Origin: Macrostomum hystrix
Taxonomy: Eukaryota > Animalia > Platyhelminthes
Assembly (NCBI GenBank): GCA_950097015.1
Contig: CATNEN010000001.1
Location: forward strand, 16,430,001 to 16,494,000
Direction: 5' to 3'
Length of the DNA stretch: 64,000 nt
Positions 1-64,000 of the stretch are shown here, in pieces; within the stretch, counting starts at the first letter, position 1, and each line of letters opens with the position of its first letter. The notes under the pieces are model-generated. The model saw nothing but the letters and a program-made list of their open reading frames with translations, made no database searches and was not told the origin of the DNA. The translations under genes were made by a program, and so were the position numbers.

Positions 1-65
1 GTGCTGGCTTCACTTCAGGCACCTCAGAAGTATGCAAAAAGAATTCATACCGCTAAATGTGCTCC

Positions 66-1521
66 TCAACCATCTGTGGACATCTGTGACGGGTCAGTGA
101 TTTGTGTCGACATTGGTAGGCCCGACTGAGTGAAGACTGCAGCGCGCCAGTCTCGAATGAAGGTTATCTGCGGAAACTGGTAATTTGATGAATTTTATTC
201 ATTTAACTTTAGACTGTATAGTTTAGAGGTATACTTATTCATACTTATTCAGGCAAACTTATTCGCTAGCGGGCCAAAGAGAGAATCTAAAAAACAATTT
301 CTACACATTGACTGTAGAAATATGAAATAGGGGTGATGTGAAACAGATAGGGAAGATAAGACAGGAAAAGCTGAGACCGGGGAGAGCTGAAATGATATAC
401 TGTAGGTGTCAGAAGGGGCAACATGCTCCTTTTCAATCTTCAAGATAAATTAAGTTGACGGAGAATTGAGAGCCGCATCTGGTCCGCGGGCGGAGTTTGA
501 CTCATAAAGCTCATAAGCTCATAGCTCATAAGAAAGAAAAAGGAATACTTCTTTGCCTCCACAACGCACTCGTATTTTATTTATGCTCTCGTAGCCCGCA
601 AACATGCGGTCGGAGCACTGCAACACAATTTCATCATGTGCAGCTTGGCTCGCATGCTCAGTTGCTTGGGCATGGACACGGACCGACTCGAAACATCGCT
701 GGCTGGACAGCGCCTCCTCGAACCATTCCGTCAGATCTGAGTCATTGGCATGGAGGTGGCTAACATCTGCTTTAGAGCAGTTCAGCGCAACCGCTTGGCC
801 ATACGCTTGGACCTGGGCCCCTTGAATTTCCAAGGTGTCGCCTACGGCCCAGTTGTTCACCTGAGCCGAGCTGTTTGCCCAGAATGTGCAGGATACGGAG
901 GACGCGGAGTCGTCGACCAGCGTTACTTTGGCCAAGTTGACGGGAGGCCCTCTCTTTCTTTGGACCTCCTTTGGCGGTTCGGTGCTCTTTATCACACCTC
1001 AGATGTCAACTTTCCTGTTTGGGCAGGGCGAAAGTGCACTATTAAGCAGACTGCGTCAGTAATAAAAGACTTGATATATTCTAAAACACTTACTTCTGCA
1101 TGGCAACAGCAGACAGGTCATCAATTTTTTTGTAGACCGCAGGTGGCCGATCCACGCTCTCTTGGGTCGCCATGAGGGTCGCATTCTTGTCTACTGACAG
1201 AGTCATCTCGAACTCGTTGTCAGCAGAATTGTAGGCCGGATTCGCGGACTTCACCCAACCACCAGACACACGTACAGCGGTTGCGTCTTGGCACACGTCG
1301 TGGTGATTTTTTAAGTCGCGACCGAAAACACTCACGCGAATTTCCTTCTGGTCATCCGCCAAAACGAAGGAAAATACCTGGCCGTTTCCTTTGGCGTTGG
1401 TGTAGTCCTTGAGCTCCGTCAGTCGGGACACCAGGCCGATTACAGCACCGTCCATCAGGCCGGGCACGAGAGCCGCGATGCTCAGCTTGCTCTTCTTCGG
1501 AGTTGTGCTGCCGGTTGCCAT
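66..1521 (-). pseudogene. RPA70-like two-OB-fold ssDNA-binding protein, copy 1 (exons 1521-1094, 1014-549, 167-66; in-frame TGA at 1001-999)
   Basis: GQVFSFVLADDQKEIRVSVFG...KSANPAYNSADNEFEMTL resembles RPA70 DBD-A. VTLVDDS..VSCTFW..LEIQGAQV resembles DBD-B. GT-AG introns are at the same positions as in copy 2. The TGA falls where copy 4 has Arg. Confidence 0.85.
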
Positions 1522-2389
1522 TGCTAAAGAGAGATCAAAGAAATTGTATGAAAATTTGTTGAAAAAATGAAAGGAAAAGTTTGAACGGTTGAAAAACGAC
1601 TTAGCTTGAATGCTGATTTAGACAGAGAGAAAGATGGGTTTTAGTTGCAGTTTGACAAGATCAGAGCTATAAAAACAGTTTTCAACGGCCATAAAAGCTT
1701 ATCAGTTTTAATTGCTGTACTTGACAATTTGCACCTGTAATTACACTGCGGTGGAGCAGCGGCTTAAATCTTTGTATTATGAAAGCTACTTTAATTTGAT
1801 AGCTAATCAATTATTGAGATCGGTCCAATAAAAAACTTTTCTCCTGCAAAAACTTATCAGTTTTGATTGGCTGAGCCCGGACAACGTGTACCTGTAACTG
1901 TTCGGACTAAGGTGGGGCAGACGTTAAAATGGTCTGTCAAAACATGGCTTTTTAATCAGATAACAGATAAATTAGTTGAGAAAGCGAAAATGTTCTACCT
2001 GGACATTATTTACGATCTAATTTGATGACAAATTAATTACGTTGGAAAAGCTAAACGTTTTTTACTGGACCATAATCATCTCTTAGACCTACAGCTATAG
2101 CGGTTGCGGTAATTTCGCCTCATTCTACAGCCAATCAGTAAAGCTCAGTAATAAATTACCGCAAAGCTCACCTTTATAACTTAACACCTGATACATGCTG
2201 TACCTGTTAGATCAAAGCCATTAAAGACTAATTTATGTAATTATAACAGCAAACAAAAATGTCAACCCACCCCGCCAAAACTGCGCTCGTGTGCCCCATA
2301 TAAGAGCTCGTAACAAGGCAGCCGCAGCTAGGCTCACATAAAGCATAATAAAATTTCTAAGTCCTGCAGTTCATTTTTCTTGTTATAAA

Positions 2390-2645
2390 ATGAAAATTAT
2401 AAATAACTTTTATGGAAGCCCGGTTGGACGCCGCCGTCGCCGTGGAGGGCAAAAGGGAAAGAAAAATAGTAAGTTTTTTATTTTGCCGATTTTTGTTTTA
2501 TGTGATCCGCAAGCTTATTTGCATTGAGGTATAACTGTTCATGTTATTTTTCTCTTACTCAACAGTTACCTGCTACCTTTGTGCCGGGCCGCATCCGGTC
2601 CGCCGTTGCCCGGAGCTGGCTGAGCAACGGCAGCAGCAGCGGCAG

Positions 2646-2681
<36 letters not shown>

Positions 2682-2693
2682 GAAAAGCAGTAG
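2390..2693 (+). CDS. Small Arg-rich / CX2CX3HX4C zinc-knuckle / polyQ protein, copy 1 (exons 2390-2468 and 2566-2693, 68 aa; not in the ORF track)
   Basis: Spliced translation MKIINNFYGSPVGRRRRRGGQKGKKN-I-TCYLCAGPHPVRRCPELAEQRQQQ... with a 97-nt GTAAG...CAACAG intron. Homologous to the ORFs at 10778, 37414 and 56966. The TAG lies inside the CAG run and may be a premature stop. Confidence 0.75.
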
Positions 2694-3240
2694 CAGCAGC
2701 AGCAACAGCTGTTCTGACTTGGGCGCGGTCTGAATAAAGAAGAAGAAGAAGAAGAAGCAGCAGCAGTACCTAATTTTTTCAAAGGCACTGCCATTTATTA
2801 ACTTTATTAATAATATTAATATTTTTAATATTACTTTAATATTAATAAATAAATATTAATAAATAATAAATCTATTAATAATAAATAATAAATAATAATA
2901 TATAAATATTATTTATTAGCTTGCGACAATATTTTGAGTTATTCTCTTTTGTCATTTACCATACAAAGCTAGACAGTTCATTGTCCAAATATAGACTTAT
3001 TTGGTGCTGATTCAGATGCTTCTGCAGAGTTTGCCACCAGCAAGACCAGAAACCCTGCACAGTTTGATCAAATGGATATATTCTCAGGTGTCAGTCTTTC
3101 TGCTTGCTGGCTTCAAGTCCGCATGGAAGATTGAATTTGAGAAGTCAACTAGCAAGTTTTGCCCCCCTTCGGGGAGCAGAAATACTTTTAATTCATCTAG
3201 TATATACTTTTAGCAGCTGAATTTACAGCTTTTTAAAGCT

Positions 3241-4620
3241 ACAATGAACCCCCAGTTGACAATGATCCCCCAGTTGACAATGATCCCCCAGTTGACAATG
3301 AACCCCCAGTTGACAACGATCCCCCAGTTGACAATGATCCCCCAGTTGACAATGATCCCCCAGTTGATGATGATCCCCCAGTTGAAAATGATCCCCCAGT
3401 TGACAATGATCCCCCAGTTGAGAATGATCCCCCAGTTGACAATGATCCCAAAGTTAACAAAGATCCCCCAGTTCACAATGATCCCCCAGTTGATGAAGTC
3501 TCCCCATTGATGATGATCCCCAGTTAACAATGTTCCTCCAGTTGACAATGTTCCCCCAGTTGACAATGATCCCCCAGTTGATGATGATCACCCAGTTGAC
3601 AATGATCCCCCAGTTGACAATGATCCCCCAGTTGACAATGATCCCCCAGTTGACAATGATCCCCCAGTTGATGATGATCCCCCAGTTGAAAATGATCCCC
3701 CAGTTGACAATGATCCCCCAGTTAACAAAGATCCCCCAGTTCACAATGATCCCCCAGTTGATGAAGTCTCCCCATTGATGATGATCCCCAGTTAACAATG
3801 TTCCTCTAGTTGACAATGTTCCCCCAGTTGACAATGATCCCCCGGTTGATGATGATCACCCAGTTGACAATGATCCCCCAGTTGACAATGATCCCCCAGT
3901 TGACAATGATCCCCCAGTTGACAATGATCCCCCAGATGACAATGATACCCCAGTTGACAATGATACCCCAGTTGACAATGATACCCCCCTTGACAATGAT
4001 ACCCCAGTTGACAATGATACCCCAGTTGACAATGATCCCCCAGTTGGCCATGATCCCCCAGTTGACAATGATACCCCAGTTGACAATGATACCCCAGTTG
4101 ACAATGATACCCCAGTTGACAATGATACCCCAGTTGACAATGATCCCCCAGTTGGCCATGATCCCCCAGTTGACAATGATCCCCCACTTGACAATGATCA
4201 CCCAGTTGACAAAGATCCCCCAGTTGATGATGATCCCCAGTTGATGATGATTCCCCAATTGACAATTATCCCCTAGTTGACCATTACCCCCCAGTTGACA
4301 ATGATCCCCCAGTTCACAATGATCCCCCAGTTGACAATGATCCCCCAGTTGACAATGATCCCACAGTTGACAATGATCCCCCAGTTGACAAAGATCCCCC
4401 AGTTGATGATGATCCCCAGTTGATGATGATTCCCCAATTGACAATTATCCCCTAGTTGACCATTACCCCCTAGTTGACAATGATCCCCCAATTCACAACG
4501 ATCCCCCAGTTGACAATGATCCCCCAGTTGACAATTATCCCCCAGTTTACCTAGATCCTCCAGTTGACGATTATCCCCCAGTTTACCTTGATCCCCATTT
4601 TGATGATGACTCCCCGTTTG
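3241..4620. repeat. 18-bp minisatellite (ACAATGATCCCCCAGTTG)n
   Basis: Direct tandem periodicity; source of the spurious TMIPQL/NWGIIV ORFs. Confidence 0.97.
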
Positions 4621-4644
4621 ACGTTGATTTTTCAAACGCTGTGT

Positions 4645-5372
4645 TAGCCAAGATTCAAACTCAGGTTTCGCCATGTTTTAAACCCTGGTGGGCTATGATT
4701 CAAACTCTCGTTTTACCATGATTCAAACTCTAATTTAGCCATGATTCAAACTCTGTTTTAGCCATGATTTAAACTCTGGTGTAGCCATGATTCAAACTCT
4801 GGTTTCGCCTTGATTCAAATTTAGCCATGATTCAGACTCTAGGTTTGCCATGATTCAAACGTTGGTTTAGCCATGATTCAGACTCTGGTTTAGCCATGAT
4901 TCAAACTCTGGTTTCGCCTTGATTCAAATTTAGCCATGATTCAGACTCTGGTTTAGCCATGATTCAGACTCTGGTTTAGCCATGATTCAGACTCTGGTTT
5001 AGCCATGATTCAAACTCTGGTTTAGCCATGATTCAAACTCTGGTTTAGCCATGATTCGGACTCTGGTTTAGCCATGATTTAAACTCTGGTTTAGCCATGA
5101 TTCAGACTCTGGTTTTGCCATGATTCAGACTCTGGTTTAGCCATGATTCAGACTCTGGTTTAGCCATGATTCAGACTCTGGTTTAGCCATGATTCAGACT
5201 CTGGTTTAGCCATGATTCAGACTCTGGTTTAGCCATGATTTAAACTCTGGTTTAGCCATGATTCAGACTCTGGTTTAGCCATGATTCAAACTCTGGTTTA
5301 GCCATAATTCAAACTCTGGTTTAGCCATGATTCGGACTCTGGTTTAGCCATGATTCAAACTCTGGTTTAGCC
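4645..5372. repeat. 23-bp minisatellite (TAGCCATGATTCAGACTCTGGTT)n, Helitron 5'-subterminal
   Basis: Tandem 23-mers about 620 bp inside the 5' TC end. The same repeat occurs at 25430-26350 and 38330-38830. Confidence 0.95.
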
Positions 5373-7734
5373 GATGTGCTATGATTTATGATATTTTATT
5401 TACGAAATGAAAAAAAATAATATAAAATAGTCTTCAATCACTACTGGCTGAAAATTAGTCTAAATGATTTGACGCAGTGCAGAATCGAACCCTAGCCTAG
5501 CCTAACCTATTCCTAGTGCCTACACATCGGCTATTCCGACTGTTGGTTAGTGGGTGCAAAAATCAGCCTTATAAAATGAATTCTCAAAGTTCTGGCTTTG
5601 TACAATGAAGTAAGAAAATAGAGTACACTTAGTCTCGCGGTTGGTTGTGTACATTTATTTCCAATTTGTCTCCAGAGTGCAGGCTTCAAATTCAATCAGC
5701 TAGGGGTTGTTGCGCAATTTTACGATGCAATTCTAATTCAGCGGCAGTGAGTAAAGTTCTCAATAAGCCAAGATGGTTTGACCTTTGAAAAATCATGTTT
5801 TTCGAATGTTTAATCCCTTTAGCAATAAATTTAAGCTTAATAAAAATTTGTGTATAATTGTCCCCATATTTGGCATCTTTTGGTGAAGAAATGGTGAAAA
5901 TCAGTTGAGCCGTTCGGGAGAAAATCAATTACAACCAACCAACCAACCAACCAACCAACCAACCAAGCGTTTCATTTTTAGTATAGTGGACTAGCAAGTT
6001 TTGCCCCCCTTCGGGGAGCAGAAATAATTAATATTCGTCTAATATATACCTTTTAGCAGGAGTACATTAAGTGTCTTTCTTAAGCTTAAGGTTAAAATAT
6101 GAATTTTTGGAGATCGTTAATAACGCATTTTAGGTAAAACAAAACTATAAACTTTTTACAGTTTTATAGTTTAGAGCTCTGTATATGTCAACGTGTTTGA
6201 TAAAAATATCTTATTTATTTTATTCATAAATCTGTTAAGAGCACTTTTTTACTTAAAATACTTAAAATAAATTAAATGTTATTCCAAGAATTTGCGACTT
6301 TCCGAGAAATGACTTGCTTTATTCCGATTTTCTTGTTGCTTGTATTGCTCATGTGTACTACAGTTTTATACACATCCCGAGAAATTTTTTACTTTCTTCA
6401 TTTGTAAGTGAATTTCTTAGCCCTGCTCATCGTACTAACTGCGACTGCAATGTTCCGAACAATAAGTAGCTCAGCATTGCAACTATTGCCCTTGATTGAG
6501 GCAATAAATGACTTAAAGAGTCAGTTCAATGCAGCTATCTCATTGTGAATGGACTTTGCAAAAGCAACTGGAGCTACATCCTTCGACCTTTGGTTTGACA
6601 CTTTAAATAAAGCTAACATAGGCTATATATAGGCATGATATATGATATATATTATCATGCTAAATTCCCCCTTTCTTTTCTAGTCGCACTCCTCAGCAGA
6701 CTTCTCTTTTCTTATATGCCTCATACACATTGTCAAATCTTATTTTTAATCAAATCCTATATGACATAAAAGTCTATTTCAAATTAGATCCCGTTTTGAT
6801 AGTTCAAAATGGTTAGCTAATATCAATGGCTAATTAAGTATCAATGGAATGGATCAATTTCTAATCTCCTTTCTTTTTCTTAATGATTCCAGTTCTGATC
6901 AGATCCTATTTCTTATCTGACCTCTTTTCTTAGTAATCCATTTTGTATCATTCTTCATTATAAATGCATGCCTGACAATTTATCTTTTAAAATAGAATAA
7001 GGCAGGTACCAGGTGTGCAGATTCATGAATCATGGGACTGGTCTTTGTCCACTGAAACATTTTTTGTATTTCTTCAATTGCAAAACACATTGAAAACAAC
7101 AAAACAACAACAATTGAGTGAGCATCTGACAAATTTATTATTATACAAATACATATCATTATGACGTTATAAGAAAACAAACTCCAAATGTAGAGAATTC
7201 AGTTCAATGAAAAAAGAAAAAATTGCATTGCACCTAAAAATATTACCCACAAACAGTAAACATGATGAACTTGCAGAAGGCTCCGCCAACAAGACAGTAT
7301 CATTGCACAGTTCATTGCATTTGACTGCAAGAATAATGGTGTCAATCCTACTGCTTGTTGGCTTGCTTTACTCTGCACTGCTGGTCAGAGGCATTCACTG
7401 GGGCAAGTTAAGTTCACGCACTCAACGTCACACAAAAAGCTTAGCTATCACAAGAGTCTCTAGGTTTGCTGAAGCTGCTTCAAACCTCTCATGGCTGCAT
7501 ACCCTCAGTTTTAGAGTGGAAGAACCTCTGAATCGTGAAAAAGCAGCGAACACGTTATTTCAACCACAATCTCAAGGCCCATTGATATGCAGCCAACCTG
7601 CTATATATTCACCTAATATTTACCTACATTAATTTCACTATTACTTATTAACTTTCATGGCACAACTAAATTGGGATCCGATTGTATCCGATCCTATTCT
7701 GGCTTGCCTTGATCCCAATCTAGTTATTTAGGAT

Positions 7735-8215
7735 TTAGGATTGGGATCTAAGAGATTCTATGAATTTAGGATTGGGATATAAGAGATTCTATGAATTTAG
7801 GATTGGGATATAAGAGATTCTATGAATTTAGGATTGGGATCTAAGAGATTCTGTGAATTTAGGATTGGGATTCAAGAGATTCTATGAACTTAGGATTGGA
7901 ATCTAAGAGATTCTGTGAATTTAGCATTGGGATCTAAGAGATTCTGTGAATTTAGGATTGGGATCTAAGAGATTCTGTGAATTTAGGATTGGGATCTAAG
8001 AGATTCTGTGAATTTAGGATTGGGATCTAAGAGATTCTGTGAATTTAGGATTGGGATCTAAGAGATTCTATGAATTTAGGATTGGGATCTAAGAGATTCT
8101 ATGAATTTAGGATTGGGATCTAAGAGATTCTGTGAATTTAGGATTGGGATCTAAGAGATTCTGTGAATTTAGGATTGGGATCTAAGAGATTCTGTGAGTT
8201 TAGGATTGGGATCTG
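7735..8215. repeat. 31-bp minisatellite (GAATTTAGGATTGGGATCTAAGAGATTCT(A/G)T)n, short array
   Basis: About 15 copies, with the same unit and the same right flank as the 13220-18472 array. Confidence 0.95.
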
Positions 8216-8529
8216 TTATGCTCAGTTCTGTTATGCCACAAACACAATTTAGCTAAGCAACGATCTCAGTTCTGTTATGCAATGAACCCAATTTAGCTAA
8301 TCATTTTGCCTAGGTAATCCCTGATCTCAATTCCATTATGATCCCATCTAATTTGAATTTATTAGGTGAATAAATCAGGATTTGCCTGATATGTCTCAGC
8401 GGGCCATTTACATATCAGGATAAACTACTTGTGATCACTATTAAACACAGATACCAATGCGACACTGGCAGACAAACATGTACACAAGCAATACTCACGT
8501 TAATTGCATCTTCATTAGTCTTTCAAGTC

Positions 8530-9923
8530 TTACTCGTCCATGTAATCATGTGATGGTCCAGGCTTCTCGGACACATTGGGCGCCTTAGGGGTTGACATAG
8601 CCGGTATCTGCTGACTCCTGTAGATTTGATCTCGAGAAAAAGTCACCTGTGAAAGGAAATTTATATATACCTAATTAATTTTTTTTATTATTGTTTTTTA
8701 AATGCATAAACGTAATCTTTAGAGACAAAAGGCCTCATCGAACCAGTTAATAATGAATCTAAGCAGTCAATCACTTAATGCTTCTTTAGTAGGTTCTCTG
8801 ACATCATGTTACTATTTAACCCACACGAAATAAAATTAACTTACCTCTTTGTCCCCAAATCGCACTCTAATTCTTCGCACCTCATCGAATTGGTTGAACA
8901 TTCGCTCTGGGTACTGCAATACCATTTCGTCGTCACGGATAGCATTTTTCTCCCGCTGGGAGCTTTGCGTCACGCGTAGCTCCTCGAAGCACTGTTGGCT
9001 AGAAACCGCATCCTTGTACCACTGGGTAATGTCGGAGACATCAGCAGAGTCTTCTGGCCAATGCTGAATTTCCGCTTTCGAACATCCGAGACTGATTGTC
9101 TGAGAATATTCCTGGACTTGAGCACCATGAATCGCTAGAACGTCGCCCACAGACCAGTCATTCACTTGGGCAGAAGAGCTGGACCAAAATGTGCACGACA
9201 CGGAGGACCCAGACTGATCAACAAGCGTCACTTTCGCCAGGTTGACAAGTTTTCCGGAACCGGTTTTAACTTCCGTTGGTTTCTGGACAGCAGAAATCGT
9301 GCCATAGACGTTAACATTCCTGAGATATGTGAGGCAAAGGGTGAATTTACAAGAATGCATTAACTCATTCACTAAGCAACTTCACTGACTGATTTAAATA
9401 AGTTTTCCTAGAAATAATTGGCTAACCTAACAATTAGTGCGAATATATATTCCAAATCCTTACCATTTATTTTTAACAATTGCAACAAGTTAACTTACAT
9501 TTTCATTTCACAGTCCGAAATCTCTTTTATCTTCTTATAGCCCGGTGCACGTCGAGTGACGGTCTCGAGGGTCCTCACAATGGTTCCACTTTGGTCAATT
9601 GAAACTGTTAGCTCGTGCTCATTGTCCGTAGTGCTGTACCTGGGATCCGCCTTCTTCACCCAGCCGCCGGATATGCGGACGGCGACGCCCTCACGACACA
9701 CCTCCAGGAAAGGCTTAAGATCCTTTCCGAACACGCTTACACGTATATCGCCGGTGTCGTCACAGAGGATAAAGGAAAACACTTGGCCTGGTCCTCTTTT
9801 GCCTTCAAAGTCCTTGATTTTGGACAGCCTCATTACGAGGCCAACGATTGCAGCGTGCATCAGGCCCGGAAGCAGAGCAGAGATACACGCTTTGCTTTTC
9901 TTGGCTCCTTCGGTTGACTCCAT
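8530..9923 (-). CDS. RPA70-like two-OB-fold ssDNA-binding protein, copy 2, apparently intact (exons 9923-9499, 9319-8845, 8646-8530; 338 aa)
   Basis: GQVFSFILCDDTGDIRVSVFG and LVDQSGSSVSCTFW motifs. Canonical GTAAG/CAG splice sites give an uninterrupted frame ending ...HDYMDE*. Confidence 0.88.
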
Positions 9924-10777
9924 ATTGCTCGATTGATAGTTGTCAAAAATATGGATTATAAAAATTTCACTGATAAGGTCTTTACGGCTTGTGGTTTGAT
10001 AGTTTTAGCATCAAGGCCAATTGTGCCTGTCTATATTGCAGCATTTCGGACAACCCCAACTGTGATGACTCATGCCAATAGAGGGTGCCATGTAAAGATC
10101 AATAATTAGATCTGGCTAACCAATCAGAAAGTGTTTTGTTCTAACATTTCTAATCCACCCACTGGGCTACTTGTTGTGGATTGCCTTAGCCTTTACGTTC
10201 TTTCTTTATGTACAGTGTGGGGTGTCAAAGTCGAGTGTGGTGCGACTTGTTATGTAATCTGTTTTCGACACACTTCATTCAATAATAGGACACCAAAAAC
10301 ATCTTATATCTACAGTGTTATTGGGGTGCAAGTGCGGCGTGTGGCTAGATTGTGGCTAAAAATAGAGGGTTTCAAGTCAGCCAATAGCAGTTGACTGCAT
10401 TCAATAAAAGTTATTTCATTAAAGTGCCACCGCAAGCCCCAACCTAGCGAGACTTTTCAGTAATCATCACAAACAGCTAAAGCCTCATGAAGCTCACCAA
10501 TGAAGCCTTACCCGATTTTAACTGGAGTTGGGGTGGCCCTAAGCTGGAATTCATTTTTGACCAATAAGAAACGGGCTTTAATAAAAATGAAATGAGTTTC
10601 GTTTGGTTTGCAAGGCTTTCAAACCAATCTCGCTAATCCTTGCTTCGCATGAGTGAGCGTATATAAATAAACCAGAGCCTAAAATCTGAAATCTAACCTA
10701 AAATCAAGCACTATACAACGCTTACAACGTTTACAAAGTTTATTACAACGCTATACGCTAAGTTCGCTTTCGCTAAC

Positions 10778-11116
10778 ATGAAGTTTACGCAAAACGTCTT
10801 CTCCGGCGGCGACAGGCGGCGAGGCCGAAGTGGAGGCCAGCGCAGACCTATGGCCTGCTATCTCTGCGCGGGACCACACCCTGTGGCCCGCTGTCCTGTC
10901 GTCGCCGGAGTGCGGCAGCAGCAGCAGCCGCAGCAGCAGCAGCAGCAATTAGAGCAGCAACAGCTTGAGAGACTACAACATGCAACTATGCTGCGACTGC
11001 AGCAGCAGCAGCAGCTCCAGAACCAGCAGCAGCTCCAGAACCAGCAGCAGCTGCAGAACCAGCAGCAGCTCCAGAACCAGCAGCAGCTCCAGAACCAGCA
11101 GCAGCAGCAAAAATAA
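10778..11116 (+). CDS. Small Arg-rich / zinc-knuckle / polyQ protein, copy 2 (112 aa)
   Basis: MKFTQNVFSGGDRRRGRSGG..CYLCAGPHPVARC..(QQQLQN)n, with TATAAATA at about 10662. Divergent from the RPA gene. Confidence 0.78.
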   Translation: MKFTQNVFSGGDRRRGRSGGQRRPMACYLCAGPHPVARCPVVAGVRQQQQPQQQQQQLEQQQLERLQHATMLRLQQQQQLQNQQQLQNQQQLQNQQQLQNQQQLQNQQQQQK

Positions 11117-12559
11117 TATTTACTTAATAAATACTTGATAAATTACTCGATAAATAAATTATATCACTTACTGGACAAATAAAAGTTTCGTGTTGCCTTC
11201 TCTTATTTCTTACTGTAAATGAGAAACTTAATTGACACAGCTCATTGAAATGATCAATTTTGAACCTAAAAATGTATAGCCATGATTCAAACTCTTTTTT
11301 TGGCATGATTCAAACTCAGATTTGCTATGATTTATGATATTGTATTTACGAAATGAAAAAATAAATTAAAATAATCTTCAATCACTACTGACTTAAATGA
11401 CTTAAAAGAGTCAGTTCAATGCAGCTATCTCATTGTGAATGGACTTTGCAAAAGCAACTGGAGCTACATCATTCGACCTTTGGTTTGACACTTTTAATAA
11501 AGCTAACATAGGCTATATATAGGCATGATATATGATATATATTATCATGCTAAATTCCCCCTTTCTTCTCTAGTCGCACTCCTCAGCAGACTTCTCTTTT
11601 CTTATATGCCTCAAACACATTGTCAAATCTTATTTTGAATCAAATCCTATATGACATAAAAGTCTTTTTCAAATTAGATCCCATTTTGATAGTTCAAAAT
11701 GGTTAGCTAATATCAATGGCTAATTAAGTATCAATGGAATGGATCAATTTCTAATCTCCTTTCTTTTTCTTAATGATTCCAGTTCTGATCAGATCCTATT
11801 TCTCATCTGACCTCTTTTCTTAGTAATCCATTTTGTATCATTCTTCAATATTAAATGCATGCCTGACAATTTATCTTTTAAAATAGAATAAGGCAGGTAC
11901 CAGGTGTGCAGATTCATGAATCATGGGACTGGTCTTTGTCCACTGAAACATTTTTTGTATTTCTTCAATTGCAAAACACATTGAAAACAACAAAACAACA
12001 ACAATTGAGTGAGCATCTGACAAATTTATTATTATACAAATACATATCATTATGACGTTATAAGAAAACAAACTCCAAATGTAGAGAATTCAGTTCAATG
12101 AAAAAAGAAAAAATTGCATTGCACCTAAAAATATTACCCACAAACAGTAAACATGATGAACTTGCAGAAGGCTCCGCCAACAAGACAGTATCATTGCACA
12201 GTTCATTGCATTTGACTGCAAGAATAATGGTGTCAATCCTACTGCTTGTTGGCTTGCTTTACTCTGCACTGCTGGTCAGAGGCATTCACTGGGGCAAGTT
12301 AAATTCACGCACTCAACGTCACACAAAAAGCTTAGCTATCACAAGTCTCTAGGTTTGCTGAAGCTGCTTCAAACCTCTCAATGGCTGCATACCCTCAGTT
12401 TTAGAGTGGAAGAACCTCTGAATCGTGAAAAAGCAGCGAACACGTTATTTCAACCACAATCTCAAGGCCCATTGATATGCAGCCAACCTGCTATATATTC
12501 ACCTAATATTTACCTACATTAATTTCACTATTACTTATTAACTTTCATGGCACAACTAA

Positions 12560-13220
12560 ATTGGGATCCGATTGTATCCGATCCTATTCTGGTTTGCCTT
12601 GATCCCAATCTAGTTATGCAATGATCTCAATCTAGTTATGTGAGGATCTCAATTTAGTTATGCAATAATCCCATTTTAGTTACGCCAAAAGATCCCAATT
12701 TAGCTAAGCAATGATCTCAGTTCTATTATGCAATGAACCCAATTTAGCTAAGCAATGATCTCAGTTCTGTTACGCCACAAACAAAATTTAGCTAAGCAAT
12801 GATCTCAGTTCTGTTATGCTATGAACCCAATTTAGCTATTGGGTTGGGAACCCAATTGGCTATTGGGAACCCAATCCGATCCTATTCTGGTTTGCCTTGA
12901 TCCCAACTCGTAGCAGAAAATTTTCATTACCTTACGGACGCCCCTCTTACTAATCATAATTCTGGTAAACAATGAATCCAATTTTCCATTCTTCAATGAT
13001 CCCATTCGTATCATGCCATGAGCCCAATTTCATTATGCGATAATTCCAATTCTGGTTTGCTATGATCCCAATTTAGTATGCAAGGATCCCAACTTAGTTA
13101 TGCCAAATGATCCCAATTACGCTAAGCAATGATCTCACTTCTGTTATGCCACAAACACAATTTAGCTAAGCAATGATCTCACTTCTGTTATGCCACAAAC
13201 ACAATTTAGCTAAGCAATGA
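12560..13220. repeat. Degenerate ~20-bp repeats (AATGATCCCAATTTAGYTA-like)
   Basis: Recurrent GATCCCAAT/GATCTCAGTT cores; also at 8215-8360 and 18472-18610. Confidence 0.7.
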
Positions 13221-16200
13221 TTTAGGATTGATATATAAGATTCTGTGCATTTAGGATTGGGATCTAAGAGATTCTATGAATTCAGGATTGGGATCTAAGA
13301 GATTCTATGAATTTAGGATTGGGATCTAAGAGATTCTATGAATTTAGGATTGGGATCTAAGAGATTCTCTGAATTTAGCATTGGGATCTAAGAGATTCTG
13401 TGAATTTAGGATTGGGATCTAAGAGATTCTGTGAATTTAGGATTGGGATCTAAGAGATCCCATGAATTTAGGATTGGGATCTAAGAGATTCTATGAATTT
13501 AGGATTGGGATCTAAGAGATTCTATGAATTTAGGATTGGGATATAAGAGATTCTATGAATTTAGGATTGGGATCTAAGAGATTCTGTGAATTTAGGATTG
13601 GGATTCAAGAGATTCTATGAATTTATGATTGGGATCTAAGAGATTCTATGAATTTAGGATTGGGATCTAAGAGATTCTGTGAATTTAGGATTGGGATACA
13701 AGAGATTCTATGAATTTATGATTGGGATCTCAGAGATTCTATGAATTTAGGATTGGGATCTAAGAGATTCTGTGAATTTAGGATTGGGATCTAAGAGATT
13801 CTGTGAATTTAGGATTGGGATCTAAGAGATCTCATGAATTTAGGATTGGGATCTAAGAGATTCTATGAATTTAGGATTGGGATATAAGAGATTCTATGAA
13901 TTTAGGATTGGGATATAAGAGATTCTATGAATTTAGGATTGGGATCTAAAAGATTCTGTGAATTTAGGATTGGGATTCAAGAGATTCTATGAACTTAGGA
14001 TTGGAATCTAAGAGATTCTGTGAATTTAGCATTGGGATCTAAGAGATTCTGTGAATTTAGGATTGGGATCTAAGAGATTCTGTGAATTTAGGATTGGGAT
14101 CTAAGAGATTCTGTGAATTTAGGATTGGGATCTAAGAGATTCTATGAATTTAGGATTGGGATCTAAGAGATTCTATGAATTTAGGATTGGGATCTAAGAG
14201 ATTCTGTGAATTTAGGATTGGGATCTAAGAGATTCTATGAATTTAGGATTGTGATATAAGAGATTCTGTGAATTTAGGATTGGGATCTAAGAGATTCTAT
14301 GAATTTAGGATTGGGATATAAGAGATTCTCTGAATTTAGCATTGGGATCTAAGAGATTCTGTGAATTTAGGATTGGGATTCAAGAGATTCTATGAATTTA
14401 TGATTGGGATCTAAGAGATTCTATGAATTTAGGATTGGGATCTAAGAGATTCTGTGAATTTAGGATTGGGATACAAGAGATTCTATGAATTTATGATTGG
14501 GATCTCAGAGATTCTATGAATTTAGGATTGGGATCTAAGAGATTCTGTGAATTTAGGATTGGGATCTAAGAGATTCTGTGAATTTAGGATTGGGATCTAA
14601 GAGATCTCATGAATTTAGGATTGGGATCTAAGAGATTCTATGAATTTAGGATTGGGATATAAGAGATTCTATGAATTTAGGATTGGGATATAAGAGATTC
14701 TATGAATTTAGGATTGGGATCTAAAAGATTCTGTGAATTTAGGATTGGGATTCAAGAGATTCTATGAACTTAGGATTGGAATCTAAGAGATTCTGTGAAT
14801 TTAGCATTGGGATCTAAGAGATTCTGTGAATTTAGGATTGGGATCTAAGAGATTCTGTGAATTTAGGATTGGGATCTAAGAGATTCTGTGAATTTAGGAT
14901 TGGGATCTAAGAGATTCTATGAATTTAGGATTGGGATCTAAGAGATTCTATGAATTTAGGATTGGGATCTAAGAGATTCTGTGAATTTAGGATTGGGATC
15001 TAAGAGATTCTATGAATTTAGGATTGTGATATAAGAGATTCTGTGAATTTAGGATTGGGATCTAAGAGATTCTATGAATTTAGGATTGGGATATAAGAGA
15101 TTCTCTGAATTTAGCATTGGGATCTAAGAGATTCTGTGAATTTAGGATTGGGATCTAAGAGATTCTGTGAATTTAGGATTGGGATCTAAGAGATTCTATG
15201 AATTTAGGATTGGGATCTAAGAGATTCAATGAATTTAGGATTGGGATCTAAGAGATTCTGTGAATTTAGGATTGGGATCTAAGAGATTCAATGAATTTAG
15301 GATTGGGATCTAAGAGATTCTATGAGATTAGGATTGGGATCTCAGAGATTCAATGAATTTAGGATTGGGATATAAGAGATTCTATGAATTTAGCATTGGG
15401 ATCTAAGAGATTCAATGAACTTAGGATTGGGATATAAGAGATTCTATGAATTTAGGATTGGGATCTAAGAGATTCTGTGAATTTAGGATTGGGATCTAAG
15501 AGATTCTGTGAATTTAGGATTGGGATCTAAGAGATTCTATGAATTTAGGATTGGGATCTATGAGATTCTATGAATTTAGGATTGGGATATAAGAGATTCT
15601 ATGAATTTAGGATTGGGATCTAAGAGATTCTGTGAATTTAGGATTGGGATCTAAGAGATTCTGTGAATTTAGGATTGGGATCTAAGAGATTCTATGAATT
15701 TAGCATTGGGATCTAAGAGATTCTATGAATTTAGGATTGGGATATAAGAGATTCTATGAATTTTGAATTGGGATCTAAGAGATCCCATGAATTTAGGATT
15801 GGGATTCAAGAGATTCTATGAATTTAGGATTGGGATCTAAGAGATTCAATGAATTTAGGATTGGGATCTAAGAGATTCTATGAGATTAGGATTGGGATCT
15901 CAGAGATTCAATGAACTTAGGATTGGGATCTAAGAGATTCTGTGAATTTAGGATTGGGATTCAAGAGATTCTATGAATTTATGATTGGGATCTAAGAGAT
16001 TCTATGAATTTAGGATTGGGATCTAAGAGATTCTGTGAATTTAGGATTGGGATACAAGAGATTCTATGAATTTATGATTGGGATCTCAGAGATTCTATGA
16101 ATTTAGGATTGGGATCTAAGAGATTCTGTGAATTTAGGATTGGGATCTAAGAGATTCTGTGAATTTAGGATTGGGATCTAAGAGATCTCATGAATTTAGG

Positions 16201-18472
16201 ATTGGGATCTAAGAGATTCTATGAATTTAGGATTGGGATATAAGAGATTCTATGAATTTAGGATTGGGATATAAGAGATTCTATGAATTTTGGATTGGGA
16301 TCTAAAAGATTCTGTGAATTTAGGATTGGGATTCAAGAGATTCTATGAACTTAGGATTGGAATCTAAGAGATTCTGTGAATTTAGCATTGGGATCTAAGA
16401 GATTCTGTGAATTTAGGATTGGGATCTAAGAGATTCTGTGAATTTAGGATTGGGATCTAAGAGATTCTGTGAATTTAGGATTGGGATCTAAGAGATTCTA
16501 TGAATTTAGGATTGGGATCTAAGAGATTCTATGAATTTAGGATTGGGATCTAAGAGATTCTGTGAATTTAGGATTGGGATCTAAGAGATTCTATGAATTT
16601 AGGATTGTGATATAAGAGATTCTGTGAATTTAGGATTGGGATCTAAGAGATTCTATGAATTTAGGATTGGGATATAAGAGATTCTCTGAATTTAGCATTG
16701 GGATCTAAGAGATTCTGTGAATTTAGGATTGGGATCTAAGAGATTCTGTGAATTTAGGATTGGGATCTAAGAGATTCTATGAATTTAGGATTGGGATCTA
16801 AGAGATTCAATGAATTTAGGATTGGGATCTAAGAGATTCTGTGAATTTAGGATTGGGATCTAAGAGATTCAATGAATTTAGGATTGGGATCTAAGAGATT
16901 CTATGAGATTAGGATTGGGATCTCAGAGATTCAATGAATTTAGGATTGGGATATAAGAGATTCTATGAATTTAGCATTGGGATCTAAGAGATTCAATGAA
17001 CTTAGGATTGGGATATAAGAGATTCTATGAATTTAGGATTGGGATCTAAGAGATTCTGTGAATTTAGGATTGGGATCTAAGAGATTCTGTGAATTTAGGA
17101 TTGGGATCTAAGAGATTCTATGAATTTAGGATTGGGATCTATGAGATTCTATGAATTTAGGATTGGGATATAAGAGATTCTATGAATTTAGGATTGGGAT
17201 CTAAGAGATTCTGTGAATTTAGGATTGGGATCTAAGAGATTCTGTGAATTTAGGATTGGGATCTAAGAGATTCTATGAATTTAGCATTGGGATCTAAGAG
17301 ATTCTATGAATTTAGGATTGGGATATAAGAGATTCTATGAATTTTGGATTGGGATCTAAGAGATCCCATGAATTTAGGATTGGGATTCAAGAGATTCTAT
17401 GAATTTAGGATTGGGATCTAAGAGATTCAATGAATTTAGGATTGGGATCTAAGAGATTCTATGAGATTAGGATTGGGATCTCAGAGATTCAATGAACTTA
17501 GGATTGGGATCTAAGAGATTCTGTGAATTTAGCATTGGGATATAAGAGATTCTGTGAATTTAGGATTGGGATCTAGGAGATTCTATGAATTTAGCATTGG
17601 GATCTAAGAGATTCCATGAACTTAGGATTGGGATCTAAGAGATTCAATGAACTTAGGATTGGAATCTAAGAGATTCTGTGAATTTAGCATTGGGATCTAA
17701 GAGATTCTGTGAATTTAGGATTGGGATCTAGGAGATTCTATGAATTTAGGATTGGGATCTAAGAGATTCTATGAATTTAGGATTGGGATCTAAGAGATTC
17801 TGTGAATTTAGGATTGGGATCTAGGAGATTCTATGAATTTAGGATTGGGATCTAAGAGATTCTATGAATTTAGGATTGGGATCTAAGAGATTCTGTGAAT
17901 TTAGGATTGGGATCTAAGAGATTCTGTGAATTTAGGATTGGGATCTAAGAGATTCTATGAGATTAGGATTGGGATCTCAGAGATTCAATGAACTTAGGAT
18001 TGGGATCTAAGAGATTCTGTGAATTTAGCATTGGGATCTAAGAGATTCTGTGAATTTAGGATTGGGATCTAGGAGATTCTATGAATTTAGCATTGGGATC
18101 TAAGAGATTCCATGAACTTAGGATTGGGATCTAAGAGATTCAATGAACTTAGGATTGGAATCTAAGAGATTCTGTGAATTTAGCATTGGGATCTAAGAGA
18201 TTCTGTGAATTTAGGATTGGGATCTAGGAGATTCTATGAATTTAGGTTTGGGATCTAAGAGATTCTATGAATTTAGGATTGGGATCTAAGAGATTCTGTG
18301 AATTTAGGATTGGGATCTAGGAGATTCTATGAATTTAGGATTGGGATCTAAGAGATTCTATGAATTTAGGATTGGGATCTAAGAGATTCTGTGAATTTAG
18401 GATTGGGATCTAAGAGATTCTGTGAATTTAGGATTGGGATCTAAGAGATTCTGTGAGTTTAGGATTGGGATC
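13220..18472. repeat. 31-bp minisatellite, ~5.25 kb (~170 copies) with higher-order duplications
   Basis: 31-bp period. Variant monomers recur at 775, 1581 and 496 bp (25, 51 and 16 monomers). Confidence 0.97.
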
Positions 18473-18777
18473 TGTTATGCTCAGTTCTGTTATGCCACAA
18501 ACACAATTTAGCTAAGCAACGATCTCAGTTCTGTTATGCAATGAACCCAATTTAGCTAATCATTTTGCCTAGGTAATCCCTGATCTCAATTCCATTATGA
18601 TCCCATCTAATTTGAATTTATTAGGTGAATAAAGCAGGATTTGCCTGATATGTCTCAGCGGGCCATTTACATATCAGGATAAACTACTTGTGATCACTAT
18701 TAAACACAGATACCAATGCGACACTCACAGACAAAATGACACAAGTAATACTCACTTCAATGACGCCTGGAAATCGC

Positions 18778-21700
18778 CTAATCTCCAGTGAGCACTTCTG
18801 GATACACCACGTTTCTGGTCTTGGTGCCACAGATCCGGACGCGAACATTCGCGGCGTTCTTCGCCCGTGACAGCGCCGTGTACAGCTGACCATGAGTGAA
18901 GCAACCGACAGCCAGGTCAACTCCAACGGTCTCCAGGGATTGTCCTTGTGCTTTGTGTATTGTAAGGCAGAAGCTCGGCTTCACCGGAAACTGCAGCCGC
19001 TTGAAACTCACTGGTAGATCCGCATTGTTTGGAATCAGCGGAATTCGCGGCAGCAGGATCTCGTCTCCAGTGAACTGACCGGCGGCAATCTTGCAGCGCA
19101 GCACATTATCGCCCATCGTGAGAACGATGAGCCGTGTACCGTTGCACAGCCGCGGCGGGTTGATATTCCGAAGAAGCACCAGCGGCATGCCCACCTTGAT
19201 CCTGAGCAGATAAGTTGGAAAATTCGGGGCATCCAGCTGGTTTAGCAACTCCGTCGGGAAATGCGTAGCGGCCTCCTCATCAGCCAGGCTGTCTACAGAG
19301 CGATACTCTCGCAGGCAACCCGGGAAAATGCCCAGACACGTCTCGTTGATGGCATCAACAGAGTCGTTGTACGGCGCCAGTATCGCTCGACTTGCAAAAT
19401 AGTCGTCCCGCTCCGCTGATTCTTCAAACGACGGGTACACGAACTTGATCAGGTCATTCAGCGGAGCCTCTGCAGAAATCACCATCTCAGCGGGAAGGGA
19501 CACCTTCTCCTCAGCATCCTGCTCGATTGTCCCGGTTCCGATCTGTGAAAAGAAAAGCAATAAAAACATGAAACATAATATTCGCAATGATTCGCGAGAA
19601 AAAATGATTTTTACACCCCATTCTCACCTGCATGAGTAGCTCCGTGAACTTCTGGTACATCGCTGGCTCGGAGCTGCACAGCAGACGAATGTTTCTCGTC
19701 AAGCGATGTCGCTTGAAAAGTTTCCACAGCGAAGATCTGCAGACACGCCATGACGCTGTTGGCGCGGGTTCCATTCACTACGACAGGCAGGAGCTGGCGG
19801 AAGTCACCGGAACACACCAGAGTGACTCCTCCAAATGGCTTGTCCTGCTTCCGAACGTCTCGCAGACACCTGTCCACGGATTCCAGATCCTTTCGATTGG
19901 TCATGGAGATCTCGTCCCAGACAATCAGCCGAACTCTACGAAACACTTCCGCTTGCTTGGACTGCGCGCCAACAGCGCAGACATCCTTGTTGGATCGGAG
20001 CAGCCGGACTGGGATCTTGAACCTAGAGTGAAGTTGTCATAGGTAGAATCGATTAGAAACGCGACTCTATAAAATTCAGAAGCATTCCCCTAATCTAAAA
20101 AACTTACGTGGAATGCGCAGTCTGTCCGCCTGGCAGCAGAGTCGCTGCGATTCCAGACGCCGCAACGGCCAGGGCGAGTTCACCGCGGCTGCGCACGAAG
20201 GCCAGCAAAACCTCCAGCAGGAAGGTCTTGCCAGTGCCAGCGGGCGCGTCCAGGAAGTGCAAACCGCCCGAGCCGGCCACAAGATCCGCAGTCACCGACT
20301 CGTACACCGCAATCTGCTCCTCCGTCAGCATTGACAGTCTCGCTTCCCGGATCTCGGCCTGTTCAACCGGGTCGAACTGCATCGGTCCGACTTGAGGCGG
20401 CACGGAGGCCGCAGGCAAGCCGTACTCGGGCAGGCTGTGACCGCCCATGGAGGTCAGCATGCTCTGCAGCTCGCGCAGCGCCAGGTCGGTGATTTCCTCA
20501 GCGCTCAGATCTCGGTGGTGAAACCGCAGGTCCTCGCACAGATCCTCGGCGAATGTGCACCACAGATCGCTGCCATCCTCAGGGTTGCCCCAAATCAGAA
20601 TGACAGCCAGCAGGTGCCTGAGAGCTCTCGGCATTCGCGACTGGACTGCCTCGGCTAGGCAGCGCCGCCAGTGGTCGTCTCGTTGCAGCAGACCCAGGGC
20701 CGTGCAAGCAGCCTTGGCGCTGGGACACAGCACTCCGTCCACAGTGTGCAGCGCCTCGAAGCTGGTTGGCCCTCTAACCTGCAGGAGGAGCATTCGCATA
20801 TAAAACAGATCCCCTGCTCTCGGACTCACCGTGTACATTCGGGCAATGTTCGTGTTGTGCACAACACCAGGGTGGCCCTCAACTCTCGAACCCTTCTTGG
20901 CGCGGCGCCACTCCCTCTCGCTGTGGTGCCACACGAAGTAGGACGGCACCTCGGTGTACACCAGGCCTCTAGCGAATTCATCAGTGCGGCACAGCTTGAA
21001 GAAAGCCGTCAGCGTCGAATCTCTGGGCGCCCTGGCCTTTGTGCTCGCATTTTGCTCGTTGAAATACACGAGCTGCTCGTTAGACTTGTGCACGCACAAT
21101 CGGATCACAGCCGGAAATCTGTTGTGCACCTGTTGTGTTTTAGTTTAAAAACCAAATTATTATTTTCCCATTCTTTGCTCCTAGCACTGCCTTGCAAACA
21201 TCTATGACTTACTTCAAAGCCCAAGATGGTATTCACGGCTTCCATTGGGCCTATGTAGCGCGCCAGCAGATACTCCTTGATCTCATTTCGCCCCTCCTTC
21301 TTGGCTTGAGTCGGAGCCTTGCTAGCTGAACCTTCCTGTCGTTCGCCATCCGCAGCCTGCTCTCCTGGCCCGCTCGGCTTCTTGTTTGCCTCGAACTTGA
21401 ACGACGCCATGTCGCCGCCTTTTAGCAAGTACTTGATCACGTACTTGACCGACTTGACGGTGGCACAAACTTCAAAGTTCATGTGGCATTCGAAAAGGAG
21501 CAGCAGGCCCGGGTTGTATGGTACAACCCACCTGTATTTGTGCCAGGAAAAGAATTGCTAATTAATGATTTATGTATTCTAGCAATGGTAAATTAAACTT
21601 ACAGTAAATAAACAATTTAGCAATATAAATAAACTAAACACAAGGCTAAACTAAGTACTTTGCTTTCGTATTAAAGAATCAACCTTTCAATCAAGTCTGA

Positions 21701-24700
21701 AAAAACACCAACACCTCCTCACTCACCTGTTGTCCATGCGAATGCTGCGGCCTTTGAATAGTTTGTCCACCGTGAATCCGCCCATCTCAGGGGACAGCCT
21801 GCGATACAATGGGTAGCCAGTATCGCTGGTTAGGGTCGCCTGCTGGAACTCCTTCGGGAAGCCCTTGCTGCACTGGCCGTCCACCATGCACGGGCAGGCT
21901 GGATTTACCACGCCGCAGGGGCCATGGATCATGTGAGTCTTCACCAGCTCGTGCAGCCTCGGCTGCTGCTGTGGGTCCGGGATCTCAGCGGACACGATTT
22001 TGTCGTAGCGGTCCGGAGTCACTCTCTGTCCACTGACCAGCCAGAGCAGAAAGTGCACATGGGGGAGACCTGCGGAAGACATAAATAAATAAGTGATTCA
22101 AAGCAACGTATGATTGCGAAATCCCTTGCATAAAAATATGGATAGCTAAACCTGGACTGTATAGCAATGCAATCCTTGAACTCAAAAGTCTGTAATTACA
22201 GAAAGAAAATTGAAACCGCAAATCGCTCACTTACCGCGCTTCTGATACTCCAGAGAGCAAACATGTGCGGCCTCCTTTCCAAAGCGCTTCCTCAGCTCGG
22301 CAAGCAGAGCCTTCTTCTTCAGCTCGAAAACGCGCGTGACAATATCCGGCCGGTCCTCAGGTCGCTGTCCAGGTAGCAGCTGTGCGCTGATTTCCGTCCA
22401 CTTAGGGTTGCACGTCGCCGTGACAAACAGGTCCGGCTTGCCAAACTTTTGTACGTAGGTCATGGCGTCTTGCAGCCTCTCCATCAGGTACCTTGGCCCG
22501 CCAACGAAGCTGGAGGACAGGAATACGTGCGCAGGCTTGCCAATATCAGTCGGATTTGTGTCGGTCGACCTGCCATCAGCAGCGAATAGAGCGTCTCGCA
22601 GACCGCTGTACGTCTCACTGCGCAGGTCGCTCTGATGGGTCCGCAGATAGAGCAGCCTCTCTGACTCAATCTTGGCGCACATATCCACCAGGTACTGCTG
22701 GAACAGCCTCCGTCCGTAGTGCAGCAAGCTGCTCTGGCCAGCTCGCACCATGATTTCGCTGGCATAGTACTTCATCGGCGTCAGCTTGCGGCCATTGCTC
22801 ATGCGCAGCTCAGGGTGCCAGCCGTCCTCGCCATGGGGGAACAGCAACACGTACTCCAGTGCATCATACGATCGGTGCGTTTTGCTAATCCTCTTGTAGC
22901 CGCCACCCCGCAGTTGAATGACAACATCTCGGCTAGTTGCTGGCTCATCACCGTCTTCAGGGGCCTCAGTATCCTCAGTGTCCTTAACAATGAGGATGCC
23001 GACCTCGTTTGCCGTGGGCAAATTGTAGCGCCTGATTTTGAACGGTAGTAACAAATGCTTTTAACAAAACTCTTTACAACGGTAAACATTTCTGTGTACA
23101 CAGGCACAAAGCTTTAAAAGACAGGTTTTAAAATGTGTTCGAATCCCTTTTCAGTTATTGTTAGCTCACCGAATGTGTTCCCCAGAAGGCCTCCGGTCCG
23201 GGTGAATCACGATTCGCGCATCCACAAGCTCCGGATCCTCCATGATCCGCTGTGCTGCAGCCTTCAGGCTCCGAACGTAAAGGTTGCACTCGTGAAGCAA
23301 CGTCTGTAGCAGCTCATGTAGCTCTGGCTTCACCCTATCGCTCAGACTCTGCTGGCTTTCGAGTTCGCGGTCAGTGAAGTACACCTGCCAGCCGCGAGGA
23401 ACAGCAGACGCTTCAGCAAACAGCGGCATAGCAGTGTGGTGCAGCTGACCGCTGATGATGTAGCTGGGATTCCAGCCTGGCACCAACCGCGGCTTGGCAC
23501 TCAGCGAGGTCAGGTGCAGCACAGAGTTGTAGCTCCGGATGTTGGTCAGGAACTCTGAGCTCATGCCATGCCGGCCCATGTACAGGTCAGCCAGCAGCTG
23601 TGGCACAGTCCGGGTGGGCAGCTTCACCTTGCCGCCAGCACAGCAGAAATTGCCCGTCTCCATGCGGAACAGCTTGGCACCGCAATGGTTGCATGCCCAG
23701 TCCATTGGCCCGCAGTCATGGGCTGGGGCTTCTGGCCTCGCCATCGTCTCAGGCCTGATAAAAAATGGAATGTATCTCTTAGTAACTGTTAAATGTAAAT
23801 GTAACTGTTAATTGTGTGTCAGTTTACCTTGCAGTAGCGGGTCCGTCTTCAGCGCGGCCCGCAGTCTCATGTTCCGCCGGCATCGCGCTGGGGCCCTTGG
23901 CCTTTTTGGTCTTCTTGGCAGGAGTTCTGCTTGCTGCCAGGCTTGGGAACTCAGCATCTGTAAAGGCTTGCAAAGGCTCTCGAAGTCTCAGTGACTCGTA
24001 ATGTTCATGGCGCAAAAGCACACGCACAATGGCATTAGGAGGGCGCAAATTAGCCCTGAAATATTGCATCACACTACCATTGGCCTGGTAAATGACCAGG
24101 TCCACATTAAAGCAGCGGCTCAACAAAGAGGCAACTTCATCTGAAACATAAATTCCTGCTTGAAAAGAGGAATTCACGATCTCATCAGCACTTTCAGGTG
24201 CAATAAGGCCATCTGCAACCAGCTGTGGCATGAGTTCTGCAACACGGCAAGACAAGTCCTGCCGCAGGGAGGCTGCGTCAGTTTCCAGCGGGGTTCCACG
24301 CAGCTGATCACACACAGCATAAAAAAAGCAATTGCCATCACCAACAATGGGGATTACCTGCAACTGCTCAAAGGGTACAATAGATTCTGTACCTTGCTGC
24401 TGAGTGTCCGACCTAAGGGGCAATGGGTGAACGTAAGCACAGCTGCCTTAATTGGCTTTTTAAGACAATTCATTCCTCAAAAATCGCTGTCCGCTTAATT
24501 TATACAGAATAAAATGGATACTACAAATTATCCCCTTCAAGGCAATTCAGAAAAAAAAGAAAAATAAAGACTTGTTATAAAACGGCCATAAAACTCACCT
24601 AGAAACCACAGCTCCACGGCGACGAATGCGATCGGCTTCCAATCGGGCAGCCTGCTCTGCCTCAGTCTCAGCATGTCTGCGCTGAGCAATCCGCTGCCGC

Positions 24701-25008
24701 TGTTCTTCCAATCGGGCAGCCCGCTCTGCCTCAGTCTCATCATGTCTGCGCTGAGCATCCCGCTGCCGCTGTTCTTCCAGTCGGGCAGCCCGCTCTGCCT
24801 CAGTCTCAGCATGTCTGCGCTGAGCATCCCGCTGCCGCTGTTCTTCCAGTCGGGCAGCCCGCTCTGCCTCAGTCTCAGCATGTCTGCACTGAGCATTCCG
24901 CTGCCGCTGTTCTTCCAGTCGGGCAGCCCGCTCTGCCTCGGATTCTGCCTGTCGCCGTCGCTTGGCATCGCGGCTCTTCTTTAAACTGCTGGCGCCGCGT
25001 CGAACCAT
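18778..25008 (-). pseudogene. Helitron RepHel transposase copy A, full length (~1740 aa; exons 25008-24599, 24412-23828, 23754-23170, 23031-22235, 22069-21727, 21531-21213, 21129-20108, 20022-19628, 19542-18778), with one 2-bp frameshift near 19744
   Basis: 23-aa ETEAERAARL repeats; OTU GDGNCFF...HYE; CNHC..CC zinc cluster; Rep motifs PDLFVTATCNPKW, EYQKRGLPHVH and KYVIKY; Pif1 motifs APAGTGKT, DEISM, GDFRQLLPV, TIHKAQGQSL and HGQLYTALSR. Exon 8 is 395 bp versus 397 bp in copy C. Confidence 0.95.
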
Positions 25009-25429
25009 GATTGAGAAATGAGAGCAAAAAGAAATAATTGAGAAATAATGATATGGTTTGAAAGATGAAAATTTGTGAGTTCGGATGTCTGAAGAATCAG
25101 ATAAGGCGCCCTTTAGCCAATCTAATTTGCAGGCTTTTTATTATCCAGTGGGCTGAATCGGAGCTTATCTTAAGACGCAGGGTAAAAACTGAAAAATCGA
25201 TAAAGAAAACGGGGGTCTAAATCTAAAAAACCTATGATTTGGGGTGTGGGCTCTCCAGGCCCGTGCGTCCACATTCCGGGGCAGTCGGCTCACAATGTAC
25301 ACTGGACAGTGAGAAAAGCTGTGGGGTTGACACGGTTATGTACATTTGACACACTGAAATTCTTATCAGTGTTATAACCAGTATCACTGATATCATTGAT
25401 ATCATCAATATCATCAAACTGGCTTTGCA

Positions 25430-26350
25430 AAACTGGTTTTGCCATTATTCAAACTCTGGTTCGCTATGATTCAAACGATGCTTTAGCCATGATTCAAACA
25501 ATGGTTTAGCCATGATTTAAACAATGGTTTAGCCATGATTCAAACAATGGTTTAGCCACGATTCAAACAATGGTTTAGCCATGATTTAAACGATGGTTTA
25601 GCCATGATTCAAACTCTGGTTTAGCCATGATTCAAACAATGGTTTAGCCATGATTTAAACGATGGTTTAGCCATGATTCAAACTCTGGTTCGCTATGATT
25701 CAAACGATGCTTTAGCCATGATTCAAACAATGGTTTAGCCATGATTTAAACAATGGTTTAGCCATGATTCAAACAATGGTTTAGCCATGATTCAAACTCT
25801 GGTTTAGCCATGATTCAAACGATGGTTTAGCCATGATTCACACTCTGGTTTAGCCATGATTCAAACTCTGGTTTAGCAATGATTCAAACTCTGGTTTAGC
25901 CATGATTGAGACTCTGGTTTAGCCATGATTCAGACTCTGGTTTAGCCATGATTCAGACTCTGGTTTAGCTATGATTCAAACTCTGCTTTAGCCATGATTG
26001 AGACTCTGGTTTAGCCATGATTGAGACTCTGGTTTAGCCATGATTGAGACTCTGGTTTAGCCATGATTCAGACTCTGGTTTAGCTATGATTCAGACTCTG
26101 GTTTAGCCATGATTCAGACTCTGGTTTAGCTATGATTCAAACTCTGGTTTAGCCATGATTGAGACTCTGGTTTAGCCATGATTGAGACTCTGGTTTAGCT
26201 ATGATTCAGACTCTTGTTTAACCATGATTAAAACTCAGTTTTAGCAATGATTCGAACTCTGGTTTAGCAATGATTCAGAATCTGGTTTAGCCATGATTCA
26301 GACTCTGGTTTAGCCATGATTCAAACTCTATTTTTGCATTATTCAAACTC
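25430..26350. repeat. 23-bp minisatellite (TAGCCATGATTCAAACWMTGGTT)n, 5'-subterminal
   Basis: About 40 tandem copies between the RepHel upstream region and the 5' terminus. Confidence 0.95.
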
Positions 26351-27155
26351 AGATTTGCAATGATGTATGATATTTTATTTACGAAATGAAAAAAATAAAT
26401 TAAAATAATCTTCAATCACTACTGGCTAAAAATTAGTTTAAATGATTTGACGCAGTGCAGAATCGAACCCTAGCCTAGACTTACTTATTCCTAGTGCCTA
26501 CACATCGGCTATTCCGACTGTTGGTTAGTGGGTGCGGAATTCAGCCTTATAAAATGAATTCTCAAAGTTCTGGCTTTGTACAATGAAGTAAGAAAATAGA
26601 GTACACTCAGTTGTGTACATTTATTTCCAATTTGTCTCCAGAGTGCAGGCTTCAAATTCAATCAGCTAGGGGTTGTTGCGCAATTTGACGATGCAATTCT
26701 AATTCAGTGGCAGTGAGTTAAAATTCTCAATAGGCCAAGATGGTTTGACCTTTGACAAAATCATGTTTTTCGAATATTTAATCCCCTTAGCAATGGAGTT
26801 AAGCTTAATAAAAATACGTGTAAAATTCTGCCCATATTTCGCATATTTTGGTGAAGAAATGGTGAAAATCGGTTGAGCCGTTCGGGAGAAAATCAATTAC
26901 AACCAAGTAAGTAAACAGTTCATTTTTAGTATATTAGATAATAGTAAAATTTAAGAAATGTGGTAATCAATCCACTTTAGGCCAGTTAATAACTGCAGAC
27001 TCATTCTCATATTTCAGTGACATTCAAATCAGTAGTGAGGTGGGGGGTTGGGCAGATGCTTCTGCAGGGTTTGCACAAGCAAGACCAGAAACCCTGCACA
27101 GTTTGATTAAATGGATCTATTCTCAGGTGTCAGTCTTTCTGCTTGCTGGCTTCAA

Positions 27156-28311
27156 TGTAGTGTCGGCATGTTTTTATAATGCGTATATTGCTACTTGTAG
27201 TAACTTATTCGCGCACGTCAATATTATGAATTATTTTAATGTATCTTATAGGTTAGTTGTTTGTACATGCGCACCCCAGCCAGGCCTAACACGCGACCGG
27301 CCGGTCACCCCTGCTCTACAGCCAAGGCATCAGACTAGCCCTGGTCTGGTGGGCCCAACCAATGGGAGGACGGCTAACCGATTGAGGTGAACCGACTTAA
27401 GTGCGACACCCCGAGCCGTGCCAATCAGCAGCCGGTTCGTTAACCGGCAGGGTCGATCTGGCAGAAGAACAAGCGGCGCGGCCGGCACCCAGGCTTTGAT
27501 GAGGGCTGGGGCGGGCGCTTGACTATAAAACTGACTATTGCGCTGAAATATTGTTCTCATGTGATTCTGGCCTCGCGTTTGACCTTGCTCTTGCTCTTGA
27601 TCTTGATATTGTTCTCATTCGTGTTACGCATCCTAGTAAATAGATACCGGGACAGGTAAACCGGTCCAACTAGTTAGTCAAAGAAAACCTCCACACTCAA
27701 CCCCACGTCAGTAAGTAGCTTGCGCTGAGCTCGGTACGTCTGGCCAACTGCTGACGGAGTGTTAGATAGGGATTGGCAAGCACGGAAGCACTCTCCATAT
27801 CGCCGACAATCATCGGTGGGACGCCGTCGAACAGACATTAGGTGTGGCACGATAGAACTATCGTTGTGCCATAGTGCAGAAGTGCTTGCTGGTCGCCTCG
27901 GTTTTATGTTAGGGATTTTGGTTAGGTTTCGCGTTATTTGTCTTGTTTGTTATAGGGACTATCTGTTTGTCTAGGATTATTTCTGTTATTTATCGTGTCG
28001 TATTATCGAGTAGAGTTCGTGTTTTGTGTTGCGGTTATCGAGATTTTGTTAGTGCGAATTGTGAATTGGATTGAATTAAGTACAGTACCTGGCAGGGGAC
28101 GAAAAGAGCGCTGCCAGGGGAATTGATCAGTGATCATAGCTTTCTCTTATTTACTAATTAACACTTAAATATCAGCTGTTTAGCTTGGGATTTGAATCGT
28201 CTTGTCTTCGTTATTTTCGAGTTGCGAAAAGAGAATCTCTCACAAAGAGTAGGACACCCGACCTCATTTAGGAATCTCAACGTAAAGAGAGACCTAAGTC
28301 AAAATATCACA
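27156..28311. mobile_element. Solo LTR (1156 bp)
   Basis: TGT...ACA ends and a 4-bp TSD TCAA (27152-27155 / 28312-28315). It interrupts CTTCAA|GTCCGCATGG, which is intact at 3111-3126. CCAAT motifs and TATAAAA (~27524) lie inside. Confidence 0.85.
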
Positions 28312-28570
28312 TCAAGTCCGCATGGGAGATTGAATTTGAGAAGTCAATAATAGTAAAATAAGAAATGTAGCAATCAATCCACTTTAAGCCAGTTAATAAC
28401 AGCAAACTCATTCTCATATTTCAGTGACATTCAAATCAGTAGTGAGGTGGGGGTTGGGCAGATGCTTCTGCAGAGTTTGCCACCAGCAAGACCAGAAACC
28501 CTACACAGTTTGATCAACTGGATCTATTCTCAGGTGTCAGTCTTTCTGCTTGCTGGCTTCAACTCCGCAT
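28312..28570. repeat. ~255-bp tandem unit of the outer element (other pieces at 3013-3148 and 26939-27155)
   Basis: CAGATGCTTCTGCAG...GCTGGCTTCAA occurs three times. This copy contains the empty Helitron target site. Confidence 0.85.
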
Positions 28571-28825
28571 CGTGGGAGACATGCATGGGCGCTAAGCAAT
28601 GCACTCAGCACACTCAGCAGCTGGGAACAGCTGTTTACTCTCGAATTAAGCATCACAAGGAGCCTACAGGTCTGCTAAGGCTACTTCAGACCATGGCTGC
28701 ATAGTCTCCAGTTTAAGCAGAAAGTATGGATCATGAAAGTAGCAAACATGTACTTTTCAACTGCTTCTCAGGGCCAACACTATGCAGCCAACCTGCTCTC
28801 ACTACAGTGGCACGAAACCTTACAA

Positions 28826-29058
28826 TGCTAATCTATATTTGTCTACATTTTATTTTCAAGCTTTTGCTTGCAATTTTCGGACATGAAGTGCTCAATTATT
28901 TCTAGCTAATCTATATTTGTCCAAATTTTTTCAAGCTTTTGCTTGCAATTTTCGCACATGAAGTGCTCAATTATTTCTAGCTAATCTATATTTGTTTAAT
29001 TTTTTTTCAAGCTTTTGCTTGCAATTTTCGCACATGAAACGCTCAATTATTTTTAGCC
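28826..29058. repeat. ~75-bp tandem repeat, 3 copies
   Basis: GCTAATCTATATTTGT...CAAGCTTTTGCTTGCAATTTTCG..ACATGAA..GCTCAATTATTT repeated. Confidence 0.85.
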
Positions 29059-29293
29059 ATAATATATCTGCACTGAACTGTCTTTAACGAAATTTGTTAT
29101 ATTTTAGGTGCTAGTTTTTATATGCTTCAGCTTTTGGCTGGTAATAATCTGACTAAATGGCTTTAACTATGGTGGTGCACTTGTTTTAAAGGTTTTTAGT
29201 GCCACTGTAACAGGATTTGAACTGATATGCCTTCCATGGGCCCATGGTGTTAAACACCATTTACATATCAGGTGGCTCAACTTGTGATGTGAT

Positions 29294-31496
29294 TCAGTCA
29301 CTCAGCACCTCAGGGTACACGACATTTCTCGTCCGCTCACCGGAGATCCGGACGCGCACGCTGTCGACATTCTTGGCCCGGGACAGCGCCGTGTACAGCT
29401 GGCCGTGGGCGAAGCAGCCGACAGCCAGGTCGATGCCCACGGTGTCAAGCGACTGGCCCTGCGACTTGTGGATCGTCAGGCAGAAGCTCGGCTTGACTGG
29501 GAACTACAGCCGCTTGAAGCAGACTGGCAGGTCAGCATTGTTGGGCACCAGTGGAATCCGCGGCAGCAGGATCTCATCTCCAGTGAACTGGCCGGCAGCG
29601 ACTTTGCAGCGCAGAACATTCTCGCCCAGCTCTAGGATGATCAGCCGGGTGCCGTTGCACAGCCGTGGCGGATTCAGATTCCGCAGCAGAACCAGCGGCA
29701 TGCCCACCTTGAGCTTCAGCAGGTGAGCACGGAAGTTCGGAGCATCCAGCTGATTCAGCAGCTCCGAAGGAAAGTGCGTGGCCGCTTCCTCGTCAGCCAC
29801 GCTGTCCACTGAGCGATATTCGCGCAGTTGGCCTGGGAACATGGCCAGGCACTCGTTGTTGATCGCGTCAACCGCATCGTTGTAGGGCGCCAGAATGGCT
29901 CGGCTGGCAAAGTAGCCGTCGCGCTCCGCTGACGCCTCGAACGAAGGGTACACGAACTGGATCAGCTCGGACAGCGGTGCCTCCGTCGGAATGATGATCT
30001 TGGCAGGAAGGCAGACCGTGTCGTCTGACTGATCGGCTACCCCAGAGCCGATCTGTGTCGGGTTGGCAGGTAAATGCACGAGAACTGCAGCCTGTGAGGT
30101 TATCTAAAAACAGCAAGAACAAAGCTTACCTGCATGAGCAGCTGCATATAGCGATGGTACAGCTCAGCATCAGCACAGCTCTGCAGCCGGATGTTCTTGG
30201 ATAGGCGGTGCCTCCGGAACAAAGACCACAGCGGGGACTTGCTCACACACGCCAGGATGTTGTTAGCGCGCGTGCCATTTTTCACCACCGGCAGCAGCTG
30301 GCGAAAGTCTCCAGCGCAGAACACGACGATTCCGCCGAACGGGCAGTCCTGCTTCCGCAGGTCTCGCAGACTGCGGTCGACAGCCTCCAGGTCCTTCCGG
30401 GTTGTCATGGAAATCTCGTCCCAGACGAAAAATGTAGATTGCGACTGAATGAGCAGGAGAACCTTAAGTGTGAATTTGATTTCCATCACAAAACTCACGT
30501 TGAATGCGCCGTCTGCCCGCCTGGCAGCAGGGTGGCTGCGATTCCAGACGACGCAACAGCCAGGGCCACTTCCCCTCGACTCCGCACAAACGCCAGCAAA
30601 ACCTCCAGCAGGAAGGTCTTGCCAGTGCCTGCCGGAGCGTCAATGAAATGCAGGCTGCCCGAGCCAGCGACAAGATCCACAGTCACAGCCTCGTAGATGG
30701 TCATCTGCTCGGCCGTGAGCATTGGCAGCCGCATCTCGGTGATCTCCGCCTGTTCGACCGTGTCAAACTGCAGCGGCCCGACTTGCAGCATTGCAGAGGC
30801 AGCAGGCAGTCCGTACTCTTGCAGACTGCGGCCGCCCATTGACGTCAGCATGCTCTGCAGCTCCCGCAGAGCCAGGTCGCTGACTTCCTCGGCGCTTAAG
30901 TCCGGTTGGTGGAAGCGCAGGTCTTCGCAGAGATCCTCTGCAAACCTGCTCCACAGATCAGCGCCGTCGTCTGGCTCGCCCCAGATGAGAACGACAGCCA
31001 GCAGGTGCCTCAGAGCTCGCGGCATTCGGCTCTGGACAGCCTCAGTCATGCAGCGATGCCAGTGATCATCGCGCTGCAGCAGGCCGAGAGCCATGCAGGC
31101 GGCCTTGGCGCTGGCACAATGCACGCCTGTCACGGTCTGCAGCGACTCGAAGCTGGTCGGTCCTCGCACGTGCAGCAGCAACAGCCGCAGGTAGAACAGC
31201 TCACCAGCTCTAGGACTAGGACTAGGACTCTAGGACTGCTCAGCGATCCGCTGCCGCTGTTCCTCCAGTCGGGCAGCTTGCTCTGCCTCAGTCTCGACAT
31301 CTCTGCGCTCAGCGATCCGCTGCCGCTGTTCCTCCAGTCGGGCAGCTCGCTCTGCCTCAGTTTGAGAGGCTCGCTTCTTAGCCATTCGCTGACGTCGTTC
31401 TTCCAAACGGGCCTCGCGATCGGCCTCGGATTCAGCTTGTCGCCGTCGCTTGGCATCGCGACTTTTCTTCAAACTGCTTGCGCCGCGTCGAACCAT
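29294..31496 (-). pseudogene. Helitron RepHel copy B, internally deleted (STPR-like exon fused to the helicase; OTU and Rep lost)
   Basis: MVRRGASSLKKSRDAKRRR start joined through (AGTCCT)n filler to SPRAGELFYLRLLL. A second deletion near 30427 removes the exon-8 acceptor. KRLQ has become KRL* at 29506-29504. Confidence 0.93.
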
Positions 31497-32094
31497 GATT
31501 GAGAACTGAAAAGTGAAATGAAATGATAAGTTGAGAAATAATGAAAGGCTTGAAAGAGAGATAGGTTGTGAAATTTGGATTTGAATTTCGATGTCTGAAG
31601 AATCAGATAAGGAGCCTTTATAACCACACTAATTTGCAAGCTATATATCATCCCAGTGGGATGAATCGGATCTTATCTTAAGACCTAGGGTAAAAATCGA
31701 TAAAACGGACCTCTGACCGCTTGAAATCTTGAAAACCGATGGAATGGGGTGAGGGCTCTCCAGCCCGTGCGTGCACATTTGGGGGCAAGAGGGGGAATAA
31801 TGTACATTGCCTGCGCCAGCCTCGAATAGCCGGTAAGGACTTGGCTTGGGTAGGCCAGTGCGCCCAAATTTCAATATGATAGCGTCTGGTCTAAGTAAGT
31901 TAATTTCCTCATATGCCTTTCACGTCTTAACTCTAAATTGATGTGAAAAAATGCGTCCACTGACCGATTACCACAAGTCTTAAGTCTTGATCAAACTTGT
32001 ATGTCACTGTTGTGCCTTGAAATCTGACAGTGCTGTGCCTTCGAATCAGTCATTATTGTGTCTTAAATAATATCATTGTATATTTACAAATTCG

Positions 32095-32830
32095 GAGCCT
32101 ATGTATCTATCAATTCAAATTTCTGAGCCTAGATTTCAATAGATTCTGAGCCTAGATATCTATCAATTCTGAGCTTAGAAATCTATCCATTCCGACTACG
32201 AGCCTAGATTTCTAACGACTCTGAGCCTAGATACCCATCGATTCTCAGCCTAGATTTCAATCGATTCTGGGCTTAGATATCTTTCAATTCTGAGCTTAGA
32301 TATCTCTCAACTTTGAGCCAAGATAACTATCAATGCTGAGCCTAGATAACTATCAATGCTTAGCCTAGATAACTATCAATGCTTAGCCTAGATAACTATC
32401 GATGCTGAGCCTAGATAACTATAGATGCTGGGCCTAGATAACTATCAATGCTGAGCCTGGATAAATATCAATGCTGAGCTTAGATAACTATCGATGCTGA
32501 GCCTAGATATCTATCAATGCTGAGCCTAGATAACTATCAATGCTGAGCCTAGATAACTATAAATGCTGAGCCTAGATAACTATCAATGCTGAGCCTGGAT
32601 AAATATCAATGCTGAGCCTAGATAACGATCAATGCAGAGCCTAGATAAATATCCAAAGCCAAAATATCTATAAATTTGTTGAGCCAAGATATCCATCAAT
32701 TCTGAGATTGGATAACTAATAATGCTGAGCTTAAATATATAAAAAATCTTGAGCCTAGATTTGTATCGATCCTGAGCCTAAGAAGCTATCAACTCTGAGC
32801 TTAGATATCTATCGATTCTGAGCCTGGATT
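32095..32830. repeat. 23-bp minisatellite (GAGCCTAGATAACTATCAATGCT)n, 5'-subterminal in the outer Helitron
   Basis: 23-bp period, located about 600 bp inside the inferred 5' end. Confidence 0.93.
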
Positions 32831-33415
32831 TGTATTTATGCTATTTGGCTGTGTCATTGTTGTGCCTGGAATTCGGTTCGCTTCGCTGCGCTCTGCTAGA
32901 AAAAAATAGCTGCCAAAAAGGGCCGATCACTTGGATCAATTTCAGTTCTCAGCTGTAGCCTTTTGGAGTATGCTGTGAATATGCTATTTGATTGCAAAAA
33001 CTAAATAAATGAAATTATAAAACATCTCAGTGCCGAGCAGATAACAGAAGCCAGCTCAGCCTGTGCACATTGGGCAGTAATTATCTGGCCAGTGGGGTTG
33101 ACACAGCTATGCACATTTGGGTGAGAAATTTCTAATCAGTACGCTCGCCTAAAAAACTGGCTCTGATGCAATCATTAAAGTAGGCACTGGAGCCTCACTG
33201 CCAAGCTGAAAACAAGAATGCATTAGAAAAGCCTATTTAAAACTGTTTTTCGAATATTTAATCCCCTTGGCAATGGAATTAAGCTCAATAAAAATACGTG
33301 TACCGATTCCGGCCAATTTGTGATCTTTTAGCGAAGGAATTGTGAAAATCGGTTAAGCCGTTCGGGAGCTAGTCGATTGCAAACATACAAACATACAAGA
33401 TTTTCTTGTTGCCAG

Positions 33416-34990
33416 AAGATCTTGTTGCCAGCCAGCTTGTCCTTGACAAAGTCCATCTGCGGAATGCCCTGCGCCGACCGCACCGTCTTCTTGTTCAGCT
33501 CGCGGTAGTCGATCGTCAGCCGCAGGTCTCCGTTCTTCTTCCGAACGTACACCGGGGGCGCCACGTACGGGCTGTCCGACTCCTCGATGATGTCGTTGTC
33601 CAGCAGCTCCTGAATGAGCTTGTTCACCTCGGGTTCCCAGTGCACCGGCAGCTTCCTTGGAGGAATCCGCACCGGAACATCGTCGATCAGGGGGATGCTG
33701 TGCTCGTGGCGATCTGTCAGTCCCGGCCGCCTGGAGAAGATGTCGCTGAACTCGTGCACCAGGGCTCGGATGTCCGGGTCCTTTACGACAGGCAGGTCGA
33801 CCTCTTTCGTGCTGAAATCCGGCACGAGCTTCTCTTCGAGGTCCTCCAGCAGGCGGCGGCGGCAGCGGCGGGGCTGCAGGCGGCGTGGGAGTTGCTGGAG
33901 GGGCAGACCCATCGTACCATCTGGCTGCTCTTCGACTCCCGCGCGCTCTTCGAGAAGCTGCAGCGCCCGGAGCGGTGTCAGGACGACCATGGGGCGGCAC
34001 AGGCAGTGGCCCTGCTGCACCAGCTGGCTGAAAAACACCGGCTCACAGTCATCTGGATCCCGGGACATGCGGGTCTGCACCTGAACGAGGAAGCCGACTC
34101 GCTGGCCCAGGAAGGCTGCGCGCTGCCTCAGGAAGGCGCTTGGGCTTCAGCAGGTGCCATTCAGGCTGCGGTCCGGCGGCAGAGCGTCGTCCGGGCCAAA
34201 GCCCAGTACGAGGCTGAGGTTCCGGCGGAGCACCCTCACCGGCGCTGCGGGGGCAGGCCACTGCCGCCAAGCAACAGGAGGCGGCGGGACCAGGAAGTGG
34301 CCCTTTATCAGCTGCGGGCCAACCGGGCCCCTTTCCTTCGGGACACCCTACACCGCTGGGGCCGCGTGGAGAGCCCGGTCTGCCCACATTGCCAAGCCCC
34401 TGTCGAGAACACGGAACACTTCCTGCTGGACTGCCCGAGATGGGAGGAGGAGCGCCGCTGCTTTGAAGGCATCGGCTCGATGTCCCTGCTGCAGGAGCAC
34501 CCGGAGAGGGTGCTGGATTTCCTGGAGGCAACGGGCGCGCTGGCGCGCCCCCTGTATAGCCTTTGGCCGAGGGGCCAGTAGAGAGAGAGAGAGAGAGGTC
34601 CTCCAGCTGACTGTCTGCATCGAGATGGCTCACGCCGTCCATCACGCACGAGCTCTTTGGTGGTGCCTCTGCGCTGTCGCTGAAGTCCAGGCACATGTTG
34701 CTGGCCTTGATGAAGTCCAGCCCGATAATGACGGCAGCCACCAGGCCTTCCGACACGTAGAACGGGTGCTGCCGCTCGATGCTGCCGAGCGACACCGCCA
34801 GGCTGGCCACCTGCCGCACCGGCACCGCCTGCTGGTTGACTGCCCGCAGTTCCAGGTGGACGCTTTCCAACTGAACTCGCTGCATGCTCTGAAGGACCTG
34901 CTTGTCCACGATTGATACCTGGCTGCCCGAGTCGATAAGCGCCATGACGTCCGCACCTCCGATCTTGCACTGCAACTTGGATGTTGCCGG
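33416..34990 (-). pseudogene. pol: Gypsy pol fragment (aspartic protease and RT N-terminus), split by a LINE and truncated
   Basis: Removing the LINE and one TSD copy restores DADSQLEDLEEKLVPDFS. The protease-then-RT order is consistent with Ty3/Gypsy. Confidence 0.88.
33851..34594 (+). mobile_element. 5'-truncated non-LTR retrotransposon (RNase H C-terminus and CCHC finger, (GA)n tail)
   Basis: WIPGHAGLHLNEEADSLA and CPHC...TEHFLLDCP, stop at 34581, GA-repeat tail, 13-bp TSD GAGGTCCTCCAGC (33838-33850 / 34595-34607). Confidence 0.9.
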
Positions 34991-35087
34991 GTTCGGTCTG
35001 ATGACGACTGCTGTGTGCTGCTGCCTGCTGTGCCTGCGCCGCCCCCCTCTGCGCCCCGGAACAATCCACTCACGCTGGGTCCCGCGC

Positions 35088-35879
35088 TCAGAACTGGCCA
35101 GGGTTGCGGGCTCCGCCCCGGCCGTTGCCGTTTCCCGACGGCTTCTTGCAGTTTCTGGCGAGGTGGCCGCGTTGGTTGCAGTTCCAGCAGGTTACCTCGC
35201 GCTGTCTCCTCGCACTGCGAACCGCGCAGGAGTCGGAAGCCTCCAAGCCCAGCTTCGCTGCCAGGTCTTGGACCGTCGCCTGCAGTGAGCTGACCGCGGC
35301 CCTCAGATCTGCGGTCTCGGTGCTGCCGCAAGTAGTTCCGGCTGCCGCCGTGAGGGGCGGCCGGCTTCCATCCATGGTGACAGAAGGCAGCTCCAGTAGC
35401 AGCTGTGCCCGCGCAAGAGCGTCGCTTACCGTCTTGACTGACGCATCGGCTCTGATTTGCCTGCTGACATCCGCTGGCAGTCCGCGGATGAAGTGATGGG
35501 TCAGCATGGTGTCTGTGGCGTCCTTGTTGCTCACGCCAGCGTCCTTGAGCAGCTGCTTCAGGTGATAGAGAAACAGCCGAGGAGGTTCCCCAGGCAGCAG
35601 CTTCCGGCTCTCAAATGCCTCCAGCGCTGAGAAGTGCTGGCTTTCTGGGTGAAATGCCTCGGTCAATGCTTGGGTCACCTGACTGTAGTCGCTCTTATCC
35701 TTGTCGCCGAGCTCAAGGAAGACCGCCAGAGCCTCGCCATCCAGAAACGTTGGCAGATGCAAGTGCTTATCATTTGTCCACTTGTTGGCTGCCGCACACA
35801 GCTCAAACCGCTGCAGCCACTCCTTAAAGTTTCCAGAGCTAAAAGTTCTCGGAATCGCGCGATGACTGCCCTCTGCCAT
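35088..35879 (-). CDS. gag: Gypsy Gag (starts MAEGSH, just after the PBS)
   Basis: F..WLQRFELCAAANKW...L.GEAL capsid-like N-terminus and a CX2CX4HX4C knuckle. Confidence 0.88.
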   Translation of the reverse strand: MAEGSHRAIPRTFSSGNFKEWLQRFELCAAANKWTNDKHLHLPTFLDGEALAVFLELGDKDKSDYSQVTQALTEAFHPESQHFSALEAFESRKLLPGEPPRLFLYHLKQLLKDAGVSNKDATDTMLTHHFIRGLPADVSRQIRADASVKTVSDALARAQLLLELPSVTMDGSRPPLTAAAGTTCGSTETADLRAAVSSLQATVQDLAAKLGLEASDSCAVRSARRQREVTCWNCNQRGHLARNCKKPSGNGNGRGGARNPGQF

Positions 35880-35885
35880 TCTGAG

Positions 35886-35896
35886 CTCTGCTACCA
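35886..35896 (-). promoter_or_regulatory. Primer-binding site for initiator tRNA-Met
   Basis: TGGTAGCAGAG lies 2 nt after the LTR end and is complementary to the 3' end of eukaryotic tRNAi-Met. Confidence 0.88.
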
Positions 35897-35898
35897 CT

Positions 35899-36130
35899 TG
35901 TAACACGCGGTGTTTGGCGGTGTGAAACCAGATTCTACGAAGGCCCCGTGAGGCCGTGCTTGCTGTATTTATGTCAGTTGCGATTACGTAATCAGCGATG
36001 TACAGTAAATGAAAGATGTTAAACGAACGAACAGTAAATACGATAGAATGATTCAGCAAGTTATTAGAAATATTCCTACAATGTTACCATTCAAAAACTG
36101 TCTCAAAGGCCAGGAATAAAAACCATTACA
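35899..36130 (-). repeat. Gypsy 5' LTR (232 bp)
   Basis: TGTAA...TTACA inverted ends, bounded by the PBS and by resumption of the RPA intron. Confidence 0.82.
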
Positions 36131-36183
36131 TATATTCCAAATCCTTTCCATTTATTTTTAACAATTGCAACAAGCAAACTTAC

Positions 36184-36608
36184 ATTTTCATTTCACAGTC
36201 CGAAATCTATTTTATCTTCTTATAGCCCGGTGCACGTCGAGTGACGGTCTCGAGGGTCCTCACAATGGTTCCACTTTGGTCAATTGAAACTGTTAGCTCG
36301 TGCTCATTGTCCGTAGTGCTGTACCTGGGATCCGCCTTCTTCACCCAGCCGCCGGATATGCGGACGGCGACGCCCTCACGGCACACGTCTAGGAAAGGCT
36401 TAAGATCCTTTCCGAACACGCTTACACGTATATCGCCGGTGTCGTCACAGAGGATAAAGGAAAACACTTGGCCTGGTCCTCTTTTGCCTTCAAAGTCCGT
36501 GATTTTGGACAGCCTCAATACGAGGCCAACGATTGCAGCGTGCATCAGGCCCGGAAGCAGAGCAGAGATACACGCTTTGCTTTTCTTGGCTCCTTCGGTT
36601 GACTCCAT
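36184..36608 (-). pseudogene. RPA70-like copy 3, exon 1 only
   Basis: Almost identical to copy 2 exon 1. GAG has become TAG at 36209-36207, and the intron is interrupted by Gypsy. Confidence 0.9.
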
Positions 36609-37413
36609 ATTGCTCGATTGATAGTTGTCAAAAATATGGATTATAAAAATTTCACTGATAAGGTCTTTACGGCTTGTGGTTTGATAGTTTTAGCATCAAG
36701 GCCAATTGTGCCTGTCTATATTGCAGCATTTCGGACAACCCCAACTGTGATGACTCATGCCAATAGAGGGTGCCATGTAAAGATCAATAATTAGATCTGG
36801 CTAACCAATCAGAGAGAGTTTTGTTCTAACATTTCTAATCCACCCACTGGGCTACTTGTTGTGGATTGCCTTAGCTTTTACGTTCTTTCTTTATGTACAG
36901 CGTGGGGTGTCAAAGTCGAGTGTGGTGCAACTTGTTATGTAATCTGTTTTCGACACACTTCAATAATAGGACACCAAAAACATCTAAAATCTACAGTGTA
37001 ATTGGGGCGCAAGTGCGGCGTGTGGCTATAATGTGGCTAAAAATAGAGGGTTTCAAGTCAGCCAATAGCAGTTGACTGCATTCAATAAAAGTTATTTCAT
37101 TAAAGTGCCACCGCAAGCCCCAACCTAGCGAGACTTTTCAGTAATCATCACAAAAAGCTAAAGCCTCATGAAGCTCACCAATGAAGCCTTACCCAATTTT
37201 AACTGGGGTTGGGGTGGCCCTAAGCTGGAATTCATTTTTGCCCAAGCTGAAATGGGCTTTAAAAAAATGAATTGAGTTTCGATTGGTTTACAAACCAATC
37301 TCGCTAATCCTTGGCTTGGCTTGAGTGAGCGCATATAAACCAGAGTGAGCGTACGTCAGGTCGCAAACCATTAAGATCAACCAATTCTATTCTACAACGT
37401 CTACAATTCTACA

Positions 37414-37626
37414 ATGAAGATCAACCAGTTTTACAGTAGCGGTGGCAACAGCCGGCGACGCCGAGGTGGGGGCCAGCGGCCTGTGTCCTGTTTTCTATGC
37501 GCGGGGCCACAAACCGTGGCCCGCTGCCCTGCCGTCGCACAAGTGCGGCAGCAGCAGCAGCAGCAGCAGCTACTACTTGGAACGAGGCTGCAGCAGCAGC
37601 CGCAGCAGCAGCAGCCTAACAAATAA
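37414..37626 (+). CDS. Small Arg-rich / zinc-knuckle / polyQ protein, copy 3 (70 aa; knuckle His replaced by Gln)
   Basis: MKINQFYSSGGNSRRRRGGG..CFLCAGPQTVARC..QQQQ, with TATAAA at ~37334. Confidence 0.7.
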   Translation: MKINQFYSSGGNSRRRRGGGQRPVSCFLCAGPQTVARCPAVAQVRQQQQQQQLLLGTRLQQQPQQQQPNK

Positions 37627-38329
37627 ATTGTGCAAATTCAAATAAATTGAATCGAATTCATATTCACTGGACAAATAATTGTTTCGTGTTGCTTTTTCTT
37701 ATTTCCTACTGAAAATGAGAAACTTAATTGACACAGCTTATTGCAACGATCTCTTTAGAACTTCAAATGATGAAGTTTTAGAGCTTAATTGAATGTTTTC
37801 AATGATTGTTTTCAATTGTACAAACATCGACATCACAGTATGCAAAATAAAACATTATCAATAAAGGGAACTCAATGACAGCTGATAAGTTTAATAATTG
37901 CTATGTAAATACTCATTTTCAAAAACAGTAACGATGATGATGGATTTGCAGAAGGCTCTGCCAACAAGACAGTATCATTGCACATAGATTTGACATACAA
38001 GTCAATTTAAAATTAGATCCCATTTTGATAGTTCAAAATGGTTAGCTAATATCAATGGCTAATTAAATATCAATGGATAAATTTCTAATCTCCTTTCTTT
38101 TTCTTATTGATTCCAGTTCTGATCAGATCCTATTTCTCATCTGACCTCTTTTCTTAGTAATCCATTTTGTATCATTCTTCATTATAAATGCATGCCTGAC
38201 AATTTATCTTTTAAAATAGAATAAGGCAGGTACCAGGTGTGCAGATTCATGAATCATGGGACTGGTCTTTGTCCACTGAAACATTTTTGAATGTTTTTTT
38301 TTAATGTTTTTTTTGAATGTTTGAATCAT

Positions 38330-38830
38330 GAGCCATGGTTCAAACTCTGGTTTAGCCATAATTCAAACGCTGGATTAGCCATGATTGAAACTCGGGTTTA
38401 GCCTTCATTCAAACTTTGGTTTAGCCATGATTCAAACTCTGGTTTAGCCATGATTCAAACTCTGGTGTTGCCATGGTTCAAACTCTGGTTTAGCAATGAT
38501 TCAAACTCGGGTTTAGCAATAATTCAAACTCGGGTTTAGCCATGATTCAAACTCTGGTTTAGCCTTGATTCAGACTATGGTTTAGCCATGATTCAGACTC
38601 CAGTTTAGCCATGATTCAAACTCTGGTTTAGCCATGATTCAGACGCTGGTTTAGCCATGATTCAGACTATGGTTTAGCCATGATTCATACTATGGTTTAG
38701 CCATATTTTAGACTCTGGTTTAGCCATGATTCATATTATGGTTTAGCCATAATTCAGACTCTGGTTTAGCCAAGATTCAGACTCTGGTTTAGCCATGATT
38801 CAAGCTCTATTTTTGCAATGATTCAATCTC
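38330..38830. repeat. 23-bp minisatellite, 5'-subterminal
   Basis: Same unit as 4645-5372. Confidence 0.93.
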
Positions 38831-39439
38831 AGATTTTCTTTTGTTTATAATATTTTATTTACGAAATGAAAAAAAATAAATTAAAATAATATTCAATCAC
38901 TACTGGCTGAAAATTTGTCTAAATGATTTGACGCAGTGCAGAATCGAACCCTAGCCTAGCCTAACTTATTCCTAGTGCCTACACATCGGCTATTCCGACT
39001 GTTGGTTAGTGGGTGCAGAAATCAGCCTTATAAAATGAATTCTCAAAGTTCTGGATTTGTACAATGAAGTAAGAAAATAGAGTACACTCAGTCTCGCGGT
39101 TGGTTGTGTTCATTTATTTCCAATTTGTCTCCAGAGTGCAGGCTTCAAATTCAATCAGCTAGGGGTTGTTGCGCAATTTGACGATGCAATTCTAATTCAG
39201 TGGCTGTCAGTGAAATTCTCAATAGGCCAAAATGGTTTGACCTTTTAAAAAAATCATGTTTTTCGAATATTTAATCCCTTTAGCAATAAAGTTAAGGTTA
39301 ATAAAAATACGTGTATAATTGTCCCCATATTTGGCATCTTTTGGTGAAGAAATGGTGAAAATCGGTTGAGCCGTTCGGGAGAAAATCAATTACAACCAAC
39401 CAACCAAACAAGCAACCATTTCATTTTTAGTATAGTGGA

Positions 39440-40197
39440 CTAGCAAGTTTTGCCCCCCTTTGGGAGCCTTATTCAGTACTTTAAAGTGAAAATAATACGA
39501 AAATAATAATGTTCTCTACTTAAAATAGGAATTTTTGGAGATCGTTAATAACGCATTTTAGGTAAAACAAAACTATTAACTGTTTTACAGTTTCTTTTTT
39601 AGAGCCAATTTATGTCAACGTTTTTGATAAAATGATCTTACTAATTTTATACATAAAATTGTTTAGAGCACTTTTTATAGTTGTTACTGAAAATGAAATT
39701 AATGAAATTTATTCCAAGAAATTCCTACTATCCGAGAAATGACTTGCTTTATTCCGATTTTCTTGTTGCTTGGATTGCTCATGTGTACTACAGTTTTATA
39801 CACATCCAGACAAATTTTGACTTTCTTCATTTGTAAGTAAATTTCTAAGCCCTGCTCATCGTACTAACTGCGACTGCAATGTTCCGAACAATAAGTAGCT
39901 CAGCATTGCAACTATTGCCATTGAATGAGGCCCCTCTTATTATAATAAATGACTTAAAGAGTCAGTTCAATGCAGCTATCTCATTGTGAATGGACTTTGC
40001 AAAAGCAACTGGAGCTACATCCTTCGACCTTTGGTTTGTCGCTTTTAATAAAGCTAACACTGGCTATATATAGCTATGATATATGATATATATTATCATA
40101 CTAAATTCCCCGACCCCCTCTCTTTTCTAGTCACACTCCTCAGCAGACTTCTCTTTTCTTTTTTGCCTCATTCACATTGTCAAATCTTATTTTGAAT
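39440..40197 (-). mobile_element. Helitron 3'-terminal segment abutting the next unit's 5' end
   Basis: CTAG at 39440-39443 with a weakened hairpin. Homologous to 5991-6750. No matching 5' end was found. Confidence 0.85.
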
Positions 40198-40403
40198 CTT
40201 ACACATTACATTTACATGATTATAAATAAAAATAATAATTCTGAAAATGAAAAATATATATATAAACTGCTTAAAAGTTTTGAGCTTCTTCTAGATTCTT
40301 TTAATAAATATTTTAGCCTGGTGATTAGATTCATTAGGTATAAATTGGATATACAAAGAATGAGTATTTAGATAACTATAATTTCATTATTCTTTTTCAG
40401 ATT

Positions 40404-41397
40404 ATGGCTGAATTCCTGAACTGTCCGATATGTTTCGTAGAAAAAAATCTGCATGTAGCAAGGTCTGACAACATGAGGAAACATATAATTAACGTTCATA
40501 AATTGAACACCGATTCTACGGAGTTAGCAATAAAAGTTGCAAAGCTTAAAAAGTATAAAACATCGGAACTTCACATGTGCCCCATGTGTACACGTAGGCA
40601 CAAGAGACTCATTGCGCATGCATATGAAGGCAAAGCACAATGAAGTGATGCCGAAGACGCTGGACGAGGCACAAAACAACGCAAAGAGTTACTTCTCGAT
40701 GTGCACCGAATTTTTTCGCTGTGGATGCATGGGCCAGGTGCTTAGGCATCCCAGGAATAGGGCAAGTATTGCTAAATAGTACTTTGCTAAATATTACCGC
40801 GTTTACGAGAAGTGCATATATTTTAACAGTGATGTATATATAGTAACAATTTTGTTTTACGAACTACGTACAAAAAGCGTGGAGGCAAGTAAGATTAAGG
40901 ACTAGTCTATGTAACAAAAATTCAAAACAACTTCCCCGTATCCAGGCTGCGAAACGTCCACAAAGCTCGTCAAGTGACCAAGCCAGCAAACGGACAAAGG
41001 TAAGTATTTCGGTTCTGCAAACCATTATTCTAATGATTTTTTTACTTTATATAATTTTCTGAAAGCCTGTAGTAACACTTTTTAGAATCAAAATAAATGA
41101 ATATTGTAATTGGTTTTCTGTAAGCATTAAGTAACTTTTTCTAGACTATAAAAGTGTCATCCAAAATCTAAATTTTTCCTCAATCTGGCTGAAATGCTTT
41201 CCCAGTGGCAAACGAATGATGATGTGCCTTGCGAGCCTCACCTTTCGGCCTCACCTTGCGAGCCTCTGGTGCCTCTGGTGCCTCAGTGTGACTCGGCCTC
41301 ACCTGAGGGGCCACCACATTCGGCCTCGGCCAGTGCCAGCAGTGCCACAACGGTGCCGAAGAATAGTCCAACCGGCCGTGGACATTCTCATGAAGCG
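40404..41397 (+). pseudogene. Decayed double C2H2 zinc-finger gene, copy 1
   Basis: CPIC...RSDNMRKHIINVH and MCPMC/..GTRDSLRMHMKAKH, with a frameshift near 40590. The block 40305-41545 is duplicated at 49895-51005. Confidence 0.7.
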
Positions 41398-43419
41398 GTG
41401 AGTATGTCACAATATTCACGTCATTCCTAAAGAATTTATCAGACAGTAAATTCAATGTATTTTTGTGTCAGAAAGTCCAACATTATTTCGCGTAGTAAGT
41501 TTTTCAGGAAGGGCACAATTCTTTTAGTAATCACGTTCAGATCAAAATTATAAAAAACAACCCTAACCCTAAACCCTAACTCTTATATGGAAGAGTATGG
41601 AAGCTGTATAAATAGCATATACATACTCTTCCATACTTTCTACGCGTCTGAGTTGGTTCAGAAAGGTTTTATTTTTTCGTTTGAAATTTGTAAGCTGACG
41701 AGGAATTTTGGACAATAGTTACTCCCTGCTTACCGTATGCTACTTTACATGACGAGGTATTTTTTAACTTATTTCATAGTTACTCCCTTCTTTATTACGA
41801 GCTAGAGAACTGGTCGAACTCGCATCGCTGGAAAGCGTCAAAACCTCATTGTCGAGACCAATAGGGGTGACTTAAAATTGCTGCCGCTTTGTCTATAAAT
41901 AAGCTGGACCTGTGCCACTTGCGCCAGTCGACAGAGCAATAATTGAAGTACCATCTGACGATTGCGGCACTCTAATAATAGATGCTCTCGTTTTGTTTTG
42001 GCAGTGGGTTAAACATGCATAATATCTCTATAGAATTTCCTATGTAATCTGCATACAAAGTCCCAGCTACTTCCTGACATCATAGGCTGGCTTTTTAGGC
42101 CGCAGATTTCGACGGCGATGGCTTCTACATTTATCATAGAGTACAGGGACTCAAAATTCGTCGAGATCTACAGGATTAAGGGGGGTCCTGAAATCGATTG
42201 TGCCACCTACTGACCTAAAAGTAGTCGTTTGTAAGGCCTAGGTATAGCCCACTTTGACGGGCTGCCATGTTTAAATGACTTGGTCTGAGCACGTGCGACT
42301 GGCGTCACTAGATGGCTGGTATAATTTTGAATCTGACGCCGTTTGTCAAGTAGATTTCGGTCCATCTAGAGCCAACCGGCAGCCGCTAGACTAAAGCGTC
42401 AAAATCTCCTCATACGCAATCTGCCAGTAGGGGGGTCCGGACCTATAGACGCACTTTAACGGCCTTCTGGTCGTTTTTTTTCGACGTTCTTGGTGTCATT
42501 GGAAAGCTCTAGAGATGTCCTATCGATTTGCCATCTAATAAAATGCTTGTCGATAAATGAAACCAACTTTGCTTGTTGAAGCCTGACTTAGTGAAACTGG
42601 CTTTTAAATTAGCTTTAAAAGCTAATCTAATGCTTTTGAATAGGCATGCTTACCGTAAGGAAAGCAAAAGGGTATCTTGTCTCGATTGGTTAGTTGGGTT
42701 TTGCACTACATACAGTACAGCCAGATATAGCTGTTGTACTGTCATAGTAGTGTTGTACTTATGGCTTATGACTATAAAACTCGAACTGTTCTGCAGCTTG
42801 GAAAATTATAGTAGCTAGCTATCTAGCTAATGGAATTGTCCTGGACAACAAATTGTTGTCAACGATAGTTTAAATAGCTAAGCAACCATTCAATATTAAT
42901 GGCTATAATGTAAAATACTATTTCATACATGCTACATAGACAATAATCTGTCTGTTTCTGGCTAGCTAGCTTAATTGATTTTAAAGTAATGTAGAGAAAA
43001 ATGCCAACAATATTGATTGAAATGGATAGTGAGAGCTACTTAAATGTAGCTACTGTATTGTATGCAGGGTAGCTATATTATATACTAGCTAATAGTCTAG
43101 CTATTACTAAGCAGTGTAGTAGCCATGCAGATTGCTGGCTTGACTAGCTGGCTAGACATTAATTTAATAATTTAATTTTAATGGTATTGGCCTAGATCTC
43201 TATTAATAGCTAGCTAGTAGCTATGGCCAAGCAAATTATATATAATTTGTTGTTCCTAGTAGGCCTAGGCTTAGCTCGCAAGATTCTTGGTCATAGCACC
43301 CTTGGTACCATTGTTCCTAATATATCTGTTGCCACTTTTCTGAACATATTGTTGTCCTTATTCATGCTTACTTGTCAATACTTGACCCTATCCTTTCTAT
43401 CCCTCTTCTAGCTAGTCAC

Positions 43420-44190
43420 TACATCCCTATCCCCTATCCCTTCTCCATAGCCCTCAACCTCAATACTTCCCCTAATAGCTGCTTTCTACCCATATCCTCC
43501 CTCCTCTTCCACTTCCTATCCTCCTCCCTGCACCCCCTCCTGCTGCCCTCTCACCTGCTTCCCACTTGCTGCCTCTCACCTGCCTCACCTTGCTACCCCC
43601 CACCCTCTCCCCCTCTTGCTGCCCTCCACACTCTTACTACCCTCCACCCGCTTCCCCCTCTTACTATCCTCCACCCTCTTGCTACCCTCCACCCTCTTGC
43701 TACCCTCCTCCCCCTCTTGCTACCCTCCACCCTCTACCCCTATTGTTACCCTCCACCCTCTTGCTACCCTCCACCCTCTACCCGTCTTGTTACCCTCCAC
43801 CCTCTTCCCCCTTTTGCTGCCCTCTCACCCTTTCCCCCTCTTGCTACCCTCCACCCTCTTGCTACCCTCCTCCCCCTCTTGCTACCCTCCACCCTCTACC
43901 CCTATTGTTACCCTCCACCCTCTTGCTACCCTCCACCCTCTACCCGTCTTGTTACCCTCCACCCTCTTCCCCCTTTTGCTGCCCTCTCACCCTTTCCCCC
44001 TCTTGCTACCCTCTCACCCTTTCCTCCTCTTGCTACCCTGCACCCGCTTCCTTCTTGCTGCCCTCCACCCGCTTCCCCCTATGCACCCCTCACCCACCCA
44101 CCTACCTACCCACTTACCTACTCACCCACCCCACCCACCACCCTTATCCACTGCCCCCCAGATCTCTCCTGTTCGTTGCATCTCCCCTAG
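43420..44190. repeat. C/T-rich low-complexity repeat (CTTGCTACCCTCCACCCT-like) with a ~180-bp internal duplication
   Basis: Strongly pyrimidine-skewed; 43672-43850 is repeated at about 43852-44030. Confidence 0.85.
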
Positions 44191-44218
44191 TTCATAACAC
44201 CTCTATTTGCAATTTCAG

Positions 44219-44557
44219 TAAGTTGTCTGCATGGAATGTGTTCTTCATGGAGCAGCAGAAGGGAAGAAAAGACTTCAAAGGTACGTTTCGTAATTTTCGG
44301 TGGGCATCCGCGTATTTTAGAAGTACACGAAATTATTGTTTCTTTTATGTATATTCTTCGAGGCTAATGCTTTTGTGATGAAATTTTTTTTCAATTTTTT
44401 TAATTAAGGCCAAGCTGCAAGTCTAAGCGCTACGTTCACGAATTTGCCTCCGGAAGAATTGACTCGTCTCCAAAATGTAGCCAATGATCTTAATGCTAGG
44501 CTAAGCTGCAGTATGAAAATTTCATCTGAAAAGCTAAATCGGAAATCTGAAGCTCTT
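44219..44557 (+). CDS. Two spliced exons (44219-44280, 44409-44557) encoding an HMG-box-like helical domain; gene ends not defined
   Basis: KLSAWNVFFMEQQKGRKDFK-G-QAASLSATFTNLPPEELTRLQNVANDLNARL. The donors GTACGT and GTAAGT keep the frame. Confidence 0.45.
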
Positions 44558-45629
44558 GTAAGTGATCCACGGTTTGTGTTCAGTTACTGTTTCGTCTCTG
44601 CAACAGTTGATACTATTTTATTATTGTTATCATATTTAAACCATATCTTATGTATGTGTTGAGGCCTTTTCGTACCAAATTTCTCGATTACCCCATTACA
44701 TTCCGAGCCGAACACCCGTCACGGACTATGCTTAAAAATAAATTGTTTTATTTAAATTTTTAATTGCATTTAATGCAAAATTGCAGAATATGGTGGATGC
44801 TCCGCCGCCGCCGCCGCCAGACGCGGAGCGAAGACTGAGACTGAAGACTGTTAGACTGAGACGCCTAAGATCAGGCAATCTTCGACTGAAAGTGCGGACT
44901 TAAAATATTAGAATATAATATATATTTGAATATTTATAGTTAATTATTTATAGTTGATTATATAGTTCAATATTATATTGAAAATTATATATTAAATTAA
45001 ATATTTATAATTGAATTACTTTTTTCAAAGTCCGCAGATTCAGCCGAAGATTAGTTGATGTGTTGTTTTTACACTCGCACAGGGATCGATTTTGTCTAGC
45101 CATAGTTATAGTTGAAGATAATTGTTAATTGTTATTTGTTAAATGCAGCTGTCGAATTGCGAAGCGTAACAGGCAAACAATCAGATTATATGGGCATCAG
45201 CAAAGTTGGTGCGTCATTGACACATGGCCGGAGGCCTATTTTGGATAATTGTGTTGCCTTCAATCTTCTTTCCTTCTTTGCTAACAGCGAAGCTACGGAG
45301 TCATTTTATCGCAGTACTTCATTCACTTTGATTTGATATTAACAATACGTTGTGCTAAAGCCTGCACTATTCCAGGATTAACTTGTGTCTGATGGCAGCT
45401 GCTGACTCTTGTTGTGCAATTCTGCCTAGTGCACTAGCCACGTGGCTACCTCTCTTCGACCTGTGGTCTAGATCAGTGATGCGCCTGCATTTCCAGTGAG
45501 TTACTTGACAAATTTTTAACGTGAATATGAATGAAGATCAAGTCCTGTTTCAATCTGTCCATCACTTGTCATTCTGGAATTCATTTGTCATTCTAAATCT
45601 GTCATTCTGGAATTCATTTCTGTTAGAAA

Positions 45630-45815
45630 TACCTGTTAGACCAAGAGCGTCATTTGATAGGCCCACAGCGTCAACTGTTAGACAGCGAGCGTCACCTGTT
45701 AGACAGAGCGTCACCTGCTAGACAGAGAGCGTCACCTGTTAGAGAGAGAGCGTCACCTGCTAGACAGAGAGCGTCACCTGCTAGACAGAGACCGTCACCT
45801 ATTATACAGAGAGCC
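45630..45815. repeat. 21-23-bp tandem repeat (GAGCGTCACCTGYTAGACAGA)n
   Basis: About 8 visible copies. Confidence 0.85.
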
Positions 45816-48256
45816 TGAGGTCAAGCGAATGGGCCTGGACGTCTGCTGTCTGGGTTGGCGGCTTTGGTGGCGTCACAGCGGAAGCGGCGGTGGCGCCACC
45901 GGCAGACGGAAGCAGGGCCAGGTGACACCCGTGCTGTCGATATTGGATCCGCAGACCTGCCTCACCGACGCCTGACTTGCGTGTTGAGAAAGTGCAAACC
46001 CTGGACTGACCTCAGCGAGACAGGTGGCAAGCTGTCTCGCCGATTACTTGCCAATTGAGAGGGGAAATTCGTGACTGACTTCCACATGTAGGATGCATCA
46101 CTGATCCAAGCCAAGCATAGGATGCATATATAACAGAGGGCTGTGCAGGAGCAGTCCAAAATTAATACATTTACAGAAATAAGGTATTTTGCAGACTTTG
46201 CACAGACCCATGCACAGTAATCAAATGTAATCAGGCGCAATCAACAGTAACGGTTTGTCCGCAGAAAGTTGATGAAATTTTAAAGACTGACTCTTTCTCC
46301 TGTTGCGCCCACCTTTGTATGTGCTCCTGATTAATCTGTGCTCATTATTGCTTATATGTGCTCATTCTTGTACTGCTGTGCTGCGATTCTGGCTACGATT
46401 CCTACGGCTTCTGCAACGAATCTATGAGCCTATGAGCCTTTGATTCAACATGCCGCTCATCTTATAAACGAGATATTTTTCCGTCACCCTGTCGAACGCC
46501 TTTTTTTCTTATCTGCTCACTCTTGCTAATCTGTGCTTTTTATTGTGTTTTTGTGTTTTTTTATTACAAAAATAACAAAAAGCGACTCATGCCTGATTAC
46601 GAGTATAAAGTTAAGCAACTGCTCATGCAACGTGTACATGAGAAAATTTTGAGATGCATTGTTTAATTCAGATTGCTTCTAGTCTCGAATCGCAATCCCC
46701 AACGACCCCAACGATTATTCACGACCCCCAACATTTATTTTATTTGGAGAGGTAACTGAATTTGAAATTGAATACAGAAGTGAATCCACCAGGTGGATTC
46801 CACCAGGTGGAAAAATGCATCCATCAGAGTGGGACCACTGACAGTCTGACTGTCTCCTCTGACCATCGCTGCCACACCAGTGCTAAATTTCGTCGAAGCT
46901 GCACTATATGGCCTAATATTAATAATATCTCGGATTCATCTACTGACAGACATATAAAGTACGGTACAGTAGTTGTACTGACTTTAGGTTAAGCCAGATA
47001 AACACACATATTTATTATTTTGATATGGTCAGTGTTCGTTAAACTCTGACTTACCTCATTATTGGCTTCGTTGCACACCTCATTTTGCTCATAGATGAGT
47101 ATAAGTTCATGACGAATGCTTCCCTTTAATTTCCGTTTCTCTGAGGGATGTCATATCCGTGTGACATTCAAAAAATCGTGCTGTGCATCCACAAGCTACA
47201 TGTATATATCTCACTGATAATTTGTAAACGGCTTCTTAAATAAGTGTAATAACTCAAAGGCAGAAGTAGGGCCAGAATTGAAACACAGTAGAGAACCAGT
47301 CTGATATCGCGGCTCCTTATATGTGCGTTCATGCAGTCTAATTTCCAGACCCTGGGGCTGGGGATTTGGGGGATCTGGGGATCCCAGACAGACGGCCCAC
47401 CCCAGTGGCACGCAAACCAAGCATGAGACACAAACATCAACGGGGGTGCACGCAGACAGTGGTGACAAGTGCATGCAAACGAGCTAAGCTAACATTGAAT
47501 GTCACATTGAATAACTAACAGTAATGTCACATAAGTAATTTGCAATTCCACAAATTAAAGCCCGTCTATTGACAACACATACAGTACATGCACAATTTAC
47601 ACTTTACAGTGTGAGTGATTCCAAGAAAGAAGCTGAAATATGGGCTGGGCTGGGCTGGGTTGAGAGGCCGCGGGACATGGAGCTGGATGAAAAGAAACTC
47701 GGCGATGGGCTGGGAGGCTGGGATGATTAAAAGAGACGAGCGTGGCACCAATTGTTGGTTTCTTGAGTTTTCCTAAACGACAATAGGTGCTCACAAGCTC
47801 CAGTTTAAGTTTATAACTCTGGCTACATAGTAATAATTAAGTAGTCTGTGTGGTGGGAAACGCATGCAGTTAAGGCCAAGCGTGGCACCAATTGATGGTT
47901 TCCCAGTGGGACGACCAGGAATTAACTTACTAAGTTCAGACTGCTCATGGTATTCTTATTAAATTAAGTCTTACGTGGTATTCTTACCAAGACCTTAGTA
48001 TACTGTCGTACAAAGAGTAGCAATAACAGTTCCCAGTTGTATTCATAATAAGGTCCTTAGAAAGTAATTCCTATAAGAATAGTCATACAATAATGTACAA
48101 AAGTTCTTGAAAAAAATTGCCAAGCAAAATCAGTATATTTAACCTTGGCAAAAATTTAAACATGATACATGTATTATGTTTCTACACATACATGTATAAC
48201 AAGCTGTACCATTAGACATATATATTCATATCTTTAACGGTATCCATTCGTACTAA

Positions 48257-48652
48257 TGTCAGTAGTATATGGCTGTCGTCGGTGTCCCAAGAGATTTGAG
48301 CACAATTTATCGAGTCGGATTCAATTGAAAATCCATTTCCTACACTAAATGATTTCCTACACCACTAAATTGGTTTCATGATTTCAAATGATTTCTACTC
48401 GAACTTATTAACCTGGAAAGTTACCTAGAAAATTTGACGAAATACATGCGAAAACATTTTAAGTACCTAGCCGATTGCTATAGCTACTGCTTCCATACTA
48501 CTAGGTACTGCGTTTTCTAAACTATTTTCGGACGAGAAATTCATTCGAGGCGGTCCGAGCTCAATATCTATTGATGAAAAAAAGCTATGACCATCTTCTT
48601 ACTTTTTAGTAATTTTATCGACTCTGACTACAGTCAGTAGTATATGGCTGTC
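48257..48652. repeat. ~370-bp dispersed repeat unit (GTCAGTAGTATATGGCTGTC...)
   Basis: Homologous to the tandem copies at 61938-62612. Confidence 0.8.
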
Positions 48653-49180
48653 TGTCACCTCACCCTCTCCTGTCACCTCTCTCCTCCGTCACCTCACTCT
48701 CTCCTCTCTGTGCCCTCACTCTCCTCTGTCACCTCACTCTGTGATTCCAAGAATACTAGTAATAATAGTAATAACAATAATAATTTAGTCAGTATACCTT
48801 GCAGCAGGTCACCTATGCTGTGCCTGTGCAGCACAACTTTTGCCAATGAGATGCGCTGATATGTTTTGATAAATTAGCTTATGTATTTTCCCCGAAGTTT
48901 GACACGGAAAATAATTGGTGAAAAGTCCTAGTTAGACAGAAACATTAATTGAACAAAGTACAGACCCTCACGTAAAAACACATACAGTGCACGCACAGTG
49001 AGCATAAAGAAAGCAGGAATTAGAGTTTGAGATTTTATGATTGTCAAACGCGTTTAGAACTTCAGAACTCTCTCCTCTCACTCCGCTGCTCGTTTGCAAG
49101 GGAGCACGACCATTGAAGAAATTGCATGACTACCAGGGAAAACTGAATAACATCTCAACAGCTCAACATCTCGGCATCCT

Positions 49181-49874
49181 GTGTCCGAAACTACTCCTGT
49201 TCCAGTGGAAGCTAGCACCGAGAATGATGTCGGTATGCCTGAGTCATTTGCTCCTCCAGTAGAAGATGTTGAATGGGTAGATTTTGACAGCTTTGCTGAG
49301 AAATACAGAGGCAGTTACGAGAAACATTTTCTCTTAAATCTGTGTTCCTCTTGCTATGAACACGAAGGTGTATATCGATGTGTTACTTGTCGACTTAGCT
49401 GATGTACAAGCTGTAAGAATGAGACACAAAAAGTTTTCAGCCCACAAGTTTCTCATATGGAATAAGGAGAGACTAATGTTTCAGGAACTGGATGCTACTC
49501 ACGATGCTTTTGAAATGTTTTGCTGCGCTTCTAGTAAATTGAATCTAAATGTCTGTGCGGCTACAAAAGTTGACCTTATAGATCTGTCTGGAAGCGTAAA
49601 GGTCATTTTTATTACCTGCGACTCCTGTGATCTTATTGGTGCACTCCTTTCCCATGGGTTCTTCCCTTGTTGCGAAGGGTCAAAGCCTGATTCAGATGGG
49701 TATGCATTCTTTTCTTTTACCTTTATGTCCCTGCTAGACAGTTTGTGTATAACTGGGAAGTTGCCTGTTCACAGAGCGGTCAGTACACTGCTCATTGGGC
49801 CAACTCTGGGACAAGGTACATATAATTTGGCTCTTGTAAAAAGCACATTTCTTCCGCCGGACTCTGATTTTTGA
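49181..49874 (+). pseudogene. CxC cysteine-cluster domain of the type associated with KDZ (Kyakuja-Dileera-Zisupton) transposases; stop and frameshift near 49400-49420
   Basis: CSSC...YRCVTC..*CTSC..RH....HKFLIW followed by VDLIDLSG..CDSC..LLSHGFFP..FFSFTFMSLLDSL. Confidence 0.55.
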
Positions 49875-49990
49875 CACCGGGAGATTTTTTTCTAAACATT
49901 TTAGCCTGGTGATTAGAGACATTAGCTATAAATTGGGTAAACAAAGAATGAGTATTTAGATAACTATAATTTCATTATTTTTTTCTGATT

Positions 49991-51464
49991 ATGGCTGAAT
50001 TCTTAAGCTGCCCCATCTGTGTGGAAGAAAATAAACAACACGTTCCAAGGTCGGACAACTTGCGCAAGCATTTATTAGGAGTTCATAAGTTAAACATGGA
50101 GTCAACAGAGTTAGGATTAGAAATATAAGCTCAGTCAGCTTATATTTCTTTAGTTTAGCGATTTTAATCCTAACTCTGTTGACTCCGACTGAGCTTTTTA
50201 TGTGCCCTACATGTGACTATGTGGGCACAAGGGACTCCCTACGAATGCATTTAAAAGCAAAACATAACGATAAGATGCCGCAGCTCGACGACGCGCAAAA
50301 AATGCTGAAAAATACATTTCTATGTGCAGAGATTTTTTGCGCAATTGCTGCATGGGCCAGGTGCCTGGGCATCCCAGGCATATATTTTAAATATATGCCA
50401 ATACGAGAAGTGCATACATTTTAAAAGTGGTGTATATAAAGTAACAATTTTGTTGTACGAACTGCGTACAAGAAGCGTGGAGGCAAGTAAGATTAGGCAC
50501 TAGTGTTTGTAAAACAATTTCAAAACAACTTCCCCCGTATCCAGGCTGCGGAACGTCCAAAAAGCTCCACAAATGAGCATGCCAGCAAACGGCCAATGGC
50601 AAGTATTTCGGTTCTGCAAACCATTATTCCAATGATTTTTATACTTTATATAATTTTCTGAAAGCCTGTAGTAACACTTTTTAGAATCAAAATAAATAAA
50701 TATTGTAATTGGTCGCGTTCGGCCTCGGCCTCACTTCAGCGGCCACCGCGTTAGGCCTCGGCCTCAAAAAGTACAACCACTGCCACAACGGTGCCGAAGG
50801 TGCCAGAGGAGTACTCAAATAGTACGAGCAACGTACAACCGGCCGTGGACCTGATCATGAAGCGGTGTGTCACAATATTTACGTCATTCCTAAAGAATTT
50901 ATCAGACAGTAAATTTTATGTATTATTATGTCAGAAAGTCTAATATTATTTCGCGTAGTAAGTTTTTCAGGAAGGGCACAAGTCTTAGTAATCACGTTCA
51001 GATCAATACTTGTAACAGGAAGTTTTTAATAAAAAGTATTCAGAACGCGATCATTAAGATTTTCAAGGCCAAGAACTTGTAACTAGATCTTGATCTTAAA
51101 TTTGGTTTCTTATATAACGCTTTTCCGTATTGGTGCATTTAATGTTTAATTTTCTTTCATTTAGGATGTCAAGACCCTTGCGTGCAGAACGCACTATATT
51201 TTGCTGAATTCTGCGCAAAGTGATCTGGCGCGTAAGGTTCAGTACGCTACAAGGGAATCCATAAATTGGACAGAAGAGGACAAATATAGATTTCTACGAG
51301 CTCTTAAAAGATTCGGCAAAGAATTTGCTCGAATCGCCGCCGCCATCCCTAGCAAGACGGTGGCGGAATGCGTCTCCTTTTATTATAGCTCGAAGTATGA
51401 GCTATACTTCAAGGAGTTGTACGCCGCCAAGAAGCGAGCAGCCAGGCGGAAGCGGCGAAGCTAG
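49991..51464 (+). pseudogene. Decayed C2H2 zinc-finger gene, copy 2, probably spliced to a terminal SANT/Myb exon (51165-51464)
   Basis: MAEFLSCPIC...RSDNLRKHLLGVH and CPTCDYVGTRDSLRMHLKAKH. WTEEDKYRFLRALKRFGKEFARIAAAIPSKTVAECVSFYY is a clear SANT motif after a TTTAG acceptor. Linkage of the exons is inferred. Confidence 0.65.
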
Positions 51465-52324
51465 CTAACCCGGATCTGCTGCTGCAGCATCCCGATCAGC
51501 TGGGCGAATTGATGCAGAATTAGTTGCAGATTCAGCAGCAGCAGATTCAGCAGCAGCAACCGTACCAGCAGTACCAAAACTGAAACTGAAACCTAAATTC
51601 ATTTACTTCATAATATCGAATATACTAAAAATGAAATGGTTGCTTGCTTGCTTGTAATTGATTTTCTCCCGAACGGCTCAACCGATTTTCACCATTTCTT
51701 CACCAAAATATGCGAAATATGGGGACAATTTTACACGTATTTTTATTAAGCTTAACTTCATTGTTAAGGGGATTAAATATTCGAAAAACTGTTTTAGATA
51801 GGATTTTTAATGCATTACATCAGAGCCAGTTTTGTCAATGTGCGTTCCGCTGCCAATTTTAATGATTGCATCAGGGCCAGTTTTGTTAATAGTGAGTACA
51901 CTGATAAGAATTTCACTGTGTCAAATGTACATAGCTATGTCAACCCCACTGGCGAGACAGTCAGTGCGAATTTATAAATAGATTACATCACAGCTTTTCT
52001 CACCCGTGTGTGTGTGTGTGTGTTTGATTTGAATAGGTAAAATGTGCATAGCAGACTTCAATTCAACGATATATTGAGACATCTACTCCTTTCTCAAATC
52101 TTTAATCTTAATCTTTAAATCATCAAATCTTTACCAAATCTTCATCAAATCTTAAATGTCCAACAGTCGAAATTCGACTAGCTTGTGTAAAACGACACTT
52201 ACTATCCACCTGACCGGTCTGTGAGTCGACCTCGACGGCCGAAACCGTTAGGGCGGCGAGCCCGACAGCTCCCAGAAGCAGTAGCAATAGCCACGATGAC
52301 AGTCGCATTCTATTTTTTAATGTC

Positions 52325-52919
52325 CTACAGTTTTCTACATGTGTTTACCAGTATTCTAAATGTGTTTACCAGTATTCTAAATGTGTTTAACAGTATTCTA
52401 AATGTGTTTACCAGTATTCTAAATGTGTTTATCAGTATTCTAAATGTGTTTACCAGTATTCTAAATGTGTTTACCAGTATTCTAAATGTGTTTAACAGTT
52501 TTCGAAATATGTTTACCAGTATTCTAAATGTGTTTAACAGTTTTCTAAATGTGTTTACCAGTTTTATAAATGTGTTTGCTAGTATTCTAAATGTGTTTAC
52601 CAGTATTCTAAATGTGTTTAACAGTTTTCTAAAAGTGTTTACCAGTATTCTAAATGTGTTTACCAGTATTCTAAATGTGTTTACCAGTATTCTAAATGTG
52701 TTTACCAGTATTCTAAAAGTGTTTATCAGTATTCTAAATGTTTTTACCAGTATTCTAAATGTTTTTAACAGTATTCTAAACGTGTTTACCAGTATTCTAA
52801 AAGTGTTTACCAGTATTCTAAATGTCTTTACCAGTATTCTAAATGTTTACCAGTATTCTAAATGTGTTTACCAGTATTCTAAATATGTTTGCCAGTATTC
52901 TAAATGTGTTTACCAGTAT
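52325..52919. repeat. 21-bp minisatellite (GTGTTTACCAGTATTCTAAAT)n
   Basis: About 28 copies, ~710 bp inside the 5' TC end; source of the spurious VFTSILN ORF. Confidence 0.95.
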
Positions 52920-55900
52920 CACATCACAACATGGGGCCGCTGCTTGCCGACACCTCAGCCGTGCCGCATGGCTGGCAGGTGTACTTCATGGACCGCGAGC
53001 TGGAAAGCCGCCTGAGCCTCAGCCAGAAGGTGAAGCCGCAGCTGCTGGAGCTGCTGCAAACTGTACTGCACGAGTGCAACGGCTATGTGCAGAGCCTGCG
53101 AGCTGCTGCTCAGCGGATCAGTGGCGACCCTGAGCTGGGAGATGCGCGAATTGTGATTCACCCGGACCGAAGACCAGCTGGGGAACACATTCGGTGAGTG
53201 AGCTGTGTTATGGAGCTGCTCTTTGGGATAAACCTGGGATAAATCTGTTGCATTATGTGAAATACCTGCGGCACCAATTCAATTTCCTGTTCAATCCCAG
53301 GCGTTACAATCTCCCTACTGCCAATGAGGTTGGCATCCTGGTTGTCGGTGGTTCCGAGGACGCACCGACAAGTCGTGACGTTGTGATCCGACTGCGCGGA
53401 GGCGAAGTTTAGCGCATTTCCGAGACGCACCGGTCCTATGACCCTCTGGAGTACGTGCTGCTGTTCCCGAATGGCGAGGACGGTTGGCACCCGGAGCTGC
53501 AGATGGCGAATGGGCGGAAGCTGACGCCCATGAAGTACTACGCCAGCGAAATCATGGTGAGAGGTGGCCAGTTTAACGTGCTGCATTACAGCAGGCGCCT
53601 CTTCCAGCAGTACCTGGTAGACATGGCTGCCAAGATCGAGTCCGAGAGGCTGCTGTACCTGCGCACTCATCAGAACGATTTGCGCAGCGAGACATACAGC
53701 GGCCTACGAGACACTCTGTTCGCTGCTGATGGCAGGAGCACCGAGAGAGACCCCAATGAGATTGGTAAGCCTGCCCATGTGTACCTGTCTTCCAGCTTTG
53801 TTGGTGGACCCAGGTACCTGATGGAGCGACTGCAGGATGCAATGGCCTACGTGCACAAGTTCGGCAAGCCGGACCTGTTTGTCACAGCCACGTGCAACCC
53901 GAAGTGGCCGGAAATCAGCGTGCAGCTGCTGCCCGGTCAGCGGGCTGAGGACCGCCCGGACATTGTGACTCGAGTCTTTGAGCTGAAGAAAAAGGCTCTG
54001 CTTGAAGTGCTCAGGAAGCGCTTTGGCAAGGAGGCTGCGCATGTGTGCTCCTTGGAGTACCAGAAGCGCGGTGAGTGAAAGCAGATTTTCATACAGTATT
54101 GACAACCTGGATTAACAAATTCATGGACTTTTTGCCAACTCGCCTCAGGCCTTCCCCATGTGCACTTCCTGCTCTGGCTGGCGAACGGGAGTCGAGTCAC
54201 CCCGGATCGCTACGATGCCAACGTGTCTGCGGAGATCCCAGACCCACAGCGGCAGCCAGTGCTGCACGAGCTGGTCAAGACCAACATGATCCACGGGCCG
54301 TGTGGCGAGCTGAACCCGGCCTGCCCTTGCATGGAGAACGGCAAGTGCAGCAAGAGCTTCCCGAAGGACTTCCAGCCGGTGACGCTGACGAGCGACAGTG
54401 GCTATCCGTTCTACAGGAGGCGCTCCCCTGAGATGGGAGGCTTCACGGTGGACAAACTGTTCAAGGGTCGCAGCATCCGAATGGACAACAGGTGAGTCAG
54501 TAGCTGCGTGGCCATAGTGTTTCTGTGCTCTGCAAGCCGCTTCTTCCGTCCAATCACCAGGTGGGTGGTGCCATACAACCCTGACCTGCTGCTCCAGTTC
54601 GCGTGCCATTTGAACGTTGAAGTTTGCGCCACTGTCAAGTCTGTGAAGTACGTGATCAAGAACTTAATGAAGAATGGCGACATGGCTGTTTTCAAAGTCG
54701 CTGCCACCGCAGGAGCTGCTGAATCTCAGCCGAGTGCTCCTCCTGAGAGGCAGGCGAAGTCACGGGATGAAATATCCGAGTACCTGTCTGCACGCTACAT
54801 TGGTCCGATGGAAGCTGTAAACACCATCCTGGCCTTTGAGGTAATTGCTCTGCTGTGATGTAGCTGTGATTTTAGCACTGAATTTAGTCTTGGCGGTCAC
54901 TCTGATGCTCAAAAAATATACTCACCTTTGCCCAGGTGCACAACAGGTTTCCGGCGGTCATCCGACTTTGCGTGCACAAGACGGAAGAGCAGCTTGTGTA
55001 CTTCAACGAGCAGACCGCGGGCGACAGAGCAAAGGTGCCACGAGACTCGACACTGACGGCCTTCTTCAAGCTGTGCCGCACTGACGAGTTTGCCCGCCTG
55101 CTGCTCTACACAGAGGTGCCCGGCTACTTCGTGTGGCACCCGAGTGCGAGAGAGTGGCGTCGAGCCAAGCAGGGCGCCAATGTCGAAGGACATCCCGGCG
55201 TGAAGCGCAACACCAACATTGCGCGGATGTACACGGTCAGTCCCAGGGCTGGTGACCTGTACTACCTGCGGCTGTTGCTGCTGCACGTGCGAGGACCGAC
55301 CAGCTTCGAGTCGCTGCAGACCGTGGCCGGCGTGCTTTGTGCCAGCGACAAGGCCGCCTGCATGGCTCTCGGCTTGCTGCAGCGCGATGATCACTGGCAT
55401 CGCTGCATGATTGAGGCTGTCCAGAGCCGAATGCCGCGAGCTCTGAGGCACCTGCTGGCTGTCGTCCTCATCTGGGGCGAGCCAGACGACGGCGCTGATC
55501 TGTGGAGCAGCTTTGCAGAGGATCTCTGCGAAGACCTGCGCTTCCACCACCCGGACCTGAGCGCCGAGGAAGTCAGTGACCTGGCTCTGCGGGAGCTGCA
55601 GAGCATGCTGACGTCAATGGGCGGCCGCAGTCTGCAAGAGTACGGACTGCCTGCTGCCTCTGCAATGCCGCAAGTCGGGCCGCTGCAGTTTGACACGGTC
55701 GAACAGGCGGAGATCACCGAGATGCGGCTGCCAATGCTCACGGCCGAGCAGATGGCCACCTACGAGGCTGTGACTGCGGATCTTGTCGCTGGCTCGGGCG
55801 GCCTGCATTTCCTTGACGCTCCTGCAGGCACTGGCAAGACCTTCCTGCTGGAGGTTTTGCTGGCGTTTGTGCGGAGTCGAGGGGAAGTCGCCCTGGCTGT

Positions 55901-56765
55901 TGCGTCGTCTGGAATCGCAGCCACCCTGCTGCCGGGTGGACAGACGGCACATTCAACGTGAGTTTTCTGGTGGAACTGGAATGCCTTTTTCGTGTTCTAC
56001 CCAGACCATTCAGTCCCCATCAATATTTTTGTTAGGTTCAAGATCCCAGTGCAGCTGGTTCGCTCTGACAAGGACGTGTGTTCTATCCGAGCGCAGTCTA
56101 AACAGGCCGCAGTCTTTCGCACTGTGCGGCTGATCGTATGGGACGAGATCTCCATGACAAACCGCAAGGACCTGGAGGCTGTCGACCGCAGTCTGCGAGA
56201 CCTGCGGAAGCAGGACTGCCCATTCGACGGAATCGTCGTGGTGTGCTCTGGAGACTTTCGCCAGCTGCTGCCGGTGGTGAAAAATGGCACACGCGCTAAC
56301 AACATCCTGGCGTGTGTGAGCAAGTCCCCGCTGTGGTCTTTGTTTCAGAGGCACCGCCTTTCCAAGAACATCCGGCTGCAGAGTTGTGCTGATGCTGAGC
56401 TGTACCATCGCTATATGCAGCTGCTCATGCAGGTAAGTTTTGCTATTGCTGCTTGTAGGAGTAGATCACATGTGTAGCCTGCGATTCTCTTGCATTTTCC
56501 TGCCCATTCCACACAGATTGGCTCTGGGTTGGCTGATCAGTCGGATGACACCGTCCGCCTTCCTGCCGAGATTGTCATTTCGGCGGAGGCGCCGCTATCC
56601 GAGCTGATCCGGTTCGTGTACCCTTCGTTCGAGGCGTCAGAGGAGCGCGATAGCTACTTTGCCAGCCGAGCCATCCTGGCGCCCTACAACGATGCGGTTG
56701 ACGCGATCAACAACGAGTGCCTGGCCATGTTCCCAGGCCAACTGCGCGAGTATCGCTCGGTGGCT
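52920..56765 (+). pseudogene. Helitron RepHel copy C, truncated at both ends (exons ..53193, 53301-54070, 54149-54491, 54561-54840, 54936-55957, 56036-56432, 56517..)
   Basis: Same intron positions as copy A. Stop at 53410-53412. Rep motif 3 is KYVIKN instead of KYVIKY. The helicase breaks off after EYRSV. Confidence 0.93.
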
Positions 56766-56965
56766 GAGCTGGATTGGAATGGTAGAATATGCAATACGGA
56801 ATATATCTGGAAAATTCCAGAAACGAGTAAGCCCCTTAAAACCCGTGAGTCTAGCGCAGACATGCTGAACTGGTATTTAAAGTTGAAAGTTTCATACCCA
56901 AGACTAGAGAGACAGACGATCAACAGCAACAACAGAACAGCAGCATTCAACAGAACAACAGAGAA

Positions 56966-57331
56966 ATGCATATCAACAATTACTTCAACAGCGGCGGGCC
57001 AGGGCGAGGCGGCCGACGTCGCACCGGACCCCGGGGCGGTCCAGCCGCTGGATGTTATTTCTGCGGTGGGCCGCACCGGGTCATCCGGTGCGACCGTATG
57101 AGGGCTCTCGGCCTGGCCCTCCAGCAGCAGGAGCAGCAGCCGCCACCGCAGCAGCAGCAGCCGGCACCGCAGCAGCAGCAGCCGCCACCGCAGCGGCAGC
57201 AGCAGCAGCCGGCAACGCAGCAGCAGCATCAAGAGCGGAATATAACAGCCGCGGTTGCCCGGATGGGCCTGACGGCCGAAACAGTTCCGCCGCCTCCACC
57301 GCCGCCGCCGGCTGCCGGAAGGAAGAAATGA
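56966..57331 (+). CDS. Small Arg/Gly-rich / zinc-knuckle / polyQ-P protein, copy 4 (121 aa)
   Basis: MHINNYFNSGGPGRGGRRR..CYFCGGPHRVIRC..QQQPPPQQQ. Confidence 0.78.
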   Translation: MHINNYFNSGGPGRGGRRRTGPRGGPAAGCYFCGGPHRVIRCDRMRALGLALQQQEQQPPPQQQQPAPQQQQPPPQRQQQQPATQQQHQERNITAAVARMGLTAETVPPPPPPPPAAGRKK

Positions 57332-58169
57332 GTGAGATGAAATGAAATGAGAAGATAAAAGTTCCGCCGCCTCCACCGCCGTCGCCATCTGCCGGAAAGA
57401 AGAAATGAGTGAGATGAAATGAAATGAGAAGATAAATACAAATATACAATTATGATGTATAATGATCTATAACTAAGATTGGAAATCATATTCCTTGATT
57501 GGAAACAAGGAATTATTGTCGTTTCTTTTTTTGCCGCTTCGTTCATATCGACATTACGTATAATTTACCGCTTTGTTTAAAGATTCTTTCATGTCGACAT
57601 TACGTATAAGTAGTACTTGCTCTCCTCCGTGTCTAGATTTAATTCGGTTTAAGAGACCTCTTGAGACAGCTCAATGAGAATTATTGTGCCTTGTTTTCAA
57701 GGTGAAATTTGAACAGAGAAAGTCAATAGGAGAAAGCATTAAAACTCTACTGTTGACCACTTGTGAAAAGTACTGGAAGCAAAAAAAACACACTTTGCTA
57801 GCAATTCAAGAAACAAAGAACAAAGAAGTCATTTATGTACTTCAAGTTAATTATAGTCAGCTATTTGACAAAAGTATATAACCCAGACAGACAGAGTGAT
57901 AGACAGACAGACTATAGCGCATTAAGTTTAGTGTGTGTTGCTTCTCGGTTTGATGTCTCACTCTTCTTCTTTCGATCGGCTGGCCGGTTCGGGCCGGTTC
58001 CGATTTTGCTGTCAGGCCGGGTCGTGTTTGCGCTGAAATGAATGGGTGGGTTTCGGGGCGTGTCCACATCTAACCTATCTGCTTTCAGTTGCTTGGCCTC
58101 TAGGCTATTGCTATTTTTAGCCTACCTCCTAGAGCTCTCTCGAGTTCCTTTCAGATTTATAAGTCTTAT

Positions 58170-58520
<351 letters not shown>

Positions 58521-58984
58521 AATGGACATATACATATATACGAGTATATTGGTATATTAGATAATACGTGGAGCAGTGAGTCACGCCCATAAAGCATATA
58601 GCACATTTACACTCCGTAAATGATAGCCGTACCCAACGGTGGGTACGGCTCAGTGACTCATTGGAATTTCAGAGGCGGGTTAGACTTTTGAAAATGGATA
58701 GTTTCGTCAAACGTAAGCCGACTGGAATACCCTAGGGATTACAGCCATTGCAAAATTGGTTTTGAATTGAATAGCAGTTCAGTAAGCGTGATTCAGCAGT
58801 CGACCATTTTTTCAACCAATCAGAATTTGGGGACACACAAACCGACCCTGTGAATATAAGTCACAACGCAGGCTTTCATATGGGAACTCCTAACTACTCA
58901 GCTAGACTCAAAGTAAGTTTAAGTTACATTATTTACATTTGTACTTTGATATTGTCGCTTATTTTTCCTTCTATCTCACTTACC

Positions 58985-60115
58985 ATGGCTTCCTACAACG
59001 GCAACAACGAGCACAAGCGGCCGAAGCTGATGATCGAAGGTTTGCGCCTCGGCTGGATGTCAGCCGCGATTACTGGCGAAGTGTCTGGCCAGACGACTGC
59101 CATTAGGAACTTCAATAGCACTAGAGGGCCAGGCCAGGTGTTTTCATTCATCCTTGTCGACAGCACTGCCGAGATTCGCGTCTGTGTTTTCGGCAAAGAC
59201 CTGCAGGAGCTGCATGTCGTCTGCAGGGCGGGCCAGGCTGTCCGCATTGCCGGAGGCGAGGTGAAGATGGCGGCCGCTCAATTCAACACCGCGGACAACA
59301 AGTTCGAAATTGTTGTGTCTGTCGACTCGAGAGGCAGCATTTATCGCAGCAACGAAGTTGTTGAACCGCGTGCACCCGTGTTTACGCCGATTTCAGAACT
59401 CGAGTCCGTGGAGTCGAACAAGTAGGCGTCATGATTTTCATACATTTTTGGGTTTTATACTAAAAAATGGAACTCGTGCAATGCGGGAATAAAAGACTGA
59501 TATTTGAGTAATCAATACCACCAATTCCACAGGCACGTCAGTGTACGCGGTGCAATCGCGTCGATTCAGCCGGAAAGAGAAGTCACGAAGCGAGACGGAT
59601 CTACGGTTACCCTCACAAAGGTGAAGCTGGTAGACGCTTCAAAGTCAACGGTGGAATGCGCCTTCTGGGGAGCCTCGACCTCCCAGGTGGCCGACTGGTC
59701 GGTTGGCGACGTTCTAGAAGTGCAGAGAGCAACGGCCCAGCGGTTTTCTGGACTTGTCAACCTGAGTTGCAAGGAAGCCAAGAAATGTGATGCCACATCA
59801 TGGCCAGAACTGCGGAGCCTGGTTGATTCGTCGGACTCAACCCAGGAGGATTTCTGTCCCGTGATGGCATCACAGCAGGCAAATTCTGAGCGGCACCGGC
59901 CGACACCGCAGCAGTCGAGGTCGGAAATCGTCATGGACTATCCCCGGAATTTCTACGAAGCGTACAGCAGTGTGCAGCAGCTCCGGCTTCGCTTTGAGGG
60001 CTTGGAGATAGTTTACACGCAGAGCAACCAGGAGCAGGCACATGTACAACCGCAGACCAGCACGCCAGAACCAAGCTTCCAGACTCATGATGCTGATAAG
60101 AATTCAAATGAGTGA
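58985..60115 (+). CDS. RPA70-like two-OB-fold protein, copy 4, apparently intact (exons 58985-59421 and 59533-60115; 339 aa)
   Basis: GQVFSFILVDSTAEIRVCVFG and LVDASKSTVECAFWG. Intron 1 is at the conserved phase-2 position; there is no intron 2. Confidence 0.87.
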
Positions 60116-61937
60116 GTAAATCGGGACAGACTTAAAATTCAATTGTGTTCTTGATTGTATTATTAAAGTCACATGGAGTCTCAGTGAAGTATTTTCGCCC
60201 GGATGATTCACTGAGTAAATCCTACTATTTAAGGGTAGGTCGCTGCAAATCAGATTATGGGCTGACAGAGAGTCTGTGAACTGTACATATCAGCTGCTTT
60301 ATGTACTGCTGGAGGTTCCAAACTCTGATAAATGGGATTTGCAGCTGGCGAGCTCTGAAGCAGCTATTATGCAGAGCTGGTGAAAGTGACTTTGTGTGTA
60401 ATGGTGGCTGCATGAATGTTCCATTGCCTATACCCAATGCATGCAACTATCGCAGTGAAGCGAGTCAGGCAGTAGTCAGAATGACTTGAGTTATCAGTGC
60501 CTCTGTTGCACCAGTCTCTGACTACTGCTTGATGGTTTTACCTGCTTAATCGACAGTTCCTACTGCCCCATAACTGCTTTTTTAGTGCAATAATTACATG
60601 TTATTTTTTTAATAAAAAATATAATTGATTATAGTGCAAGGTAGCAATATTAACATTTTACAGTCCCTTTTACAGCAAGGGCAGATAAATGCATTATTTT
60701 TTTTATTTTAAAGATTCCTGAGTTCCTAACTTTTTGGTGCATATAAATAAATAAAATTGTATAAAATTAATTCCGGGTGCAGTTTGAAACTTATTGCATG
60801 CTCCGTTATATAAATTAAAACTATATTCATAATTAGGAAAAGAAAAGCTTAGACTAGCAAACAGTATGTAAAAAAACTAAAAAAGCACTGTCAGTTGGGC
60901 AGACGCTTGAGCAAAATGCATTATATATCTTTGGGTATACATGGCATTGTAGGCCAGATTGAAGGCTACTTTGTTTTCCAATTGACCCCAACAATTGTCA
61001 AGCATTTTGCATATGGAAGAGGAATAAAATGGTTCTATTCAGTAAAAGTGATTACTTTCTTGCACAAAATTACATGTTTTATATAAAATGGTATTTGATT
61101 CAAAATAATTTTTGACAATGTGAATGATGCATATGAGAAAAGAGAAGTCTGCTGATGAGTGTGACTAGAAAAGAGAGGGGGAATTTAGTATGATAATATA
61201 TATCCAGCTATATAAAGCCAGTGTTAGCTTTATTAAAAGCGTCAAAGGTCGAAGGATGTAGCTCCAGTTGCTTTTGCAAAGTCCATTCACAAGAAGATAG
61301 CTGCATTGAACTGACTCTTTAAGTCATTTATTATAATAATAGGGGCCTCATACAAGGGCAATAGTTGCAATGCTGAGCTACTTATTGTTTGGAACATTGC
61401 AGTCGCAGTTAGTACGATGAGCAGGGCTTAGAAATTCACTTACAAATGAAGAAAGTCAAAAATTTGTCTGGACGTGTATAAAACTGTAGTACACATGAGC
61501 AATACAAGCAACAAGAAAATCGGAATAGAGCAAGTCATTTCTCGGAAAGTCGCAATTTCGTGGAAAAAAATTTAATTTTATTTTTAGTTAATACTAAAAA
61601 AGTGCTCTCAACAGTTTCATGTATGAAATAAATAACATAATTTTTATCAAACACGTTGACATATGCAGGGCTCTAAATAAAGACACCGTAAAAAGTTGAT
61701 AGTTTTGTTTTACCTAAAATGCGTTATTAACGATCTCTAAAAATTCCTATTTTAAGCTTAAGCTTAAGAAAGAAACTTAAAGTACTCCTGCTAAAAGGTA
61801 TATAATAGACGAATTAAAAATATTTCTGCTCCCCGAAGGGGGGCAAAACTTGCTAGTAATTATCTATTGTTAATAATTTCATTTCATATAGTTAATAAAG
61901 TTAATAAAAATAAAGATAATAATAATAAATAATAAAT

Positions 61938-62612
61938 TCGATTGAAAATCAATCCAAAAACACTTCCTACGCGACTGAGTTGGTTTCATGATTTTAAACG
62001 ATTTCTAATCCATTTTATTAGGCTGGAATGTCACCTTGAAAAGTTGACGAAATACATGCGAAAACAATTCAAGTTAAGTTCTAGCCGATTGCTAGCTACT
62101 GTTTCCATACTCTGAGGTAGTATGTTTTCTAAACTATTTTTGGACGGGAAGTTTATTCCAGGTGGTCCGAGCTCGATGTCTTTTGTAAAAAAAGTTATGA
62201 CCATTTTCTTACTTTTTAGTAATTTTATCGACTATGAAGACTGTCAGTAGTATATGGCTGTCGTAGGTGTCCCAATAGATTTGAGCACAGTTTATCGAGT
62301 CGGATCCAATTGAAAATCAATCTAGAAATGATTTCCTACACGACTGAGTTGGTTTCATGATTTCAAATGATTTCTACTCGAACTTATTAACCTGGAAAGT
62401 CACCTAGAAAATTTGACAAAATACATGCGAAAACAATTCAAGTACCTAGCCGATTGCTAGCTACTGCTTCCATACTCTGAGGTAGTATGTTTTCTAAACT
62501 ATTTTGGACGGGAAGTTCATTCCAGGTGGTCCGAGCTCGATGTCTTGTAAAAAATTTTATGACCATTTTCTTACTTTTTAGTCATTTTTCGACTCTGGCT
62601 GTCAGTAGTATA
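61938..62612. repeat. ~360-bp tandem repeat, about 2 copies
   Basis: GTCAGTAGTATA recurs at 62243 and 62601; same family as 48257-48652. Confidence 0.82.
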
Positions 62613-64000
62613 CTTGGGGCCTGAGGGACTGGCTCCAAAACCCATATACCCGAGCTGGCTCCCAATATAAGCGACTGCACTGCTTGAAACTTCTTTTTCG
62701 TGGAATTTTTAACTACCTTTCATTCTACATTTAAATTTACTTTTAACATACGAACCGTACGTTTCTAATCATATTTTCTTTTCAATGGCTGAAATTTCGA
62801 GCATCGAGAAATTACTTGATTCTGCTGTCTTGGCTCATGTACAGATCCCTGGGCGCTTCCCTGCCTCCACACCTTTTGCTTTTCATGCATTGGAGGCCTA
62901 GAGCACCACCAGCAATTCCTCAACTGCCCTATGTGTAGGCAAGTGCACTACGTGCCTGACAGCAAATTTGCCGAAGAACTTTTTTTGATTTTTTGAGCAA
63001 ATCCGCTTGGCCATAGATAGCGATGACTCTTTTTTAGCGGATATGTTCGAGTTGTGGGAGTAATATCCCCAACAACGTTTTTTCTGTATTTTGCAATGCG
63101 CAGCACCTCCTCAGCGGCTGCCAAGGCAGCTACTGAAGGTGAGTGTATCTGATCTTGGCCACATTGACTTTTCAAGGTTGTATGTAGGCCAATATTCTGA
63201 AGCAGAATCGCAGAATTCTATCGGATGTGAGCCTGGACATTCAAAGCAGTTCAGCAACGGTACTTTTAGTCGACCATGGCATGATCGCTCGAAAGCTGTT
63301 GTCTGAATTGTTTGAGGTTCAGGCCTATGATTCAAATCTGGCTTCCATTATGGAAGCACCAGATCGTGCGATTCGATGCAGGCTGAAAGTGGCTGGCTGA
63401 ATTTCCATCCTATTTCGGCTCGCTCGCTTCAGAAATGATGCGTAAATTGGCATTAGGCTCACAGTCACGCATCGTTATGCGGACTGGCTGGCAGACCTAT
63501 GCCGATGTCTACGCTCCGCAGCCGCCAGCTAGAACTTTGCACCACCCCGTGGACTTGTACAGCTACAACGAAGCCGGCATTACGGTACAAATGGTTGCCG
63601 CTGGGATTTTGAAGCGCGGTTAATGCTCACAGACGCAAGTCTGTCGAGGCGTCCTTCGTCAATGTGCTCAGAACTGGGTTGCCCACAGACGCAAGTCTGT
63701 CGAGGCGTCCAGCTCCAGGCTGATAACAACTGTGATGCCCGCGGAAGAAAATCCGCTGAGGCGTCCAGCTTCAGGCTGAGAATTACTGTGATGCCCGCAG
63801 ACGCAGGTCCGCAGAGGCTCCCAACCTCAGGGTTGAACTCCGCCATAGCCGGTCCCAAGCCCGGTTGCGAAAGGAGGGTTAGAATGGGGCTGCCAAACCC
63901 ATCCAGTAAAATCCTGTCGCGTTTTCCGTTAATAAAATAGAGTAGAAATCATAAATAGTATGGGCGTTGTAGCTTTTCTATCAATTTTAGTCAATTTTCC

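Follow-up and report, generated by a model that had tools for sequence, protein, structure and literature searches.

A family of small CCHC-knuckle open reading frames beside RPA-like genes of canonical Helitrons, probably a Helitron accessory gene

Across the 64,000-nucleotide stretch of genomic DNA analyzed here (the window), we identified four copies of a small knuckle gene, all on the plus strand: c1 (2390-2693), c2 (10778-11116), c3 (37414-37626) and c4 (56966-57331). Each starts with a methionine and encodes a product of 70-121 aa, in which a disordered, Arg/Gly-rich N-terminal arm is followed by a single CX2CX3HX4C knuckle (degenerate in c3) and a Q-rich tail. Judged from their sequences, these ORFs form a real family tied to Helitrons, and the knuckle ORF is probably a genuine Helitron accessory gene. 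As the best explanation of these data, to which we give about an even chance, we propose that c1-c4 are copies of a single small gene, transcribed by RNA polymerase II, that resides in canonical Helitrons beside an RPA-like gene and encodes a nucleocapsid-like protein.

The first-pass annotation of this DNA had described a motif shared by the four copies and proposed a profile search. Using a profile of the family's N-terminus and knuckle against all 2,027 ORFs in the window's six frames, we found that the four loci stand far above background, with scores of 83-93 bits as opposed to 10.5 bits for the next best ORF. No fifth copy was found in the window. Both profile and alignment indicate that the shared pattern is real; the full knuckle, however, is present in only three of the four copies, as the zinc-ligand His of c1, c2 and c4 is replaced by Gln in c3 (codon CAA at 37510-37512). 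Consistent with this, the regular expression C..C...H....C matches only c1, c2, c4 and one unrelated site across all six frames. Single-sequence phmmer comparisons also connect the copies, with E-values of about 6e-5 to 9e-6 for c2-c4, about 1e-6 to 9e-6 for c3-c4, and about 5e-8 for exon 2 of c1 against c2. Exon 1 of c1, taken alone, shows only weak similarity to the other copies (best E = 0.006, to c3), which makes the N-terminal motif the weakest component of what they share. At all four loci, CAG-type repeats keep long frames open on both strands, which could suggest that GC-rich CAG-repeat DNA produced these ORFs by chance, together with an accidental Cys/His pattern. This is scarcely credible, being effectively refuted by the regular-expression matches, the profile scores and the strong asymmetry between synonymous and non-synonymous changes described below.

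The four copies differ in their parts. In c1, exon 1 (2390-2468; 26 codons plus one base; 37.9 bits with the profile) carries the Met, the N-terminal motif and an Arg/Gly/Lys arm, and exon 2 (2566-2693; 45.4 bits) carries the knuckle CYLCAGPHPVRRC, the Q-rich tail and a TAG stop. Between them lies a predicted 97-nt phase 1 GT-AG intron (2469-2565), read from the sequence as GTAAGT, a pyrimidine tract and CAG, whose removal restores the frame exactly; without splicing, the ORF is only 45 aa long and not in frame with the knuckle. As had been noted in the initial annotation, this canonical in-frame intron occurs in c1 only and is absent from c2-c4. The c2 ORF encodes 112 aa, comprising a basic arm, the knuckle CYLCAGPHPVARC and a (QQQLQN)n tail. 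That of c3 encodes 70 aa with the degenerate knuckle CFLCAGPQTVARC, and that of c4 encodes 121 aa with a basic arm, the knuckle CYFCGGPHRVIRC and a Q/P-rich tail, its 3′ end falling within a 77-bp tandem duplication (57283-57436).

TATA-like boxes at -81 to -118 and AATAAA motifs 10-40 nt past the stop accompany c1-c3, though at a background of about 1.7 per kb per strand each motif alone is weak evidence. For c1, these are TATAAG (2299-2304, plus strand), 91 nt upstream of the ATG, and AATAAA (2733-2738, plus strand), 40 nt past the stop. A TATATAA box (10660-10666, plus strand) lies 118 nt upstream of the c2 ATG, and the c3 locus has the same box, CATATAAA, at about 37332 (position -81). No promoter is evident at c4: the TATTTAA found there sits in a possible remnant of helicase codons, and a truncated helicase ORF precedes the gene, replacing its own upstream region. 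With this replacement, c4 is probably no longer functional. Likewise, c3 is probably a dead copy, given its His-to-Gln change and a truncated RPA-like partner.

The host elements display the features of canonical Helitrons (HLE1): a Rep-PIF1 fusion, TC/CTAG ends, a 3′ hairpin and A/T insertion. Rep-helicase (RepHel) fusions are found at 18778-24423 (minus strand) and 52191-56763 (plus strand), with E-values of 1e-45 to 1e-46 for Helitron_like_N and 1e-18 to 1e-34 for PIF1. One 5′ end sequence recurs four times, and so does one hairpin-CTAG 3′ end, against a chance expectation of 0.03 matches. The hairpin stem is 8 bp of GC, and the junctions (/ denotes the element boundary) read A/TC at 51616 and 26938 and CTAG/T at 61856 and 3149, corresponding to A/T targets.

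One element, E_D (51616-61856, plus strand), contains in order the A/TC 5′ end, 21-bp repeats, RepHel (whose clear homology stops at 56763), c4, (ACAG)85, an RPA-like gene, the hairpin and CTAG/T. Another, E_A (5991-26938, minus strand), runs from a 5′ TC at 26938 through a 23-bp satellite, RepHel (24423-18778), a 31-bp satellite, c2 in antisense, an RPA-like gene, a second 31-bp array and the hairpin to a CTAG ending at 5991, and probably represents two fused units. E_C (36130-39439, minus strand) has a 5′ TC at 39439, a 23-bp satellite, c3 in antisense and exon 1 of an RPA-like gene; it lacks RepHel and is truncated at 36130. Finally, E_B (3149-5990, minus strand; CTAG end at 3149) is non-autonomous and consists of repeats only. 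Linkage to Helitron termini, a check suggested at the outset, differs among the copies: c2 (26938-5991) and c4 (51616-61856) lie between both ends of their elements, and c3 lies downstream of the 5′ end of its truncated one. Copy c1 lies outside E_B, with 456 bp between its stop and the E_B CTAG end; a search of the window for element ends around c1 found none.

All four knuckle copies adjoin an RPA-like gene of two exons with a conserved intron position. These partners lie at 522-1521 (minus strand; GT-AG intron at the conserved position) for c1, at 8839-9923 (minus strand; REPA_OB_2 domain) for c2, at 36183-36608 (minus strand; exon 1, with the locus cut off at 36130) for c3, and at 58985-60112 (plus strand), downstream of c4 and on the same strand. 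It is the RPA-like gene, not RepHel, to which the knuckle gene is tightly linked; RepHel is clearly absent from the element of one copy (c3, in E_C). ATG-to-ATG distances of 868 bp (c1), 854 bp (c2) and 805 bp (c3) bear out the head-to-head spacing of 0.8-0.9 kb first recorded for three copies. An antisense orientation relative to the host element, initially ascribed to all four copies, holds for c2 in E_A and c3 in E_C but not for c4, which is sense to its RepHel and RPA-like genes and in tandem with them.

Since the c1 unit is not placed between Helitron ends and E_C is without RepHel, the knuckle and RPA-like genes might instead be a pair of host genes, possibly domesticated, in a transposon-rich region. 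We consider this very improbable: four copies belonging to three or four divergent lineages occur within 64 kb, c2 and c4 are enclosed by matching Helitron ends with c3 downstream of a 5′ end, and Helitrons are known to carry RPA-like genes downstream of RepHel (PMC11417382; PMC4683698).

The low DNA similarity originally reported among the copies applies to c1, c2/c3 and c4, whose loci show no mutual blastn similarity, but not to c2 and c3 themselves, whose backbones are 97-98% identical (9445-10640 on the c2 side against the c3 locus). Here, a sharp drop in identity is confined to the knuckle gene, starting at the TATATAA box and falling from 97-98% to 52-57% over the next three 60-nt windows. 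Because the knuckle genes of c2 and c3 are only about 52-89% identical within this backbone, the gene looks like a swapped cassette. That two otherwise near-identical elements diverge so sharply in this one gene may point to recombination, or to an arms race, focused on it.

RPA-like proteins of different lineages share 35-53% amino-acid identity, and, as far as these comparisons indicate, the knuckle family comprises three to four lineages of an age matching the divergence of those partners. To compare substitution rates over the N-terminus and knuckle, we used Nei-Gojobori counts across 44-46 codons, a short alignment of loci picked by protein likeness in which pN is biased downward. Between lineages, pS (0.70-0.96, saturated) far exceeds pN (0.27-0.42) over about 45 codons, with Fisher p-values for synonymous versus non-synonymous changes of 5e-3 to 1e-10 (0.043 for c2-c3). 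This pattern, in which the protein is kept while synonymous sites are scrambled, fits purifying selection on the knuckle protein.

The first-pass annotation had favored selection over passive capture, and amino-acid conservation at saturated synonymous sites does argue against passive decay. Nevertheless, the copies could be slowly decaying relics of a Gag nucleocapsid or host knuckle fragment captured once by an ancestral Helitron. Gene-fragment capture by Helitrons is frequent (PMC11417382), the knuckle resembles Gag knuckles, c3 and c4 have lost the His ligand and the upstream region, respectively, and the searched databases contain no external homologue with the full architecture. Yet the start codon, frame and knuckle (with Gln for His in c3) persist across lineages despite saturated synonymous sites and unalignable flanks, the c1 intron restores the frame, and the place beside the RPA-like gene is kept in four of four copies, making passive cargo rather improbable in our view.

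No Pfam model recognizes the knuckle ORFs, even at E-values up to 10, and we found no full-length homologue in 1.84 billion protein representatives, JGI metagenome contigs or viral contigs. Beyond the window, matches are limited to the knuckle, which resembles those of the eIF3g type and of retroelement Gag. In the databases it is matched best by knuckles of retrotransposon Gag and of multi-knuckle proteins. Metagenome contigs contain Gag-Pol and copia-like polyproteins in which Gly/Arg is followed by CYFCGGPH. Among solved structures, the profile scores best against the eIF3g zinc-binding domain (2MJC, E = 5e-4). The knuckle is not a zf-CCHC domain (PF00098), as its spacing is CX2CX3HX4C rather than CX2CX4HX4C and it has no Pfam match; c1, c2 and c4 instead conform to the variant of the eIF3g type and some Gag nucleocapsids (NCs), c3 having Gln for His. 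In retroviral Gag, CX2CX3HX4C is a reported CCHC variant, as in the second zinc finger of HERV-W (PMC5016936). Membership in the eIF3g family was rejected, as the ORFs are only 70-121 aa long and match neither PF12353 nor an RRM. A retroelement Gag was also rejected: the ORF begins about 25 residues before the knuckle and has no Gag domain, and its neighbors are RPA-like and RepHel genes.

In line with the initial annotation, which knew of no knuckle-polyQ accessory gene, the searched literature does not describe this gene in Helitrons. A 2024 Pfam-based census of Helitron-like elements is included here; it reports 20 carried domains, with 'CCHC' and 'knuckle' absent from its main text. As far as this search shows, the knuckle gene is previously undescribed. 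Undetected by any Pfam model, it would escape domain censuses, and Pfam-based censuses of transposon cargo more generally overlook short genes lacking a model.

AlphaFold2 predicts the N-terminus with low confidence, the knuckle with moderate confidence and the tail, confidently, as one long helix. The tails contain 18-38% Gln and are built from different tandem repeats in each lineage; they could have arisen by microsatellite growth and not be under selection. Q-rich tails typify transcription activation domains, and the gene might be real but regulatory: a Q-rich activator or repressor of the divergent promoter, a silencing antagonist, or a source of antisense RNA, transcribed in the interval separating RepHel from the RPA-like gene, that acts at the RNA level. 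Besides the tail type, its divergent arrangement with the RPA-like gene, at a spacing conserved in three copies (805-868 bp), and its antisense placement inside E_A and E_C would fit such a function. We nonetheless think it unlikely. Proteins with one CCHC knuckle and a basic arm typically bind single-stranded nucleic acid, not duplex DNA in a sequence-specific way, and the matches to eIF3g and Gag are of the former type. Furthermore, c4 is sense, so antisense transcription is not constant, and conservation at the protein level speaks against a purely RNA-level role.

Of the functions first proposed, namely a nucleocapsid-like chaperone, a condensate former and a silencing antagonist, only the chaperone role gains indirect support, through the knuckle type; the sequence features seen are the basic arm and the aromatic residue that follows the first Cys. 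In such a role, the protein would resemble a retroelement nucleocapsid in binding both zinc and single-stranded nucleic acid, and may act with the RPA-like protein on the single-stranded DNA of rolling-circle transposition, where it could coat the strand, chaperone it or aid formation of the 3′ hairpin. Alternatively, it might work on the element's own RNA. The Q-rich tail may serve self-association. A fuller version of this proposal, in which a canonical Helitron lineage carries a third functional gene, a nucleocapsid-like handler of ssDNA working with the RPA-like protein, that has been cassette-swapped between lineages (c2/c3), is more tentative, and we lean against it at present.

Helitron transposition has been reconstituted with RepHel alone. 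Constant pairing of a small nucleocapsid-like protein with an RPA-like gene would suggest that two proteins together handle the ssDNA intermediate and, if true, would mean that a DNA transposon recruited the same kind of nucleic-acid chaperone as retroelements use.

Among known systems, canonical Helitrons provide a close parallel in their RPA-like accessory genes, also carried by 'mother' elements that lack RepHel, for example rice Mothra (PMC4683698); recurrent extra domains of Helitrons have been catalogued by HELIANO (PMC11417382). Like those genes, the knuckle gene is an extra gene with a fixed place downstream of RepHel and inside the element ends, is also found in a RepHel-less derivative (E_C), and encodes a protein that probably handles single-stranded nucleic acid. 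Unlike them, it is separate, far smaller, without an OB fold and mostly on the opposite strand. Its resemblance to Gag NC lies in a basic, Gly/Arg-rich stretch that leads directly into a CCHC knuckle whose first Cys precedes an aromatic residue; the C-x2-C-x-G-P-H spacing also recurs in L002-L004, of which L003 and L004 are Gag-Pol loci. In contrast to Gag NC, the knuckle ORF encodes neither a capsid nor a Retrotrans_gag domain, its surroundings lack protease and reverse transcriptase, and its product is a free-standing protein of 70-121 aa with its own Met and a Q-rich tail, encoded in a DNA transposon. The eIF3g zinc-binding domain (2MJC; PF12353) has the same CX2CX3HX4C-P spacing and a preceding Gly/Lys/Gln stretch, but only about 23 residues align, and the eIF3g N-terminal region and RRM are missing; with a motif this short, convergence may account for the similarity. 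Similarly, CNBP-like proteins (P0001, P0006) are small and Gly/Arg/Lys-rich with CF.CGG.H....CP knuckles, but they carry at least three knuckles rather than one and lack the Q-rich tail and the N-terminus shared by this family.

Four small plus-strand ORFs in the window share one layout: c1 (2390-2693, spliced), c2 (10778-11116), c3 (37414-37626) and c4 (56966-57331), each lying where the first-pass annotation had placed it. The pattern described for them is also present, running from Met and (K/H)(I/F) through a short N/Q/aromatic stretch and an Arg/Gly arm to C(Y/F)(L/F)C(A/G)GP(H)xVxRC and a Q-rich tail. The knuckle, however, had been attributed to all four copies; it is found in c1, c2 and c4 but not in c3, where Gln (CAA, 37510-37512) replaces the zinc-ligand His. 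The intron proposed for c1 (2469-2565) has the expected features, with a length of 97 nt, a GTAAGT 5′ site, a pyrimidine tract and a CAG 3′ site. It is in phase 1, and its removal restores the frame exactly, while the unspliced ORF stops after 45 aa with the knuckle out of frame.

To compare these loci with the rest of the window, we ran a profile of the first ~45 residues (N-terminus plus knuckle) on its 2,027 six-frame ORFs, with the two c1 exons searched, aligned and counted separately throughout. The four loci score 83-93 bits (c1 exons, 38 and 45 bits). Since the next best ORF reaches only 10.5 bits, the window contains no fifth copy. The family therefore stands far above the window background, and an origin of these ORFs by chance is excluded. 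Pairwise phmmer comparisons over the same region give E values from 5e-8 (c1 exon 2 versus c2) to ~1e-5 (c2 or c3 versus c4), with c1 exon 1 alone showing marginal similarity to the other copies. A further C..C...H....C match at 63210-63248 (-), CFECPGSHPIEFC, scoring 10.5 bits and lacking a basic arm or Q tail, was judged to be chance.

We then delimited the elements that carry these ORFs. Pfam detects Helitron_like_N plus PIF1 helicase (RepHel) ORFs at 18778-24423 (-) and 52191-56763 (+), a third such fragment at 29300-31217 (-), and RPA-type OB folds. Element ends were recognized by alignment of short repeated blocks and then located by exact searches. The common 5′ end, TC-nnn-TATACTAAAAATGAA, has four matches, at 5990, 26938 and 39439 (-) and at 51616 (+). 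The common 3′ end, an 8-bp GC hairpin followed by 11 nt and CTAG, matches exactly at 3149, 5991 and 39440 (-) and at 61856 (+), four occurrences against 0.03 expected by chance. Flanks read A|TC at the 5′ end and CTAG|T at the 3′ end, and the host elements are canonical Helitrons. At two head-to-tail junctions, CTAG|TC at 5989-5994 and 39438-39443 (-), a 3′ end lies directly against the next 5′ end with no host base between.

These ends define E_D (51616-61856, +), with RepHel, c4 and an RPA-like gene; E_A (26938 to 5991, -), with RepHel, satellite arrays, an antisense c2 and an RPA-like gene; and E_C (39439 to 36130, -), a truncated element without RepHel that holds an antisense c3 and RPA-like exon 1. 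E_B (5990 to 3149, -) is a non-autonomous Helitron of repeats only. The first-pass annotation had all four ORFs antisense to their hosts, which is true of c2 in E_A and c3 in E_C but not of c4, which lies on the same strand as its own RepHel and RPA-like genes. c1 lies 456 bp beyond the E_B 3′ end; the ends of its own element were looked for within the window and not found. An internal repeat of block X, the 31-bp satellite and Y suggests that E_A is a fusion of a RepHel unit and a knuckle-plus-RPA unit.

Several repeats accompany these elements. The 31-bp satellite of E_A forms 169 copies downstream of RepHel (13220-18473, 92% matches, GC skew ~+0.59) and a second array of 15 copies after the RPA-like gene (7733-8214). 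Its flanks are duplicated, 6505-7727 matching 11394-12617 at 98.7% and 7735-8504 matching 17994-18761 at 96.6%. E_B spans 2.8 kb and shares its ends with the coding elements. Nearly all of it consists of 75 copies of an 18-bp repeat and 33 copies of a 23-bp repeat; the 23-bp unit is found again near the 5′ ends of the other elements (25433-26364, 38331-38830). A block of ~220-250 bp recurs at 26938-27155 (flanking the E_A 5′ end), 3013-3148 (flanking the E_B 3′ end) and 28347-28594 (downstream of the third RepHel fragment); because its E_A- and E_B-flanking copies overlap in content, a simple splitting of the target site does not account for it. A minus-strand region of ~62% GC (34049-36059) abuts the E_C truncation point at 36130. 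It encodes a retrotransposon Gag whose knuckle (CWNCNQRGHLARNC) has the canonical CX2CX4HX4C form, and then an aspartyl protease, with weak RNase H and zf-RVT matches on the opposite strand (33406-34581). Rfam and tRNA scans of the window returned no match.

The constant partner of the knuckle ORF is a two-exon RPA-like gene, which adjoins every copy. The head-to-head arrangement reported for three copies at ~0.8-0.9 kb is borne out, with ATG-to-ATG distances of 868 (c1), 854 (c2) and 805 bp (c3). Amino-acid identity between partners is 51-53% for c1 versus c2 and 35-50% for c4 versus the others. The c2 and c3 partners share 97.6% identity over exon 1, and the intron occupies the same position, with GT-AG sites, in the c1, c2 and c4 partners. 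What is seen inside these Helitrons is a small, conserved ORF that combines a basic arm with a CCHC-type knuckle and is paired with an RPA-like gene, a location that weighs against the rival reading of the two as a host gene pair.

In E_D, c4 and the RPA-like gene are instead in tandem. Clear homology of the E_D RepHel to the other two copies ends after '...REYRSV' (56763), without the Pif1 2B and UvrD_C parts, and c4 starts ~200 bp past this point. A weak helicase remnant may extend to ~56924 upstream of c4, and the c4 TATTTAA falls within these possible remnant codons. c4 has therefore lost its original upstream region. We dropped an inversion moving the RepHel C-terminus behind c4, there being no helicase remnant downstream of c4. 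A faint 'YLKLKV..P' in 56763-56924 is maybe a remnant of the 2B motif, and the third RepHel fragment (29300-31217, -), 90-94% identical to that of E_D, keeps its C-terminus. Around c4 we also observed a 77-bp tandem duplication (57283-57436) that repeats the 3′ end of the ORF including its stop, and an (ACAG)85 microsatellite (58170-58511) between c4 and its RPA-like gene.

The low DNA similarity reported among copies does not extend to c2 versus c3. Across these loci (9445-11300 versus 36130-37800), identity is 97-98% over 1.2 kb (9445-10640), a stretch that takes in RPA-like exon 1, the promoter and the intergenic region. It drops to 52-89% at the TATA box (10660), stays in that range across the 5′ UTR and ORF, and returns to 90% at 11184-11243. 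At synonymous sites the two ORFs differ far more (pS 0.41) than the backbones do. The simplest reading of this mosaic is that a gene segment, or cassette, was exchanged between lineages, rather than faster protein evolution alone.

We next compared synonymous and non-synonymous change over the N-terminus and knuckle, as the first-pass annotation had proposed, threading codons on the protein alignment and keeping the c1 exons apart with only their counts summed. Between lineages, pS is 0.70-0.96 (saturated) versus a pN of 0.27-0.42, with Fisher p values from 5e-3 to 1e-10 (0.043 for c2-c3). Over ~45 codons only, and for loci picked by protein motif, these counts fit purifying selection on the knuckle ORF; they weigh against the rival reading of the ORFs as passive cargo. 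TATA-like boxes are present in c1 (TATAAG at -91) and c2 (TATATAA at -118), c3 having the same promoter as c2, and AATAAA follows the stop by 10-40 nt in c1-c3, with GATAAA only in c4. Because such motifs are common here (~1.7 per kb per strand), we give them only modest weight as gene signals.

Searches for homologues recovered the knuckle but not the protein. Pfam, at E up to 10, returned only noise for the knuckle ORFs, with no model matched, and neither a word-index protein search with c2 residues 1-50 nor a scan of viral contigs for the knuckle protein produced a match. Against 1.84 billion protein representatives, the profile of N-terminus plus knuckle found no full-length relative; the exhaustive search gave 10 matches, each to the knuckle only, in plant-type retrotransposon Gag, multi-knuckle CNBP-like proteins and similar. 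The best solved-structure match is the eIF3g zinc-binding domain 2MJC (E 5e-4), with the same CX2CX3HX4C-P spacing as the knuckle ORFs. Dinoflagellate helicases (PMC12787238) and HERV-W Gag, in its second zinc finger (PMC5016936), are reported to have this 2-3-4 CCHC variant. Scanning JGI metagenome contigs with CY[LF]C[AG]GPH yielded five loci: two Gag-Pol (L002, L003), a copia-like polyprotein (L004), an AT-rich unknown (L001) and a fragment (L005). In the Gag-Pol and copia-like polyproteins Gly/Arg precedes CY(F/L)CGGPH, and none of the five has the N-terminus, Q tail or RPA neighbour. The L001 ORF (MDSY01044121.1 10001-10045, 23.5% GC) begins MPKKKKKPIKCYFCGGPHEVRYCP; this ~225 aa protein, from very AT-rich DNA, has a Lys arm and a knuckle of the same type at its N-terminus but is unrelated elsewhere. 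The knuckle protein is not a member of zf-CCHC PF00098, eIF3g or Gag, because on testing it lacks features by which each of these is defined. Ten ORFs of the window, looked up by exact sequence, have no identical entry in the searched collection. Among the neighbouring genes, RPA-like exon 1 of c4 gave no match as a query; the closest RepHel relative, from Logan assemblies, is 93% identical, and species-assigned RepHel matches (ants, skates, plants, others) reach at most ~50%.

AlphaFold2, run on c2 with a small alignment, modelled only the 13-residue knuckle, at moderate confidence, and the polyQ region, as one long confident helix; the N-terminus was of low confidence. By analogy with retroviral NC, CNBP and eIF3g-type knuckles, the protein would bind zinc and single-stranded nucleic acid, with the aromatic residue after the first Cys stacking on bases. 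In rolling-circle transposition, it might then work on the displaced strand together with the RPA-like protein. A rival explanation would make it a regulator or silencing antagonist.

Helitrons are known to carry RPA-like genes downstream of RepHel, and derivatives without RepHel that retain the RPA gene are known as well (PMC4683698; PMC6431247; PMC11417382). In the HELIANO census, Helitron-like elements stably carry 20 Pfam domains, and the words 'CCHC' and 'knuckle' are absent from the main text of that paper (PMC11417382); the knuckle ORF would escape a Pfam-domain census of this kind. In agreement with the first-pass annotation, our literature search turned up no Helitron gene of knuckle or Gag-like type. 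We group the knuckle gene with the Helitron accessory genes, a category already known.
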